Below are positions 1 to 64,000 of a stretch of DNA of 64,000 bases, one piece after another; within the stretch, counting starts at the first letter, position 1, and every line of letters starts with the position of its first letter. The DNA is from Bacteroidales bacterium. Its GTDB lineage: Bacteria; Bacteroidota; Bacteroidia; Bacteroidales; UBA3824. The notes beneath the pieces were generated by a model that did not search any database, was not told where the DNA came from, and saw only the letters and a program-made list of their open reading frames with translations. The position numbers were made by a program, and so were the translations under genes. Location: NCBI GenBank assembly GCA_024401025.1, contig JAKSLV010000003.1, positions 1,897 to 65,896 of the forward strand, given 5' to 3'.

Positions 1-193
1 GCTTGTGGGTGTACTGCGATATGTTGTCGAAACCGAACATACCGCCGCCGCCCTTAAGGGAGTGCATGATACGGAAAATGCTGTCCACCAGCTCGGGATT
101 CTCGGTGTCCTGCTCCAAAGTAAGCAGGGCCTGCTCCAGCTGGTTTACAAGGTCAGAGGCCTCCTCGAGGAATTTTTTCTGAAAATTATCCAT
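1..193 (-). CDS. cheA: Chemotaxis histidine kinase CheA, N-terminal Hpt domain (truncated by window edge)
   Basis: Not in the ORF track. Manual minus-strand translation from ATG at 193: MDNFQKKFLEEASDLVNQLEQALLTLEQDTENPELVDSIFRIMHSLKGGGGMFGF, the CheA P1 FR.MHSLKG motif; lies directly downstream of cheY. Confidence 0.9.
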   Translation of the reverse strand, partial: MDNFQKKFLEEASDLVNQLEQALLTLEQDTENPELVDSIFRIMHSLKGGGGMFGFDNISQYTHK

Positions 194-266
194 TTCTCTA
201 TCAGTTAATTAGAGGACTTTGCAGTCGCGTTAGTGTGGTTAGCTGGCAAGGTAGCCTGCGGCTCCG

Positions 267-632
267 TTATCTTATCACCTTGCTGATAGCTGCAAGCAGT
301 TTGGCAGGCACAAAAGGCTTAATGATCCAGCCAGTGGCGCCGGCGTCCTTTGCCTCGAGTTTCTTTGATAGCTGCGACTCGGTGGTAAGGAACAGGATAG
401 GCACCCTGCTGTATCCGGCAGTAGCTCTGATGTACTTTATGAGCTCTATGCCGTCCATCTCGGGCATGTGGAGGTCGGTGATCACCAGATCTATGCTGCG
501 ACCATCCAGGAATGTGGTGGCCTCCTTGCCGTTGCCAGCTGCAAATACTTCGAAACCAGCATTCTGCAATGTAAAATTAACCACCTCGCGGATGCTTTCA
601 GAATCGTCTACTATAAGTATTGTCTTTGCCAT
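267..632 (-). CDS. cheY: Single-domain response regulator CheY
   Basis: ILIVDDS...ITDLHMPEMDG...LTTES...GWIIKPF receiver motifs; adjacent to cheA. Confidence 0.9.
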   Translation of the reverse strand: MAKTILIVDDSESIREVVNFTLQNAGFEVFAAGNGKEATTFLDGRSIDLVITDLHMPEMDGIELIKYIRATAGYSRVPILFLTTESQLSKKLEAKDAGATGWIIKPFVPAKLLAAISKVIR

Positions 633-706
633 TTAGTTATATTGTTATTTGGTGTAAAATTCTTTTCCGGTATGTATGTTTATTTTTGTTATCGTAGCCC
701 TGATGC

Positions 707-1030
707 CTACGCCTCAAACGAGAGGGCCGCTGCCAGATCGCTGATGCCGCAGTTTTGGAGCAGCTGCTGCACCTCTGGCGTGATGTCGCAGGATACGGCA
801 ATCTTCTTCTTGTCGCGCACAAAACTGTTGCGCAGCGACATGAAGAACTGGAATGCAGCCACGTCGAAATCGGTGATGCCAGTAAGGGAGATGGCAAGCT
901 CGTCGCACTCGGCCACGCAGTCCTTCATGGCGTCCACCAGCGATTCTATGTTCTGTATCGACACGTCGCCTGATACCTCGTACTCGCGGTAGCGCCTGCC
1001 GGGATCGTCTATCTTTAGTCTAAATTCCAT
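707..1030 (-). CDS. STAS-domain (anti-sigma antagonist-like) protein of the che cluster
   Basis: 107 aa, GDVSIQNI...LTGITDFDVAAFQ pattern; STAS-cheY-cheA order. Confidence 0.75.
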   Translation of the reverse strand: MEFRLKIDDPGRRYREYEVSGDVSIQNIESLVDAMKDCVAECDELAISLTGITDFDVAAFQFFMSLRNSFVRDKKKIAVSCDITPEVQQLLQNCGISDLAAALSFEA

Positions 1031-1295
1031 AATGATAGTGATATAAATGTGTTCAGCATGCCCATCACGGACCCTGCTGACGTCTTATAGTGCATTTATT
1101 ATGCCACAAATATACAAATTATTTTTTTTGTTTTCCAAAAAAAATGCAGCGGCATGCAAAAAAATATGCAATGGGAGTTAAAAAAATTGTTATTTAAGTT
1201 TCGGCAAATATAATTTTTTTTATACATTTGTAAAATTTTAAAATCAGCAATGCTTTTGCAGGCTACAAAAACTGAAACAAAGCAAACTAAAAGCG

Positions 1296-2252
1296 ATGTC
1301 GGACGGAAACTACATATTAAACCAGGAAACCCTGACGTACGAGAAAAAGGACCCGAAGAAGGGCCGCAAGCTACTGATAGCCATACTGATGCAGGTGTTG
1401 GCTGCCGTGGTGATAGGCGCGGTGGTTTTTCTGGCCATATCGTACACCATAAAGACTCCGCGTCAGAAGAAGCTGGAGCGCGAGAACGCGGCAATGCAGC
1501 AGGAGCTGGATGTGCTGGCCGACAAGTACACAAAGGTGGATTCGGTGCTCAACGACATCAAGCAGCGCGACAGGGACCTCTACAGGGCCATCTTCGAGAC
1601 CGAGATGACCGACTGGGAGGGCAGCAACGGATCGCAGGAGAGGTTTGGCCTGATAACGGAGGATGCCGACCTGGCCGACACCGTGCGCAGGATAACGGAG
1701 CGTCAGCAGCAGAAGCTTACATCGGAGGAGGCCGCATTCAACGAGCTTAAATACAAGCTTACCAACTACAAGGAGAACCTGACGGAGATTCCGTCGATAC
1801 TCCCGATATCAGACCCCAAGGTGGAGCTGGGCTACTATGGATTCGGCAAGAAGCTGGACCCCATTTACAAGACTCCCGAAACCCACGAGGGCCTCGACAT
1901 AGCGGCAAGCACGGGCACCGAGGTGATGGCAACGGCCAACGGCATTGTGGAGTACATCGGCGACAAGCAGAAGTACGGAAAACACATAGTGATAAACCAC
2001 AAGAACGGTTACAAGACCATCTACGCCCACCTGAGCGGCTACACGGCACGCATAGGACAGAGGGTGAGACGCGGCGAGGTGATAGGTTTTGTGGGCAACA
2101 CCGGAAAATCGCTTACCCCTCACCTGCATTACGAGATTCAGTACAAGGGGCAGGCCATCAACCCAACCACTCACACTTTTGGATCGCTGAAGCCCGAGCA
2201 GTGGCAGAAGCTGAATGTTACATCCAAGAGCATAGGACTAAGCCTCGACTAG
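1296..2252 (+). CDS. M23 family metallopeptidase
   Basis: N-terminal TM helix, coiled coil, HEGLD / YAHLS / HLHYE zinc motifs. Confidence 0.9.
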   Translation: MSDGNYILNQETLTYEKKDPKKGRKLLIAILMQVLAAVVIGAVVFLAISYTIKTPRQKKLERENAAMQQELDVLADKYTKVDSVLNDIKQRDRDLYRAIFETEMTDWEGSNGSQERFGLITEDADLADTVRRITERQQQKLTSEEAAFNELKYKLTNYKENLTEIPSILPISDPKVELGYYGFGKKLDPIYKTPETHEGLDIAASTGTEVMATANGIVEYIGDKQKYGKHIVINHKNGYKTIYAHLSGYTARIGQRVRRGEVIGFVGNTGKSLTPHLHYEIQYKGQAINPTTHTFGSLKPEQWQKLNVTSKSIGLSLD

Positions 2253-2360
2253 AAACGGCAGCATCAGCCCGGTGAAAAAAACGGCAGCATCAGGGCCGGT
2301 GAAAAAACGGCAGCATCAGCCCGATGAAAAAAAAGCAGCATCAGGGCCCGATGGAAAAAA
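2253..2360 (+). repeat. Four imperfect ~27 bp tandem repeats (A-tract, GCAGCATCAG, GC-rich tail)
   Basis: acggcagcatcagcccggtgaaaaaa-like unit repeated 4 times immediately after the M23 stop. Confidence 0.9.
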
Positions 2361-2413
2361 CAGACACAGAAAAACAAAAAAACATACAAACGAAACTGTA
2401 AGCAGACAACAAT

Positions 2414-2845
2414 ATGGAAAATCAGAATCAGGAACCACAGGAAGCACCGGAGATGAGCGACGGCAGCAAGGTAATATCCGACGAGGAAATAAAAAACCTC
2501 GACAAGCTCTATTATTCCATAGGCGAGGTGGCCAAGATGTTCGACGCCAACGCATCGCAGATAAGATACTGGGAAAAGGAGTTTCAGATAATAAAGCCCA
2601 AGAAAAACAACAAGGGCAACAGGCAGTTTACCAAGAAAGACATCGAGAACATCAAGAAGATTCATTTCCTGGTGAAGGACCGCGGCATGACCCTGGAGGG
2701 CGCCAAGAAGCACCTGAAATCGCACACCCAGGAAGACGGCGTGGCCAATTTTGAGGTGATAAAGATTCTCCAGGACATGAAGAAGAAGCTTCTGGAGATG
2801 AAGGAGGCCCTCGACGTGGTGCCAGAGGACATGCTGAGGGACTAG
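2414..2845 (+). CDS. MerR family transcriptional regulator
   Basis: KLYYSIGEVAKMF...IRYWEKEF...GNRQFT MerR HTH. Confidence 0.9.
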   Translation: MENQNQEPQEAPEMSDGSKVISDEEIKNLDKLYYSIGEVAKMFDANASQIRYWEKEFQIIKPKKNNKGNRQFTKKDIENIKKIHFLVKDRGMTLEGAKKHLKSHTQEDGVANFEVIKILQDMKKKLLEMKEALDVVPEDMLRD

Positions 2846-2933
2846 ACACCTGCCGCACCATAAAGGCAAGCCGCCTATGAGAGGGCGGCCCAGGATACAG
2901 ACACACCTATTATTTATATAAAACTTTTGATAT

Positions 2934-3524
2934 ATGAGCACAAGGAATCCGGCGATGGAGCTCGACAAGAATTTCATGCACAACGTGCTGTCGCTCTACG
3001 ACGAGCTGATAGACAATGGCATCTCCGTGGTGTACATCGGCAAGTTTACCCACCAGGTGGTGAAGATGTTTACCGAGAAAAACGAGGAGGAGATGGAGCA
3101 GAGCAACGAGGAGAAGCAGGTGAAACGCCGCGTACACCACTCGCTGGTGGAGATACTCCAGAACATGCAGAAGCACAGCACTGAGTTCCAGACCGAATTC
3201 AGCTTCATAAACGGCCTGTTCATGATAGGCCGCAAGGAAGGCATTTATTATATAATGACCGCCAACAAGGTGACCAAGCAAGACATCGCCCACCTTACCC
3301 AGGCCCTGGAATGCGTGAACAACGCCACCAAGGAGGAGCTGAACGCCATGTACAAGAAACAGCTGAAGGAGGGCACCATATCCAGCAAGGGCGGCGCCGG
3401 ACTGGGCCTAATCGACATTGCCCGCAAGACCGACGGCAAGCTGGAATACCTCTTTATTCCCGTAAACGGCACCGACTATTTTGTGCTTAAGGTGGAGATA
3501 TCGGGCCAGATGGCCGAGGAATAG
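2934..3524 (+). CDS. SiaB-family protein kinase (GHKL-like)
   Basis: VEILQNMQKH N-box and KGGAGLGLIDIARK G-box. Confidence 0.75.
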   Translation: MSTRNPAMELDKNFMHNVLSLYDELIDNGISVVYIGKFTHQVVKMFTEKNEEEMEQSNEEKQVKRRVHHSLVEILQNMQKHSTEFQTEFSFINGLFMIGRKEGIYYIMTANKVTKQDIAHLTQALECVNNATKEELNAMYKKQLKEGTISSKGGAGLGLIDIARKTDGKLEYLFIPVNGTDYFVLKVEISGQMAEE

Positions 3525-3600
3525 TACACAATTATTTAATATTGACATTCCGACAAAATTGTTTATATTTGCACCGGGATAATAATATACTCTTGACATT

Positions 3601-3828
3601 ATGGAGAAAGAATTGTACACCGTATATAGCGGACTGGCGATAGACGTAAGCATGGTGAAGAAACACCTGGAGAAAAACGGAGTGAGATGCTACGCCGAAA
3701 ACCACAAGGACTCCGGCACCGAGAGCGAGTGGTCGGTTCCCGGGTTTGACCCATGCCTGTACCTGAAGGTAGAGAAAGACATGGTGGAGAAGGCCGTGGG
3801 TCTTATCGAGAAATATATGAAAGAATAA
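3601..3828 (+). CDS. Small DUF2007-like putative signal-transducing protein
   Basis: 75 aa, MVKKHLEKNGVRC...LKVEKDMVEKAVGLI pattern; TATATTTG promoter element near 3564. Confidence 0.55.
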   Translation: MEKELYTVYSGLAIDVSMVKKHLEKNGVRCYAENHKDSGTESEWSVPGFDPCLYLKVEKDMVEKAVGLIEKYMKE

Positions 3829-3902
3829 GGTCGAGGGTCCTGTTATTCTATTTACTAACATAAAAATTTTTTAGGTATATAATCCTTTTGTGAAAAAGCA
3901 TT

Positions 3903-5210
3903 ATGAGCAACATTGTAGCAATTGTAGGATGTCCGAACGTGGGCAAGTCTACACTATTCAACAGGCTTACCCAGACCAGGGAGGCCATCGTACACGAAAC
4001 CGCAGGCGTAACCCGTGACCGCCACTATGGAAAGTCGGACTGGAACGGCAAGGAGTTTTCCGTGATAGACACCGGCGGATACGTGAACAATTCCGACGAT
4101 ATTTTCGAGAACGAGATACAGAAACAGGTGATGCTGGCCATCGACGAGGCCGACGTTATCTTATTCCTGGTGGACGCTCAGCTTGGCGTTACCGCCGGCG
4201 ACGAGGTTATCACCGAGATACTGCGCCGCACCAACAAGCCGGTTTTCCTGGCCGTAAACAAGGCCGACACCCCCACCCTCCACATGGAGAGCAGCGCTTT
4301 CTATGCCCTGGGCATGGGCGAGGTGTACTCTATATGCGCCAACACCGGAACAGGCACCGGCGAGCTGCTGGACGCCATAACAGCCGAGTTTAAGGAAGAC
4401 GCCGTGGTGGACGACGAGGGCATTCCAAAGATTGCCGTGGTGGGCCGCCCTAATGTGGGAAAGAGCTCGCTGATAAACGCCCTTACCGGCACCGAGCGCA
4501 ACATCGTTACCCCGATAGCGGGCACTACTCGCGACACCGTGAACACCAGATACAACAAGTTTGGCCACGATTTTATCCTTGTGGATACCGCAGGCCTCAG
4601 GAAAAAAGGCAAGGTGACCGAGAACATCGAGTTCTACTCTACCCTGAGATCGGTGCGCGCCATAGAGGAGGCTGATGTCTGCATCCTGATGCTGGACGCC
4701 ACACAGGGCATTGAGAGCCAGGATATGAACGTGTTCCGCCTGATAAAGGAGAACAACAAGGGCCTGGTGGTATGTGTTAACAAGTGGGACCTCATGGACA
4801 AGAGCGAGAACAACTCCACCCTCCACTACGAGGAGTACGTGAAGAAGGAGCTGGCTCCGTTCAGCGACATTCCCGTGGTTTTCACATCCACGGTATCCAA
4901 GCAGCGCATCCTTAAGGCCATGGAGGAGGCCGTGCACGTATACGAGAACCGCACACGCAAGATATCCACCAACAAGCTCAACACCCTGATACAGCAGTAT
5001 GTGGAGGAGACTCCGCCACCAGCATACAAGGGCAAGTTCATAAAGATAAAGTACGCCACACAGCTGCCTACTTATTATCCAACATTCGCGCTTTTCTGCA
5101 ATCTGCCCCAGTATATCCGCGACCCATACCGCAGATATCTTGAGAACAGACTTAGAAAAGATTTCGACTTCTGCGGCGTGCCAATGAAGATTTTCTTCCG
5201 TAAAAAGTAA
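3903..5210 (+). CDS. der: Ribosome biogenesis GTPase Der (EngA)
   Basis: Two G domains (GCPNVGKS/DTGG/NKAD and GRPNVGKS/DTAG/NKWD) plus KH-like C-terminus. Confidence 0.97.
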   Translation: MSNIVAIVGCPNVGKSTLFNRLTQTREAIVHETAGVTRDRHYGKSDWNGKEFSVIDTGGYVNNSDDIFENEIQKQVMLAIDEADVILFLVDAQLGVTAGDEVITEILRRTNKPVFLAVNKADTPTLHMESSAFYALGMGEVYSICANTGTGTGELLDAITAEFKEDAVVDDEGIPKIAVVGRPNVGKSSLINALTGTERNIVTPIAGTTRDTVNTRYNKFGHDFILVDTAGLRKKGKVTENIEFYSTLRSVRAIEEADVCILMLDATQGIESQDMNVFRLIKENNKGLVVCVNKWDLMDKSENNSTLHYEEYVKKELAPFSDIPVVFTSTVSKQRILKAMEEAVHVYENRTRKISTNKLNTLIQQYVEETPPPAYKGKFIKIKYATQLPTYYPTFALFCNLPQYIRDPYRRYLENRLRKDFDFCGVPMKIFFRKK

Positions 5211-5218
5211 GGTAATAT

Positions 5219-5821
5219 ATGAGAAAACTATTAATCGCGCTTTCGGTGGCCATCATCATAGGCGCCATCTCGTGCGACGAGATCGAGACCTACGACCCGA
5301 TGCCCAGGGTAGAGTTTACCAAGGTGTATCTGGCTGATACTCTGGACGAGCTGCAAAACGAGGTGAAGCTTCAGCGCATACATCTGGAGGTGATAGACGG
5401 CGACGGCAATCTGGGGCTGAACCGAGATGACAACAAGGGCCAGTTCGACCCCGACAGCATCGGATACAACAACCTGTTTATCACGGTGTTCCACAAGACC
5501 AAGGACGGCAGCTATCAGGAGCTTACCGAGATATCCGACAACATGCGCTACCGTATCCCATACAAGGAGCCCATAGGCCAAAACCAGTATATGAAGGCCG
5601 AGATAATAGTGAAGGTGGAGGTGCCGCTGGCCGCTCTCGACTATGACACCATCCGCTACGAGTTCTTCGTGTTTGACCGCAAAATGAACAAGAGCAACGT
5701 GGCCACAAGCTGCGACATACCCGCGCGCCGCCACGGCACTGTGTTTGCCGACGGACACACATCGTTCGTAAAGGAGGAGACGGATAGCGACGAGGATGCT
5801 GACAATAAAGAAAAACAATAA
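5219..5821 (+). CDS. Hypothetical lipoprotein
   Basis: Lipobox AISC; DGDGNLG motif; 8 bp after der. Confidence 0.7.
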   Translation: MRKLLIALSVAIIIGAISCDEIETYDPMPRVEFTKVYLADTLDELQNEVKLQRIHLEVIDGDGNLGLNRDDNKGQFDPDSIGYNNLFITVFHKTKDGSYQELTEISDNMRYRIPYKEPIGQNQYMKAEIIVKVEVPLAALDYDTIRYEFFVFDRKMNKSNVATSCDIPARRHGTVFADGHTSFVKEETDSDEDADNKEKQ

Positions 5822-5859
5822 ACATAAATAAACTTATTCATTAACAATATTATAGCAAA

Positions 5860-7515
5860 ATGAAGAAAAGTCCTTTGCAAATTGCCCGCGCTGCGTATCA
5901 GCCTAAGATGCCAGCATCTATCCAGGGCGCTACAAAGTTGGTAGAAGGCAAGGCTACAGTATCTGTTGCCGACCAGGCCGAGATCGAGAAGCTCTTCCCC
6001 AACACATACGGCTTGCCAATCGTAACATTCGAGAAGGCTCAGGCCGCAATGGAGGCCAAGGCCATCAACGTTGGTGTAATCCTCTCGGGCGGTCAGGCTC
6101 CTGGCGGACACAACGTAATCTCTGGTATCTATGACGGTATCAAGTCTATCAACAAGAACAGCAAGCTCTATGGCTTCCTCGGCGGCCCTTCTGGCCTCGT
6201 AGACCACAAGTACATGGAGATCACCGACGAGATCATGGACGAGTACCGCAACACCGGCGGTTTCGACATCATCGGCTCTGGCCGTACCAAGCTTGAGGAG
6301 ACCGAGCAGTTCGACAAGGGTATCGAGATTTGCAAGCAGCTGAACATCAACGCCGTAGTTATCATCGGCGGCGACGACTCTAATACCAACGCTTGTGTAC
6401 TGGCCGAGTACTACAAGGCCAAGAACACCGGCATCCAGGTAATCGGCTGTCCAAAGACCATCGACGGCGACCTCAAGAACGAGATGATCGAGACTTCTTT
6501 CGGTTTCGATACAGCCACAAAGGTATACGCCGAGGTAATCGGTAACATCGAGCGCGACGCCAACTCTGCCAAGAAGTACTGGCACTTCATCAAGCTGATG
6601 GGCCGTTCTGCATCGCACGTTACACTGGAGGCTGCCCTGAAGACTCAGCCAAACATCACCCTCATCGGTGAGGAGGTAGAGGCCAAGAACCAGACTCTCG
6701 ACGACGTGGTTACATACATCGCCAACGCCGTTAAGGCCCGTGCCGACAAGGGTTTGAACTTCGGTATCGTACTCGTTCCAGAGGGACTTATCGAGTTTAT
6801 CCCAGCCATCAAGAAGCTTATCGCCGAGCTCAACGACATGCTGGCCGCCAATCAGGCCGAGTTCGACACCATCGCAGCTGACGAGAAGATCAACTACGTG
6901 GTATCCAAGCTCTCTGCCGAGAATGCAGCCCTCTTCAAGAGCCTGCCAGCATCGGTTTCTACACAGCTCGCCCTCGAGCGTGACCCTCACGGCAATGTTC
7001 AGGTTTCACTCATCGAGACCGAGCAGCTCCTGGCCGAGATGGTTGCAAAGAAGCTGGCTGCCTGGAAGAAGGAAGGCAAGTTCAACGGCAAGTTTGCTAC
7101 TCAGCACCACTTCTTCGGTTACGAGGGTCGCTGCGCAGCTCCATCCAACTTCGACGCTGACTACTGCTACTCTCTTGGCCGCGTAGCCGCATTGCTGATC
7201 TCTTCTGGCAAGACCGGTTACATGTCGTCGGTACGCAACACTACCGAGCCTGCCGACAAGTGGCTTGCAGGTGGTATTCCTATCACAGCCATGATGAACA
7301 TGGAGAAGCGCAACGGCAAGATGAAGCCTGTTATCCAGAAGGCTCTCGTAAAGCTGGACGGCGCTCCATTCCAGTACTTCTGCTCTAAGAGAGAGGAGTG
7401 GGCCATCGAGACAGCATACGTATACCCAGGCCCAATCCAGTACTTTGGACCAGCCGAGGTAGCCGACATCACCACTCTCACCATCCAGCTGGAGCACGGC
7501 AAGAAGGTGGAGTAG
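5860..7515 (+). CDS. pfp: Pyrophosphate-dependent phosphofructokinase
   Basis: SGGQAPGGHN, GGDDSNT (PPi-type), PKTIDGD, MGRSASH motifs. Confidence 0.95.
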   Translation: MKKSPLQIARAAYQPKMPASIQGATKLVEGKATVSVADQAEIEKLFPNTYGLPIVTFEKAQAAMEAKAINVGVILSGGQAPGGHNVISGIYDGIKSINKNSKLYGFLGGPSGLVDHKYMEITDEIMDEYRNTGGFDIIGSGRTKLEETEQFDKGIEICKQLNINAVVIIGGDDSNTNACVLAEYYKAKNTGIQVIGCPKTIDGDLKNEMIETSFGFDTATKVYAEVIGNIERDANSAKKYWHFIKLMGRSASHVTLEAALKTQPNITLIGEEVEAKNQTLDDVVTYIANAVKARADKGLNFGIVLVPEGLIEFIPAIKKLIAELNDMLAANQAEFDTIAADEKINYVVSKLSAENAALFKSLPASVSTQLALERDPHGNVQVSLIETEQLLAEMVAKKLAAWKKEGKFNGKFATQHHFFGYEGRCAAPSNFDADYCYSLGRVAALLISSGKTGYMSSVRNTTEPADKWLAGGIPITAMMNMEKRNGKMKPVIQKALVKLDGAPFQYFCSKREEWAIETAYVYPGPIQYFGPAEVADITTLTIQLEHGKKVE

Positions 7516-7549
7516 TATTCTGATGCTACACTAAAAAATTCGATATTTT

Positions 7550-7585
7550 GCGCTGTCGGACCCCAAATCCGGCAGCGTTTTTTTT
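7550..7585 (+). terminator. Intrinsic terminator of pfp
   Basis: gcgctgtcgga / tccggcagcgt stem followed by T-tract. Confidence 0.8.
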
Positions 7586-7693
7586 ATAGCAGCATCAGGG
7601 AACTGACACTGCCCCAACATCAGGAGCAACTACCTATGCTACAACACATTACCACCCACACACCTACAAAACAGAGTGATTAAAAATACAAAA

Positions 7694-7742
7694 ATCCACC
7701 ATAAAAAGGGCTATATCCACCACGAAAACCTAATTATCCACC
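7694..7742 (+). promoter_or_regulatory. Three ATCCACC direct repeats at 21 bp period; probable HTCS binding site
   Basis: ATCCACC at 7694, 7715, 7736; the same motif recurs at three other PUL promoters. Confidence 0.75.
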
Positions 7743-7818
7743 CAAGGCAATTGCTTTTGCTATACCTTAGCGGTTGCTAATAAAACAAATCAAATACTAT
7801 TATTAAAAGCAATTAAGT

Positions 7819-9495
7819 ATGAAACGATTTATGAACAAAACGCTGCTTGGTCTCCTGGGATTGGGATTGGCAGCATCAGGTTTGGTAGGATGTTACGAGG
7901 GCGAGATATACGACGCCGGTGCTCCAGACGACCTCCAGCAGAAGATAGATTCGATAGCCGCAGCCAAGCAGCAGGCGGCAGCAGGCCAGGGCGACACCAC
8001 CATGGTGGATATCACCAAAGATGCCGTGGGAGCCAAGGATTTCAGCCTGGGATGGAATCAGGATTGGTCGCAGCTGTTCGAGATTCCGGTGGGCAAGGCT
8101 TTCGTAGTAGAGTTCAAGAACTACTCGCCTGTAAAGGAAAACTGGAACAACTGGAACTGGTGCCTTACATCAAACGCAGAGGCAAAGTCTACCGACGACG
8201 AGCACTATTTTATCATGAGGTCTGATGCCTACGCCGTGGATCAGGGCGACGCCATCTGGGGCGATAGAAACTACGGCAACGACGAGTGCCCATGGGAAGA
8301 ATGGAAAACCTACATGGACAAGGCCGACGTTAAGCTTATAGTGGACCACGCCATCGACGGCATCACATACATCAGGGCAGAGCAGACGGGCAACAACGGC
8401 ACTATGTACTGGGAGGAGCTCCGCCACGAGAAAACTCCTAACAACGCCTCGGTATACGGATTCCTTGTATGCGACGCCAGCTACATGGAGATAAGCTCGG
8501 CCTATATGATTCCATCGGAGAAGGCTCCAGCCGTAGACCAGCCCGCAACCAAGCTCGAGATCGTCGGCGCGATATCAGCAGTGGAGATTGGCGAGACAGA
8601 TTTCTGGAAAGACGCCAAGGCCATAGTGACATTCGAGGACGGCACCACAGCTGAGGCTGATACTGCCGACATCACCTTCACCATCATTCCCGACATGTCT
8701 ACCATCGGTACCAAGACCGTAGTGGCAGCCTACAGCAAGACAAAGCAGGGCGCCTTCGGACAGGCAGTGGCAGCCACATATCAGTTTGAGGTAACCAACG
8801 CCGTAAAATCGATAAAGGCTACATACAAGGGCGGCAAGCTCTACTATGCCGAGAACGACATCCTGATATCCAACAAGCTGTTTGCCGTAGAGGCCACATA
8901 CTCTGATGGCGGCACTGGCACACTGGCAGAGAGCAGCTACACCGCAATACTTACAAAGGATGGCAAGGTGATAGTAAAGTACAGCGATCAAGTATCTACA
9001 GAGGTGGCAGTAGAGACCGAGAAGGGTACTTCTGAGGCCGGCCTTACCGACAGATCTTCTTCATGGGTTGCCACCGGCTTCGGCAAGGTGGAGCCAGGCA
9101 AGACAGTAACAGCCAAGGTATTCTGCTACAGCCGCGGCATCAACAACTGGGACGGCATCCTTCCAGAGCTTACCTACACCAAGGAAGACGGCGGCACAGG
9201 ATGGTACTGCACAGTACGTGTCGACAACTACGGCTGGGGCGATACCTACATCAACGAGGATCAGTACAAGGATTGCACAATCCTCTGGGATACATTCCTG
9301 AGCGACCTCTACAACGGTATCGACTACACAGTATCGGTAACCAACAATGGCGACGGCACAGCCCTCATCGCAATGTCGTTTGCACAGAGCGATGGCGAGC
9401 TCCACAAGATGAACTACACCATCACAGGCATCCACAAGGACGACTGCGTGTTCGACATCACAATTGACGGTGCATACGCCGTATTCCACAACTAA
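7819..9495 (+). CDS. Surface lipoprotein with Ig-like domains; candidate surface glycan-binding protein
   Basis: Lipobox LVGC; central VTFEDGT and ATYSDG Ig-like repeats; Trp-rich N- and C-terminal domains; shares the PUL promoter motif. Confidence 0.6.
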   Translation: MKRFMNKTLLGLLGLGLAASGLVGCYEGEIYDAGAPDDLQQKIDSIAAAKQQAAAGQGDTTMVDITKDAVGAKDFSLGWNQDWSQLFEIPVGKAFVVEFKNYSPVKENWNNWNWCLTSNAEAKSTDDEHYFIMRSDAYAVDQGDAIWGDRNYGNDECPWEEWKTYMDKADVKLIVDHAIDGITYIRAEQTGNNGTMYWEELRHEKTPNNASVYGFLVCDASYMEISSAYMIPSEKAPAVDQPATKLEIVGAISAVEIGETDFWKDAKAIVTFEDGTTAEADTADITFTIIPDMSTIGTKTVVAAYSKTKQGAFGQAVAATYQFEVTNAVKSIKATYKGGKLYYAENDILISNKLFAVEATYSDGGTGTLAESSYTAILTKDGKVIVKYSDQVSTEVAVETEKGTSEAGLTDRSSSWVATGFGKVEPGKTVTAKVFCYSRGINNWDGILPELTYTKEDGGTGWYCTVRVDNYGWGDTYINEDQYKDCTILWDTFLSDLYNGIDYTVSVTNNGDGTALIAMSFAQSDGELHKMNYTITGIHKDDCVFDITIDGAYAVFHN

Positions 9496-9531
9496 GCGGA
9501 ATAAATCATAGCGAAATAAACATAAACTGAC

Positions 9532-9573
9532 AAATCCCGTATTGCCGTAAATATTGGCAATACGGGATTTTTA
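9532..9573 (+). terminator. Perfect 15 bp hairpin (terminator and/or transposase-flanking palindrome)
   Basis: aaatcccgtattgcc / ggcaatacgggattt. Confidence 0.75.
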
Positions 9574-9611
9574 TTTGGAATAATGCCGATAATTGAATAT
9601 ATTTGCGCATT

Positions 9612-10793
9612 ATGAACAGCAACACACCAGCACACCGCCCACACAACAAATACCACGACTACCACGAGCGCGGTATCTACCTTATAACAATTGTTGTAAG
9701 GGACAGGGAGCATGTGTTTGGAGAGCTAAATATGGACAGCAAGCATCCCGGCGTAATCCTTAGCGATACCGGCAAGGCCATAAAGGCCGAATGGGAGAAA
9801 ACCCCAGCCTTCCACGCCGCCAAGGGCCGCAACATATCCATAATAGCCACCTCCATAATGCCAGACCACTTCCACAGCGTGGTATTTGTAAAGGAGAGGA
9901 TGGAGGTGGGATTAGGAGAGATAATACGCCAATACAAAAGCCTATGCACACAAGAATGGAGATCAATTGTTACGGGTCAACCAAAATTGGTTGACAACAC
10001 AAGCAATAAGCAAGCAGAAAAAATACCAGACCAAATAATAGACTACCCCGATCCAGAAACCGGCCAAATAAAAAAACTACTACTAAAAAACCTATCTAAA
10101 AAACAGCGCCAATATTATTACTCCACCCTTCCCCGTTCATCGCAGCCGCTTTTTGCTGACGACTACGACGACACCATCCTCTACAAGCGGGGACAGCTGC
10201 AGCACATGATAGATTACGTGCATGACAATCCGCGGAGGGCAATATACAGGGCGCTGTATCCCAATCTCTATCAGAGGCTTACCAAGGTGGAGATAAACGG
10301 CAGGATATACGGCGCTTTCGGAAACATGTTTCTGCTGAAATGGCCGCACAAGGTGGCGGTATGGTTTCACAGGCACGAGCAGAGCCCCGAAAACCTGCGA
10401 CTGCCCATAGCGCACCGCAAGCGTTACGAGGAAACCGAACAGTTTGCCAACGAACGCGCCAACCTCCACGAGATGGCCGAGGACGGATCCCTGATAGTGA
10501 CGGCTGGCATCAGCAAGGGTGAGCAGATCATCAAGCGGGACTGCATGGAACGCGGATACCGTATGATACACATACAGAAGGAGCCCATCACCGATTTCTG
10601 GAAACCCGAGAAACAGCGTTTCGACATCTGCGAGAGCGGCAGGCTGCTGATACTGGCACCGCTGGATATCGACAAGATGCCTCAGGTAAACGGCGTGGAA
10701 TCCACCGCCAGATACTCGCAATTCCACAACCTCAACACATTGGCGCAGGAGATTGCCGATTTTCACGGCGAGGCCCACATCAAGCGCTCATAG
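9612..10793 (+). CDS. HUH Y1 (IS200/RAYT-like) transposase with C-terminal Rossmann (DprA/SLOG-like) domain
   Basis: HDY..RGIYLITIVV, IMPDHFH (HUH), DYVHDNP (catalytic Tyr region); about 170 aa extra C-terminus; ATG at 9612 follows a TATATTTG element. Confidence 0.8.
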   Translation: MNSNTPAHRPHNKYHDYHERGIYLITIVVRDREHVFGELNMDSKHPGVILSDTGKAIKAEWEKTPAFHAAKGRNISIIATSIMPDHFHSVVFVKERMEVGLGEIIRQYKSLCTQEWRSIVTGQPKLVDNTSNKQAEKIPDQIIDYPDPETGQIKKLLLKNLSKKQRQYYYSTLPRSSQPLFADDYDDTILYKRGQLQHMIDYVHDNPRRAIYRALYPNLYQRLTKVEINGRIYGAFGNMFLLKWPHKVAVWFHRHEQSPENLRLPIAHRKRYEETEQFANERANLHEMAEDGSLIVTAGISKGEQIIKRDCMERGYRMIHIQKEPITDFWKPEKQRFDICESGRLLILAPLDIDKMPQVNGVESTARYSQFHNLNTLAQEIADFHGEAHIKRS

Positions 10794-10797
10794 ATAC

Positions 10798-10833
10798 AAA
10801 AAAAAGCATCCGATATCACATCGGATGCCTTTC
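10798..10833. terminator. Bidirectional terminator hairpin between transposase and GH43
   Basis: A-tract, gcatccgat / atcggatgc, T-rich tail. Confidence 0.75.
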
Positions 10834-10866
10834 TACTAAAATAATATTGAGGAAAATTTTTACTAA

Positions 10867-12600
10867 TTACTCGTTTACTTTCTTACCCCAGTATGTGGTG
10901 AAAGACTTGCTGTCGATACCGGCGTATACCAGGGTGATGCTGCGGGGCGAGGCCTCCCAATCGAGCTCGGCATCCACCACCAGAACAGATTTCTGACCAC
11001 CCACCTCTATGGTGAGGTATTTCTTGCTGGCATCGAAACTCCACTTACCGGTCAATGCGCCCGTCATGGTGTGATCGGCCTTGAACTCCACCGGCTTCGA
11101 CTCGTCCATTACGGCATACTTGTACACCAGGTCGATGTGCTCCCACTTGCCCACAATGTTCTGCTCGGTAATCTTCTGGGCAGGACAATTAGCATAACGC
11201 TCGGGATATGCCACAGGCCAGAGCTCGCTGTCGTTGTCGGCAGATTTTGGACACCATGCAAGCTTTCTTACGTGGCCCATCATCACGGCGTTGGGCGCCC
11301 AGTTGTCGATGCCCTCGGGGAAACGGGCCTGCGACATGTAGAACCATTCCTTGGTGTCGTTGTGCTGGAAAATGGCGCAGTGAGAGAAACCCACCCAGCC
11401 ACGGCTGTCATCTCTAAACTTGTAAGGATGTGTAACTATAGGCAGCGGATTTGGGCAGTTGCCATTGGTGAACTGATGCCCGGTGATATCGTAATATGGG
11501 CCCTCGATGCCCTGTACCGAGCGCACCACGCGGGTATGATAAGGAACATCAAGACCATCGTTGGCAAAGAACAGATAGAACGCGCCATCCTTCTCGATAA
11601 TCTCGGGGCCCTCTGATGCCTGCCAGCGCGAAACGCCGCGTGTGCCTATGCGTACGCCGAAGTTTGCCGACAGCGATGCATAATCATCGGCCCAGGGATC
11701 AGCCTCGGTATTCTTTATAGGCTTGCCGGTGGCGGGATTTATCTCCAGAAGGGCGAAACCACTGTGCCAAGATCCGTAGATAAGGTAATGTCTGCCATTG
11801 GAAGCCTGGATGTAGGTAGGGTCGATGGCGTTGTAGAAGAAATAAGCGGTGTTCCATGACTCAGCCGAGAGGTCCTTCCTCGAGAAATCCAGACCCTTGT
11901 CGGAAGCCGAGGTGGTTACATATCCCAGATCCTTCCATGCCGATGGACCGCCGTTGGGATTGGTGGTCTCGGCCACTCCAATAAGGGCGCGCTCTGTCCA
12001 GCTCTTTGGGAAAGTGGTGTTTGGTCGGGCGCCGTTGGAGATAAAGTTGTCGATGCCCACGCAATAATATATGCGCACCTTGCCGTCCACCACTCTGGCC
12101 ACTGGAGCCCAGTACAGAGTGCTGAAATTGGCCCTAGGAATCTCAGCAAGGCCCATCCTCTTGCGGATGTCATTTATCTTTACGGCTGCCCACTCGGGGA
12201 AATCGTTCATGATGCCGGGCACATACTCCCAGTTTACGAGGTCCTTGGAACGCTTGCCCTGAAAATGCTTGCCGTTAGTGGCCTGGTCGTGGGCGTTTCC
12301 AAACGAAGCATCAGTTCCAAACATATAATAGTAGCCATCGGCAGGCCAGTAGAATACAGAAGGATCGTGCACGTTGGCCAGGTTCCAGTTCTTGTGATTC
12401 TTCCACTCGGCTATGGAGCGGTAGTCGTCGGGATAGTCGGGAGCCTTCCAGTCACCGGGGTCCAGGCTGTTGTCTACCTTGTCGTTATCTTTTTCTATAG
12501 TGCTGATGCCTACTCCTGATGGTTCGTCATCGCTGCAGGATGCCAGCGACAGGGCCGCCATGGCCAATGCAGAGAATAATAAATGTCTTGTTTTCATCAT
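10867..12600 (-). CDS. GH43 endo-1,5-alpha-L-arabinanase-like lipoprotein
   Basis: Lipobox LASC; NVHDPS, WAP, NAIDP, YGSWHSG, SEGP GH43 motifs; C-terminal GH43_C-like domain. Confidence 0.85.
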   Translation of the reverse strand: MMKTRHLLFSALAMAALSLASCSDDEPSGVGISTIEKDNDKVDNSLDPGDWKAPDYPDDYRSIAEWKNHKNWNLANVHDPSVFYWPADGYYYMFGTDASFGNAHDQATNGKHFQGKRSKDLVNWEYVPGIMNDFPEWAAVKINDIRKRMGLAEIPRANFSTLYWAPVARVVDGKVRIYYCVGIDNFISNGARPNTTFPKSWTERALIGVAETTNPNGGPSAWKDLGYVTTSASDKGLDFSRKDLSAESWNTAYFFYNAIDPTYIQASNGRHYLIYGSWHSGFALLEINPATGKPIKNTEADPWADDYASLSANFGVRIGTRGVSRWQASEGPEIIEKDGAFYLFFANDGLDVPYHTRVVRSVQGIEGPYYDITGHQFTNGNCPNPLPIVTHPYKFRDDSRGWVGFSHCAIFQHNDTKEWFYMSQARFPEGIDNWAPNAVMMGHVRKLAWCPKSADNDSELWPVAYPERYANCPAQKITEQNIVGKWEHIDLVYKYAVMDESKPVEFKADHTMTGALTGKWSFDASKKYLTIEVGGQKSVLVVDAELDWEASPRSITLVYAGIDSKSFTTYWGKKVNE

Positions 12601-12686
12601 ACAATTATTTAGAGGTTAATAAATCTGTTTGACACCACTAAATTATCACAAAAGCGCCAGTATGGAGAGTAATTTTGAAAATAAAA

Positions 12687-12714
12687 GGTGGATTTTTCGA
12701 AAATTTCAGGTGCA
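12687..12714 (-). promoter_or_regulatory. GGTGGA / GGTGCA pair 22 bp apart; probable HTCS site
   Basis: GGTGGA at 12687 and GGTGCA at 12709, upstream of the GH43 start. Confidence 0.55.
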
Positions 12715-12722
12715 CAAACAGC

Positions 12723-12768
12723 AAAAAAAAGAACCTCCTGACAGCCAAAAGGCTGTCGGAAGGTTCTT
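12723..12768 (-). terminator. Terminator after susD
   Basis: aagaacctcctgacagcc / ggctgtcggaaggttctt stem, T-tract on minus strand. Confidence 0.8.
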
Positions 12769-12806
12769 GGATGCATTTATCAGATAAAAAACGGTAACTA
12801 AACTAA

Positions 12807-14573
12807 TTAATCGAGATTTACTACTGGATGCACTGCAAAGGCAGGAGTATTGGCGATGTTGTTGTTGGCCGAGTTTCCGGTCATGTTAGGATTGGCATCG
12901 ATGATACCCTGATAGATTGGCAGATACTCGTGGCCGGGATTCCATGTCTTGAAAGACGAGATGTAGGCAGCATCAGAATCCATATTCGTGGTGATGGCAT
13001 CCTTGTTGCACTTAGTGTTGTCTTTCTTGGCGGTGCCGTGGAGCTTTATCTGGGCCAGACGGTCGGCATCGTAGAAGAAGCCCCAGCGGATGAGGTCGAT
13101 ACCACGGCCAAACTCGCAGCCAAGCTCCTTTGGACGCTCCACGTTGGCAATCTGCTCGAAGAGCTTGTCCTTGGTGTTGAACTTGCTCTGGTCGAGGTCG
13201 TTGAGGGCGGCGCGGCGGCGTACCTGGTTGATGTATCCAAAAGCCTTTGCTGTAGGTCCGTTGATCTCGTTCTCGCACTCGGCGGCAAGCAGAAGAACAT
13301 CTGCAAGACGGATGATGCGGAGGTTGATACCGCAGCGGAGACCGGCGATGATCTTGTCGTAGAGGCCTGTGCGCGAGTTGGTGTTCTTGCATACAGGGAT
13401 ACCGCCGTTGGCGCCGTTGGTGGAAATGTCGTCGCCGGTAATCACCTGCTGGTACATCTCGTTTTTGCGGGGATCGCCGTCAGGATATGCGGCAGTCTTC
13501 TGTCCTGTGTACTGGTCGTACTCCTTCTCGTATGTTCCGAGAGTCCAGTAGAGACGTGGATCCAGGCCGCCGTCGGTGGTTTTCTCTGCCTTGAAGAGGT
13601 TGTAGAGCCATGGCGAGGCAGCGTTGTCGGCCCAGCCGGAGAATGTGAGAGGACCAAACTGAGCCTCTATTGCATGACCCTGTGTGGCATCCTTGGAGTT
13701 GTTGTTAGGAGTCCACTCGTCTATGTTGCCCTGCTGACCGTAATCGAGGAACTGGATCTCGTAGATAGACTCCGAGTTGTTCTCGTCGACACCCTCGCGG
13801 AAGTTGGCACCATAATCTGCTGTAAGAGCGTATGCGCCGTACTCGCCGTTGATGATGTTGTCGAGGAGTGTCTGAGCCGACTTGTAGTCATGCTGGAACA
13901 TGTACACCTTGGCAAGCAGAGCGGCAGCGGCAGCCTTGGTGGCGCGTCCCTGCTCCCACTGGCCGCCCTCGTTCTTGGTAGGGAGCAGCTGGAGAGCCTC
14001 CTGGAGGTCTGATACTGCCTGTGCAAGCACCTCGGCCTGAGGCTTGGGACCCTGATACAGAGTCTCGAGATATGTGTAGTCCTTGTAGTCGGTTATGATG
14101 GCGGCGTTCTGATAATGAACGGCCAGCATGTAGTAGCCCTGTCCGCGGAAGAAGGCTGCCTGACCCTTTACTCTCTTCATAGCCTCATCCGACGACTGGG
14201 CGTCGATATCAGAGGTCTTGGAAATCACGAAATTGGCCACGTTGATGGTGTAATACCAGTCGCGCCAGATCCACTGGCTCATCTCGTCGGTTACGGGCAT
14301 GTTGAGCGCATCAGCTGGCAACCACCATACCTGACCTGCGTTGTATACCTCGTCGCCGCGGAGTATGTCGTAGGCGTAGCCGTAACGTGAATATGTACCC
14401 TCCATGCGCGAGTGATTGTAGCAGGCAATCACTGCCGACTCCAGATCGGCCAGAGAGTTTCCGAATACTGATGTTGTCTGCTGGTTGGGATTTATAACAT
14501 CCAACTGGTCGCTACAAGAGGACGCTCCTGCAAGCAACGCCATTGCAGCCATTGCTATAGTATATTTTTTCAT
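12807..14573 (-). CDS. susD: RagB/SusD family nutrient-uptake lipoprotein
   Basis: Lipobox ASSC; GRATKAAAAALLAKVY, ESIYEIQF, IRLADVLLLAAE, ER.KELGCE motifs; follows susC. Confidence 0.93.
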   Translation of the reverse strand: MKKYTIAMAAMALLAGASSCSDQLDVINPNQQTTSVFGNSLADLESAVIACYNHSRMEGTYSRYGYAYDILRGDEVYNAGQVWWLPADALNMPVTDEMSQWIWRDWYYTINVANFVISKTSDIDAQSSDEAMKRVKGQAAFFRGQGYYMLAVHYQNAAIITDYKDYTYLETLYQGPKPQAEVLAQAVSDLQEALQLLPTKNEGGQWEQGRATKAAAAALLAKVYMFQHDYKSAQTLLDNIINGEYGAYALTADYGANFREGVDENNSESIYEIQFLDYGQQGNIDEWTPNNNSKDATQGHAIEAQFGPLTFSGWADNAASPWLYNLFKAEKTTDGGLDPRLYWTLGTYEKEYDQYTGQKTAAYPDGDPRKNEMYQQVITGDDISTNGANGGIPVCKNTNSRTGLYDKIIAGLRCGINLRIIRLADVLLLAAECENEINGPTAKAFGYINQVRRRAALNDLDQSKFNTKDKLFEQIANVERPKELGCEFGRGIDLIRWGFFYDADRLAQIKLHGTAKKDNTKCNKDAITTNMDSDAAYISSFKTWNPGHEYLPIYQGIIDANPNMTGNSANNNIANTPAFAVHPVVNLD

Positions 14574-14620
14574 ATTGATGTCGAAATAATGATGATTAAC
14601 ATTCTTTATTATTGCCTCCG

Positions 14621-17600
14621 TTAGAACGATGCACGCAAACCAACCATGAATGTTCTAGGAGTTGGGAACGAGCAGTAGTTGACACCAGGAGTAAATACGC
14701 CGCCGGCGTAGTCGATGTTGTAACCCTTGTACTTAGAGAGTGTGGCAAGATTCTGTCCTGATACGTACATTCTCACATTTGAAACCACGTCGTGGAACCA
14801 AGCGTTGGGGAAGTTGTAGCCAATCTCTACGTTGGAAATCTTCCAGTAGTTGGCCTTCTGAATCTTACGCTCAGAGAAGAGGTCGTTCCAGCCAAGCTCT
14901 GATGTGCTCTCGAGATAGGTTCTTGGAACGTCGGAGATGTATGTGCCGTTGGCGTCGAACTTGTTGGCGTCGAGTACCTTTGTAAGGTGGTTGTTGCCGC
15001 CGTAGCAGCTGCTGAGTCCGTTGTAGAGAGCATCAGCAACCTTGTATTTGAGAGCGCCGAAAGTGGCTACCGAGAGATCCCAGCCCTTGTACTCTACGCG
15101 GCCGCTGATACCGAAGCTGATCTTTGGAAGGCCCGAGCCGAGTACTGTCTGGTCGTATGCGTCGATGATGCCGTCAGGCTGGCCATCAGGACCGCTGATG
15201 TCCTTGTATGCGCAGTCGCCCACGTTGGCGCCGTTCTGGGTGGCATGGCCGTCTAGCTGATCCTGTGTGCGGAAGATACCCTCGTATATCCAGCCGTAGA
15301 ACTGTCCTACCTCCTGGCCAACGATGGTGATGTTGGCGCCATCGATGCGCTGCAGACCGTTGCCGGCGCCGAGAGAGGTTACCTTGTTCTTAAGTGTCGA
15401 CATGTTGAATGAGAGGTCGTACTTGAGAGCGCGCTTGTAGTTGTGGTAGTTGGCGCTGAACTCAAATCCAGAGTTCTCCATAGAGGCGGCGTTCATTGTA
15501 ACAGTGTTGTTTGGTGGATTGTGTGTACCAGAGATGTTTGGCACTGGTACTTCGTAGAGAAGGTCCTCAGAGTTGTTCTTGTAATACTCGAATGTAAAGT
15601 CGAATGCGCCGTCAAGCATGCCGAGGTCGATACCGAACGATGTTGACTTCTTCTTCTCCCAGGCGATGGCTGTGTTTACGAACTTGGTGATGGCCGATCC
15701 GTATACCACGTTGCCGCCAAAGCTGTATGAGAAGTTGTTGGTGTCCATAACGTCCATGTACTGATACTCACCGATGTTCTCGTTACCGAGGATACCGTAG
15801 CTTCCGCGCAGCTTCAGGAGGTTGATGAGACGGCTGTCTACATTGAAGAAGCTCTCCTTATCCAATCTCCATCCCAAAGATACTGATGGGAACACGCCCC
15901 AGCGGTCGTCGGAAGAGAGTCTTGAAGAACCATCGCGGCGTACTGTGGCAGAAAGGAGGTACTTGCCGTCGTAGTCGTAGTTGATACGGCCGATGTATGA
16001 TGCAAGCACGTGCTGTGTCTCAGCCGACTCGGCGTCGCGGTCCTTTCCGTTGTTGATCTGGAGGTAATATGGCGACTGGTATGTGATACCCCAGGCTGAT
16101 ACTCGGTTGAAGTACTCGTTCTCGTAGGTCTGGCCCACAACTACGTTCAAGTGGTTGCTGCCAAACTTGCCATCGTATGTGATGGTGTTCTCGATGAGGG
16201 CATCGTCGTAGTTGCGGAAGCCCTGTGAGAGGCGCTCGTAGCTCTTGTCCTCATAGATCTTGTTGGTCTGTATCCATGCGCCGATCCATGTGCGGTCCTT
16301 GGCGTATGTCTTGCTGTAAGAGAGGTTCAGATTGTAGTGGAGCGAGTGGTTGTCGTTCTGGAAACCTACCATCTTGAAGAGGTCCACATCAGTAGAGGCC
16401 GAAGCCACTATGCGGTCCACCTTTGTGTTACGCTCCAGGTTGTTGAGCAGGAGCAATGGGTTTGATCGGCCGTAATCGCCGTGTACCACAGGATCAGCCA
16501 CGCCAAAACCGTATGCATCGTATTCGTAAGCCTTGGCAGCCGAGATTCTGTCGTCGAGACACCATGTGGAAGGATCGTAAGCCTTGATTGTAGGCTGGAT
16601 GTAGAGGGCCTGCTCAAGCACGTTACCCTGGTTACCGTAGAGACCATCCACAAACTCGTTGGCGTTTGATACGGCCAGAGCGTCCTGATCTGAGTGAGAG
16701 TAAACAAAGCTTGTCTTAATCTTCAGGAACTTAACATCCATGGTGTTGTTTACACGAGCGGTGTAGCGCTGGAAGTTTGGACCTGCACCCTCGATGGCGC
16801 CGTTCTGCTTAAAGTAGTCGAGGCCGATGTTGTAGGTTCCGTTCTCGCTACCGCCCGAGAGGTTGACGTTGTGGTTCTGGCGGATACCGGTCTTGAAGAT
16901 GGCATCAAACCAGTCGGTATTTACGGTGCTGTTGCCGTTGGCATCCAGAAGAGTGTGGGCCGATCCTGGCACATAACCCTCGGGAAGTGTAGAACCCGAG
17001 TTCTTGGCGGCCTGAGTCATATACTCCACATACTGGTTGGCATCCATCACGTCGTACTTGTTGTTGTTCACCTTGTCGATACCGAGGTATCCTGAATATT
17101 CAACCTTGAGAGGCTGATTCTTCTTTCCCGACTTGGTGGTGATGATGATAACGCCGTTGGCAGCGCGCGAACCGTAGATGGCGGCGGCCGACGCATCCTT
17201 CAGGATCTGGATAGAGGCGATGTCGTTGGGAGAGAAATCGCGGATAGACGACATTGGCACACCGTCCACTACATAGAGAGGCGCTGTGGAGCCAAACGAG
17301 CCGATACCGCGGATTCTTACAGAAGGATCGGCACCAGGCTGACCATCAGTGGTGATCTGCACACCGGCCACCTTACCCTCAAGCATTGTGGATATGTTGG
17401 AATTGGAAACCTTCTTCATCTCGTCGGCATCCACGATGGCCACCGATCCGGTAAGGTCTACCTTCTTCTGTGTACCATAGCCGATTACCACAACCTGCTC
17501 TATCTCCTTGTTGTCTTCCCTTAGCACCACCTTGCCGATGTTTGTTCTGCCGGCTATCGCAATCTCCTCTGTAGAATATCCTATAAACGAGAATACGAGT

Positions 17601-17842
17601 GTTGCATCAGGATCCACATTGATGCTGAAATTACCATCGAAATCGGTGATTGTACCACTGGTGGTTCCCTTTACGTATACTGATACGCCTGGAATAGGGC
17701 TGCCGGTCTCGTCATATACAACACCTTTTACATTGATGTTGTCCCAAGGGGCGGCAATTTCAGACAGGGGGCTTTTGGTCTCCTCTGCGTAGGCAGATGT
17801 GAGAGCAAGCATTCCCACAAAAACTAAAACTCCTTTTTTCAT
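14621..17842 (-). CDS. susC: SusC/RagA TonB-dependent transporter
   Basis: VVVIGYGTQKK, LKDASAAAIYGSRAANGVIIITTK, C-terminal PRTFMVGLRASF; start taken at MKKGVL (17842). Confidence 0.96.
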   Translation of the reverse strand: MKKGVLVFVGMLALTSAYAEETKSPLSEIAAPWDNINVKGVVYDETGSPIPGVSVYVKGTTSGTITDFDGNFSINVDPDATLVFSFIGYSTEEIAIAGRTNIGKVVLREDNKEIEQVVVIGYGTQKKVDLTGSVAIVDADEMKKVSNSNISTMLEGKVAGVQITTDGQPGADPSVRIRGIGSFGSTAPLYVVDGVPMSSIRDFSPNDIASIQILKDASAAAIYGSRAANGVIIITTKSGKKNQPLKVEYSGYLGIDKVNNNKYDVMDANQYVEYMTQAAKNSGSTLPEGYVPGSAHTLLDANGNSTVNTDWFDAIFKTGIRQNHNVNLSGGSENGTYNIGLDYFKQNGAIEGAGPNFQRYTARVNNTMDVKFLKIKTSFVYSHSDQDALAVSNANEFVDGLYGNQGNVLEQALYIQPTIKAYDPSTWCLDDRISAAKAYEYDAYGFGVADPVVHGDYGRSNPLLLLNNLERNTKVDRIVASASTDVDLFKMVGFQNDNHSLHYNLNLSYSKTYAKDRTWIGAWIQTNKIYEDKSYERLSQGFRNYDDALIENTITYDGKFGSNHLNVVVGQTYENEYFNRVSAWGITYQSPYYLQINNGKDRDAESAETQHVLASYIGRINYDYDGKYLLSATVRRDGSSRLSSDDRWGVFPSVSLGWRLDKESFFNVDSRLINLLKLRGSYGILGNENIGEYQYMDVMDTNNFSYSFGGNVVYGSAITKFVNTAIAWEKKKSTSFGIDLGMLDGAFDFTFEYYKNNSEDLLYEVPVPNISGTHNPPNNTVTMNAASMENSGFEFSANYHNYKRALKYDLSFNMSTLKNKVTSLGAGNGLQRIDGANITIVGQEVGQFYGWIYEGIFRTQDQLDGHATQNGANVGDCAYKDISGPDGQPDGIIDAYDQTVLGSGLPKISFGISGRVEYKGWDLSVATFGALKYKVADALYNGLSSCYGGNNHLTKVLDANKFDANGTYISDVPRTYLESTSELGWNDLFSERKIQKANYWKISNVEIGYNFPNAWFHDVVSNVRMYVSGQNLATLSKYKGYNIDYAGGVFTPGVNYCSFPTPRTFMVGLRASF

Positions 17843-17971
17843 ACTATTAAATTTAAGTCTAAAAAATTGATTACTTATTATTGCTATGCAAACCATAAGC
17901 GCGGCTCCCCGGAAGAGCCGGGCTTGTGTTCTGTTTGCATCGTAAAATTACTACTATTTTTGCTTTCAACA

Positions 17972-17998
17972 GGTCGAAATTTCGACGCAAAAGGTGGA
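17972..17998 (-). promoter_or_regulatory. GGTCGA / GGTGGA pair 21 bp apart upstream of susC; probable HTCS site
   Basis: GGTCGA at 17972, GGTGGA at 17993. Confidence 0.6.
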
Positions 17999-18016
17999 CA
18001 TTGGGTGCAATTTTGA

Positions 18017-19492
18017 TTATTTTATTTTTTTACCCCAAATTGCAAATCCCTGATTATCAATACCTGTAAAGAGGACAGTTGTTTTTTGGTTCTCCCAATC
18101 GTGTCCCACAAAGGCCTTTACGTCAGAAATTTTCTGTCCATCGTATGTAAGCGTAAACACATCGCCGTTGGCAAAATCAGATACATTGTCGCCGGAAAGC
18201 TCCAGAAGCACCGATTTATTTACCTCGTCCTCCAGCAGGGCGTTAGCCTGTCCGTCGGCGCGGTCCTCATGGTTCTGAGGCAGGAAATGATCCTTTATCC
18301 TGATAACCTCGTACTGTCCATATACGGCATCCTTGCCGAGAGGAGTCTCCACATCGCCGGCATACCTTTCAGGCGACAGCATCGGCCAGCCGTCGGCGCG
18401 GAAAAACATGCGCCTTACACACAAATCCATCATGCCGGGATTGCTCTGAGGCCTGCCCTGCGACGCCAGGAAGAAACGTCCCTCGCCATCGGTGAAACAT
18501 GTGCAGTGGGCCATTCCCTGCCATCCCCTGTGGTTCTGGAAACGGTATGGCGCTGTAAGTATCGGATATGTGTTTACCTCTGATGCCGCATCTATGCCCA
18601 TGTAATCGGTGTATGGGCCCTCGGGATGGTCGGCCATGCAGACGCGCACGTTGTAGGTGGTGAACAGCGGACCATAGCTGGTGAAGAGGTAATACTTCTT
18701 GGTATCAGGATTGTAGATAATCTCTGGCGCCTCCATGTTCTCCACCTGCCAGTTGCTGCGGTGGGCAATCATGCGGCCCAGGTCGCCCTCGTTTTTGGCA
18801 AGGCCGGTCTCGCGGCTAAGCTCCAGGGCGTATATTCCGCCGAAAAACGATCCGTAAATCATCCACAGCTTGCCGTTGTCGGCGTCCTCTATTATGGTGG
18901 GGTCTATGGCGTTCATGGCGGTGGAGTCTGATGTCTTCACCACGAGGCCCTTCTGCTGCCAGGGACCCTCGGGCGATGCCGATTCCACAAGGCCTATGGT
19001 GGAAACCCTGCTGCCGAATGTGGACAGGCAGTAATACATCCTGTACACATCGCCCTCCTTATATATAGCAGGGGCCCAGAGGCCGGGAGATGTGTTTTTT
19101 CCTGATATCGGGTATACGTAGTCCCAGGCCTGCGATGGAATGGAATCGAAAGCCCAACCCATAAACTCCCAGTCAATCAGGTTTTTGCTCTTGCGCATGT
19201 GGAGTTTTCCCTCCTTGGGCATGTTGGAAGCTGATGCCGCAGTATCAGCCGGAGCCCACCAGATGGCATCGGTGCTGTAGGCGTAGTAGGTATCGCCAAA
19301 CTTGCGGATGTAGGGGTCGTGAACATTGTAGGGACCCCAGTGCTCCATCTTGTCGATAGTGCCGTATTCGGCATACTCGTCGGCCCATGGATTGGGAGAA
19401 TCCATGATCTGATACGGCTGCTTTTGGCACGACTGCACCGCCAGAGCCGAAACCGCCAGAGCCGAGATTAATAAATTAGCTGTTGCTTTCAT
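18017..19492 (-). CDS. GH43 endo-arabinanase-like lipoprotein
   Basis: Lipobox VQSC; NVHDP, LWAP, NAIDP, YGSFFGG, MEAPE motifs. Confidence 0.87.
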   Translation of the reverse strand: MKATANLLISALAVSALAVQSCQKQPYQIMDSPNPWADEYAEYGTIDKMEHWGPYNVHDPYIRKFGDTYYAYSTDAIWWAPADTAASASNMPKEGKLHMRKSKNLIDWEFMGWAFDSIPSQAWDYVYPISGKNTSPGLWAPAIYKEGDVYRMYYCLSTFGSRVSTIGLVESASPEGPWQQKGLVVKTSDSTAMNAIDPTIIEDADNGKLWMIYGSFFGGIYALELSRETGLAKNEGDLGRMIAHRSNWQVENMEAPEIIYNPDTKKYYLFTSYGPLFTTYNVRVCMADHPEGPYTDYMGIDAASEVNTYPILTAPYRFQNHRGWQGMAHCTCFTDGEGRFFLASQGRPQSNPGMMDLCVRRMFFRADGWPMLSPERYAGDVETPLGKDAVYGQYEVIRIKDHFLPQNHEDRADGQANALLEDEVNKSVLLELSGDNVSDFANGDVFTLTYDGQKISDVKAFVGHDWENQKTTVLFTGIDNQGFAIWGKKIK

Positions 19493-19577
19493 AATTAATA
19501 TTTTTTATAAAATTAATAATGCACTAAATTCAAAATCTTTTCGGTGATACAAAATTAGAATATAACAAACCAGCAAT

Positions 19578-19659
19578 GGTGGATAAATCCATGCAAAAGG
19601 TGGACAACGAACTTTTGAAGCCCAAACACAAGGGTGGACAAATAAAAACAAAGGGTGGA
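19578..19659 (-). promoter_or_regulatory. Two GGTGGA pairs, each 21 bp apart, in the divergent GH43/HTCS region
   Basis: GGTGGA at 19578, 19599, 19633, 19654. Confidence 0.75.
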
Positions 19660-19733
19660 CAAAAGGGGGCGGCCTCTTGCAGATACAAAAAATATCACTA
19701 AATTTGCATCAGAAACCCAAACCCAGAAAAACA

Positions 19734-22700
19734 ATGATAAAAAGACTTGCATTATACATATCTATCTGCATCACATGCATTTGCGGATCATTTGCGCAGC
19801 TCATGCCCCAGGATTTCGCATCGCAGTTCCTGTATTCGTACCTTACGGTGGAAAACGGCCTCAGCAACAACTTTGTGGACGGCATCTACAAGGACAGCCA
19901 CGGCTTTATATGGATATCCACAATGGGCGGCGGACTGCTGCAATACAACGGCTACGACCTCATGCAGCTGAGCACACGCGGCAACTACAAAATAAAGAGC
20001 AACTACGTGCGCAAAGTGTGCGAGGACAACTTCTCGCGATTGTGGATAGCATCGGAACGAGGTGTCGACATCATGGACCTGAACACCAACAGCAAGTACG
20101 AAAACATCGACGACAGCCAACCCGACTTCAACAAATCCGCCCGATGCATCATAAAAGACTCGCGCGGAAGCATCTGGATCACCTACGACAGAACAATAAC
20201 CCGTTTCGACTTCGACAACAAGGGCAACATCAGCAACACATACCACCTGCATCCGGGCTCGCTATCCAAGGCACCCATAACCGCCATATACGAGATGGAG
20301 GGACAGATGCTGGCCGGCATAGACAGCAAGGTGATGAAGATAGTAAGCGACAACCGCGGAAACCTCATAGCCACTCCCCTATCCACAAGTATGAAGCTAA
20401 ACTGCAACATAGTGAAATGCCTGATGGCAAAGGAAAACGATCTGTGGATAGGCACCGACAACGGATTGTACAGATACAGCACCAACCCCGAGATCCTTAA
20501 AAGATACACCCACGACAACGGCAACCCAAGGTCGCTGTCGCAAAACATGATATCCGACATACAAGTATCCAAGACAGGACGCCTGCTGGTATCAACTCTC
20601 AAGGGACTCAACTTCTATGACCCGCACACCGACGATTTCGACATCATCACGCAGTACAACGGAACAGAAGAGGAGCATCAGACCATAAACAGCGACTTCA
20701 TAAACTGCATCTACTGCGACGACCGCATGATATGGCTGGGCACAGAGAGCTGCGGCGTAAACAAGATCATAAAACCCGCCATATCAGTAAAAAACTACGT
20801 TTCCAACAACAACAACCCACACTCGATATCGCAGGGCCCGGTAAACTCGATATACCTAGACAACGACAACGTGCTGTGGGTAGGCACGGTGGAAGGCGGA
20901 CTAAACAGGAAGGAGCCCAACAGCAACGACTTCAGGACCTACACCATACTTGACGGACTGCCCCACAACTCCGTAAGCTGCATACTGCCTATCGACAACA
21001 ACACCCTGATGCTTGGCACATGGGGCGGCGGCTTCTCTTTCTTCGACAAGAAAGCCGGACGCGCCATCAAAAACATAAACGTGGAAAACGAGCTTACAAA
21101 CACCAGCTTTGTGGGCACCATGAACCTCGACACCATAAACAACGGCGTATGGCTGGGCACCAACCACGGCATATACTTCTACTCCATGAAGTACGACAAG
21201 GTGCTCAACGTGCTCAACGACTCCATAAACAACCAGATTCACGGATGCCTGGGATCCACCGACAAGCTGGACACCCTGGCCATAGGAACCACGATGGGCA
21301 TAATAAGATTTGTGCCATCGCAGGTAAGAGTGGAGGCCGACACCATAATGGCAACCCCCATAATAGACCACCCATTCACCAGCGAAACCGAGTTCCGCAC
21401 CAAGGTAACATCATTCATAACGCTGGCAGACAGCACTTTCTATGTGGGCACCAACGGATACGGCCTCATAGCATACAAGCTGGGCACACACACCAACAGA
21501 CTAAACACCGACAACGGACTGCCCAACGACATTGTGGCCAGCATTCTGGAAGACAACAGCCACAACCTGTGGATAGCCACATCAAACGGCCTGTGCTGCT
21601 ACTCGCCCACAACCGAGCGACTGGCCAAATGCTACAGGGAAGACGGAATCTGCAGCAACCACTTCTTCTGGAACGCAGCCTACAAGCGCGAGGGATCCAA
21701 CATACTGTATTTCGGCACAATAAACGGCCTGGTGGAAATCGACATCGACCGGTCGTACAACCAGCCTCCCTACAATACAGTATACCTTACATCCCTGTCG
21801 ATAAACGACCAGGAGATCACCCCCGGCAACGGCGACTACATAAAAACGGTGATAAACCGCACATCCGACATCTACGTGCATGAGAGCGACCGATCCATAA
21901 CCATAGAGTTCTCGGCCCTCAACTACAAGAACCCCGCCATCATGGAATACCAGTACAGGCTGCTGGGCTACACCAACGAGTGGACATCGATGCGCCACAA
22001 TCAGAGGATGGCAGTATTCAGCAACCTACCGGCCGGCAACTACAAATTCCAAGTAAGGTGCGCCACCGGAAACATGGAATTCTCCGAGCCCACCGAAATC
22101 ACCATCCACTCCAAGGGCTATTTCTACAAGCAATGGTGGTTTTTCGTGCTGATGCTTCTGTTCTTCGCAGGAATCGCCTACATCATAGCACAGATACGCC
22201 TCGTAAACCTCCGCCGCCAGACACAGGAGCTGGAGGCCCGCGTATCAAGGCGCACCGCCGCCCTCGACGCCAAAACCAAGGAGCTTAGCCAGCAAAACCG
22301 GATGCTCTTTGCCCAGAACGACGAAATCAGCAGGCAGAACGAGAAAATCACCAGCCAGAAAATGCAGATGGAGAAGATGAACCAGAAAATCCAGGAACTC
22401 ACACTCGACAAGCTGGCCTTCTTCACCAACATCACACACGAGTTCAGGACTCCGCTCACCCTCATCATAGGACCAATAGAGCGAGCCCTGAAGCTTTCCA
22501 CCAATCCCAAGGTGATAGAGCAGCTAAACTTTGTGGACCACAACAGCAAGCACCTGCTAAGCCTCGTAAACCAGCTGATGGACTTCCGCAAGGTGGAAAC
22601 CGACAACATGCCAATCACCATGAAACCCGCCAACATGCTTAGCCTGGTGGAGGACATCCTGCTGCCGTTCCGCGCGCTCACACAGGAGAAAGGCATATCG

Positions 22701-23954
22701 CTGAACTTCTACCACCACCTGCACACACCTTATATAATGCTGGACCGCGAGGCCACCCACAAGATAATAACCAACCTTGTGGGCAACGCATGCAAATACA
22801 CGCCCGACGGCGGCAAGATAGACGTATTCCTGGCCACGATGCCAAACACAAAGAAAATCTACCTCTGCGTATCAGATTCGGGAAAAGGAATTGTGGAATC
22901 CGACATCGAGAAAGTTTTCAACAGCTTCTATCAGTCGGAAAACGGCGAGATGGTGAAATCGGGCAAGATACAGGGCTCGGGCATAGGACTCTACCTCTGC
23001 AACAGGATAGCGCAGCTGCTGGGCGGCAAAATCACCGCGCGCAACAACCACACCCATGGAGTAAGCTTCAGGATGATAGTGCCTCTGGTGGACGTGCAGG
23101 AGCAGCAGGCCGCACCGGTATCCAACTTCCTGAACGAAGCATCAGACACCAACGACTACGAGCAGGATTTCGACCCCAACGCACCTCACAAGATGTCGAT
23201 ACTGATAGTGGACGACAACGAGGAGATGCGCCAGTACGTGAGATCCGTGCTTAGCGACACATACTCGATACTGGAGGCCCGCGACGGCAACAACGCCCTC
23301 CAGGTGCTTAAATCACACATGGTGGACCTGATACTTACCGACATGATGATGCCCGGAATGGACGGAATGGAACTGGCAAAGGCTGTAAGGGGCGATATCA
23401 ACATATCGCACATACCTATTATTATACTTACGGCAAAAACCTCGCGCGACACTCAGCTGGAGAGCTTCCAGAACGGCGTGGACGACTACATAATAAAGCC
23501 GTTCGACGAGGCCGTGCTAAGGGCAAAAATCCACACGCTGGTGGAGAACAGGACAAAATTCCAGCAGAGATTCAGGAGCGACATGAATGTGGAGAGCCTC
23601 AACATATCCGAGGACTCATCCGACAAGAAATTCATGGACAAGGCCATGAAAGTGCTGAAAGACAACTTCAAGAACTCCGAGTTTGACGTTACGGAGTTTG
23701 TAAACGAGATGGGAGTAAGCAAAACATTGATGAACAAGAAGATGCAGGCGCTTACACAACAGAGCACGGGCCAGTTTATCCGCAGCTACCGTCTAAAAGT
23801 GGCCCATGACCTGATAATAAAGAACCGCATCACCCACAACATGAACATCTCGGAAATAGCCTATGAAGTGGGATTCAACGATCCCAAATACTTCACACGC
23901 TGTTTCACCAAGGAGTTCAACGCTACGCCATCCAGCATGATGGGCGACGAATAA
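19734..23954 (+). CDS. Hybrid two-component system (beta-propeller sensor, Y_Y_Y, HisKA, HATPase, REC, AraC)
   Basis: ENGLSNN/DGLPHN propeller repeats, TM, FFTNITHEFRTPL, GSGIGL, ILIVDDN, EIAYEVGFNDPKYFTRCF; start taken at MIKRL. Confidence 0.96.
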   Translation: MIKRLALYISICITCICGSFAQLMPQDFASQFLYSYLTVENGLSNNFVDGIYKDSHGFIWISTMGGGLLQYNGYDLMQLSTRGNYKIKSNYVRKVCEDNFSRLWIASERGVDIMDLNTNSKYENIDDSQPDFNKSARCIIKDSRGSIWITYDRTITRFDFDNKGNISNTYHLHPGSLSKAPITAIYEMEGQMLAGIDSKVMKIVSDNRGNLIATPLSTSMKLNCNIVKCLMAKENDLWIGTDNGLYRYSTNPEILKRYTHDNGNPRSLSQNMISDIQVSKTGRLLVSTLKGLNFYDPHTDDFDIITQYNGTEEEHQTINSDFINCIYCDDRMIWLGTESCGVNKIIKPAISVKNYVSNNNNPHSISQGPVNSIYLDNDNVLWVGTVEGGLNRKEPNSNDFRTYTILDGLPHNSVSCILPIDNNTLMLGTWGGGFSFFDKKAGRAIKNINVENELTNTSFVGTMNLDTINNGVWLGTNHGIYFYSMKYDKVLNVLNDSINNQIHGCLGSTDKLDTLAIGTTMGIIRFVPSQVRVEADTIMATPIIDHPFTSETEFRTKVTSFITLADSTFYVGTNGYGLIAYKLGTHTNRLNTDNGLPNDIVASILEDNSHNLWIATSNGLCCYSPTTERLAKCYREDGICSNHFFWNAAYKREGSNILYFGTINGLVEIDIDRSYNQPPYNTVYLTSLSINDQEITPGNGDYIKTVINRTSDIYVHESDRSITIEFSALNYKNPAIMEYQYRLLGYTNEWTSMRHNQRMAVFSNLPAGNYKFQVRCATGNMEFSEPTEITIHSKGYFYKQWWFFVLMLLFFAGIAYIIAQIRLVNLRRQTQELEARVSRRTAALDAKTKELSQQNRMLFAQNDEISRQNEKITSQKMQMEKMNQKIQELTLDKLAFFTNITHEFRTPLTLIIGPIERALKLSTNPKVIEQLNFVDHNSKHLLSLVNQLMDFRKVETDNMPITMKPANMLSLVEDILLPFRALTQEKGISLNFYHHLHTPYIMLDREATHKIITNLVGNACKYTPDGGKIDVFLATMPNTKKIYLCVSDSGKGIVESDIEKVFNSFYQSENGEMVKSGKIQGSGIGLYLCNRIAQLLGGKITARNNHTHGVSFRMIVPLVDVQEQQAAPVSNFLNEASDTNDYEQDFDPNAPHKMSILIVDDNEEMRQYVRSVLSDTYSILEARDGNNALQVLKSHMVDLILTDMMMPGMDGMELAKAVRGDINISHIPIIILTAKTSRDTQLESFQNGVDDYIIKPFDEAVLRAKIHTLVENRTKFQQRFRSDMNVESLNISEDSSDKKFMDKAMKVLKDNFKNSEFDVTEFVNEMGVSKTLMNKKMQALTQQSTGQFIRSYRLKVAHDLIIKNRITHNMNISEIAYEVGFNDPKYFTRCFTKEFNATPSSMMGDE

Positions 23955-24021
23955 TCTTTAATCTTTAATCTTTAATCTTTAATCTTTAATCTTTAATCTT
24001 TAATCTTTAAACTTTAAACTA
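23952..24021. repeat. Heptamer tandem array (TAATCTT)x8 plus 2 variants
   Basis: Fills the whole gap between the convergent HTCS and rlmN stops. Confidence 0.95.
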
Positions 24022-25044
24022 TCCATTCATCTCCTTAGTGGAGAGCAGGCCGCAGGCGGCGTTGATGTCCTCGCCGCGCGATGCGCGTATGGTGGTGATG
24101 ATGCCGCGCTGTTCCAGTATCTGCTGAAACTCGTGTATCCTGATATCCGACGACGCGTGGAAATCGCTGCCCGGATGCTCATGATAGCGGATAAGGTTTA
24201 CCCTGGAAGGTATTCCCTGAAGGATGCTGGCCAGCTCGCGGGCGTGGCGTGGGCTGTCGTTGAAGCCCTGTATCATGATGTACTCGGCGCTGAACCTGCG
24301 CTGATGGCGGAAATCGTACTGACGCACCATGTCGAGGGCGCGCTTTAGTGGCTGAGCCTTCTCGATTGGCATAATCTCGGCACGCTCGTCGGGGAAAGGA
24401 TTGTGGACCGATATGGCAAGGTGAACATCTGTCTTCTGGAGAAACTGGCTGAGTGCCGGCACCAGACCCACGGTGCTCAAGGTCATGCGGTGGGGGCTCA
24501 TGGCAAAACCGTAATCTGCGGTAAGAATCTCGAGAGCCTGCATGATGTTGTCAAGATTGTCCATAGGCTCGCCCATGCCCATGAAAACAAGGTTGGTGAG
24601 CTTCTCGAACTCGGGCAGCGCCTTTATCTGGTTGAGTATCTGGTTGGTGCTGAGGTTTCCGCCAAAGCCCTGAAGCCCGGTGTTGCAGAACTTGCAGCCC
24701 ATCTTGCATCCACTCTGGCACGACACGCAGAGAGTGGCCCTGTCGCGGTCGGGAATGTATGCGGCCTCCACGTAGCGGTTGTCGCCCACCTTATATAAAT
24801 ACTTCTTGGTGCCATCCTGCGATACCGACTCCTTGATGGGAGGCTCGATGCCGAAGGTGAATCTGGCAGAAAGCAGTTCCTTGGCCTTCTTGGAGATGTT
24901 GGTCATCTCGTCGAAGGATGTTATGTTTTTCTTGTAGAGCCAGTCGGCAATCTGCTTGGCGGTAAACTTGGGCAATCCAAGCTCTGCCACCACGGCCTGA
25001 AGCTGGCTGATAGTCATGCCGAAAATCGGCTGAAGGTTTTCCAT
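24019..25044 (-). CDS. rlmN: 23S rRNA A2503/tRNA methyltransferase RlmN
   Basis: CKMGCKFC radical SAM motif, MGMGEP, GEDINAACGLL. Confidence 0.95.
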   Translation of the reverse strand: MENLQPIFGMTISQLQAVVAELGLPKFTAKQIADWLYKKNITSFDEMTNISKKAKELLSARFTFGIEPPIKESVSQDGTKKYLYKVGDNRYVEAAYIPDRDRATLCVSCQSGCKMGCKFCNTGLQGFGGNLSTNQILNQIKALPEFEKLTNLVFMGMGEPMDNLDNIMQALEILTADYGFAMSPHRMTLSTVGLVPALSQFLQKTDVHLAISVHNPFPDERAEIMPIEKAQPLKRALDMVRQYDFRHQRRFSAEYIMIQGFNDSPRHARELASILQGIPSRVNLIRYHEHPGSDFHASSDIRIHEFQQILEQRGIITTIRASRGEDINAACGLLSTKEMNG

Positions 25045-25062
25045 TGATATATCTAAAAAAAA

Positions 25063-26118
25063 TTATTTGCTCTGTCTTGTGCGGCGGTAAAACTGCTCGA
25101 AACTCTCCTTGGTGTAGGCCTCCTCGCCGTAGAACTTCAAGATCACCGACCAGAAGTCAGGAGAGAAAAACTCGTTGACGCTGCCCACGAATTTCTGATC
25201 GCTGTTGAAGAAATACATAGCCGGAAACTTGTAGTTGCCGTTGGTGAGCGCCTGGGTAAACTGGTTGGGCATTCCCTCGCCAAGCGATACAAAAGGCTTG
25301 TCGTTGCCAAACCAGTAGATGGAATCTTTTGTGGTGGCCTCTATCCTTATGGGATAGAAATGCTCGTTGATGTAGCTGGCCATGGTGGAATCCTTTAGCA
25401 CGGCATGCTCATGCACGATGGATCCCATGGTGATGTATGGCACCTGTCCGCGGTATTTGTCGTCGATGTATAGGTCCACAATAACGGGGCGCTTCTGCTT
25501 GGCGGCAAGTTTCTTGGCCTCCTCCACGGTAAGCCATTTTATCTCGCCTGATGTGTTGGCCTTCAGGTTGCGGGCCTTGGCCAGCTCCTCCTTGTAGGCA
25601 TCAGGAAAACTAAGCATATACAAGTCCTTGAAAGTCTCCAGATCGCAGTAATTGGTTTTGTCCTCGGCAAAATACACAAGGATAGGCTCTATGCCCCTCA
25701 CCTCCATGTATCCGGGTATTGGCGCCACGTGGCCATCGCGGTCGATGTACACGATGGTGGGATAGCTGAGGTGCTGGCCCATGAGATGCGGCGCCAGAGA
25801 GTTAACACGGCCGTTGGAGTTTACCCACTCCTTGCCCTGGAAACGTATGGTGTCGGTGGTTTCGGCATCGAACCTCACGCAGTAGAAATTCTGGTTGATG
25901 TAGTTGGCCAGGCTGACATTCTGGAACGTGGTGGCCATCATGCGCTTACACCATCCGCACCAGTCGGTGTAGACATCAATCATAAACGGGCGGTGCTCGA
26001 TGGAATCCAGACGCTCGGCCTCCTGAAACGAGATCCATTTTATTGGTCCCAGATTTTCCTGAGCCCTGATGCCCAGCGCAAATGCCAAAATGGCGATAGT
26101 AAGTATAATCTTTCTCAT
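25063..26118 (-). CDS. Secreted tandem thioredoxin-like (DUF255-like) protein
   Basis: Signal peptide; YTDWCGWCK in domain 1; homologous domain 2 lacks CxxC. Confidence 0.75.
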   Translation of the reverse strand: MRKIILTIAILAFALGIRAQENLGPIKWISFQEAERLDSIEHRPFMIDVYTDWCGWCKRMMATTFQNVSLANYINQNFYCVRFDAETTDTIRFQGKEWVNSNGRVNSLAPHLMGQHLSYPTIVYIDRDGHVAPIPGYMEVRGIEPILVYFAEDKTNYCDLETFKDLYMLSFPDAYKEELAKARNLKANTSGEIKWLTVEEAKKLAAKQKRPVIVDLYIDDKYRGQVPYITMGSIVHEHAVLKDSTMASYINEHFYPIRIEATTKDSIYWFGNDKPFVSLGEGMPNQFTQALTNGNYKFPAMYFFNSDQKFVGSVNEFFSPDFWSVILKFYGEEAYTKESFEQFYRRTRQSK

Positions 26119-26352
26119 AGTGTTTTGCAGGTATTGGGTTTATGATGCAAAAATAATAATTTTTTACGCTAAAACATTCGGGAATATTGCACAAATTTTG
26201 GCACTTAACAATTTTTATTTATTCGGGCAGGCCTCAGCTGTAAAGAAAACTATATCAAAAAGCAAAAAAAGAAGTAAAAATACAAATGTTTGGCAACAAT
26301 TTTGTAATATTGCGTATCAGTACAAATCTTATAAAAAAACAAGAAACCGAAA

Positions 26353-27408
26353 ATGAAAAGAATCCTAAAGACATTGGCAGCCGCAGTAATGATGCTGACT
26401 GCCGGAATCAACGCCAACGCACAGGTGGAGAGCGACATATTCGAGAAACTCTCCGACATCATGACCGACGACCAAAACCAGGCCCTCATAAAACTCCAGG
26501 AGGATATAGCCAAGAGCGAGAAGAACGTGGTGACCGCCGACAACACCGACAAGCAATACTCCAAGCTGCTGGACAGCGGCAAAAAGGGCAAGCAGAAAAA
26601 AGGTGAGAAGAAAACCGTGGAGGTAAAGAAAACCAGAATAAAGGCCGCCAAGATGTTCGAGAAGTCGTATCAGGCATACGTAGACCTCTGCAAAACCATA
26701 GTGGAGGAAAACGACTTTGAGTTCGACGCCGACAAGAGCACCGCCGAAGACTACATTGCACAGGCCGAGGAAGCCCTCAGAGAAGGCAACGCCAAGCTTT
26801 CAACATACAGCAAGATGCAGGACAAGGCTCTGGAGACCGCCACATACAAGAAGATGAAGACCGACCTTGACGCCTGCAAGCAGAAATACGAGGCAGCCGC
26901 CAGCCACGCCAACGACGCCGTAAGGCTCCTGGCCGACCAGGCCGACAAGAAGCAGAAAATGGACGAGGCCGAGCAGAACGACTGGAACAAGGCTGTACAG
27001 GCCAACACCATCGACTCTTACAACAGATACATCAACAAGTATCCCACCGGCAAGTACGTGAACGACGCGCGCCGCCGCATTGCCAACCTCCAGAACATGG
27101 CAAAGGTGAAGAAACCTACATCTGACGACGTAAACGAGGGTCTCTGCTACAGAATACAGATCTGCGCCGATCAGAAGCCATGGAGCAGCCGCAAGCTTCA
27201 GCGCCTCTACAAGGGATCGCTCCAGATAGACGAGCGCCAGAGCGACGGATACTACAAATACTGGATAGGATGCTACAGAACATACAACGAGGCCCAGACC
27301 GCCGAGCAGGAAATGAGGCTTAAGGAATCGTTCATAGTATGTTTCAACAACGGACTCCAGATCCACGTTACCGAGGCTCAGGAAATCGAAAGCAAATACG
27401 GTGAATAA
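26353..27408 (+). CDS. Secreted helical protein with C-terminal SPOR-like domain
   Basis: Signal peptide, coiled coil, YRIQICA...YYKYWIGCYRTYNEA...SFIVCFNNG SPOR-like pattern. Confidence 0.6.
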   Translation: MKRILKTLAAAVMMLTAGINANAQVESDIFEKLSDIMTDDQNQALIKLQEDIAKSEKNVVTADNTDKQYSKLLDSGKKGKQKKGEKKTVEVKKTRIKAAKMFEKSYQAYVDLCKTIVEENDFEFDADKSTAEDYIAQAEEALREGNAKLSTYSKMQDKALETATYKKMKTDLDACKQKYEAAASHANDAVRLLADQADKKQKMDEAEQNDWNKAVQANTIDSYNRYINKYPTGKYVNDARRRIANLQNMAKVKKPTSDDVNEGLCYRIQICADQKPWSSRKLQRLYKGSLQIDERQSDGYYKYWIGCYRTYNEAQTAEQEMRLKESFIVCFNNGLQIHVTEAQEIESKYGE

Positions 27409-27458
27409 AAAAAAGCGTTGCCGGGATGCGATGAGAAACTCCCAGCAACGCTTTTTTC
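27407..27458. terminator. Bidirectional terminator
   Basis: aaaaaagcgttgccggga / tcccagcaacgctttttt. Confidence 0.8.
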
Positions 27459-27459
27459 A

Positions 27460-28623
27460 TTATTGTGCCTTCCGCACCTCCACCACCACCATCTCGGGGC
27501 GCGACGATGTCCTTACGGGAGGGCCCCATGTGCCGTATCCGCTGGAAGTGTAGAAATCTGTGTTTCCTATGCGGAATTGTCCGTGGTCGTTCAGGAACAT
27601 GCGTTTGGTAATCAGAAAGAAAGGCCAAAGCTGCGCACCTCCGTGGGTGTGTCCGCTAAGCTGGATGTCCACACCGGCGGCAGCGGCCTCCTCCAGGGCA
27701 GATGGCTGGTGGTCCAAGGCTATGCAGTAGGTGGAAGTATCAGCCATAGCCACAAGCTCCTTCATAGGCTTGCGGTGGCGTCCGGGCCTGTAGTTCAGGC
27801 TCTTGTCGTCGCGGCCTATTATGGTTACTCCAAAAGGCAGAGAGCTGATGCTGTCGCGCAAAACGGTAACGCCGCTCCTGCGCATGAAATCGGTGGCCAC
27901 ATCCACATCGCCTATCCACTCGTGGTTGCCCACAGCGGCAAAAATTCCGTATCCGGCATTCACCTGTCGGAGAATCTCCCCCACCCTGCTGTTTACAACC
28001 GGATATGGGTCGCCATCAAAGAAATCGCCGGCTATCACCACAAAATCCACATCGGGCTCGCTGTTGATGCGGTCGCGCAGGGTCTCCATGAAGCCATCGC
28101 AGTGCATGATGCCCAGATGCACGTCGGAGATGAGGATATACTTGAAATCGCGGCTTATGTTTTTGGAGGTCTGATACTGAAGCCTCCTAGCCACGGGATG
28201 CCGCGCATTAAAGTATCCGGCCACCAACATCAAAACCACTATGGAGCAGCCCACCACCGAGGCCACCCATGCCTTGGGATCGCCATACTGGAACCTGAAG
28301 CTGAGGAAATCCGCCCTTGGCACCACGCAGCATATCAGGCGCAAAACATCCAGCATCAGAAACACCAGAAATAAATACAGCATGGCCGCCAGCAGCCACG
28401 ATCCTATCATGGTGAAGGGTGTGGAGAGCGCATACAGGCCGCGGCCCTGAAGCACCCAGCCGATGACAAACGCGAACATAAGAACGGCGAAAACGCCCTT
28501 GCCCAGCCAGTTTTGCCAGGTGCCGGGCTGCGGCATCAGGGGGCTGATGCGGCTGTAAATATACACCGACAAGCCGCACAAAACCAGCAAAATGGTAAGC
28601 ACGAAAAAAATCATAGATCTCAT
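27460..28623 (-). CDS. Membrane-bound metallophosphoesterase (calcineurin-like)
   Basis: N-terminal TM helices; SDVH, GDFFD, GNHE, HQP, SGHTHG motifs. Confidence 0.9.
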   Translation of the reverse strand: MRSMIFFVLTILLVLCGLSVYIYSRISPLMPQPGTWQNWLGKGVFAVLMFAFVIGWVLQGRGLYALSTPFTMIGSWLLAAMLYLFLVFLMLDVLRLICCVVPRADFLSFRFQYGDPKAWVASVVGCSIVVLMLVAGYFNARHPVARRLQYQTSKNISRDFKYILISDVHLGIMHCDGFMETLRDRINSEPDVDFVVIAGDFFDGDPYPVVNSRVGEILRQVNAGYGIFAAVGNHEWIGDVDVATDFMRRSGVTVLRDSISSLPFGVTIIGRDDKSLNYRPGRHRKPMKELVAMADTSTYCIALDHQPSALEEAAAAGVDIQLSGHTHGGAQLWPFFLITKRMFLNDHGQFRIGNTDFYTSSGYGTWGPPVRTSSRPEMVVVEVRKAQ

Positions 28624-28724
28624 TATTGAATTTTTTGTAAAAATTTTTGCTAAAATTAGCAAGGAAATTGTAACTTTGCAAAATTATTAAACGCAAATAG
28701 ATAAATTTAACCACTATTAAAAAT

Positions 28725-29624
28725 ATGAAACCTACACTAGTAGTATTAGCAGCCGGAATGGGAAGCCGTTACGGCGGACTCAAGCAGATCGACAAACTTG
28801 GCCCATCAGGTCAGGCCATTCTCCAATATTCATGTTTCGACGCCGCCAGGGCCGGATTCGGCAAGGTGGTTTTCGTAATCCGCCGCGACATCGAGAAAGA
28901 CTTCAAGGAGGTGATAATATCAAAGGTGAGCAAATCGATACCATGCGAATACTGTTTCCAGGACAAGGACGACCTTCCAGAGGGATTCTCACTGCCTGCC
29001 GACAGGGAAAAGCCTTGGGGCACAGCGCACGCCGTAATGGCCGCCCGCCACATCGTAAAGGAGCCTTTCGCAGTAATCAACGCCGACGATTTCTACGGCA
29101 AAGAGGCGTATCAGACCATTGCCGACTACTTCAAGACCCTGCCAGAGGGCTGCACCAACCAGTACTGCATGGTGGGATATCCAGTGGCCAACACCCTTAG
29201 CGACTACGGCACCGTAAGCCGCGGAGTATGCAACCGCGATGCCGAGGGCAACCTTACCACAGTGGTGGAGCGCACCAAGATCATCCGCGAGAACGGCAAG
29301 ATAGTTTTCATAGAGGACGATGCCAAGACCGAGATTGCCGAGGACACCCCCGTATCGATGAACTTCTGGGGATTCATGCCAAGCTTCTTCGATTATCTGG
29401 TAAGGGATTTCAGCAGCTTCCTCAAGGAAAACATCAGCAAGCCAAAGGCCGAGTTTCTGATACCTACCGTTGTGGACAACCTCATAAAGAGCAATACCGC
29501 CAAAACCAAGGTGCTTACAAGCAACGCCAAGTGGTTTGGAGTCACCTACAAGGAAGACCGCCCCACTGTGGTGAAGAAATTCCAGGACCTTACCGACTGC
29601 GGCGAGTATCCAGCCGATTTCTAG
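28725..29624 (+). CDS. Sugar-phosphate nucleotidyltransferase
   Basis: LAAGMGSRYGGLKQ, KPWGTAHA, INADDFYG, WFGVTY. Confidence 0.9.
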   Translation: MKPTLVVLAAGMGSRYGGLKQIDKLGPSGQAILQYSCFDAARAGFGKVVFVIRRDIEKDFKEVIISKVSKSIPCEYCFQDKDDLPEGFSLPADREKPWGTAHAVMAARHIVKEPFAVINADDFYGKEAYQTIADYFKTLPEGCTNQYCMVGYPVANTLSDYGTVSRGVCNRDAEGNLTTVVERTKIIRENGKIVFIEDDAKTEIAEDTPVSMNFWGFMPSFFDYLVRDFSSFLKENISKPKAEFLIPTVVDNLIKSNTAKTKVLTSNAKWFGVTYKEDRPTVVKKFQDLTDCGEYPADF

Positions 29625-29697
29625 AAAATAAATTTTGAAATATCGCCAAATGGTCTTATATTTGCAAAATATTGGACAAACAAGTATATAAAACAAA

Positions 29698-30531
29698 ATG
29701 TCGGTATTAACAACATTAAGAAAGGCAGTGCCAAGCATTCTTACATGCTCGAGCGCATTCTGCGGAATGCTCTCCACATTTTTGGCGCTGGAGGGCGAGA
29801 AAAGCCTTGTTTGGGCATGCTATTTCATATTATTGGCAGCGCTATTCGATTTCAGCGACGGTTTCGCAGCACGCCTGCTGAACGCCTGCTCGGAAATGGG
29901 CAAGGAGCTGGACTCGCTGGCCGACACAATAAGTTTCGGCGTGGCACCCGCAGCCATTATGTATCAGTTCATCAAACAGAGTATGCGCCTTAAGGGCAAC
30001 CTTTTCTCGTTCGAGACATGGCAGATAGTGGCGCTGATAAGCTGCATACTGATAGCTGTATTCGCAATACTAAGGCTGGCCAAGTTTAATGTGGATCCCG
30101 AGCAGGCCCACAGCTTCAAGGGTCTGGCATCGCCTGCCAACGCAATGTTTGTGGCATCCATTCCGCTCATCGACGCCATGATGCCCGAGGACCTCTATTT
30201 CCTGAGATTCTTCCAGTGGGTAACCGGCATCGACCTCGATTTCCAGATTACCCTCGGCCTCATAGGACTTCAGGTGTTTGTGTTCGGCAAATGGTTCATA
30301 ACACTGCCGCTGGCATTGTTTTTCGCAGCCATGATGGTGGGAAACCTGCCAATGTTCTCGCTGAAGATGAAGCATTACAGCTACAGTGAAAACAAGACGG
30401 TTTTCAACTTCCTGATATTTTCAGCAATCATGCTGCTGCTGATGCAATGGATTGCAGTGCCGATAATAATACTGGCCTACATAATAGTATCGCTGGTGGT
30501 ACACTGCAAAAACAAGCAAAACGCACAATAA
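29698..30531 (+). CDS. pssA: CDP-alcohol phosphatidyltransferase (phosphatidylserine synthase-like)
   Basis: DFSDGFAAR...GKELDSLAD.ISFGVAP, LRLAKFN. Confidence 0.8.
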   Translation: MSVLTTLRKAVPSILTCSSAFCGMLSTFLALEGEKSLVWACYFILLAALFDFSDGFAARLLNACSEMGKELDSLADTISFGVAPAAIMYQFIKQSMRLKGNLFSFETWQIVALISCILIAVFAILRLAKFNVDPEQAHSFKGLASPANAMFVASIPLIDAMMPEDLYFLRFFQWVTGIDLDFQITLGLIGLQVFVFGKWFITLPLALFFAAMMVGNLPMFSLKMKHYSYSENKTVFNFLIFSAIMLLLMQWIAVPIIILAYIIVSLVVHCKNKQNAQ

Positions 30532-30544
30532 GCCAATCAGATAT

Positions 30545-30579
30545 AAAAAGCCACGTCAGCAATCTGACGTGGCTTTTTT
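30545..30579 (+). terminator. Terminator after pssA (bidirectional form)
   Basis: aaaaagccacgtcag / ctgacgtggcttttt. Confidence 0.85.
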
Positions 30580-30582
30580 CAT

Positions 30583-30692
30583 TTGTTTTTATCGCACTGA
30601 TGACACTGATGACACTGATTTTACACAGATTATTTGATATTATCTAAAAAAAATCTGTGTAATCTGTGATATCTGTGCGAAATAACTAACGT
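30583..30692 (+). repeat. Dispersed palindromic element, copy A (opposite orientation to copies C-F)
   Basis: tcgcactgatgacactgatgacactgattttacacagat...atctgtgtaatctgtgatatctgtgcga. Confidence 0.9.
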
Positions 30693-30694
30693 TC

Positions 30695-30741
30695 TTTTAT
30701 TCCTTTATTCCTTTATTCTTTTATTCTTTCATTCCTTCATT
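30695..30741. repeat. Octamer tandem array TTATTCYT overlapping the nth 3' end
   Basis: ttattcct ttattcct ttattctt ttattctt tcattcct tcatt. Confidence 0.85.
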
Positions 30742-31356
30742 GTAATAGAGGCAGACATCCGAGAGTCCGCACTCATGGCATAGCGGCTTGCGCGCCTTGC
30801 ATGTGTATCTGCCGTGCAGTATCAGCCAGTGATGGGCCCGACCAAGCAATTCCTTGGGGAATCCGGCCTCAAGCTGAGCCTCGGCCTTCAATGGTGTCTT
30901 GGCGTCCTTGGTGAGTCCCAAACGTGCCGAAACCCTGAAAACGTGGGTATCCACCGGCATCACCTCGGCGCCCCACAGCACCGATGCCACCACATTGGCG
31001 GTCTTGGGGCCTACGCCGGGGAGTGTCTGAAGCTGCTCAACAGACTTGGGGACCTCGCCGCCAAAATCGCTTACTATCATACGGGCGGCGTCCAGAATAT
31101 CGCGCGCCTTCGAATTTGGATACGATACCGATTTCACATACGAGAGCACCTCGTCGAAAGTGCTGTCAGCCATGGCCCTGGCATCAGGAAAACGATTGAA
31201 AAGCGCCGGCGTTACCATGTTGATGCGCTTGTCGGTGCACTGGGCCGAAAGCCTTACCGCCACCAGCAGCTGAAACGGGTTGCCGTAGTGGAGCTCGGTT
31301 TTGGCATCAGGCATCAGGGCACTGAAATATTCTACTACACGCTGATAGATATCCAT
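30721..31356 (-). CDS. nth: Endonuclease III
   Basis: LSAQCTD, LPGVGPKTA HhH motif, VDTHV, C-x6-C-x2-C-x5-C Fe-S motif. Confidence 0.96.
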   Translation of the reverse strand: MDIYQRVVEYFSALMPDAKTELHYGNPFQLLVAVRLSAQCTDKRINMVTPALFNRFPDARAMADSTFDEVLSYVKSVSYPNSKARDILDAARMIVSDFGGEVPKSVEQLQTLPGVGPKTANVVASVLWGAEVMPVDTHVFRVSARLGLTKDAKTPLKAEAQLEAGFPKELLGRAHHWLILHGRYTCKARKPLCHECGLSDVCLYYNEGMKE

Positions 31357-31362
31357 GGGGAC

Positions 31363-31414
31363 ATTTTCGATTTTTGATTTTTGATTTTCGATTTTCGATT
31401 CGTAATTCGTAATT
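31363..31414. repeat. Heptamer tandem array ATTTTYG x5 plus ATTCGTA x2
   Basis: Fills the plsC-nth intergenic gap. Confidence 0.9.
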
Positions 31415-32171
31415 ACTTAATCTTCTCTGCCTCTGGCACGATGTCGTCCTCGGAGAGGGCAATCACCTTCTGGCGAACCATCTCGGCGGCCTCCTCGGGT
31501 TTCAGGTTTATGTACTCATCTACGGGAACTGGAGTTCCGTATTTAACCTTTACACGGCATGGATGTATGAAGAAGCCCTTGGGAGCCAGCTCGCTGAGGC
31601 CTGATGTTCCGGTAGGGAGTATCGGCACCTTTACGCTCTGAGCCATCCAGAACGGAATCTTCTTGAACTGCTGGATCTTGCCATCATCGCTGCGGTGTCC
31701 CTCGGGGAATACCAGCAACGACGCGTTCTTGGCCTTCATATTGGCGGCGGCGGTCTCGAATGTGCGGAGCGACGCCTTCATATTCTTGCGGTTGATGGGC
31801 AGTGTGCCGTATTTCTTGATGAAGAATCCGTAGATAGGCCAGCTGAAGTGGCTGTCGGCCTCGATGCCGAATGTGTAGTTGGGCAATACCGAACATATCA
31901 CAGGGATATCCCAGAATGTGATGTGGTTGGGCATTATGATGTACGACTGGTTGAAATCGAAGTTTTCGGGATACTCCACCTCCACCTTCACAAACAGGAG
32001 CTTGAACATGAATTTCAGCATGGACCTAACAGTGGCAAAAACCACCTTGGGTGTAGATACAAAAAGTAGTATAATATTGAAAACCAATATTATGAAAGCC
32101 ATATTGAACATTACGTACCACATATAGAGCGATACGAAGAAAAGTCCGATTTTCTTGAAAAAGTTTATCAT
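31413..32171 (-). CDS. plsC: 1-acyl-sn-glycerol-3-phosphate acyltransferase
   Basis: NHITFWD (HX4D), PINR, FPEGHRS motifs. Confidence 0.88.
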   Translation of the reverse strand: MINFFKKIGLFFVSLYMWYVMFNMAFIILVFNIILLFVSTPKVVFATVRSMLKFMFKLLFVKVEVEYPENFDFNQSYIIMPNHITFWDIPVICSVLPNYTFGIEADSHFSWPIYGFFIKKYGTLPINRKNMKASLRTFETAAANMKAKNASLLVFPEGHRSDDGKIQQFKKIPFWMAQSVKVPILPTGTSGLSELAPKGFFIHPCRVKVKYGTPVPVDEYINLKPEEAAEMVRQKVIALSEDDIVPEAEKIK

Positions 32172-32327
32172 TTGTTTACAAAAAAAGTGTTTTTATAACG
32201 ATTTGCAAATTTACAACTAAAAACTCGTTTTCAGAAAAAAAACTTCAACAAATATATCAGATTTTCATTTTTTAATAGTAACTTTGCTCTTGTATAAGGT
32301 ATCAGACTACACTACAAGAAACTGAAA

Positions 32328-34448
32328 ATGAACAAATTCCGCAATATACTCTCTCAAATGTCGTGGGCATCCACGCTAAGGCTGCTGCTCTATGTAATGG
32401 CCTGCATCATAGTATTGTACTCCATACCCAAGGAGGGAAAATTCAAATACGAGTATCAGAAGGGAAGCCCCTGGAGGCACGACAACCTGATAGCGCCATT
32501 CGATTTTGCCATCTACAAGACCGACGCCGAGATAGAGGCCGAGCGCGAGGCCATCCAAAACGACAAGAGGCTGTATTTCCGCCGCGACGACCACATCATG
32601 TACTCGATGCTGGATGTTTTCGGCAAGGAATTCGACAATCTGGTGAAGAAACACACCGAGAGCGACCTCCCTGCCGACAAAAACAACATCTACATGCGTT
32701 TCCGCTCCACAATATACAACAACATAGAGGAGATATACCGCAACGGAATTGTGGAAAACGAGCTTATAACCGGCACCGCCAACGATACCGACAAGGAAGT
32801 GATGCTATCGGTGCTGGACGAGGACATCACCACGCAAATATCAAGCAGCGAGGTGTTTACGCCCAAGGTGGCATACATCTTCATAAAGAACGACATCCAG
32901 AAGTTTGTAACCAAAAACACCAGCAAGCTTTCCGAGGCCGATTTCAAGAAACTGATGTCGATGGCCGAGGAGCTGGCCCCAAGCCAGTGGATAGCGCCCA
33001 ACCTAATCTACGACAACGAGACCACCGAGAAGGTGCTGAACGGCAATCTGGAATCCATAGCGCCCACCCGCGGATTCATGCAGCACGGACAGTGCATCAT
33101 ACGCCAGGGCGAGGTGGTTACCGACGAGGACTTCCGCATTCTGGAATCCCTGCGCCGCGACTACGAGCAAAACAACACCGCCGGCTACAGCTACATCTTC
33201 CTGGGCCAATCGGTGATATACATAATGCTCTTTGTGCTGATATACCTGTTTTTCAGGACTTTCCGCCGCGAGATTTTCTATCAGACCAAATATTCTGCCC
33301 TGATACTGGTGATGATAACATTCACCATAGCAATGATGAGCATAGTAATAAGGTATCATCTGGTGAACATCTGGCTGCTGCCGTTCCTGCTGCTGGCCAT
33401 CATCATCAAGACTTTCTTCGATACCAGAACGGGCATGTTCCTCCACATCGTTACCTGCGTGGCCGTAAGCTTCCTTACACCCAACTCGTTTGAGTATTTC
33501 GTGATGCAGTTTATCCCCGGATACTTCCTGCTGATGAGCTACGAGAAGCTAAACCGACGCAGCCAGGCGTTCCTAACCTCGATAATATGTTTTGCGCTAT
33601 ACGCCGTAATCTACATAAGTTTCGAGCTTATCTACACCGGCCTGCCCAACGAGGTAAACTACCACAACCTGATACCGCTGGGCCTCAACTGCATAATGCT
33701 GCTGATGGCCTATCCGCTGATATATCTGTTCGAGAAGCTTTTCGGCCTCTTGAGCGATGTTACCCTGCTGGAGCTTGCCGACAGCAACCGCCCTCTGCTG
33801 CGCCGCATGGCCGAGGAGACTCCGGGAACTTTCCAGCACTGCATGCAGGTGGCAAATCTAGCTGAGGCTGCCATTTACAAGATAGGCGGCAACAGTCACC
33901 TTGCACGTACCGGCGCACTCTACCACGATATCGGCAAGCTGGCCGCTCCGATGTATTTTACTGAAAACCAAGTATCAGGAATAAACCCACACGACCAGCT
34001 GGACTACCAGAAATCGGCCGAGATAATAAAGAACCACGTAATAAAAGGCGTGGAGATAGCCAAGGAATACAATCTGCCGATACAGATAATCGACTTCATA
34101 AAAACCCACCACGGCACATCCAAGACGGGATATTTCTACATCATGTACAAGAAAGAGCATCCCGACGAAGACTGCGACGCGCTGTTCACGTATCCCGGCC
34201 CTCGCCCCATCAACAAGGAGATGGCGGTGGTGATGATGGCGGATTCAATAGAGGCCGCATCGCGCAGCCTCAAGAAATACGATACAGAAACCATCTCCAC
34301 CCTGGTGGAAAACATCGTAAACGGCCAGATTAGCAACAAGCAGTTTGATGTCACCAACCTTACTTTCAAGGATATCGACACCGTAAAGGAGCTCTTCAAG
34401 GAAAAGCTCAGAAACATCTACCACGCAAGAATCGAGTATCCGAAATAG
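32328..34448 (+). CDS. 7TM-HD (HDIG) phosphohydrolase, PgpH-like
   Basis: Extracellular domain, 7 TM helices, PGTFQH, YHDIGK, THHGT, MMADSIEAASRS. Confidence 0.9.
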   Translation: MNKFRNILSQMSWASTLRLLLYVMACIIVLYSIPKEGKFKYEYQKGSPWRHDNLIAPFDFAIYKTDAEIEAEREAIQNDKRLYFRRDDHIMYSMLDVFGKEFDNLVKKHTESDLPADKNNIYMRFRSTIYNNIEEIYRNGIVENELITGTANDTDKEVMLSVLDEDITTQISSSEVFTPKVAYIFIKNDIQKFVTKNTSKLSEADFKKLMSMAEELAPSQWIAPNLIYDNETTEKVLNGNLESIAPTRGFMQHGQCIIRQGEVVTDEDFRILESLRRDYEQNNTAGYSYIFLGQSVIYIMLFVLIYLFFRTFRREIFYQTKYSALILVMITFTIAMMSIVIRYHLVNIWLLPFLLLAIIIKTFFDTRTGMFLHIVTCVAVSFLTPNSFEYFVMQFIPGYFLLMSYEKLNRRSQAFLTSIICFALYAVIYISFELIYTGLPNEVNYHNLIPLGLNCIMLLMAYPLIYLFEKLFGLLSDVTLLELADSNRPLLRRMAEETPGTFQHCMQVANLAEAAIYKIGGNSHLARTGALYHDIGKLAAPMYFTENQVSGINPHDQLDYQKSAEIIKNHVIKGVEIAKEYNLPIQIIDFIKTHHGTSKTGYFYIMYKKEHPDEDCDALFTYPGPRPINKEMAVVMMADSIEAASRSLKKYDTETISTLVENIVNGQISNKQFDVTNLTFKDIDTVKELFKEKLRNIYHARIEYPK

Positions 34449-34449
34449 T

Positions 34450-34480
34450 ATCAGTGTCATCTGTGTTATCAGTGTGATAA
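34450..34480 (-). repeat. Dispersed palindromic element, half copy B
   Basis: atcagtgtcatctgtgttatcagtgtgataa matches the right arm of copies C-F. Confidence 0.8.
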
Positions 34481-34496
34481 ATTACATTATTAATAT

Positions 34497-34542
34497 CAAA
34501 AGCCCGTTCCAAAAGCGAAATGCTTCCGGAACGGGCTTTTTT
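34497..34542. terminator. Bidirectional terminator
   Basis: aaaagcccgttcc / ggaacgggctttt. Confidence 0.8.
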
Positions 34543-34562
34543 GTTAGATATGTGAGTTTTTG

Positions 34563-37500
34563 CTATCTCATTGGAGGACGGCCGCCGCCGAATCCACCGC
34601 CTGCTGGACGCTGACCGCCGCCGAAACCGCCGCCATTGCCGCCATTGCCACCGCGTCCGCCGCCGTTGCCGGGTCCGAATTCACCGTTGCCGGGTCCGAA
34701 TCCGCCGTTGTTGTTGTCGGCTGGTGCCTTGTTGCCCTTGTCGCCCTTGTTCTTGGTGAAACGCCATACAAGGTGGAGAAGTGCGTATGAAGGAATCACG
34801 TTGCTGTAGGTTTCGGTGTGTCCCTGAGCATTAACAGTGTAGCGGATGTTGCTGAGGTTGTGGAGAAGGTCGAATGCGTCAAGCATCAGGGTAACCTTGC
34901 CCTTGAAGAGGGTCTTGCTGACACGGGCGTTGAACACAAGCTCGTCGGTGTTCATCTCGGCACCCGACATGCCTCGGCGAGTATACATTGTAAGGTCTGA
35001 TGACAGCTGGAGTCCGCCAGGGAGCTGAAGCTGAAGCGAGCCGCCGTAGTTGACGTTCCAAACGTTCTGAGCATTGAATCCGGCACGCTCCGATTGTGTC
35101 TTGGTGTTGCTTACTGTAGAATTAAGGCCAAACTGGAACACGCCGTTAAGCTTGCAGTCGTAGCGGAGCGAACCCTGAGTGTTGTGGCTGCCCACTACCG
35201 AGCGAACGGGAGCCGATGCAGTGGCCGATGTGCTGGAGAGGTCCACGCTGTTGGTGAAGCCGTAGCTTACATTGGCGTTTACAACGTTGCGCTGGTCCTT
35301 GTCGATAGGAATCGATGTGCCGAGCGATGAGTTGAATTTCCAGTTGCCATCCACATTCTGAGGAGTGCGCACCTTTACGCCGGTGGTGGGATCGTAGATG
35401 TAACCCATTGCCACCTCGTTGTTAGTGGCCTGGAACGATGCCGAAGCGTTTACCTGATACCTGTCGGCAAACTTGTCGCGGTAACGGGCGTTAAGCCTGT
35501 GCGATATTGAGTTCTCCAGGTTAGGATTGCCGTGAGTGATGTTGAGAGGATCGCGGGTATCCACCAGGTCAACGGTCTGGGTAAGGGTTGGCGCATTGAA
35601 ACCGATGTTGTATGAGAGGTTGATCTGCTGACCCTTCTGCCAGTTGTTTCTCATGAAGCTGATGCTTGGCTCTGCGAAAGTGGTGGTGCGGCTAAGAGCT
35701 GTATCCACGCCGCCCTTTCTGTAATCGATGTTCTCGCTCTTGGTTGGCACCGACACGCGCAGGTTGATGTTGGAGAATCCGCCCCTCTCGGCTCTGATTC
35801 TCATAGAATAGCCCAACTCGGGAGTTCCTGTGTTTACAATGTTGTGGGTGTACGAGCTATTGGTGATATCCTCACAGAGAGCCAGTTCCTTCACCGATGG
35901 CAGCATGCCGAGCTCCCTCTCGCCGCTGTTCCATCCTTCCAGAATCTGAAGCATGTAGAGCGATTGGTTGGTCTCGGTGTTGTTGTAGTTGTAGGTATAG
36001 TTGGCTGATACGTTGTGTATCATGTCGTCGTCGAGTGCGTAGTTGATACCGGCTCCCACAGTGGCCTTGTTGGAGTTGGAGAAATTGTCGTTGTAGCGGT
36101 TCTGGTCAAGATCGGGCTGATTGTCGTTTCTATACTCGGTAAGTCTGTGCTCGAAGCTTGGAGTGCTGTTGTCGCTGAAGTCGTAGCTGGCGTTCACGCT
36201 CATCATCAGCCTGTCGTTGTAGAGAGGCGATGCGTTGGCCCTGGTGTTTACTCTGGCAGTCCACTCGTGACCCTCGCCCTCGGCGCGTGTTACGCTTCGG
36301 TTTACGGCATACATTGTAAGGATGTCGCCGGCCACTGGATTCAGGAGGCTGTCGAGCCACTCCTTGCCCCAGCCCTCGCGCATGTCCTTGTCGAGGTTGG
36401 CTGATGCGTTCAGCGAGTTGTTGTCGTAGTGGTGGTAGCTGGCGTTTACGTTAACATCGGCAAACACGTTCTTGAAAGTATTCAGTACAGGCTTTGTGCG
36501 CTGGTTGTAGTTGAATCTGTGCTGAGTCTGCACACGAGTGTCGTAAGAGTTTCGCAGATTGTAGTTTCGTCCAAAGGTGGAGTTTGTGGTCTGCGACATC
36601 TGGTCGAACACCTCCTGAGTGCTGTTGCCCCAAGTGTTGTTGGTGCTCTCGGAATAGGTAACGTTGCCCGATCCGTTGTATCTCATAATGTCGCCCTCCG
36701 AATATCTGTTTCCGGTAACACCCAGCTTGTAGGTCTCCATGAGGCCTGTGCTCTGCTGAAGCGGAGTCCAGCTGCCCTGGTCGCCCGGATCGCGGTAGTC
36801 GTTCAGGTTGTTGATGTTGGCGAATATCGACAGGCGCGATTTGTCGGAGAATCTGGAAGCGAAGAGACGGGCCAGATACTTGTCGGCCTCAAATTCCTCC
36901 ACATCATACATCGATGCTCCAAGACCGCCCTCCAGGTTGAAGATCCAGCCCTTGGAATACTCGCGCTTCATCTTCACGTTCATTACGGTCTCTTTCTCCA
37001 CCTGGTCCTCAAGCGGAGTGCCCACATACTCGCGAGGAGTCTGCTCGTGCACGCCGATGTTCTTAATCATATATGCAGGCAGGTTCTCCAGGAAGAGTTC
37101 CTTGTCCTGATCCAGGAGCTCGCGGCCGTTAAGCTGAAGCTCGCTCACCTTCTTTCCGTTCACGTAGATCTCGCCGCCGTCCTTAAGCTCCACGCCCGGA
37201 AGCTTCTTTATCAGCGCATCGAGCATCGATCCCTCGGCCATCTGGAAAGCCGTGGCGTCGTATACCAGGGTATCGCCGTTGGTGTAGAATTTCAATCGGG
37301 TGGCTGTTACGGTAACCTCGTCGAGCTGAACCTCGTCGAGCTTGGTCTCCCTCTGCATGTAGATGATGTCGAGATTCTTGAACTTCTCGTTCTTGTGGAA
37401 TCTCTCAAGGTTGAAAGGCACATACTTAACCTTGAACTCAGGAGCCCAGATGCGTATCTGATACTCGCCCACCTGGGTAACGGTAAACGTGAAGCTGCTG

Positions 37501-37724
37501 CTTCGGCGGTTTCCCCAGCCCCAGATGCGTACGTCGGCCGTATCCACACAGCGTCCGTCCTTTATGATTTCCACTATCATGGTGTCAAGGCATTTCTGCG
37601 ATAGAAAATCCTTCACCTCCGCGCTCACCTGCAGTTTCTGCTGCGAGGCGGTCTCATCGTTTTGGGCCAATGCCGATACTGCAAAACAGCATATCAGCAA
37701 AACCATCGACAATAACTTTTTCAT
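34563..37724 (-). CDS. Outer-membrane beta-barrel protein (TonB-dependent receptor-like) with Gly-rich tail
   Basis: Signal peptide; LDEVTVTA, GDTLVYDA, KKLPGVE plug region; GNPNL; last strand YALLHLVWRF then GGFG-rich tail. Confidence 0.85.
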   Translation of the reverse strand: MKKLLSMVLLICCFAVSALAQNDETASQQKLQVSAEVKDFLSQKCLDTMIVEIIKDGRCVDTADVRIWGWGNRRSSSFTFTVTQVGEYQIRIWAPEFKVKYVPFNLERFHKNEKFKNLDIIYMQRETKLDEVQLDEVTVTATRLKFYTNGDTLVYDATAFQMAEGSMLDALIKKLPGVELKDGGEIYVNGKKVSELQLNGRELLDQDKELFLENLPAYMIKNIGVHEQTPREYVGTPLEDQVEKETVMNVKMKREYSKGWIFNLEGGLGASMYDVEEFEADKYLARLFASRFSDKSRLSIFANINNLNDYRDPGDQGSWTPLQQSTGLMETYKLGVTGNRYSEGDIMRYNGSGNVTYSESTNNTWGNSTQEVFDQMSQTTNSTFGRNYNLRNSYDTRVQTQHRFNYNQRTKPVLNTFKNVFADVNVNASYHHYDNNSLNASANLDKDMREGWGKEWLDSLLNPVAGDILTMYAVNRSVTRAEGEGHEWTARVNTRANASPLYNDRLMMSVNASYDFSDNSTPSFEHRLTEYRNDNQPDLDQNRYNDNFSNSNKATVGAGINYALDDDMIHNVSANYTYNYNNTETNQSLYMLQILEGWNSGERELGMLPSVKELALCEDITNSSYTHNIVNTGTPELGYSMRIRAERGGFSNINLRVSVPTKSENIDYRKGGVDTALSRTTTFAEPSISFMRNNWQKGQQINLSYNIGFNAPTLTQTVDLVDTRDPLNITHGNPNLENSISHRLNARYRDKFADRYQVNASASFQATNNEVAMGYIYDPTTGVKVRTPQNVDGNWKFNSSLGTSIPIDKDQRNVVNANVSYGFTNSVDLSSTSATASAPVRSVVGSHNTQGSLRYDCKLNGVFQFGLNSTVSNTKTQSERAGFNAQNVWNVNYGGSLQLQLPGGLQLSSDLTMYTRRGMSGAEMNTDELVFNARVSKTLFKGKVTLMLDAFDLLHNLSNIRYTVNAQGHTETYSNVIPSYALLHLVWRFTKNKGDKGNKAPADNNNGGFGPGNGEFGPGNGGGRGGNGGNGGGFGGGQRPAGGGFGGGRPPMR

Positions 37725-37769
37725 AACTTTTTTTTGATGATTGTATTTTCTTGTTTGACGATATTAATC

Positions 37770-37910
37770 TAACTAAAGATTCGACGAATTGGAAAGTTCC
37801 GCACAGATATCACAGATTTCTTTGGATAATATCACGTAATAATAATCTGTGAAAAATCAGTGTCATCTGTGTCATCAGTGCGATAAAAACAATTCGTCGA
37901 ACTTACGTTA
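37770..37910 (-). repeat. Dispersed palindromic element, copy C (most complete, with terminal inverted repeats); MITE/REP-like
   Basis: taactaaagattcgacgaattg ... caattcgtcgaacttacgtta around cacagat/atctgtg 9-mer arms. Confidence 0.9.
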
Positions 37911-37987
37911 CATTACGATTGACTAGCAAAAGCAGGCAGAGTTTAATACAGGCGCAAAATTATTTTGGAAACAGCAGCCTCAGGCCG

Positions 37988-38027
37988 AAAAGAAAAAAAG
38001 GCACAGATACTTTAAATACCTGTGCCT
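37988..38027 (-). terminator. Terminator after pyrI
   Basis: aggcacagata / tacctgtgcct stem, T-tract on minus strand. Confidence 0.75.
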
Positions 38028-38062
38028 CAATGTATTTATTTATGTATTTCCTGATGCTTGCA

Positions 38063-38521
38063 TTACAGGAGCGTAAAGTGCTCGCTGTCGGTAATCTTGC
38101 CGCAATAATGACACCTCAGCGATACCGAATCGTCCTTTACAACCTCGAACTTGGTCTGCATGGGCTCCGAGTTGGTGATGCACTTGGGGTTGATGCACTT
38201 GCAGAGGCCCACCACCGAATCGGGCAGCTGCACGGGTTTCTTGTCGATAACCTCGTAGTTGCGGATGATGTTGAGGTTTGCCGTGGGAGCGATTAGCGCA
38301 ATCTTGTTGATCTCGCTGTCGGCAAAAAACTTGTCGGCCACCTTTATGATGGCTTTCTTGCCCATCGACTTTGATTCCAGGTTTCCGCCAAATGTAACCT
38401 GGTTTGGCATGTGCTCGAAATCCAGGATCTTTATCACCTTGAAGAGGTCCTTGGCAGGTATATGGTCGATAACGGTGCCGTCCTTTATGGCACTTACTAT
38501 AAGTTCCTTCTTGTTGCTCAT
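38063..38521 (-). CDS. pyrI: Aspartate carbamoyltransferase regulatory subunit
   Basis: AIKDGTVIDHI, CINPKCIT, CHYC zinc motifs. Confidence 0.97.
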   Translation of the reverse strand: MSNKKELIVSAIKDGTVIDHIPAKDLFKVIKILDFEHMPNQVTFGGNLESKSMGKKAIIKVADKFFADSEINKIALIAPTANLNIIRNYEVIDKKPVQLPDSVVGLCKCINPKCITNSEPMQTKFEVVKDDSVSLRCHYCGKITDSEHFTLL

Positions 38522-38566
38522 AATAACTAAATTTGTGTGAAACTATAAAAACACAATGTCCTGATG

Positions 38567-39478
38567 CTACTTCTTTAGGCCCAGCACGTATGATATCACA
38601 GCCTGACGGGCGTACACGCCGTTCATGGCCTGCTCGAAATAGTATGCGTGAGGATTGGAATCCACATCCTGGCTAATCTCGTTGATGCGTGGCAACGGGT
38701 GCAGAATCTTCATCGAAGGCTTTGCGTTGGCCAGCATCGAGTTCTTGAGAACATAGAAATCCTTTGTTTTCTCGTACTCCACCTGGTCGGTGAATCTCTC
38801 CTTCTGCACGCGTGTCATGTAGATAACGTCGGCCTCAGGGATAAGGTCGGCAAACTGCTCATGCTCGTAATACTTTACGCCCTTGCTGTCGAGATACTGC
38901 TTGTACTCGTTTGGCATGCGGAGCTTCTGATGCGACACGAAATGGAAAACGGGGTTGAAAGGCGCCATGGCCTGCACCAGCGAGTGCACTGTGCGTCCAT
39001 ACTTTAGGTCGCCCACCATGAAGATGTTTATATTATCCAGCCTGCCCTGAGTCTTCTTTATAGAGTACATATCGAGGAGGGTTTGTGTGGGGTGCTGATG
39101 CGCGCCATCGCCGGCATTCACCACGGGCACAGTGGCCACCTCGCTGGCGTAGCGGCTGCTTCCCTCCAATGGGTGGCGCATCACTATAAGGTCGCAGTAG
39201 TTGGATACAATCCTTATTGTGTCCTTAAGGGTCTCGCCCTTGGAAACGCTGGAGATATTTGGATCGGAGAATCCGATAACGCGGCCTCCCATGCGGTTGA
39301 CGGCGCTCTCGAAACTGAGACGGGTGCGGGTGCTGGGCTCAAAAAACAGAGTAGACACCACCTTGCCATCCAGGAGATGAGGCTCGGGCTTTTTCTCGAA
39401 ATCTGCCGCAATCTCCAATACTCTAAGTATCTCGTCGGTAGAGAAGTCGGTTATAGATATCAGACTATTATTTTCCAT
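38567..39478 (-). CDS. pyrB: Aspartate carbamoyltransferase catalytic subunit
   Basis: [26 protein letters not shown]; start taken at MENNS. Confidence 0.97.
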
Positions 39479-39643
39479 ACTATTTACAATTTGTATTAGT
39501 TGATAATTTCTGAAATGCAAATATAGAAAACTTCCATGAAAAAAAAGCCGGCAAAAAGAAAATTTTTGCTACAAAAAAAATATGACAGATTGCAAAAAAA
39601 TATATATCTTTGCAATTCGAAACACCGAATCAATTAGTACACA

Positions 39644-40300
39644 ATGGAATCATATCAAGACACCCCCCGCTACCTGGTATCGGTAGACTGTGTGATCTTC
39701 GGCTACGAGGACGAGAAGCTGAAAGTGCTGCTCTGCCCCCGCCTGGTGGAGCCCAACTACGGAGCGTGGTCGCTGATGGGCGGTTTCGTAATGCCCGAGG
39801 AGAGCCTCGACCAAGCCGCCAGCCGCGTGCTTAAGAGCACCGTGGGCCTCGAGAACATCTACCTGAAACAGGTGAGGACATTCTCGGAGCCCAACCGCGA
39901 CACCGGCGGCAGGGTGATAAGCCAGGCGTATTTCGCACTAATAAGGCTATCCGAGCAGGACCGCAGGCTGGTAAGCAGCATGGGCGGACAGTGGTGGGAG
40001 ATAAAGAAACTGCCCACCCTGATATTCGACCACCAGGAGATGGTGGACGAATCGCTCAGGAGGCTCCAGCAGGTGGCTTTCACCAACCTGATAGGCCGCG
40101 AGCTGATGCCGGAGAAATTCACACTGTCGCAGCTCCACAAACTGTACAGCGTGGTGTTCGGCAAAACATTCGATTCGGCCAACTTCCGCAAGAAGATACT
40201 GGCCACACAGCAGCTCGTGAAACTCGACGAGAAGGAAACGATGTCGAGCAAGAAGGGCGCCTTCTACTACAGATTCAAGAAAAACGAGGAAGAGCAATAA
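39644..40300 (+). CDS. NrtR-family NUDIX-wHTH regulator (AraR-like)
   Basis: SVDCVIFG, WSLMGGFV, degenerate Nudix box, LIFDH, FTLSQL, NFRKK. Confidence 0.85.
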   Translation: MESYQDTPRYLVSVDCVIFGYEDEKLKVLLCPRLVEPNYGAWSLMGGFVMPEESLDQAASRVLKSTVGLENIYLKQVRTFSEPNRDTGGRVISQAYFALIRLSEQDRRLVSSMGGQWWEIKKLPTLIFDHQEMVDESLRRLQQVAFTNLIGRELMPEKFTLSQLHKLYSVVFGKTFDSANFRKKILATQQLVKLDEKETMSSKKGAFYYRFKKNEEEQ

Positions 40301-40321
40301 AACCACCAAAGCCAACCAACA

Positions 40322-40969
40322 ATGCTAAGCACCACCACACTTATAATAATCGGCACCTGCGTGATATCGCTGGCGGCCATGGAGAGGCAGAACATAATGC
40401 CGGAATCGCTGCAGAGGCCCGAGTGGATGGGCAAGCTGAAATTCAACGCCCACTTGGCATGGCACAAGCATCAGCTATACAGGCTGCTTACACACGGCCT
40501 TGTGCACGCCGACCTCCTGCACCTGGCCTTCAACATGATAACGCTGTTTTTCTTCGGCGATCTGGTGGAGAAATTCATGCAGGCCTACATAGGCGAAACC
40601 GCCGGCAAGCTGGCATACATAGCCCTGTACGTATCAGCGCTGGCTGTGGCCTCCAGCGTAGACCTGGTAAGATACAAGGACACGCCGGCCTACAACGCCG
40701 TGGGAGCATCAGGCGCGGTATCGGCGGTGCTGTTTGCCGCCATCATGTACAATCCCACAATGAGGATATCCCTGCTGCTGATACCCGTACCCGCCCCCGC
40801 ATGGGTGTTCGGCATACTGTACCTGGCATACTGCATATACATGGCCAAGCGCGGAGGCGACAACATAGGACACACTGCCCACACGCTGGGCGCAGTATAC
40901 GGCCTTATATTCCCCCTGATGCTGAACCCCATGACATTTATGGCGTTCCTCCACAAGCTGGGATTATAG
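40322..40969 (+). CDS. Rhomboid intramembrane serine protease
   Basis: HLAFNM, GASG, AHTLGA. Confidence 0.92.
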   Translation: MLSTTTLIIIGTCVISLAAMERQNIMPESLQRPEWMGKLKFNAHLAWHKHQLYRLLTHGLVHADLLHLAFNMITLFFFGDLVEKFMQAYIGETAGKLAYIALYVSALAVASSVDLVRYKDTPAYNAVGASGAVSAVLFAAIMYNPTMRISLLLIPVPAPAWVFGILYLAYCIYMAKRGGDNIGHTAHTLGAVYGLIFPLMLNPMTFMAFLHKLGL

Positions 40970-40996
40970 CCGCAACATAAAAAAACAAAAGGAAAA

Positions 40997-41497
40997 ATGA
41001 AAACCAAACTGGCAATACTGGACCGCGACGGAGTTATCGACAACAACTCCAAATGCTACTACGTATACAAGAGGGAGCACTTCGAGTTCAATCCCGGCGT
41101 GCTGGATGCCCTGAGGCTGCTCCATAAGGGCGGATACACCATAGCCATAGTATCCAACCAGAGCGGAATAGCCAAGGGGGAATACAGCCTGGGCGAAGTA
41201 TCAGACCTCCACGAATGGATGTGCCAGGAGATAGCCCGGGCCGGCGGATACGTGGACCCATCCAGGATATACATCTGCCCCCACCATCCCAGCAAGACCA
41301 ACTGCCTGTGCCGCAAGCCCAAGCCGCTGCTGCTGCAGAAGGCCATGGCTGAGGCTGGGGCTGATACCGGCAGCACCATATTCATAGGCGACGCCATTAC
41401 CGACGTGCAGGCCGGCCAGGCTGCCGGAATAGCCACCTACAAGGTGGAGCCCAACGGAAACCTGCTGCATCAGCTACAGAAAATGAACCTAATTTGA
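40997..41497 (+). CDS. gmhB: HAD-IIIA phosphatase (heptose 1,7-bisphosphate phosphatase-like)
   Basis: LDRDGVI, SNQSG, CPHH...CLCRKP, IGD. Confidence 0.85.
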   Translation: MKTKLAILDRDGVIDNNSKCYYVYKREHFEFNPGVLDALRLLHKGGYTIAIVSNQSGIAKGEYSLGEVSDLHEWMCQEIARAGGYVDPSRIYICPHHPSKTNCLCRKPKPLLLQKAMAEAGADTGSTIFIGDAITDVQAGQAAGIATYKVEPNGNLLHQLQKMNLI

Positions 41498-41504
41498 CAG
41501 AGAT

Positions 41505-42407
41505 ATGGCACTTAGCACCAAATACATACTGCTGAACGGCAGCTACCACACAGAGGCCAGCAACCTCTTCAACCTCTACAACAGGGCCCTGAGCCACGGC
41601 GACTGCATCTGCGAGACCATCCACACATGCGCCGACAGGCTGTGCTTCTTCAACGAGCACATGGAGCACCTGCGTCAGGGCATGAAGCTGGCCCAGATGC
41701 AGATCCCCGAAAAATTCAACAACAGAGACGACGAGTTCTACACCGAGGTATCGAAGCTGATGAGCAAAAACAGGGTTTTCAAGAGCGCAAACGTTACAAT
41801 AATGGTGTACCGCGCAGCCAGCCAGCAGCAATACTCGTCCGACAGGATAGAGTATCTGGTGTTCATGAGCCCCGTAAACTATCTGGGATACGAGATCAAC
41901 AGCGACGGCATAAAGGTGGACCTCTACGAGAACGAGCCCAAATACTGCGGCATGTTCGCCAACTACGAGACCCACAACGAAACCCTTACACGAAGCCTGA
42001 TACGCAAGACCTGCATGCTGAGGCACCTAAACGACATGATAATGACCACCAAGGAGGGATATATCTCTGAGGCGGCATCAGGAGGCAACGTTTTCGTAAT
42101 ATGCGGCAACAAGCTAATGACGCCGCCCCTGGCCGACGGATGCATAGGCGACACCATAAGGCTAAGGGTGATGGAGGCCGCGCGCGAGGCGGGATTCGAT
42201 ACCGACTGCCAATCGCACATCACAAAGGCCGACCTGGACAAGTGCAACGAGTTTTTCCTGGCCAGCACGGCCTACGGAATAAGGTGGATATCAGCCTACA
42301 GGACCCACAGGTACATAAAGCAGAAGGTTCAGCTACTGTTTGCAAAAGTAAACGAGAAATACCTGGCCGAGCGCATCGACGACAACGCGCAGGCCAGCCA
42401 GAAATAA
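41505..42407 (+). CDS. Aminotransferase class IV fold protein (PabC/IlvE-like), apparently degenerate
   Basis: NRALSHGDCICET, EHMEHL, ISEAASGGNVF, TPPLADGC, EFFLAST. Confidence 0.7.
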   Translation: MALSTKYILLNGSYHTEASNLFNLYNRALSHGDCICETIHTCADRLCFFNEHMEHLRQGMKLAQMQIPEKFNNRDDEFYTEVSKLMSKNRVFKSANVTIMVYRAASQQQYSSDRIEYLVFMSPVNYLGYEINSDGIKVDLYENEPKYCGMFANYETHNETLTRSLIRKTCMLRHLNDMIMTTKEGYISEAASGGNVFVICGNKLMTPPLADGCIGDTIRLRVMEAAREAGFDTDCQSHITKADLDKCNEFFLASTAYGIRWISAYRTHRYIKQKVQLLFAKVNEKYLAERIDDNAQASQK

Positions 42408-42431
42408 TCTACATAAAAAAATAAAAGACAG

Positions 42432-43181
42432 ATGAATATTTTAGGAATAATACCATCGAGATACGCCTCGACACGTTTTCCCGGCAAGCCACTGGCCATG
42501 ATAGGATCCAAGACCATGATCCACCGAGTATACCTGCAGGCCAGCAAGGCCTTCAGCGATGTGGTGGTGGCCACCGACGACCAGAGAATCTACGACGAGG
42601 TAAAGGGTTTTGGAGGCAACGTGGTGATGACATCGGAGAGCCATCAGAGCGGCACCGACCGCTGCGCCGAGGCCGCCGTAAACTACTGCAAGGAGAGCGG
42701 CAAAACTTTCGACGCGGTGATAAACATCCAGGGCGATGAGCCTTTCGTAAAGCCCGAGCAGCTGATGGACCTCGGAAAACTGTTTGAGGACAAGAACGTG
42801 GAGATAGCCACACTGATAAAGGAAGCATCAGAAGACGAGCTGTTCAACGAGAACGCCGTAAAGGTGATTTTCAACCTGAACAACGAGGCCATATACTTCA
42901 GCCGCAACACCATACCTTTCATGCGCGGCAAGGACAAGGCCGAATGGCTGAAAAACTTCACATACTACCGCCACATAGGTGTGTACGCCTACAGATACGA
43001 TGTATTGCAGAAGATAACACTGCTGCCCCAGAGCAGCCTGGAGCTCTGCGAGAAGCTGGAGCAAAACCGCTGGATAGAAAACGGATACAAGATAAAAATC
43101 TGCAAGACCGATTTCGAGGGCCTGGCAGTGGACACCCCGGCCGACCTCCAGAAGATACTCGACACAATGGAGCTGGATTAA
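42432..43181 (+). CDS. kdsB: 3-deoxy-manno-octulosonate cytidylyltransferase
   Basis: PSRYASTRFPGKPL, SGTDR, QGDEP, EKLEQNR. Confidence 0.96.
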   Translation: MNILGIIPSRYASTRFPGKPLAMIGSKTMIHRVYLQASKAFSDVVVATDDQRIYDEVKGFGGNVVMTSESHQSGTDRCAEAAVNYCKESGKTFDAVINIQGDEPFVKPEQLMDLGKLFEDKNVEIATLIKEASEDELFNENAVKVIFNLNNEAIYFSRNTIPFMRGKDKAEWLKNFTYYRHIGVYAYRYDVLQKITLLPQSSLELCEKLEQNRWIENGYKIKICKTDFEGLAVDTPADLQKILDTMELD

Positions 43182-43185
43182 GGGC

Positions 43186-43278
43186 ATTTTTGATTTTTGA
43201 TTTTTGATTTTTGATTTTTGAGATTCCGCAAATTAATTTTTGTGACAGGGAAAAAATCAAAAATCAAAAATCAAAAAT
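43186..43278. repeat. Inverted heptamer arrays: (ATTTTTG)x5, 30 bp spacer, about 4 CAAAAAT units
   Basis: Direct reading; can fold into a long hairpin after kdsB. Confidence 0.9.
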
Positions 43279-43435
43279 TATTAAATTAATTAATTGGAAG
43301 GCATAATAATTGCATGCTGATATTTTACATAATTACATGAAACAAAAGGCCATCGGGCTACGTATAACAACTTTACAAGAAAAAGGAAAAGTTGAGAAAG
43401 GACAATGTGAAAAATAAAAAAAACTGAAAACCAAA

Positions 43436-43807
43436 ATGAGAAAACTACACAAATATATTATATGCGGGGCCATCGGAATATTGTGCGCGGGAAGCGCCAG
43501 CGCTCAGGAGAAGCAGGCTGTAAATCCTGACTTCCTGATTATCAACCAGAACCCCAACAGGCACGAGGCTGTAATCTATCCAAACCCATCGTCGGGAAAG
43601 GTGGTGAAGATAAAATCGTCGATACTTATAAAAAGCATCGAGATAATGACCATGATAGGAAAATGTGTGCAGCAGCAGCTTAATCCACACATGCTATACG
43701 ACGACATCACCTTGGATCTAAAAAGCTGCAACCCAGGCACTTATTATGCAAAGATAACTTTCGAGGACAATCAGACGGTAATAAAAAAATTAATTCTGAG
43801 AAAATAG
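43436..43807 (+). CDS. Small protein made almost entirely of a T9SS type A C-terminal sorting domain
   Basis: Signal peptide, then IYPNPS...LDLKSCNPGTYYAKI...KKLILRK. Confidence 0.75.
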   Translation: MRKLHKYIICGAIGILCAGSASAQEKQAVNPDFLIINQNPNRHEAVIYPNPSSGKVVKIKSSILIKSIEIMTMIGKCVQQQLNPHMLYDDITLDLKSCNPGTYYAKITFEDNQTVIKKLILRK

Positions 43808-44068
43808 CGCAAAAAAGAATAAAAAAAATTTGATTATTCAACAAAAATGAATAATTTCGCATCGTGAAATTAAAATACACACGCAGAAAATAAATTTTTC
43901 GGGAGATAATCTTTCTCCAGCATATTCAAAATATTCACCAGAATTATATTATCGGATTTAATAAAAAAAGACCGGCATATTGCTATAATAGCATCATTTA
44001 CAATTACGCCCCACATTTTTTATTAAATAAGAGGAATAAATATATTCTAAAAAAATTAAAAAATTTAT

Positions 44069-46204
44069 ATGTACCATACAAACGAGCTTGAACAGAAGCT
44101 GGTGTCGGAATTGCAGGAAATCGCAAATTCTCTGGGCATCAAGAAAACAGAGAAGTTACTTAAACAAGACCTTATCTGGGAAATTATTGAGCAACAGGCG
44201 AAAAATGCAGCCAAGGCTTCCACTAGCGGCGATAGCAACGAGGGCGAGCAGCAGCCCGCACCTCAGCAAGCCCCAAGAAAGAGAGGACGCCCACGCAAGG
44301 CCGACAAATTAATGGAGCAACAGGGACAAGCCCCTCAACAAAACAAGGTTCAGCCCAAGACAGAAAATTCCACACCTGAGGATTTGCCTGCCACAGAGCA
44401 GCCCGACAATCAGCAGCCCGCACAGGAACAGGCTCAGAATCAGCAGCCTCAGAAGCCAAAACGCGAGAGAATCCAGCGCACAAAAGACGACAAGAGATCC
44501 AGAAAAAATAAAAACGCCGATCAGCAGCAGGAGCAGAAGCAGAAGCCTGCCGACGACGACAACAAGGGCGACGAGGCCAAACCCAAGGAAAGAAGACGCA
44601 AGCTGGTGCTTGGCGGCAAAAAATCGGAGCAGACAGCCCCGGCAGAGCAGCCAGCCGAAAACACCGAGATGCCAACCGAAAAGGCCGACATTGCAGCATC
44701 AGACAGCAACACAATAACATACGACCCTCTGGCCAACAACAATTTCCAGCCTCAGCAGACCAACATCCCCAACCAGGACTACATTCCCGGAGAGGGCATG
44801 GAGCAGCAGCCTATGGCCGAAAACCAGGCACCCATGGACCCCGTACAGGAGGGCCAGCAGGAGGACCCCAGAAACAACAGGCCTCCATCTATTTTCGATC
44901 AGGACGGCGTTATCACAAACCAGGGCGTGCTGGAAGTAATGCCCGACGGATACGGCTTCCTCAGAAGCGCCGATTTCAACTATTTTAACTCGCCAGACGA
45001 TATCTATGTATCTGTTACTCAGATAAAGAGATTCAGCCTTAAGACTGGCGACGTGGTGGAGGGAACGATACGCCCACCCAAGGAGTCGGAAAAATATTTC
45101 CCTCTCATCAACATCCTGAAGATAAACGGACACCGCCCCGACTACATACGCGACCGAGTAAATTTCGACTATCTTACACCTCTGTTCCCAGAGGAGAAAT
45201 TCAACCTTACAGGCGGAAAACACGGCAACAACATGAGCTGCCGTATAGTGGACATGTTTGCCCCAATTGGAAAGGGTCAGCGCGGACTTATAGTGGCTCA
45301 GCCAAAAACAGGTAAGACAATATTGCTGAAGGATATCGCCAACTCGATAGTGGACAATCATCCAGAGGTTTACGTGATAATTCTTCTGATAGACGAGCGT
45401 CCCGAGGAGGTTACCGACATGAAACGCTCCGTAAAGGCCGAGGTGATTTCATCCACATTCGACGAGCCTGCCGACAAGCACGTAAAGGTGGCCAACATGG
45501 TATTGGAGAAGGCCAAGAGAATGGTGGAGTGCGGCCACGACGTGGTGATACTCCTGGATTCCATCACAAGACTGGCGCGCGCCTACAACACCGTACAGCC
45601 AGCATCAGGAAAAGTGCTTACCGGAGGTGTGGATGCCAACGCGCTCCACAAGCCCAAGAGATTCTTCGGCGCAGCCCGCAACATCGAGAACGGCGGATCG
45701 CTCACCATCATAGCCACAGCACTCACCGACACCGGATCCAGAATGGATGATGTGATTTTCGAGGAGTTTAAGGGCACCGGCAACATGGAGCTCCAGCTCG
45801 ACAGAAAACTTGCCAACAAGCGCATATTCCCGGCCGTGGACCTCAACCTATCGTCTACACGCCGCGACGACAAGCTCATGGACAAGAACATGCTCAACAT
45901 CATCTGGGAGCTCAGGAAAAAGCAGCTTTCGGAGCGCAACAGCGTGGAGGCCATGCAGTATCTCCAGAAGGAGATGGAGGGCACTCCAAACAACGAGGCT
46001 TTCCTCTACATCCAGCAGAAAGAGCTTGCCGTGGATACCACAACTTATTTCTCGGACCACGCCGAGCCAGCTGAGAAACCTGTAGATGATTTTGCAGAAG
46101 CCTCTCAGGAACGCCGCCGCCGTCAGAGGATTACTTCCGTAAAGGTGGAGATTCCTGAACAAGAGACTCCAAAAACCTACGACGATGACGAAGAGGATTA
46201 CTAA
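44069..46204 (+). CDS. rho: Transcription termination factor Rho with long N-terminal insertion
   Basis: [54 protein letters not shown]. Confidence 0.97.
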
Positions 46205-46213
46205 TAGATAAAC

Positions 46214-46255
46214 AAAAAAGAGTAAGATTCACCGACGAATCTTACTCTTTTTTTT
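46214..46255. terminator. Bidirectional terminator after rho
   Basis: aaaaaagagtaagattc / gaatcttactctttttt. Confidence 0.85.
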
Positions 46256-46256
46256 A

Positions 46257-46913
46257 TTATAAATCCCCGAAATCGTAGGAGAAAATCCTGAGCGGCTCCA
46301 GTCCATCCACCTCCATATCAGACCACTCCTCCACCCTGCCGGGGCTGTCGGCATCGTGGCCCTGATACTTCAGATACTGCATCTGTCCGGTGTTGAAATT
46401 CCTGGAATAGAGCACGGTGGAATCTGTGGATGGCTGATACTTCTCGAAAGAATTGCCAATCTTCATGAAATTGCCGTTCTGCCAGCGGTATATCTCCACC
46501 ACGGTCTGCCGAAGCCCGTCGGCCTGCATGTCGCATTGCAGCCTTATGGTGCCGCGGCTGGTGATCTCGGCCTTGTAGCTGTAGGCGAAATCGTGGCTTA
46601 GCGATTCGTAATAATTATATGCCTTGTAGAGGCTGTACATACCCGATCCGCTGCCCCAGTATACGGCTATGCGCGGAGTGTTGTAGTCATGCCATTGGTC
46701 GTTCTCGTCGAAAAACATCAAGCTGTCGATGTTCGGGAAAGCCATCACAAGCAGGTCGGGAACGCCGTCACGGTTAAGGTCACCGCGGCTCTCCTGCACC
46801 GTCCATCCGTCGGCCACCATTGCCGGGGCCTTGCGTCCGTATTTCTTGAAATCCTGGGCACTGGCAGCGCACGCCAGAATCAACGCAAGCATCAGGGTGA
46901 AAAATCTTCTCAT
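46257..46913 (-). CDS. Secreted hypothetical protein
   Basis: Signal peptide; GDLNRDGVPD FG-GAP-like Ca-binding loop. Confidence 0.6.
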   Translation of the reverse strand: MRRFFTLMLALILACAASAQDFKKYGRKAPAMVADGWTVQESRGDLNRDGVPDLLVMAFPNIDSLMFFDENDQWHDYNTPRIAVYWGSGSGMYSLYKAYNYYESLSHDFAYSYKAEITSRGTIRLQCDMQADGLRQTVVEIYRWQNGNFMKIGNSFEKYQPSTDSTVLYSRNFNTGQMQYLKYQGHDADSPGRVEEWSDMEVDGLEPLRIFSYDFGDL

Positions 46914-46928
46914 ATTGTAATGTGTTTT

Positions 46929-47966
46929 TTATTTGCCGTATTTGCTTTTCAGGTCAGCCAGAAAACGCATGAAATCACCGCCATGGTTTTCGGCACATTC
47001 TTTCCGTAGCTGATACTTCTTGTTGTAATACGTCATGTAGCCGGTAAAGAATGTGTTGTTTATGTTTCTGAGGCGGCCGTCCTTAAGCCTTGCCGGGTCC
47101 ACAACCTTCAGGCTCAGGGTGTCCACATTGTCCACAATCTGCTGTATGAAGGCTTTTTTGGCTTCATCTTTTTCTGATTCCGACAGCTTCAGGAATGGAT
47201 CAGACACATACACAGAATCAAGCTGATGCGCGCCCAGAAGGTAATAATCGGCCAGGCGCTCGTTGTCGGAGATTATGTTTCCGTATTTCTGGAGCTCCTG
47301 AGACTGAGGCCCGTATTTGGATGCCAGATAGCATTTGGCGCCATTCTCGCCCACATAGTCGGCAATGTTCTCGTTGAGGTCGGAATCGTCCTTGATGAAA
47401 ATAGTGGAATGGGTAAGCTCGTGGATTATCAGTTCGGCAAGGAAGGCCTCGTCGCGCATCAGCATACTGCTGAGGACGGGGTCCTTGAACCATCCCATCG
47501 TGCTCCAGCCGGCGGGATTCACTATGCGCGTGTCGTAGCCCTTGGCCACCATGTCGGCCTGCTCGGCCTTGGCATCGTCCTCGCTGAAATAGCCCTTGTA
47601 TGGCAATGCGCCCACCACGGGGAATTTCCAGAGATATTTCTTTACACGGTATTTCTCGGCGGCCTGAAGCACGTATGCCGTAGGCTTGCCCTTGAGGTCG
47701 TAGACGGCATTGTAGTTGGGCGAATCGTGGAGACCAAGGCTGTCGATGGCGTATCTGCGGATTTCCTTTATCAGAAGGAGCTTGGTTTTCAGCGAGTCGG
47801 GATACTGCGGATCGGCCAGCAGATTGTCGATAGGCACTGCCTCGCGCACCATTCTCAACTGCCCCAGCCCCTGCTGAGCGGCATACTTCAGCAGGCTGAA
47901 GTTGATGGCCGCAAGTATCAGGAGCAAGAGCAAAACGCCTAATATTATCTTGTTGCGGAGTTTCAT
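46929..47966 (-). CDS. Putative aminopeptidase (zincin)
   Basis: WKFPVVGALPYKGYF, STMGWFKDP, IIHELTH...NENIAD. Confidence 0.85.
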   Translation of the reverse strand: MKLRNKIILGVLLLLLILAAINFSLLKYAAQQGLGQLRMVREAVPIDNLLADPQYPDSLKTKLLLIKEIRRYAIDSLGLHDSPNYNAVYDLKGKPTAYVLQAAEKYRVKKYLWKFPVVGALPYKGYFSEDDAKAEQADMVAKGYDTRIVNPAGWSTMGWFKDPVLSSMLMRDEAFLAELIIHELTHSTIFIKDDSDLNENIADYVGENGAKCYLASKYGPQSQELQKYGNIISDNERLADYYLLGAHQLDSVYVSDPFLKLSESEKDEAKKAFIQQIVDNVDTLSLKVVDPARLKDGRLRNINNTFFTGYMTYYNKKYQLRKECAENHGGDFMRFLADLKSKYGK

Positions 47967-47996
47967 GGTTTGGGGAAATATGTATTTGTATAAAAT

Positions 47997-48084
47997 CTCA
48001 CGGGCGATACCTATGGTTGCCCGCGCGCATCAATAGCGGTGGCCATCGGCCACTACGTGGGTAACCACAGGCACCGCCCGTGGG
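47997..48084. repeat. GC-rich nested inverted repeat (REP-doublet-like)
   Basis: ctcacgggcgatacctatggttgcccgcg / cgtgggtaaccacaggcaccgcccgtggg arms; inner gtggcc-atc-ggccac hairpin. Confidence 0.7.
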
Positions 48085-48110
48085 AAAAATGCCTTGTATT
48101 CTGTAAGAAT

Positions 48111-49103
48111 CTACGCCTTTGGATTCTGAATATTCAGCTTGTTGACCTCGTCCATGAGTTTCTCCACCATCGATACGTAATCGGCAAACTTGGCAGTCTT
48201 GCGGATTTCGTCGGTGCGCTTGCCAGGACCAAAGTCCACATCCACAATGCGGTACACGCTGCATGGATTGGCGCGGAGGATGTATATCCTGTTGCTGAGG
48301 AACACGGCCTCTGAGATGTCGTGGGTAACGTTGATGATGGTAGGATCGAGCTTGGAGTTGTAGTAAACATCCAGAAGAGCCTTCTGCATATCGCGCTTAG
48401 CGAAGATGTCGAGGGCGCCGGTGGCCTCGTCCAAAAGCAGAATCTGCGATTTGCAAACCAGGTTTCTGGCCAGCGACACTCTCTGAAGCTGACCGCCGGA
48501 GAGTGTAGGATACTGGGCCCATTTCTCGGCCTGATCCTGAAGGCCCACCACGCCAAGAAGCTCCATGGCCCTGCTGTTGGCGGTTTCCTTGTCAACGCCC
48601 TGCATTACGAGGGGCAATGCCACATTCTCCAATACAGTCATCCAAGGGAACGAGCTGTACTGCTGGAACACCATTGGGATATAGTGGTCGTTGCCTATCT
48701 CCTTGCCGTAGAACTTGATAGTGCCGGAATTTGGCTTGCTGAGTCCTGATATCAGCTTCAGGATCTGGCTCTTTCCGGAGCCTGATGCTCCCAGAATAGA
48801 GAAAAACTGTCCCTGACCCGGAAGGTCCTCGATGCGGAGGTTGAAGTTGTCGAACAGCTTGAAAACTCCGGTAGCCGTAGGGAAGCTGAGGCAGATATTC
48901 TCAAGGGAGAAAACATCAGCACCCTGCGAGGCGGATGGCTGAGATGGCTGCACAAAAGAGGCAGCATCAGGAGACTGAACTGGCTGAGCCTCAGGCTTGC
49001 TGACAGGCTCGGCTGGCTGAGAGGCCGGCTGTGTAACCGAGATTTTGGGCTGTGGAGCCGGTTTCTTTTCCTCCTGATTGTTGTTGATCAAATCTTCAAA
49101 CAT
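48111..49103 (-). CDS. ABC transporter ATP-binding protein (NitT/TauT-like)
   Basis: GASGSGKS, LSGGQLQR, LLLDE, VTHD; P/Q-rich N-terminal extension. Confidence 0.92.
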   Translation of the reverse strand: MFEDLINNNQEEKKPAPQPKISVTQPASQPAEPVSKPEAQPVQSPDAASFVQPSQPSASQGADVFSLENICLSFPTATGVFKLFDNFNLRIEDLPGQGQFFSILGASGSGKSQILKLISGLSKPNSGTIKFYGKEIGNDHYIPMVFQQYSSFPWMTVLENVALPLVMQGVDKETANSRAMELLGVVGLQDQAEKWAQYPTLSGGQLQRVSLARNLVCKSQILLLDEATGALDIFAKRDMQKALLDVYYNSKLDPTIINVTHDISEAVFLSNRIYILRANPCSVYRIVDVDFGPGKRTDEIRKTAKFADYVSMVEKLMDEVNKLNIQNPKA

Positions 49104-49106
49104 ATC

Positions 49107-49952
49107 TTAGAACAGTCTTTTACGGTTATACTTAGATGGGAAAATAAGCTTATCCAGATACTTGAGAAGGATGTCCTGGAGGATACCGATTACGATAACG
49201 AGGATAAGCAGGGCGTACACCTCAGGCATCTTGCTCATACGGGTCATCGTCTGTATCAGGGCTCCGATGCCGCTAACGGCGCCGTCCTTGTAGAGCATCT
49301 CCACAATTACGATGTAGCTCCAGCTGATACCTGTAAGGGTGATGATCTCCTGCGAGATGTTTCTGGTGACGTATGGGAAATACACGTAGCGGAACTTCTG
49401 CCACTGAGTGGCGCCCAGGGTCTGGATGGTCTGGAGATATACGAAATCCTTGTCGTTGGTGGGGTTCTGAAGGTCGTTGACCTTGTTGGCCACGGCTGGC
49501 AGAATGTATATCAGCAGCGAGAATGTGAGGAAAGATGTCTTCATGCCGAAAGTAAGGCCGAAAATGGCGATGAATATACCCGACATAGCAGGTATAGGCA
49601 GATAACGGATGGAGTTGATGTACTTTCCAATAATCATGTTGTTGATGGGGTACAGCGAGATAAAGAATCCGAAAGGAAGCGATATCAGGATGGCCCAGAA
49701 GTATGCCAGGAGGTTCAGCTTTATTGAATACCAGGCATTTGGCAAAGCGTCGTACTCAGAGAAGAGGCTTCCGTAGCTGGTGATAACGGCCAGCGGCGAT
49801 GGAAGTATCTTGTCTGGAATAAGACCCAGCGAGCATACAAGCTGCCATAATGCCAGTATCAGGAAAATTCCTGATACTGTTATTATGGAGGAAGTGCTCT
49901 TGCTGAGGTTTGGCTGTCCGCCAATCTTGAACAGTTCTTTTACAGCACTCAT
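49107..49952 (-). CDS. ABC transporter permease (NitT/TauT-like)
   Basis: LPSPLAV, RYLPIPA, TLGATQWQKFRYVYFP loop, WSYIVIVE. Confidence 0.9.
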   Translation of the reverse strand: MSAVKELFKIGGQPNLSKSTSSIITVSGIFLILALWQLVCSLGLIPDKILPSPLAVITSYGSLFSEYDALPNAWYSIKLNLLAYFWAILISLPFGFFISLYPINNMIIGKYINSIRYLPIPAMSGIFIAIFGLTFGMKTSFLTFSLLIYILPAVANKVNDLQNPTNDKDFVYLQTIQTLGATQWQKFRYVYFPYVTRNISQEIITLTGISWSYIVIVEMLYKDGAVSGIGALIQTMTRMSKMPEVYALLILVIVIGILQDILLKYLDKLIFPSKYNRKRLF

Positions 49953-49976
49953 GGTAATAGTATTATAATAAAGTGA

Positions 49977-51530
49977 TTAATCAGCCAAAAGCTGGAAATC
50001 GGTTCTGCGGTACTGAGCGTCGCTGCCAGACGATCCGGCTGCGATGGCCTTCTTGCTGCCGTTGCCCACTACCACGAATCTGTTAGGATCGAAACCGTAC
50101 TCCTTTACGAGGTAGTTCTTGATGGAGAGGGCTCTGCGGTAAGAGAGGTCTTGATTTAGCTGAGCGCTTCCGGTGTTGTCGGTGTTACCCTCGATACGGA
50201 TTCTGGCGCCCGAGAACTCCTTGGCTATGCCCACAAACTCGCGGTCGATGAGGGCCTTGGCGTTGCCGTCGAGAGCGTCGCTGTTGATGGCGTACTCTAC
50301 AGAAACCGACTTTGTGGAAATCTGTTTCATCTCCTGAGACTTCTCGGCAGTAACCTCCACAAACTCCTGAACCTTCTCGGCATCCTGATTACCCTTCACC
50401 TGAGAAGGATTGTCGTAGAGAGCCTCGATGATGGAAGCGTCGTGAACCTTGCGCCAAGCCATAGGGCTCTTGCAGAGCTTAAGGTTCTCGTATGTGCGGG
50501 CCATCTTGTTGTAGAGCTCGTCGCCCTTGATGCCCTGATAGTTGCTGTTGAGACCGAAGAAGTTGGCCTCGTCGCCCAAGGTACAGTAGTAGATATTGTG
50601 GCTGCCGTCGATGGCAAACTGCTCCTCTACGGCGTATGCCTTAGCGAAAGCCTTGGCGGCCTGCTTTACGGCGGCCTCGTCGGTGTTCATCTTGCTGTTG
50701 GCATACAGGAGTGCAGAGATAAGCTTGGTGGCCTTCTCGCGGTTGGCCTCTATCCAAGAGCTCTTTGCTATAAGACCGTCACAGATGATGTTGCTGGCCT
50801 GCTTGGTGCTTACGAGCACCTTGCTGCCGGGCATTGTGGCCACGATGTCCTGATCGTCGGGAGAGAAAACCACAGCGGCGTCGCACTGTCCTGCCTTGAA
50901 TACTGATGCTGCGTCAAGACCCGACTGCACAATCTTGAGGTTTACCTTGTCGCTCATCACTTTGGATGTGGTGTTCACCTCCGAGAAGTCCATATTGTTG
51001 GTTTCCAGAGTGTTCAGGAGCAGAGTCTGAGAGGCTGTACCCTCGCTGCAAGCCACCACCTTGCCTTTGAGATCGGCCACGGTGTTCACGTGCTTGTTTA
51101 CCACAATGGCGTCGGCGCCACGGCTCCAGTTGCTGATGTTCACAAACTTGGCATCAGCCATATCAGAGCCCTCGCCCATCTCCACAGGGAAAGCGTCGGC
51201 TGTACAATATATCATGTCGATATCGCCATTCTTGAAAGCAGAACGTCCGGCTGGGAAGTCGTCCTGAACCACGATCTTAAGCTTCAGACCATACTCATTA
51301 TATATGATACAGTTCTCGTTGGGGTCCACTCCGTTGTTGAGATACATGAATGGAAGGAATCCAGCGTATGTGTTGGTACCAATGGTGATTGTGTTCTTGT
51401 CGGAAGAACCGAAAGAAACAGAAGATGAGCCGCCATCAGTGCCCTTGCCTGCCAGCGACAGACCGCCTACTATGGCTCCCACGCCGACCACCACGCCGGC
51501 GTATTTAACCCAAGGTTTTACTTTTGCCAT
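49977..51530 (-). CDS. ABC substrate-binding protein fused to C-terminal OmpA-like peptidoglycan-binding domain
   Basis: N-terminal hydrophobic anchor; WSRGADAIV, DLKGKVVA SBP motifs; IRIEGNTDNTGS...LSYRRA...RRTDF OmpA_C. Confidence 0.88.
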   Translation of the reverse strand: MAKVKPWVKYAGVVVGVGAIVGGLSLAGKGTDGGSSSVSFGSSDKNTITIGTNTYAGFLPFMYLNNGVDPNENCIIYNEYGLKLKIVVQDDFPAGRSAFKNGDIDMIYCTADAFPVEMGEGSDMADAKFVNISNWSRGADAIVVNKHVNTVADLKGKVVACSEGTASQTLLLNTLETNNMDFSEVNTTSKVMSDKVNLKIVQSGLDAASVFKAGQCDAAVVFSPDDQDIVATMPGSKVLVSTKQASNIICDGLIAKSSWIEANREKATKLISALLYANSKMNTDEAAVKQAAKAFAKAYAVEEQFAIDGSHNIYYCTLGDEANFFGLNSNYQGIKGDELYNKMARTYENLKLCKSPMAWRKVHDASIIEALYDNPSQVKGNQDAEKVQEFVEVTAEKSQEMKQISTKSVSVEYAINSDALDGNAKALIDREFVGIAKEFSGARIRIEGNTDNTGSAQLNQDLSYRRALSIKNYLVKEYGFDPNRFVVVGNGSKKAIAAGSSGSDAQYRRTDFQLLAD

Positions 51531-51568
51531 TTTATTATCGGTTATTAAGTTGTAGTTTTATATTATGA

Positions 51569-52705
51569 TTACTTCTCGGCATCCTGTACGCCCTTCACCT
51601 TAGAGGCGTCCTTGCTGAGAGATTCGATTATCGAAGCGTCCATCACCTTGCTCCATGGCTGTGGAGCCTTGCAGAGCTTGAGGCCCTCGTACTGAGAGGC
51701 CATCTTGTTGTAGAGCTCGTCGCCCTTCATGCCCTGGAATGCAGGATTAAGGCCAAAGAAGTTTACCTCGTCGCCCAAGGTGCAGTAATAGATGTTGTGG
51801 CTGCCGTCGATGGCGAAGTCGGCATCGGTGCCATAGCATTTTGCGAAAACATCAGCGGCCTGCTTTACTGCGGCCTCATCAGTGTTCATCTTGTAGTTGG
51901 CAAAGAGGAGTGCTGATATCAGCTTCTCAACCTTTGATCGGTTGGCGTTTATCCAAGAGCCCTTGGCAATGAGACCATCGCAGATGATGTTGCTGAACTC
52001 CTTGGTGGAAGCAAGGACCTTGGTGTTCTCAACAGACGAAACGATGTCCTGATCGTCGGGAGAGAAAACCACAGCGGCGTCGCACTGTCCGGCCTTGAAA
52101 ATCTGTGCGGCATCCAATGCTGACGATACCACCTTAAGGTTCACCATGTCGGGCTTTACGTCTGCCGACGAATTTACCTGAGAATACTTGATTCCGTTCT
52201 GCTCCAAAACGGTGAGGAGCAGAGTGTTGCTGGCTGTGCCCTCGCTGCATGCCACCACAGCGCCCAGAAGGTTGCTCACAGTCTCGATGTTGGTGGTGGA
52301 AACTATGGCGTCGGCACCGCGGCTCCAGTTGCTGATGTTCACGAACTTGGCATCAGCCATATCAGAGCCCTCGCTCATCTCGATAGGGAAAGCGTCGGCG
52401 GTGCAGTAAATCATGTCGATATCGCCATTCTTGAAGGCGGCGCGTCCGGCGGCAAAATCGTCCTGGATCACCACTTTAAGCTTGATGCCGTATTCCTTGT
52501 AGAGGATGCAGTCCTCGGTTGGGTCAACGCCGTTATTGAGATACATATAAGGCAAAAAGCCTGCGTAAGTATTTGTACCTACGGTAATTACATTATCGCT
52601 GGCAGCATTGCCGCCCTGCTGCGATCCTGTACAGCTCATGGTAAGGAGCGATGCGGCTATCATGGCCGAACCGGCTGCCTTGCCCAACATATTAAGTTTC
52701 AACAT
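51569..52705 (-). CDS. ABC substrate-binding lipoprotein (paralog of the SBP domain downstream)
   Basis: Lipobox TMSC; near-identical segments to 49977..51530; ends at QDAEK. Confidence 0.85.
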   Translation of the reverse strand: MLKLNMLGKAAGSAMIAASLLTMSCTGSQQGGNAASDNVITVGTNTYAGFLPYMYLNNGVDPTEDCILYKEYGIKLKVVIQDDFAAGRAAFKNGDIDMIYCTADAFPIEMSEGSDMADAKFVNISNWSRGADAIVSTTNIETVSNLLGAVVACSEGTASNTLLLTVLEQNGIKYSQVNSSADVKPDMVNLKVVSSALDAAQIFKAGQCDAAVVFSPDDQDIVSSVENTKVLASTKEFSNIICDGLIAKGSWINANRSKVEKLISALLFANYKMNTDEAAVKQAADVFAKCYGTDADFAIDGSHNIYYCTLGDEVNFFGLNPAFQGMKGDELYNKMASQYEGLKLCKAPQPWSKVMDASIIESLSKDASKVKGVQDAEK

Positions 52706-52736
52706 TATATAAGTTATATTTTTTGATGATTGGTTT

Positions 52737-53741
52737 TTAGAAATAGTTGCGGCTGCTGTTCTGGAGTTTCTCAGCTGCCTTGTTGAGCGAAGCGTTCAGC
52801 TGGCTTACGCTCTTGTCTTCCAGAGCCTTTGGACCATCCTGCGACGAAGAAGAGAAAATTCCGTCGATACCGTTCTCGCGGTACTTCTGGAGGAATTCCT
52901 CAGCCTTGATGCTGTTGACGGCGTTGTCGAGGGCAATCTGATCGATGATGCCGCCGGTCTCGTCGATGATGAGCGACATCTCGCCGAGTTTCTGGCTGAT
53001 ATCGTTGTCCATGAAGTCCATAGCCATTGTAAAGCTGTCGAGCTCGTCGGGATTGTCGGAGAGCAGACCCTGAATGCTAGAGAAAGCCTTGTGCTGAGCC
53101 TTGATAGACTCAAACTCCTCCTTGCGTGCCTTTACGGCGTCCTCGGTGTCCTCCACCTTAAGCTCGGCTGCCTTCTTTAGCTCGGTGAGAATCATCATCC
53201 AAGCCTTGCTGTCCTCAAGACGCTTGCTGGAATTCTCGATGGCGGTCTTCAGGCGCACAATCTTGTTGTTGCAAACCTGAGCCTCCTGCATGCGGTTGCT
53301 CTTCTGGAGGAGGTCCAGCTTGCGGAGATTCTCGTCCATCTCGGCGCGCTTCAGCTGCAAACGCTTCTCGTTCTGCATGTTGAGACCCTTTACATCGCCA
53401 AGAAGCTTGCTGATTTTCTGGATCTTGCCCTTCATTTCCTTCACCTTGCCTTCCACGATGGCAATGGGATCTATCTCCACCACCAAACCTGTAAGCTTGC
53501 GCATAATAAGGAAATATACATTGCTGCAAAGGTTACGGAATTTCTTGTTGGTGATAAGGAAACCAATGAGAGCCAATACTCCGCAGAGCGCGGCCAAAGT
53601 GATGGTCTTCTGTGTAAGACTTATAAGGAAGTCGATGTTCTTGAAAATCAAGAAACCGCCGCCTACTATCAAACCTGCCAAAACTACCTTGGCGAGGGTT
53701 CCGCCTGGACGCTGCCAGGGTGATACGGGTTTATTTTCCAT
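52737..53741 (-). CDS. Membrane-anchored coiled-coil protein, PspA/IM30-like
   Basis: Two N-terminal TM helices, then IDPIAIVEGKVKEM and about 200 aa of heptad-rich helix. Confidence 0.55.
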   Translation of the reverse strand: MENKPVSPWQRPGGTLAKVVLAGLIVGGGFLIFKNIDFLISLTQKTITLAALCGVLALIGFLITNKKFRNLCSNVYFLIMRKLTGLVVEIDPIAIVEGKVKEMKGKIQKISKLLGDVKGLNMQNEKRLQLKRAEMDENLRKLDLLQKSNRMQEAQVCNNKIVRLKTAIENSSKRLEDSKAWMMILTELKKAAELKVEDTEDAVKARKEEFESIKAQHKAFSSIQGLLSDNPDELDSFTMAMDFMDNDISQKLGEMSLIIDETGGIIDQIALDNAVNSIKAEEFLQKYRENGIDGIFSSSSQDGPKALEDKSVSQLNASLNKAAEKLQNSSRNYF

Positions 53742-53754
53742 ATTATATGAAAGT

Positions 53755-54453
53755 TTAGTTGATTGCGTTGTCTATCTTCACCATATCGGCCTTTAGCGCG
53801 CCGATAAGTGCGTTAATTGTAACATCAAAATCGAGTTTCTTGGTGTTGAGCTCGGCTCTCTTCTGAGCCACCTCGGCCTGAAGCTCCTTGATCTCGTCCT
53901 GCACCTGAACCATCTGGGCCTGAAGCTCCTCTATGCGCTTAAACTTCTGCTCTATCAGCTCGGTAGGAGCTGTAATCTCCTCCTCTATACGCTGTCCAAG
54001 CTGCTGAAGCGCGCTTGTGCGCTCGCCCTCCATCTTCTCCACATACTGCTGAAGGCTGTTGAGCACGATTGCCTTCGAGAATGTGGGGTTGCCGGCCTGA
54101 ATGCTGAAGAATGCCGATACAATTCTCTGGTTCTCGTCAGGAATATTCTTGCGGAAATTCTCGTTGTCGATGATGCTCTTAAGCTCCAGATAATCAGGAC
54201 CTGGCAGATTAAAGTCCCTGAGCGCGGCCTCGAAAGTCCTCAGCAGATCGGGGTTGATTTTTCCCTCGCCGCTTGGCTGACTCATATCCACTGTGGGCAT
54301 GCCAATCTCCTGAGTGCCGGGCGCATTGTATTGCTGCGCGGGTGCATCCTGAGGCGCTGCCTGCTGTTGCTGTTGAGCCGCCTGCTGGGCAGCCTTGATA
54401 TCTTCCTCGTCTTCCTCTATGAAAGCGCTCTTGATTTTATCGAATAATCCCAT
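53755..54453 (-). CDS. Hypothetical coiled-coil protein, first gene of the operon
   Basis: Amphipathic MGLFDKIKSAF start, Q/A-rich linker, NLPGPDYLE segment, C-terminal coiled coil. Confidence 0.7.
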   Translation of the reverse strand: MGLFDKIKSAFIEEDEEDIKAAQQAAQQQQQAAPQDAPAQQYNAPGTQEIGMPTVDMSQPSGEGKINPDLLRTFEAALRDFNLPGPDYLELKSIIDNENFRKNIPDENQRIVSAFFSIQAGNPTFSKAIVLNSLQQYVEKMEGERTSALQQLGQRIEEEITAPTELIEQKFKRIEELQAQMVQVQDEIKELQAEVAQKRAELNTKKLDFDVTINALIGALKADMVKIDNAIN

Positions 54454-54491
54454 ATTATTTATAGAAATTAAGTTTCACGTATATCCAATTA

Positions 54492-54620
54492 AAGTTTCGC
54501 ACAGATACCACAGATATCACAGATTTTTTATAGATAATATCATGCAAAATAATAATAATCTATGAAAAATCAGTGTATCAGTGTCATCAGTGTGATAATA
54601 AACAATCCGCCGAACTTACG
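54492..54620 (-). repeat. Dispersed palindromic element, copy D
   Basis: aagtttcgcacagataccacagatatcacagat...atcagtgtcatcagtgtgata...gaacttacg. Confidence 0.9.
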
Positions 54621-54749
54621 ACGAATTAATCAAAATACAAAGTAAACAAAAAAAATTGAAAACAAGAAAGATTTTGCATAAATTTTTGCACGAAAATTTT
54701 TGTTGCCTGATGCTGCCTTGATACACAAAGAAAACAAATTACCGTCATC

Positions 54750-54862
54750 AAGTTTCCGCACAGATTTTATTTATATAATATCACGTAAAAAAATAATAAT
54801 CTGTGAAAAATCAGTGTCATCTGTGTAATCAGTGCGAAAAAAAAATCATAAAACTTACGTTA
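54750..54862 (-). repeat. Dispersed palindromic element, copy E
   Basis: aagtttccgcacagat...atcacgtaaaaaaataataatctgtgaaaaatcagtgtcatctgtgtaatcagtgcg...aacttacgtta. Confidence 0.9.
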
Positions 54863-54995
54863 ATTCATATACTTCCTGATACTTACGCAAAATTTGCTAA
54901 AATTCTGCAAAAAGATTTATGGATTTTTGCGGACATACCGCTCTTATGGGCGTAATCAGTACTAATATCAACTTTATTTTATTAGAATTATCTGT

Positions 54996-55033
54996 GCCCC
55001 TCCGATTTCAGTAGCCTGGAGGGGCTTTTTTTT
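54996..55033 (+). terminator. Hairpin with T-tract on the plus strand
   Basis: gcccctcc / ggaggggc followed by T8. Confidence 0.65.
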
Positions 55034-55043
55034 GCCAGTAAGA

Positions 55044-56390
55044 TTAGTTGAATCCCTTGTAGACTTTTTGTCCAAGGCCAATGTATCCGGTAATCGAAAT
55101 ATTCACCACATTTTTGGGAGATTCCAGTGCGTGAGAATATCCGTAATGCTTGTATCCCACGCTCATACCTACATATCTGAACCTGCCATACAGACCCACG
55201 CACGGCACATGCAGATTCTCCGACACCGGCTTCAGGTCCATGGCCCCGTCGTACTTTCCCGACATCATGGCAAACTCGTAGGCAAGCAACGCGCCCCAGT
55301 CGGGCATCATCTTGTGGGTGAACGATATGCGTTTCTCGAGATCGAAATGCAGCATCCGGCGCTTTTCCCTGAGCTGATAATAGAGATTTTTGGAATCCTG
55401 AACCAGCGCCGGCTTGTATCCCGGCCTCAGCGACGCGCCAAAGTGGAGCGACATATTGCTGCGCTGCTCGTGAACGCCCACATCGAAGCCAAGGCGGAAC
55501 TCGTGTTTGCAGAATTCCTGAAAGGCCGAAATGGACAAATACCTTATCATCAGCAAGGAGGCGCAGCGTCCGCCCATGGAGGCAATCTTTCTGGCTGACA
55601 AGCCGTTGCTGTTGAAAACCGCCATATCTCGTGGAAGACGCTTGTCGATGCCGGGCTCGTTGACGTCCACTCCCCAGTTCTTGAGGTCTTCCGCCATCCT
55701 CCAATCGGCATATATGGCGGCAAAGTGCATCGGATAGCCCTTGTGGATGTCGCAATTGGCGTTGCGAAGCATATCGGCAGCATCAGACGCACCAAACTCT
55801 GCCGCCACCGAGAAGGCTGTGCGTCCCCCGGCCATGAGGTCAACATCAGCACCGTTGGATATCAGGAGGTTGATCATGGCGGTATCGTTGTTGGCGGCGG
55901 CCTGCTGAAGCGCGGTAACACTGCCACAGTACACGATGTTGGGATCGGCGCCGTGGAACAGCAGCACGTCGGCACACTCCACCAGGCCGCATTTGGCGGC
56001 GTGGAACAGCGCGGTGTATCCGGCGGAATCCAGCAGATCCACCTTGGTGCGCTCATATTGCAGCATCAGGTCCACGGTCTGGGGATGGCCGGTAAGCACT
56101 GCCGCATGCAGCGCCGGTGGCTCGTAGTCGTAGAGGGGCAGCCAGTTGGGGTTTGCGCCATTCTCCATCAGGATTTTCACGATATTGTCGTAGCCCTTGT
56201 CGGCGGCATACATCAAAGGGGTGTAGCCGTTGTCGTCGAAGGCGTCCACATCCTCATGGCGGTTTATTAAGTGGGCCACGTTATCGTAATCGCCCATCAT
56301 AGAAAAGAAATGGAGATTGTTGGTCTGGGCCGCGGCATCCATCGCGCAAAGCCCGCATGCAAGGGCGATAATGGCAAAAATCCTTCTCAT
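55044..56390 (-). CDS. Secreted ankyrin-repeat protein with predicted C-terminal beta-barrel
   Basis: Signal peptide; GYTPLMYAA, GYTALFHAA, TALQQAA repeats; C-terminal amphipathic beta strands. Confidence 0.8.
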   Translation of the reverse strand: MRRIFAIIALACGLCAMDAAAQTNNLHFFSMMGDYDNVAHLINRHEDVDAFDDNGYTPLMYAADKGYDNIVKILMENGANPNWLPLYDYEPPALHAAVLTGHPQTVDLMLQYERTKVDLLDSAGYTALFHAAKCGLVECADVLLFHGADPNIVYCGSVTALQQAAANNDTAMINLLISNGADVDLMAGGRTAFSVAAEFGASDAADMLRNANCDIHKGYPMHFAAIYADWRMAEDLKNWGVDVNEPGIDKRLPRDMAVFNSNGLSARKIASMGGRCASLLMIRYLSISAFQEFCKHEFRLGFDVGVHEQRSNMSLHFGASLRPGYKPALVQDSKNLYYQLREKRRMLHFDLEKRISFTHKMMPDWGALLAYEFAMMSGKYDGAMDLKPVSENLHVPCVGLYGRFRYVGMSVGYKHYGYSHALESPKNVVNISITGYIGLGQKVYKGFN

Positions 56391-56418
56391 GATAAAATTA
56401 CATATATTTTATAATTTA

Positions 56419-56550
56419 AAGTTTAGCACAGATATCACAGACAACACAGATTGTTTTAGATAATATCACGTAAAAAAAACAATAATCTGTGAAAAATCAG
56501 TGTAATCTGTGTCATCAGTGCGATAAAAATAATTCGTAGAACTTACGTTA
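56419..56550 (-). repeat. Dispersed palindromic element, copy F
   Basis: aagtttagcacagatatcacagacaacacagat...atcagtgtaatctgtgtcatcagtgcgata...aattcgtagaacttacgtta. Confidence 0.9.
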
Positions 56551-56556
56551 TTTTTT

Positions 56557-57303
56557 TCACATGTTGATACAAAAATCGTCGGCATCAGCAAGATACCTCT
56601 TACGCTTGCGCATATTCTCCACCACGCTGATATCCAGATTGTAGAAGCCCAGCTCGCGGCCCACCTCCATAGCGAAATCGGGACGTCCGTCGGGCAGGCA
56701 CACCATAGAATCGCCCAGTGCGTTGGCGTTTACAGTGTATGCCACATTCTCCATGGCACGGGCCTGCATCAGCAGACGGCGGTCGGCGGCGCGCTGCATG
56801 GGCCACTGCGATACGCACACAAGGGCGTCGTAGGGCTCTTGGGCGGTGTGGCGGCACCATACGGGAAACCTGAGGTCGTAGCATACCACGGCCCTAATCC
56901 TGATGCCGCCTATGCTGAACGTAAGCACGGCATGGCCGGGCCTTACCTGATGCTTCTCGAAATCGCCAAATAGATGACGCTTGGCACCCACCAGGTTGAA
57001 GCCCTCCGCATACGACACCACACGGAAAGTGTTGCTATATGCGCCGCCGTCCAGAGCCTCGTAATAGCTTCCGCAGATGGCGATGCCGAACCTCCGCGAC
57101 AGGCTGTCCAGCAGCAGTTCGCACTCACGGCCGTTGATGCCGCCGATGTTTTCCGGGCTGATGCTCCAGCCAGTATCGAAAGCCTCAGGCAAAATCCACA
57201 AATCTCCCGGCTGGGAGTGTTCGGCTACCAGGGCCTCCACCCTGCGGCGGTCTATCTTTCCATTCTCGGGATCCGCCGCCGATTGTACTATAGCTATCCT
57301 CAT
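56557..57303 (-). CDS. Nitrilase-family carbon-nitrogen hydrolase (omega-amidase-like)
   Basis: LPEAF, KRHLF, VCYDLRFP: E-K-C catalytic triad. Confidence 0.88.
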   Translation of the reverse strand: MRIAIVQSAADPENGKIDRRRVEALVAEHSQPGDLWILPEAFDTGWSISPENIGGINGRECELLLDSLSRRFGIAICGSYYEALDGGAYSNTFRVVSYAEGFNLVGAKRHLFGDFEKHQVRPGHAVLTFSIGGIRIRAVVCYDLRFPVWCRHTAQEPYDALVCVSQWPMQRAADRRLLMQARAMENVAYTVNANALGDSMVCLPDGRPDFAMEVGRELGFYNLDISVVENMRKRKRYLADADDFCINM

Positions 57304-57324
57304 AGCTTTGCAAATATTATTGAT

Positions 57325-59787
57325 TTATATGTCGTCGATTCCGGCCTCTATGGCAGCCCTCACCACGTGTATTGCGCCGTAGGATACGGGCTTGGTGGTC
57401 TTGGTCATTATCACGCCGTCGGATGCGCCGGGATTCTCCAGCATCGCCACCTTTATGATGTCGTACACCTCCCTGGATATCAGCCTCAGGGGGTCTATCT
57501 CGCCTGTGGAGACGTATGCCGACAGGTGCCCCATTATGGTCTCGGCCTTCAGCTTGCGCTCCGATGATATCTCGGCCACGGATTTGCCGTCGTTGAAGAG
57601 CTTGAAACTCTTCTCCTGAGTACTGAGGCTCTCAAATTCGGCCTGCCTCAGCGAGTCGTCGGTGCCCAGGCCCAGAGTCATTCCGTTGGCCTGCATGTAG
57701 GCGTATATCAGCTTCAGGATCTCCACGCCAAACTTTTTGGCCTTGCTGCCCATACCCTTTATTCCCGACAGTGCCTTTATGTCGGAAGGCAGCTTGTTGC
57801 TGATATCCACTATGCACTGAGTGCTCACAATGTCCTTGGGCTCCACGCCGTGTCTCTGCGCCATGTTGTTGCGCCATTCCAGCAGCTTGGTGCAGAGTAC
57901 GGGGTTGGCTGATACTGCTCTTTGTGCTGATGCTCCCAACGAATCGGCCTTGCGCTTCCTAGGCGCATTCTCCTGTGCCGAATCCACCATGAGGCTGGCT
58001 TTCCGGGCCATGTACGAGGGCAGCGAGAATCCATCCTTCATGGCCGAGAGTATCCGCTTCCTGAAATCGAAATCGTCCGTAAGCTGATCCACGGCATCAG
58101 AAATCTTCTGTTTCTTGGCCTTGTCGTCGCAATCGAAACCGAAAGTCTTTATGGGCTGTTCCAGCTTCTGCTGCATCTTTTCCAGATAATAGGCGCATCC
58201 GTTCTGAATGCGCAGTATCAGGGCCTCCTCCTGCTCCACGTTGGCGGATTCGCGGTAGGTGTACCTTATGTATTTCATGAATTTGTCTGATACTGCCATG
58301 AGCTCGGCAAACACCACCGAATCCAGCCCCACGAAATTCTGCTTGTTGCCCACAAACGATCCCGTGTGGGTATCGAGAAGGCGCTGCAACTGCTGTATGC
58401 CGTTGTATATGGGATGGAAGTTGAAGAGGTCTTCCACCGAATCGAAGAAATAATCGCGCTTGTCGGTAACGAGCACCGAATTGTTTGGAATGCTCTGCTC
58501 CACCACCTGAGCGAAACTCTCCACCTGGGGATCGTAGATGAGATCGCTGAGAGAGAGCGGCTTCAGCAACACAAGGCCCTCCAATGTGCGGCACCTCGAG
58601 AGAGCCACATACACCTGCCCGTGGGCAAAACTGTTGGAGGCGTTGATCATAAGCTTGTCGAACGTGAGGCCCTGACTCTTGTGGATTGTTACGGCCCAGG
58701 CGGTGCGCAGCGGTATCTGCTTGAAAGTGCCTGCCACGTCCTCCTTTATCTCCTTGGTGGCCTCGTCCACAATGTATTTGGTGTTTTCCCAAACAACGGG
58801 CGCCACCCTAATCTCCTGCTCGCCAGCGCATTTCACCAGCACCACCTCGCCATCGAAACCCGACACCCGGCCAATCTTGCCGTTGTAATATTGTTTCTCG
58901 GGCGATGTGTCGTTTTTCATGAACATCACCACGGCGCCCTCCTTCAATACAAGGTCGCTGTCGACGGGGTACGACGATTCGGGGAAATCGCCCTTTACAT
59001 CAGCCATAAAGTGCTGAGGCTCGGTTGTAAGTTCCAGCATGTGGAGCTGGTTGATCTGGTCGGCCTGTCGGTTGGTGGTAACTAGGGTTACCACGTCCTC
59101 GCCCTGAGGCGGCTCGTAGTCGGGAATGCAGCGCTTGTTTAGCTCGCAGATGGTGTTGCCGTCGGCCTTGCCCTCGCGGATGGCGTTCAGTATGGATATG
59201 AAACTCTGGTCGGTCTGGCGGAAAACCTGATTGAGCTCTATGCACACATAGTTGGTTTTCTGCCAGGCCAGACTTCCGAAAAAGTAATACGATTTGTAAT
59301 ATGGACGCAGAATCTCCTCGTCCTCGGGCCTCACCACGGGCGACAGCTGCTGCATATCGCCGATAAGGAGCAGCTGCACACCGCCGAAAGGCTTGCTGTT
59401 GCCACGGTAGCGGCGCAAAACTATATCGACTGAATCCAGCAGATCGGCCCTCACCATCGAGATCTCGTCGATGATGAGCAACTCCAGACTCTTGATAATC
59501 TGGATTTTCTGTTTTCTGAGGCCGTTGTTTGACTCACGGGGCGAATCAGGAGTCTGCGGACCAAAAGGCAGCTGGAAAAACGAGTGCAGCGTAACGCCTC
59601 CGGCATTGATGGCCGCCACTCCAGTGGGCGAGCACACCACGTTGCGCTTTGGGCAGGTCTGCCTTAGGCGGCGCAGAAAAGTGGTTTTGCCGGTGCCTGC
59701 CTTTCCGGTAAGGAACACATTGCGCCCGGTGTAATAAAGGTAATCGAAAGCAAGCTGCAAACGCTCGTTCAGTTTAAAATCGTCCAT
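57325..59787 (-). CDS. PIF1-like helicase with HRDC and C-terminal HTH domains
   Basis: TGKAGTGKT, IIDEISM, GDMQQL, TIHKSQGLT, YVALSR; HRDC LLEWRN; start taken at MDDFK. Confidence 0.9.
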   Translation of the reverse strand: MDDFKLNERLQLAFDYLYYTGRNVFLTGKAGTGKTTFLRRLRQTCPKRNVVCSPTGVAAINAGGVTLHSFFQLPFGPQTPDSPRESNNGLRKQKIQIIKSLELLIIDEISMVRADLLDSVDIVLRRYRGNSKPFGGVQLLLIGDMQQLSPVVRPEDEEILRPYYKSYYFFGSLAWQKTNYVCIELNQVFRQTDQSFISILNAIREGKADGNTICELNKRCIPDYEPPQGEDVVTLVTTNRQADQINQLHMLELTTEPQHFMADVKGDFPESSYPVDSDLVLKEGAVVMFMKNDTSPEKQYYNGKIGRVSGFDGEVVLVKCAGEQEIRVAPVVWENTKYIVDEATKEIKEDVAGTFKQIPLRTAWAVTIHKSQGLTFDKLMINASNSFAHGQVYVALSRCRTLEGLVLLKPLSLSDLIYDPQVESFAQVVEQSIPNNSVLVTDKRDYFFDSVEDLFNFHPIYNGIQQLQRLLDTHTGSFVGNKQNFVGLDSVVFAELMAVSDKFMKYIRYTYRESANVEQEEALILRIQNGCAYYLEKMQQKLEQPIKTFGFDCDDKAKKQKISDAVDQLTDDFDFRKRILSAMKDGFSLPSYMARKASLMVDSAQENAPRKRKADSLGASAQRAVSANPVLCTKLLEWRNNMAQRHGVEPKDIVSTQCIVDISNKLPSDIKALSGIKGMGSKAKKFGVEILKLIYAYMQANGMTLGLGTDDSLRQAEFESLSTQEKSFKLFNDGKSVAEISSERKLKAETIMGHLSAYVSTGEIDPLRLISREVYDIIKVAMLENPGASDGVIMTKTTKPVSYGAIHVVRAAIEAGIDDI

Positions 59788-59792
59788 CAGTA

Positions 59793-59872
59793 TTAAGTGT
59801 TGAAGTGATTGAAGTGGGGAAATGTTGAAATGCATCAATCACTTCAACACTTCAATTACTTCAATCACTTAA
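59793..59872. repeat. Inverted 8-9 bp tandem arrays (TTGAAGTG(A) / TCACTTCAA)
   Basis: ttaagtgttgaagtgattga pairs with tcaatcacttcaacacttca; fills the PhoH-helicase gap. Confidence 0.85.
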
Positions 59873-59875
59873 ATA

Positions 59876-61204
59876 TTAGTCCAAAAGTTTTCCGGCGATG
59901 TCGGCCATTCGGCTGCGCTCGCCGTGCACAAGGTTGATGTGCGTAAAGAAATCCTGCCCCTTCATCTTGTTGGCCAGATACGACAGGCCGTTGCTCCTCA
60001 TATCCAGGAAAGGGCTGTCGATCTGCTCCACATCGCCGGTGAACACCATTTTTGTGTTCTCGCCGGCACGTGTTATGATGGTCTTAACCTCGTGCGGAGT
60101 AAGGTTCTGAGCCTCGTCAACAATAAAAAAGGCGTTGTTGAGGCTTCGTCCGCGGATGTATGCCAGCGGCGACACCAGCAGTCGCTCGTCCCTTACCATG
60201 GCGTCGATGTTCTGCGATGCCTTGCTGTTGATTCCTATGGTCTGCTTTATTACATTAAGGTTGTCGAACAGAGGCTGCATGTATGGGTTTATCTTCTGTT
60301 TCTCGTTGCCGGGCAGATATCCGAGGTCCTTGTTGCCGAGTGGCACTATGGGTCGGCTCAGGAATATCTGCATGAACATTCTGTACTGTTCTATAGCTGA
60401 AGCCAGGGCCAGCAGCGTTTTTCCCGTACCTGCCTTTCCTGTAATTGTAATCAGCTGAATCTCAGGCCGCATCAGGGCATCTAGAACAAAACTCTGCTCG
60501 GCGTTTCGGGGCGTGATTCCTGATGCTCGCTGCTTGGTAACCTTGCGGATGGCATCGTCCTGCTTGCAGTAGCAGCACAGGGCGTTGGTATGCTCGTCGC
60601 CCACCATGAAATACTCGTTGGGGGCAAACTGGGCGTCGATGCCGCTCTCCGATGCCGGCACCGAGCTCTCGCGGTATAGTCTGGATACAAAGTCGTCGTT
60701 GGTGTTTGGTATCAGCCTGATGCCCTGGAAAAGCTTCTCGGCGTTCTCCACCTTGCCGGTCTTGTAGTCCTGACTCTCCATGGAGAGTGTGCGCGATTTC
60801 ATCCTCAGGTTTATGTCCTGCGATACCAGCACCACGTGTTTCTCGGGATGGTTCTCCTTTATCCATATAGCCACGGCCAGAATCTTGTGGTCGGGAATGG
60901 GCTCGCTGAATGATAGCTTCATGGCCTCGCTGAAAGGCTTGCCGCCCACCACGTAGAGATTGCCGCGCCCGTCGCCGAGAGGCACTCCGTCTTCCAGACG
61001 TGGGCAGTTCTCCGTAAGGCGGTCGAGGATTCTCATAAACTCGCGGGCCTGTATGTTGATGGTGTCGTTGCCCTTCTTGAACTTGTCGAGCTCCTCCAGC
61101 ACCACGATGGGTATCACCACATCGTTTTCCTCGAAATTATATATGCTCCTGAAATCGTGGAGGATAACATTGGTATCCAGCACAAAGGTCTTCTTATTCT
61201 CCAT
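59876..61204 (-). CDS. PIN-PhoH fusion (PhoH2/YlaK-like)
   Basis: FVLDTNV...VLEELD PIN domain; GKAGTGKT, IRGRSL, DEAQN PhoH motifs. Confidence 0.92.
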   Translation of the reverse strand: MENKKTFVLDTNVILHDFRSIYNFEENDVVIPIVVLEELDKFKKGNDTINIQAREFMRILDRLTENCPRLEDGVPLGDGRGNLYVVGGKPFSEAMKLSFSEPIPDHKILAVAIWIKENHPEKHVVLVSQDINLRMKSRTLSMESQDYKTGKVENAEKLFQGIRLIPNTNDDFVSRLYRESSVPASESGIDAQFAPNEYFMVGDEHTNALCCYCKQDDAIRKVTKQRASGITPRNAEQSFVLDALMRPEIQLITITGKAGTGKTLLALASAIEQYRMFMQIFLSRPIVPLGNKDLGYLPGNEKQKINPYMQPLFDNLNVIKQTIGINSKASQNIDAMVRDERLLVSPLAYIRGRSLNNAFFIVDEAQNLTPHEVKTIITRAGENTKMVFTGDVEQIDSPFLDMRSNGLSYLANKMKGQDFFTHINLVHGERSRMADIAGKLLD

Positions 61205-61406
61205 AATGCTAAAAATTTTAAATTGTTGTTATATCTTGCAGAAATTCTGTAACAAAGCAAGCCCCATGCAAGAAGCGCAGGCTTGCGTTTTATAAAGTCC
61301 AAATGTAGCAAAAATCTGTGACGAAAAAAAATATTGGGCAAAAAATTTCGCAATCTCGTTTTTATTATTTAAAATTGTGAGCTGACAACCAAACACCTTA
61401 CACACG

Positions 61407-62072
61407 ATGATACAATCGCACGATCCCGAAACCGAGCTTCTGCTACGCATCAAGCAGGGCGAGGGCCTGCATCAGGATTTCAAATACGCCATCACCGACA
61501 GCAAGAAGATAGCCAAATCGCTGTCGGCCTTTGCCAACACCGACGGAGGCAGCCTGCTGATAGGCGTAAAGGACAACGGCCGCATAGCCGGAGCCAATCC
61601 CGACGAGGAATACTATATGATAGAGAGCGCCGCCAAGCTCTACAGCCAGCCCAAGGTGGATTTCGAGGCCTGCCTGTGGGAGGTGGACGGCAAGCAGGTA
61701 TTGGAGATAATAATCCCCAAGGGCCCCACTCCGCCCTACAAGGCCAAGGACGCCAGCGGCAAATATCTGGCATACGTGCGAGTGGCCGACGAGAACATCC
61801 TGGCCGACAGGGTGATAGTGAAGGCCATGGAGAATATGCGCCAGGGCATCAACACCAGCATCAGCTACACCCGCAAGCAGGAATTCGTGATGCAATACAT
61901 AGAGGAAAACGGGCTGATAAGCGTGGAACTGGTGCAGAAATACCTCCAACTGGGCAAAACGGATTCCGAAAACGTGCTGATAGACCTCATGAGCGCGGGA
62001 ATAATAGAGCCCGACTTCAGCAACAAAAACTGCATACAATACAGGGCCGTAGACAGCTCGGTGGCGGACTGA
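61407..62072 (+). CDS. AlbA_2 (Schlafen-like) domain protein with C-terminal winged helix
   Basis: GEGLHQDFK, LSAFANTDGGSLLIGVKDNG, AYVRVADE. Confidence 0.85.
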   Translation: MIQSHDPETELLLRIKQGEGLHQDFKYAITDSKKIAKSLSAFANTDGGSLLIGVKDNGRIAGANPDEEYYMIESAAKLYSQPKVDFEACLWEVDGKQVLEIIIPKGPTPPYKAKDASGKYLAYVRVADENILADRVIVKAMENMRQGINTSISYTRKQEFVMQYIEENGLISVELVQKYLQLGKTDSENVLIDLMSAGIIEPDFSNKNCIQYRAVDSSVAD

Positions 62073-62173
62073 CGAAAAATTATAAAAAAAATATTAAAAA
62101 AAATGCAAAAAAATTTGGATAATTCAAAAAACTTTTTCCAAATTTGTGTTATAAAGCAAAACTAAGAAAGCTA

Positions 62174-64000
62174 ATGGCAAAAAAGACAATAAACCTCACA
62201 GATTACTTGCACAAGTTTTTCGGATTCGACCGATTCAAGGGCGAGCAGGAAGCCGTTATCAAAAACGTGCTGGCCGGCCGCGACACATTCGTGCTGATGC
62301 CCACGGGAGGCGGAAAATCGCTGTGCTACCAACTGCCGTCGCTATTGCTGGACGGTACAGCCATTGTTATATCACCGCTGATAGCCCTGATGAAAAACCA
62401 GGTGGACGCCATGCGCAATATCAGCACCAACGAGAATATCGCCCATTTCCTGAACAGCTCGCTTAGCAAGCAGCAGATTGCCCAGGTGAAGGAAGATATC
62501 AGCAGCGGCAAAACAAAACTGCTTTATGTGGCCCCCGAGAGCCTTACCAAGGAGGAGAACATAGAGTTCCTGAAACAGACCAAGATATCGTTTTTCGCGA
62601 TAGACGAGGCTCACTGCATCTCGGAGTGGGGTCATGACTTCCGCCCCGAATACCGACGCATACGCCCTATTATAGAGGAGATAGGACGCAGCCCTATAAT
62701 TGCACTTACGGCCACAGCCACGCCCAAGGTGCAGCACGACATCCAGAAAAACCTCGGCATAATAGAGGCTGACGTGTTCAAGTCGTCGTTCTTCAGGGCC
62801 AACCTCTATTATGAGGTGCGTCCAAAGGTGGACATCGACAAGCAGATAATAAAGTTCATCAAGCAGAACAAGAGGAAATCCGGCATCATCTACTGCCTTT
62901 CTAGAAAGAAGGTGGAGGAGCTGGCCAAAACCCTTGAGGTAAACGAGATAAAGGCCCTGCCCTACCACGCCGGCATGGACAGCGCCACACGCAGCGCAAA
63001 TCAGGACAAGTTCCTGATGGAGGAGGTGGATGTGATAGTGGCCACCATAGCTTTCGGCATGGGCATCGACAAGCCGGATGTGCGTTTTGTAATCCACTAC
63101 GACATGCCAAAATCGCTTGAGGGATATTACCAGGAAACCGGACGCGCGGGCCGCGACGGCGGAGAGGGTCAGTGCATAGCTTTCTACAGCATGAACGACA
63201 TCATGAAGCTGGAGAAGTTCATGCAGGGCAAGCCCGTTAGCGAGCAGGAAATCGGCAAGCAGCTCCTAAGCGAAACCGTGGCATACGCCGAAACATCGAT
63301 GTGCCGCAGCAAGATGCTGCTCAACTACTTTGGCGAAACACTGGAGGAGCCTTGCGGCAACTGCGACAACTGCCGCCATCCTCAGAAGAAATTCCCGGCC
63401 AAAAACGCTATCATAAAGGCGCTTAAGGTAATTCTGGAGATTCAGGAGAAATTCAAGACCGAGCACGTGGCCAGAGTTTTGGCCGGCGTATCAGACTCTC
63501 AGATAAAGACATACAAGCACCAGCACCTCGACTGTTTTGGAGTTGGCGAGGACGATGGCGACGAGGATTTCTGGAACGCGGTATTGCGTCAGGCCCTCGT
63601 ACACGGTTTCCTGATGAAGGATATAGAAAACTACGGCCTGCTGAAGCTTACCCCAGAGGGACACAGCTACCTGAAGAAGCCATTCGACATAGAGTTTGTG
63701 AAAAACCATGACTACGAGGACGGCGAGGAGGAAGACGAGCAGTCGGCGCCTCACTCTGTGGGCGGCGGAGCATCTGACCCCGAGCTCTTCAAGCTGCTAA
63801 AGGACCTCAGGAAGAAGGTCTCGAAGCAGAAAAACGTGCCACCTTTCGTGATTTTCCAGGATCCATCGCTGGAAGACATGGCCGTGCAGTATCCTATCAC
63901 CCTGGAGGAGCTTACCCAGATAGTGGGCGTGGGACACGGCAAGGCTCAGAAATTCGGCAAGGAGTTCGTTGACCTCATCAAGAAATACGTTCAGGAAAAG
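62174..64000 (+). CDS. recQ: DNA helicase RecQ (truncated by window edge)
   Basis: Not in the ORF track. Manual translation MAKKTINLTDYLHKFFGFDRFKGEQ...MPTGGGKSLCYQLP, IDEAHCISEWGHDFRP, ATIAFGMGIDKPDVR, QETGRAGRDG. Confidence 0.96.
   Translation, partial: MAKKTINLTDYLHKFFGFDRFKGEQEAVIKNVLAGRDTFVLMPTGGGKSLCYQLPSLLLDGTAIVISPLIALMKNQVDAMRNISTNENIAHFLNSSLSKQQIAQVKEDISSGKTKLLYVAPESLTKEENIEFLKQTKISFFAIDEAHCISEWGHDFRPEYRRIRPIIEEIGRSPIIALTATATPKVQHDIQKNLGIIEADVFKSSFFRANLYYEVRPKVDIDKQIIKFIKQNKRKSGIIYCLSRKKVEELAKTLEVNEIKALPYHAGMDSATRSANQDKFLMEEVDVIVATIAFGMGIDKPDVRFVIHYDMPKSLEGYYQETGRAGRDGGEGQCIAFYSMNDIMKLEKFMQGKPVSEQEIGKQLLSETVAYAETSMCRSKMLLNYFGETLEEPCGNCDNCRHPQKKFPAKNAIIKALKVILEIQEKFKTEHVARVLAGVSDSQIKTYKHQHLDCFGVGEDDGDEDFWNAVLRQALVHGFLMKDIENYGLLKLTPEGHSYLKKPFDIEFVKNHDYEDGEEEDEQSAPHSVGGGASDPELFKLLKDLRKKVSKQKNVPPFVIFQDPSLEDMAVQYPITLEELTQIVGVGHGKAQKFGKEFVDLIKKYVQEK

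Follow-up and report, generated by a model that had tools for sequence, protein, structure and literature searches.

Several described systems resemble the repeat family analyzed here. MITE239 and MITE700 of P. gingivalis and their parent ISPg3 have terminal repeats that start ACGTGAGTTCGA / ACGTCAGTTCGA, with the ends of all three listed as ACGT(G/C)AGTTCGA in Table 2 of PMC4596501, and these are the same ends as those described below. Like our element, both MITEs are small, intergenic, and without a transposase; the accessible part of that paper does not report their interiors as palindromes of 9-bp words, whereas here such an interior also exists without the ends. BrickBuilt, another Bacteroidales MITE from P. 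gingivalis, likewise has an internal short tandem array whose unit number varies between copies, and many of its copies lack one or both terminal inverted repeats (TIRs), but its units are 23-nt direct repeats between IS5-type ends (PMC4596501), whereas ours are 9-bp words in two inverted, foldback arrays. In Cardinium, also a member of the Bacteroidota, the ~240-bp MITECca01 carries IS982-family inverted repeats, as here, and is thought to be sustained by those copies of its parent, ISCca4 (IS982 family), that are intact; it arose by internal deletion of that parent, while the interior of our element is unrelated to the IS (PMC9769881).

The IS982 family itself comprises elements of ~1 kb with 5'-AC ends, exemplified by IS1187 of Bacteroides fragilis, which at 1028 bp (~1.03 kb) has one DDE transposase open reading frame (ORF), ~21-bp inverted repeats, and a 7-bp direct repeat; the word MITE has 0 occurrences in the accessible part of the review that describes it (PMC7335449). 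The IS found in this study (1029-1055 bp, with 6-7-bp TA..TA duplications like the 7-bp repeat of IS1187) is likened to IS1187 by description and not by sequence, and, unlike IS1187, the window holds only nonautonomous derivatives. Finally, REPIN-RAYT systems share with our family ~70-110-bp intergenic hairpin repeats in tens of dispersed copies and a link to an enzyme encoded by one gene, with repeats on either side of that gene (PMC3116915 and PMC3337134). They differ in that the gene linked here, by association only, encodes a PD-(D/E)XK-fold GxxExxY protein instead of a Y1 transposase, that the arms are tandem words instead of the two short palindromes of a REPIN, and that no partner gene was found in this clade.

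The window, by which we mean the whole 64-kb stretch of DNA analyzed, belongs to a 2.84-Mb draft genome that is 75% complete (G000). A sequence-only reading of it had listed six copies of a palindromic repeat, and all six were found at the positions it gave.

Copy A, 30583-30700, minus strand: long-form hairpin; both IS982-type ends decayed or truncated
Copy B, 34450-34480, plus strand: half copy, right arm only (ATCAGTGtcATCTGTGttATCAGTG)
Copy C, 37770-37912, plus strand: long form with two left units, core, and four right units, between ends of IS982 type
Copy C left terminal repeat TTCGACGAATT, 37780-37790, plus strand: truncated, without the outer ACGTGAG
Copy C right terminal repeat AATTCGTCGAACTTACGTTA, 37891-37910, plus strand: one mismatch to the IS982-type TIR; C147:39787
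Copy D, 54483-54622, plus strand: long form; right end degenerate (CCGAACTTACGACG)
Copy E, 54748-54862, plus strand: long form with one left unit; right end is AACTTACGTTA at 54852-54862
Copy F, 56412-56553, plus strand: long form; left end reduced to a TIR-like remnant
Copy F right terminal repeat AATTCGTAGAACTTACGTTA, 56531-56550, plus strand: two mismatches to the IS982-type TIR; C147:58427

The anatomy that had been read from the letters was borne out. Copies C, E, and F all finish in AACTTACGTTA; in copy C, TTCGACGAATT faces AATTCGTCGAACTTACGTTA as a terminal inverted repeat, the left one truncated; and the arms hold 1-3 left units and 3-4 right units, differing between arms and copies. 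The neighboring genes were also named correctly (CDP-alcohol phosphatidyltransferase, OMP beta-barrel, PyrI, ankyrin, and CN-hydrolase). The motif ATCWGTGNNATCWGTG has 18 matches in the window at ≤1 mismatch, compared to 0.12 expected, a number reached in 0 of 100 shuffles. Copy A scores 86.5 bits on the minus strand and 31.1 bits on the plus strand with nhmmer, and copy B starts 2 bp past a stop codon; both copies adjoin ordinary stem-plus-T-run hairpins that resemble terminators. Like the foldback (FB) transposons of Drosophila, the family has long inverted arms built from short tandem units in variable number, a loop that is small or absent, and now and then cargo inside it. Those transposons are eukaryotic and much larger, and the likeness is architectural, with no homology implied.

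A nhmmer profile built from copies C to F and run genome-wide with a cutoff of E ≤ 0.01 gave 113 hits, which merged into 68 loci of 33-163 bp. By rough ORF calls, 3 of these loci fall within an ORF, and nearly all copies are intergenic. The family is thus small, noncoding, and multicopy, as expected of a MITE, with at least one TIR kept at 29 loci and none detected at ≤5 mismatches at the other 39; the core GATAATATCACG is present with ≤2 mismatches at 19. The fixed polarity and orientation-specific insertion that had been proposed did not survive the genome-wide count. Among copies flanked by codirectional genes, 21 pointed in the same direction and 19 in the opposite one (binomial p = 0.88, based on our own rough ORF calls), and the remaining contexts were 10 convergent and 6 divergent. 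The element is therefore without fixed polarity. Within the window, copies C to F all point the same way with respect to the minus-strand genes beside them, but copies A and B, which lie between convergent genes, are uninformative.

An IS982-family insertion sequence of ~1.03 kb, widespread in Bacteroidales, has the same terminal repeats (TAACGTGAGTTCGACGAATT) as the element. At ≤4 mismatches the TIR occurs 57 times in G000, compared to 2 occurrences for a reversed control. A complete 1041-bp IS from the same genus (L038, 1253-2293) has the TIR TAACGTGAGTTCGACGAA and a 301-aa ORF that matches NF033520 at 263 bits (cutoff, 130) and Pfam DDE_Tnp_1_3 at 2.7e-69, which supplies an autonomous IS with matching ends. 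Among 472 related loci, the best 80 include 73 that have both TIRs, at a distance of 1029-1055 bp. A perfect direct repeat of 6-9 bp flanks 40 of 67 full IS copies and has the TA..TA form in 39 of those 40. Among small elements, the hairpin copy with two TIRs at G000:C180:5445-5598 has the target duplication TAAATA, and 3 of 8 other small TIR pairs of G000 also have a target duplication. Since the terminal repeats are IS982-family ends, the long copies are, as judged from their sequence, MITEs of a known kind, like MITE239 and MITE700. The mobilizer had been called unknown; the identity of the ~20-bp terminal repeats with the ends of an IS982-family IS answers this in part, for the outer layer. 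It had also been anticipated that a match to the ends of a catalogued IS would remove the novelty of the family, and for the outer layer that novelty is gone. In our analysis an integron attC site was considered because the ends read ..TAAC..GTTA.., and was dropped when the same ends were found on an IS with a DDE transposase.

The assemblies of G000, G011, and G006 hold no intact IS982 copy (0 NF033520 matches); only IS ends and one remnant were found in the clade. Both IS ends lie at contig breaks in G000 and G006, and five contig ends of G000 carry IS ends, with N-terminal codons after the left TIR or C-terminal codons before the right TIR; in G002, a C-terminal transposase remnant adjoins a TIR. 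IS982-type MITEs, already known in Bacteroidales, explain why contigs break and intergenic regions differ in these rumen/gut genomes.

Comparison with close relatives supports the earlier suggestion of a nonautonomous mobile MITE/REP-like family, in that copies are present or absent at orthologous sites. Copy C is missing from the orthologous intergenic site in G011:C10, G002:C255, and G006:C358, and copy F from that in G011:C12, G006:C22, and G002:C40. The G011 counterpart of the interval with copies D and E has zero 9-mer arrays. Copy A is present at the orthologous G011:C25:59562-59675, with its core complete there, and for copy B the G011 alignment stops at window position 34447. Elsewhere in G000, the TIR mini-copy at C124:7284 is absent in G002, and the short copy at G000:C217:4584-4676 is absent in G006 between flanks that are 97-98% identical. 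The lineage-specific window copies C, D, E, and F are all of the TIR-bearing type. Most TIR-less short hairpins examined are older and common to the nearest relative, a statement that covers 8 loci judged mostly from unbroken BLAST blocks and not base by base. An IS982-type jumping gene probably moves the newest copies, as their ends suggest. In the window itself, the left TIR is truncated or decayed in every copy and target duplications are unreadable; with such left ends, these copies may no longer be mobilizable.

The inner palindrome of CACAGATNN words has a wider distribution, and it occurs without IS982 ends at 39 of the 68 loci. At least 121 metagenome stretches carry the arms. In a set of 80 arm-bearing metagenome loci of unassigned taxonomy, the IS982 TIR was found in only 2, the interiors differ widely, and loop inserts of many different kinds lie between the arms. 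A GxxExxY (PDDEXK_3) gene lies 3-306 bp from an arm in 13 of these 80 arm-centered loci (196 kb), some of which look duplicate (L194/L218 and L219/L235); as a control, 0 of 80 IS982 loci (157 kb) have such a gene nearby, and as a background, 61 genomes of the order (~214.5 Mb by our own sum) contain 95 PF13366 matches. The family matches were PF13366 (1.8e-41) and TIGR04256 (1.2e-42). In L202 the arms are 476 bp apart around the GxxExxY gene. In G042, a genome from another family, about ten such hairpins occupy the gaps along a polysaccharide locus, and a tandem of three (L312, 13352-13980) runs up to where a GxxExxY gene starts. Inverted tandem-word arms of variable unit number, as seen in the window, thus enclose or abut a GxxExxY/PDDEXK_3 gene elsewhere. 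Within this genus, all 9 of the GxxExxY genes examined have inverted-repeat seeds of ≥11 bp on both sides, in arms built from other words (TAAGAG, CAAAAATT, CACGGAG, and ACACGGA). In the four carrier genomes (G000, G011, G002, and G006), no CACAGAT-armed GxxExxY gene that could be the autonomous partner was found. At E ≤ 1e-20, GxxExxY has no match in G000, G002, or G006; the single GxxExxY gene of G000 (C170:8678-9010) has 33% identity and different flanks, and the two of G011 have arms of TAAGAG and CAAAAATT. The link between GxxExxY genes and the hairpins appears strong, as an association. To our knowledge, GxxExxY is a large family without an assigned function, and we found no paper tying it to repeats.

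We consider it likely that the repeat is a composite, two-layer mobile DNA, a word hairpin wrapped in IS982 ends and mobile in trans; what is directly observed is that the ends are identical, that targets are duplicated, and that sites are occupied in one genome and empty in another. The first layer would be a foldback hairpin in which tandem 9-bp arms of CACAGATNN face NNATCWGTG, with a base closed by (T)CG...CG(A). It would belong to a widespread class of "tandem-word palindromes" that elsewhere enclose or abut a small GxxExxY nuclease gene, and this putative nuclease (PDDEXK_3, minimal RecB/Cas4-like) is the best candidate for its maintainer or spreader, as RAYT is for REPINs. The second layer would have formed in the four-species clade, where the hairpin came to lie between the ~20-bp TIRs of an IS982-family IS (IS1187/ISPg3-like), giving a 110-160-bp MITE. 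The DDE transposase of the IS is expected to mobilize this MITE in trans, into A/T-rich TA-N(2-5)-TA targets of which 6-7 bp would be duplicated. A hairpin-free backbone, predicted if the hairpin had inserted into a mini-MITE, was looked for in this context and not found. More tentatively, and with somewhat less than even confidence, we propose that the 9-mer hairpin belongs, without a gene of its own, to an undescribed class of prokaryotic selfish elements in which a cognate 120-aa GxxExxY protein recognizes and propagates tandem-word arms, a PD-(D/E)XK counterpart of REPIN-RAYT, and that this clade lost the nuclease and its hairpins hitchhike between IS982 ends. If so, one selfish element parasitizes the transposase of another. 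Should a GxxExxY nuclease drive the palindromes, that family would gain a function and bacterial repeat biology a new class of enzyme. A nested arrangement like this one lends itself naturally to testing if a repeat can exchange the enzyme that mobilizes it for another.

A simpler account has a single layer, in which all copies began as IS982-type MITEs and the TIR-less short hairpins are decayed old copies. Copy A illustrates such decay, since most of both TIRs is gone in the copy common to G011 while the units are intact, and at least one TIR is still present on 29 of 68 loci. Decay does not fit the empty site of the short copy in G006, however, where the extra DNA begins and ends at the hairpin base without a TIR trace, nor the flanks of 30 short forms, which have only (T)CG/CG(A) in common. 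It is also at odds with the near lack of the IS982 TIR among arm-bearing metagenome loci (2 of 80), with the presence of the arm pattern in 13 genera among the 236 sampled from the order, and with the 75-bp TIR-less hairpins of G042, and we regard it as improbable. Spread of a REP/REPIN family by a RAYT (Y1, IS200/IS605-type) transposase would suit the REPIN-like hairpin size and the Y1_Tnp gene counts (3 in G000, 6 in G011, 6 in G002, and 5 in G006, where the 21 remaining genomes from the genus have 0-3). Yet the three Y1 genes of G000 are flanked by their own GC-rich palindromes and not by 9-mers, no contig that bears a listed 9-mer array carries any of those in G011, G002, and G006, and the arms are tandem words and not short palindromic REPs, which makes this extremely unlikely.

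A hairpin with an RNA or terminator-like function, cotranscribed with the gene upstream, where it would end or stabilize the mRNA or be cut by RNase III, and kept for that function, seems about as improbable as decay from one layer. Predicted folding is very stable, with short forms reaching -38 to -51 kcal/mol at z scores of -6 to -12; the copies are almost all intergenic, and those of G042 lie between genes of one cluster, like intercistronic REPs. Against this, left arms are nearly always CACAGAT and right arms a mix of ATCAGTG and ATCTGTG, producing systematic A.A mismatches; variable arm positions show no pairing covariation, with 94 complementary cells out of 175, compared to 103.2 ± 4.0 with shuffled partners; and the window has 0 Rfam matches at gathering score on both strands. 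The copies thus give no sign of the conserved structured RNA that had been offered as an option. The two orientations are equally common, copies A and B already have terminator-like hairpins beside them, and copies are gained or lost between close relatives. Finally, the arms might be double-stranded arrays of binding sites for a host regulator or nucleoid protein recognizing ATCWGTG, with a palindromic layout reflecting dimeric or cooperative binding, a reading that is compatible with a mobile element. The central W is tolerated without a compensating change in the other arm, as in a protein site, and many copies are found upstream of a start codon, at a distance of 7-54 bp. A 9-bp spacing would place successive sites on different helix faces, though, no candidate protein that binds ATCWGTG was identified, and the fact that copies next to housekeeping genes such as pyrBI are present in one close relative and absent from another speaks against a conserved regulon; we judge this very unlikely. 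Elements located 23-54 bp upstream of several start codons may alter the expression of the neighboring genes.

The hairpin family is real. All six copies in the window (A at 30583, half copy B at 34450, C at 37770, D at 54483, E at 54748, and F at 56412) were located where the sequence-only reading had placed them, and its names for the flanking genes were borne out. The two-unit motif ATCWGTGNNATCWGTG, allowing up to 1 mismatch, matches 18 times in the window compared to 0.12 expected, and 0 shuffles reach 18. A profile built from copies C to F (E ≤ 0.01) gave 113 hits in the source draft genome, G000 (2.84 Mb in 223 contigs, 75% complete; the window is C147:1897-65896), which merged into 68 loci; because the element is palindromic, the profile matches on both strands. 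By rough ORF calls made for this analysis (2305 ORFs, 91% of G000), 3 of the 68 loci fall within an ORF, and some copies lie 23 to 54 bp upstream of start codons. With all 68 copies aligned in register, two layers are visible. The inner hairpin reads (T)CG-(CACAGATNN)x2-3, an A/T-rich loop, and (NNATCWGTG)x3-4-CG(A). In long forms, where the hairpin sits between ~20-bp IS982-type terminal inverted repeats (TIRs), the loop contains TAGATAATATCACGTAA, and the outer ends of the fuller copies are TAACGTGAGTTCGACGAATT ... AATTCGTCGAACTCACGTTA; short forms are hairpins without TIRs. At least one outer end is present at 29 of the 68 loci and none at the other 39 (up to 5 mismatches), 34 of which also lack the core.

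The element is asymmetric, so its orientation can be defined; in the model, a left arm of up to 3 units is followed by the core, a right arm of 1 + 3 units, and a tail. Copies C to F all lie opposite to their minus-strand neighbors, and copies A and B, being between convergent genes, are uninformative for polarity. Across G000, with the rough ORF calls, 21 copies run in the same direction as the adjacent genes, 19 are opposite, 10 are convergent, and 6 are divergent. The earlier proposal of a fixed orientation behind gene ends is refuted by the genome-wide balance of same and opposite copies (P = 0.88), which is also nonsignificant for confidently oriented copies alone.

The TIRs are those of an IS982-family insertion sequence (IS). 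At up to 4 mismatches, G000 has 57 occurrences of the outer ends, compared to 2 for a reversed control. Several are at contig ends, and the interiors they enclose include unrelated ones, such as a palindromic family of ~200 bp and minis of 96 and 43 bp. At contig ends of G000 and its hairpin-carrying relative G006, the left TIR leads into a promoter-like stretch and then an ORF start (MITEGKITEFFCI...), and the right TIR is preceded by an ORF end; in G002, another such relative, a frameshifted C-terminal transposase remnant adjoins the TIR. A complete IS of 1041 bp is present in a same-genus genome (locus L038, 1253-2293), with a 301-amino-acid ORF that matches NF033520 at 263 bits (cutoff, 130) and DDE_Tnp_1_3 at 2.7e-69. 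This protein as query retrieved 472 relatives in genome contigs, with titles including Prevotella, Bacteroides, Alloprevotella, and Hoylesella, and both TIRs lie 1029 to 1055 bp apart in 73 of the best 80 of these 472. With the IS taken as AC...GT, a perfect 6- to 9-bp direct repeat flanks 40 of the 67 IS copies with readable flanks, in 39 of the 40 with the form TA-N(2-5)-TA, and a further 24 of the 67 have a trivial TA alone in common. A 3-bp target duplication, which came from reading the IS as TAACG..CGTTA, was replaced by these AC..GT ends with 6- to 7-bp TA..TA repeats, and an integron attC reading of the ends was dropped once they matched the IS982-family IS. One two-TIR hairpin copy has a target duplication of the family type.

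PMC7335449 describes IS982-family members as ~1 kb long with 5′-AC ends, and IS1187 as a 1028-bp element whose direct repeat is 7 bp; the IS identified here agrees with that description in length, ends, and IS1187-like direct repeats. Table 2 of PMC4596501 gives ACGT(G/C)AGTTCGA ends for ISPg3, MITE239, and MITE700 of P. gingivalis, the same as the outer ends here. Together, the IS982-type features and the likeness to P. gingivalis MITEs indicate that the outer layer is a MITE of an already known kind. We infer that long forms were moved in trans by the IS982 transposase, and they would have arisen when a hairpin came between IS982 ends. A search of G000 and the retrieved loci at up to 2 mismatches for a hairpin-free MITE backbone found only 4 unrelated matches. 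G000 also contains a second MITE family of ~165 to 265 bp, in which aaattacc/ataaatta words are abundant in the palindromic interior.

Second MITE family in G000
C200:5603-5787, member with IS982-type ends
C217:7514-7709, member with IS982-type ends
C187:6568-6732, member with IS982-type ends
C154:21931-22195, member with IS982-type ends

Arms of CAAAAATT words, similar to the interior of this second family, bracket a gene of the GxxExxY family (small PDDEXK_3 nuclease-fold genes; PF13366, TIGR04256) in the relative G011 (contig C74, L311). Also in G011, a truncated IS left-end module (TIR plus ~75 bp of promoter-like sequence) immediately adjoins the 3′ ends of seemingly unrelated ORFs in place of a transposase (L017, 5560-5760; L018, 200-300).

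Relatives differ in the presence and absence of both layers. The three-unit pattern matches 55 times in G000, 35 in G006, 27 in G011, and 18 in G002; same-genus G019 has 2, in another context, and there are 0 in the remaining 20 genomes of this genus, in 16 other genera, and in controls. The TIR has the same four-genome pattern among five genomes tested. G011, G002, and G006 all lack the TIR-bearing copies C and F at the corresponding sites, the G011 counterpart of the D/E interval is free of arrays, and G002 lacks the TIR-bearing mini-copy at C124:7284. Copy A is kept in G011 with its core intact, and both of its TIRs have decayed in both genomes. G011 shares the short form at C217:4584-4676, and G006 lacks it; the G006 flanks are 97-98% identical, and the extra DNA starts and stops at the hairpin base. 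At this site G002 has a different hairpin with GCAGAT words. In G011, only the last unit of C213:1364 remains, along with other inserted repeats, and a TAAGAG-word palindrome replaces C213:1738. Continuous BLAST alignments to G011 or G002 span the short forms at C213:17612, C172:15364, C218:6429, and C124:5142, and from these alignment blocks we read them as probable cases of shared presence. Over these few loci, the young copies are those with IS982 ends, and most short forms are older. Around window positions 29500-39500, nucleotide identity to G002 and G006 is ~80%, versus 93-98% on C217, C174, C218, and C124, and identity to G011 is ~90% throughout; a mixed bin or recombination among lineages could account for this contrast.

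Arrays of TTTTTGAT/TTTTCGAT 7- to 8-mers, or of their complement on the opposite side, frequently adjoin short-form hairpins. One such array is present in G006 without the hairpin, so the array may be a preferred target (TTTCGA).

TTTTTGAT/TTTTCGAT arrays in G000
C217:4540-4583, array beside a short form
C172:15330-15363, array beside a short form
C124:5100-5141, array beside a short form
C40:4490-4529, array beside a short form
C39:4386-4420, array beside a short form

The results speak against a RAYT system, in which a Y1 transposase is linked to REPINs, and against a conserved RNA. Y1_Tnp genes number 3 in G000, 5 to 6 in the three other carriers, and 0 to 3 in the remaining 21 genomes of this genus. 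RAYT was rejected as the mobilizer because the Y1 genes of G000 have their own GC-rich palindromes and, among the 9-mer arrays listed for G011, G002, and G006, none shares a contig with a Y1 gene.

Y1 (RAYT-like) genes in G000
C40:2577-2915, gene with its own GC-rich palindromic repeats on both sides
C162:19242-19586, gene with its own GC-rich palindromic repeats on both sides
C180:25640-25987, gene with its own GC-rich palindromic repeats on both sides

Where G011 corresponds to C213:1364, one Y1-flanking repeat type also appears as an insertion. As for a structured RNA, the hairpins are stable (z of -3 to -12), and Rfam gave 0 matches at the gathering score in the window. In the 25 copies with 3 + 3 outer units, the two arms are complementary at 94 of the 175 variable-position cells, compared to 103.2 ± 4.0 with shuffled partners; left arms are nearly always CACAGAT, and right arms mix ATCAGTG and ATCTGTG.

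The inner hairpin extends beyond this clade. The three-unit pattern is found in 14 of 401 genomes and 13 of 236 genera of the order, and CGCACAGATNNCACAGATNNCACAGAT has exact matches in at least 121 metagenome stretches. At 80 metagenome loci drawn from these, the arms, usually with a GTCG...CGAC base, surround many unrelated interiors, and 2 of the 80 have an IS982 TIR. No transposase was found inside the 43 single-arm loci (largest ORF of at least 150 amino acids against Pfam), where the matches were host genes and one more PDDEXK_3. G042, a genome of another family, has about ten hairpins of 75 bp between the genes of a polysaccharide synthesis cluster, some in tandem with an 86-bp period. 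Its stretch C2:21000-39000 (L312) has a CACAGAT hairpin in almost all intergenic gaps, and the cluster also includes two AAA_14/DUF4143 ATPase genes and an AbiEii-like gene.

Elsewhere, the arms are associated with GxxExxY genes. A PDDEXK_3/GxxExxY gene lies 3 to 306 bp from an arm at 13 of the 80 arm loci (196,392 b, from at least 121 stretches), some of the 13 probably being duplicates, and at 0 of 80 IS982 control loci (157,236 b). The background of 95 matches in 61 genomes of the order, about 214.5 Mb summed, predicts ~0.09 per 196 kb. At L202, arms 476 bp apart enclose the gene, and in G042, three tandem hairpins end at its start. Inverted-repeat seeds of at least 11 bp flank both sides of all nine GxxExxY loci examined in the genus (a tenth, L309, was left out since its gene touches the contig start), with arms made of other words (TAAGAG, CAAAAATT, CACGGAG, and ACACGGA). 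We infer that the hairpin layer derives from a GxxExxY-linked element and lacks the gene. A cognate gene was not found in the four CACAGAT-hairpin carriers, the arm-linked GxxExxY protein has no close homologue in the genus (best identity, 48%), and GxxExxY presence there is uncorrelated with hairpins. Our search of the literature on GxxExxY or PF13366/PDDEXK_3 found no paper linking the family to repeats.

The GxxExxY protein retains D...ExK and the GxxExxY motif, and its AlphaFold model has a pLDDT of 95.7. Foldseek gave no match in the PDB at E ≤ 0.001, the nearest solved folds, all weak, being Cas4 SSO0001 (1.5e-3), lambda exonuclease, AddAB, and Hjc, and no PDB relative was found by sequence. 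These results support a predicted nuclease fold, which does not indicate a substrate. The single GxxExxY gene of G000 (C170:8678-9010) lies between two direct ~75-bp repeats ~700 bp apart (C170:8512-9290); each holds a small palindrome (aaacttcgaaacaaagtttcga), a flank type that differs from the 9-mer arms.

At C39:4328-4741 of G000, ~280 bp, including CTCTTA/TAAGAG-word repeats, is inserted in a 9-mer hairpin loop; together with the G011 counterpart of C213:1364, this makes such loops seem to be insertion hot spots. Direct repeats of 9 to 10 bp (ttcctttat/ttcttttat variants) adjoin copy A at window positions 30696-30748, overlapping the start of a minus-strand ORF call (30721-31356) that is the 3′ end of an endonuclease III-like gene, and the G011 counterpart has fewer repeats.
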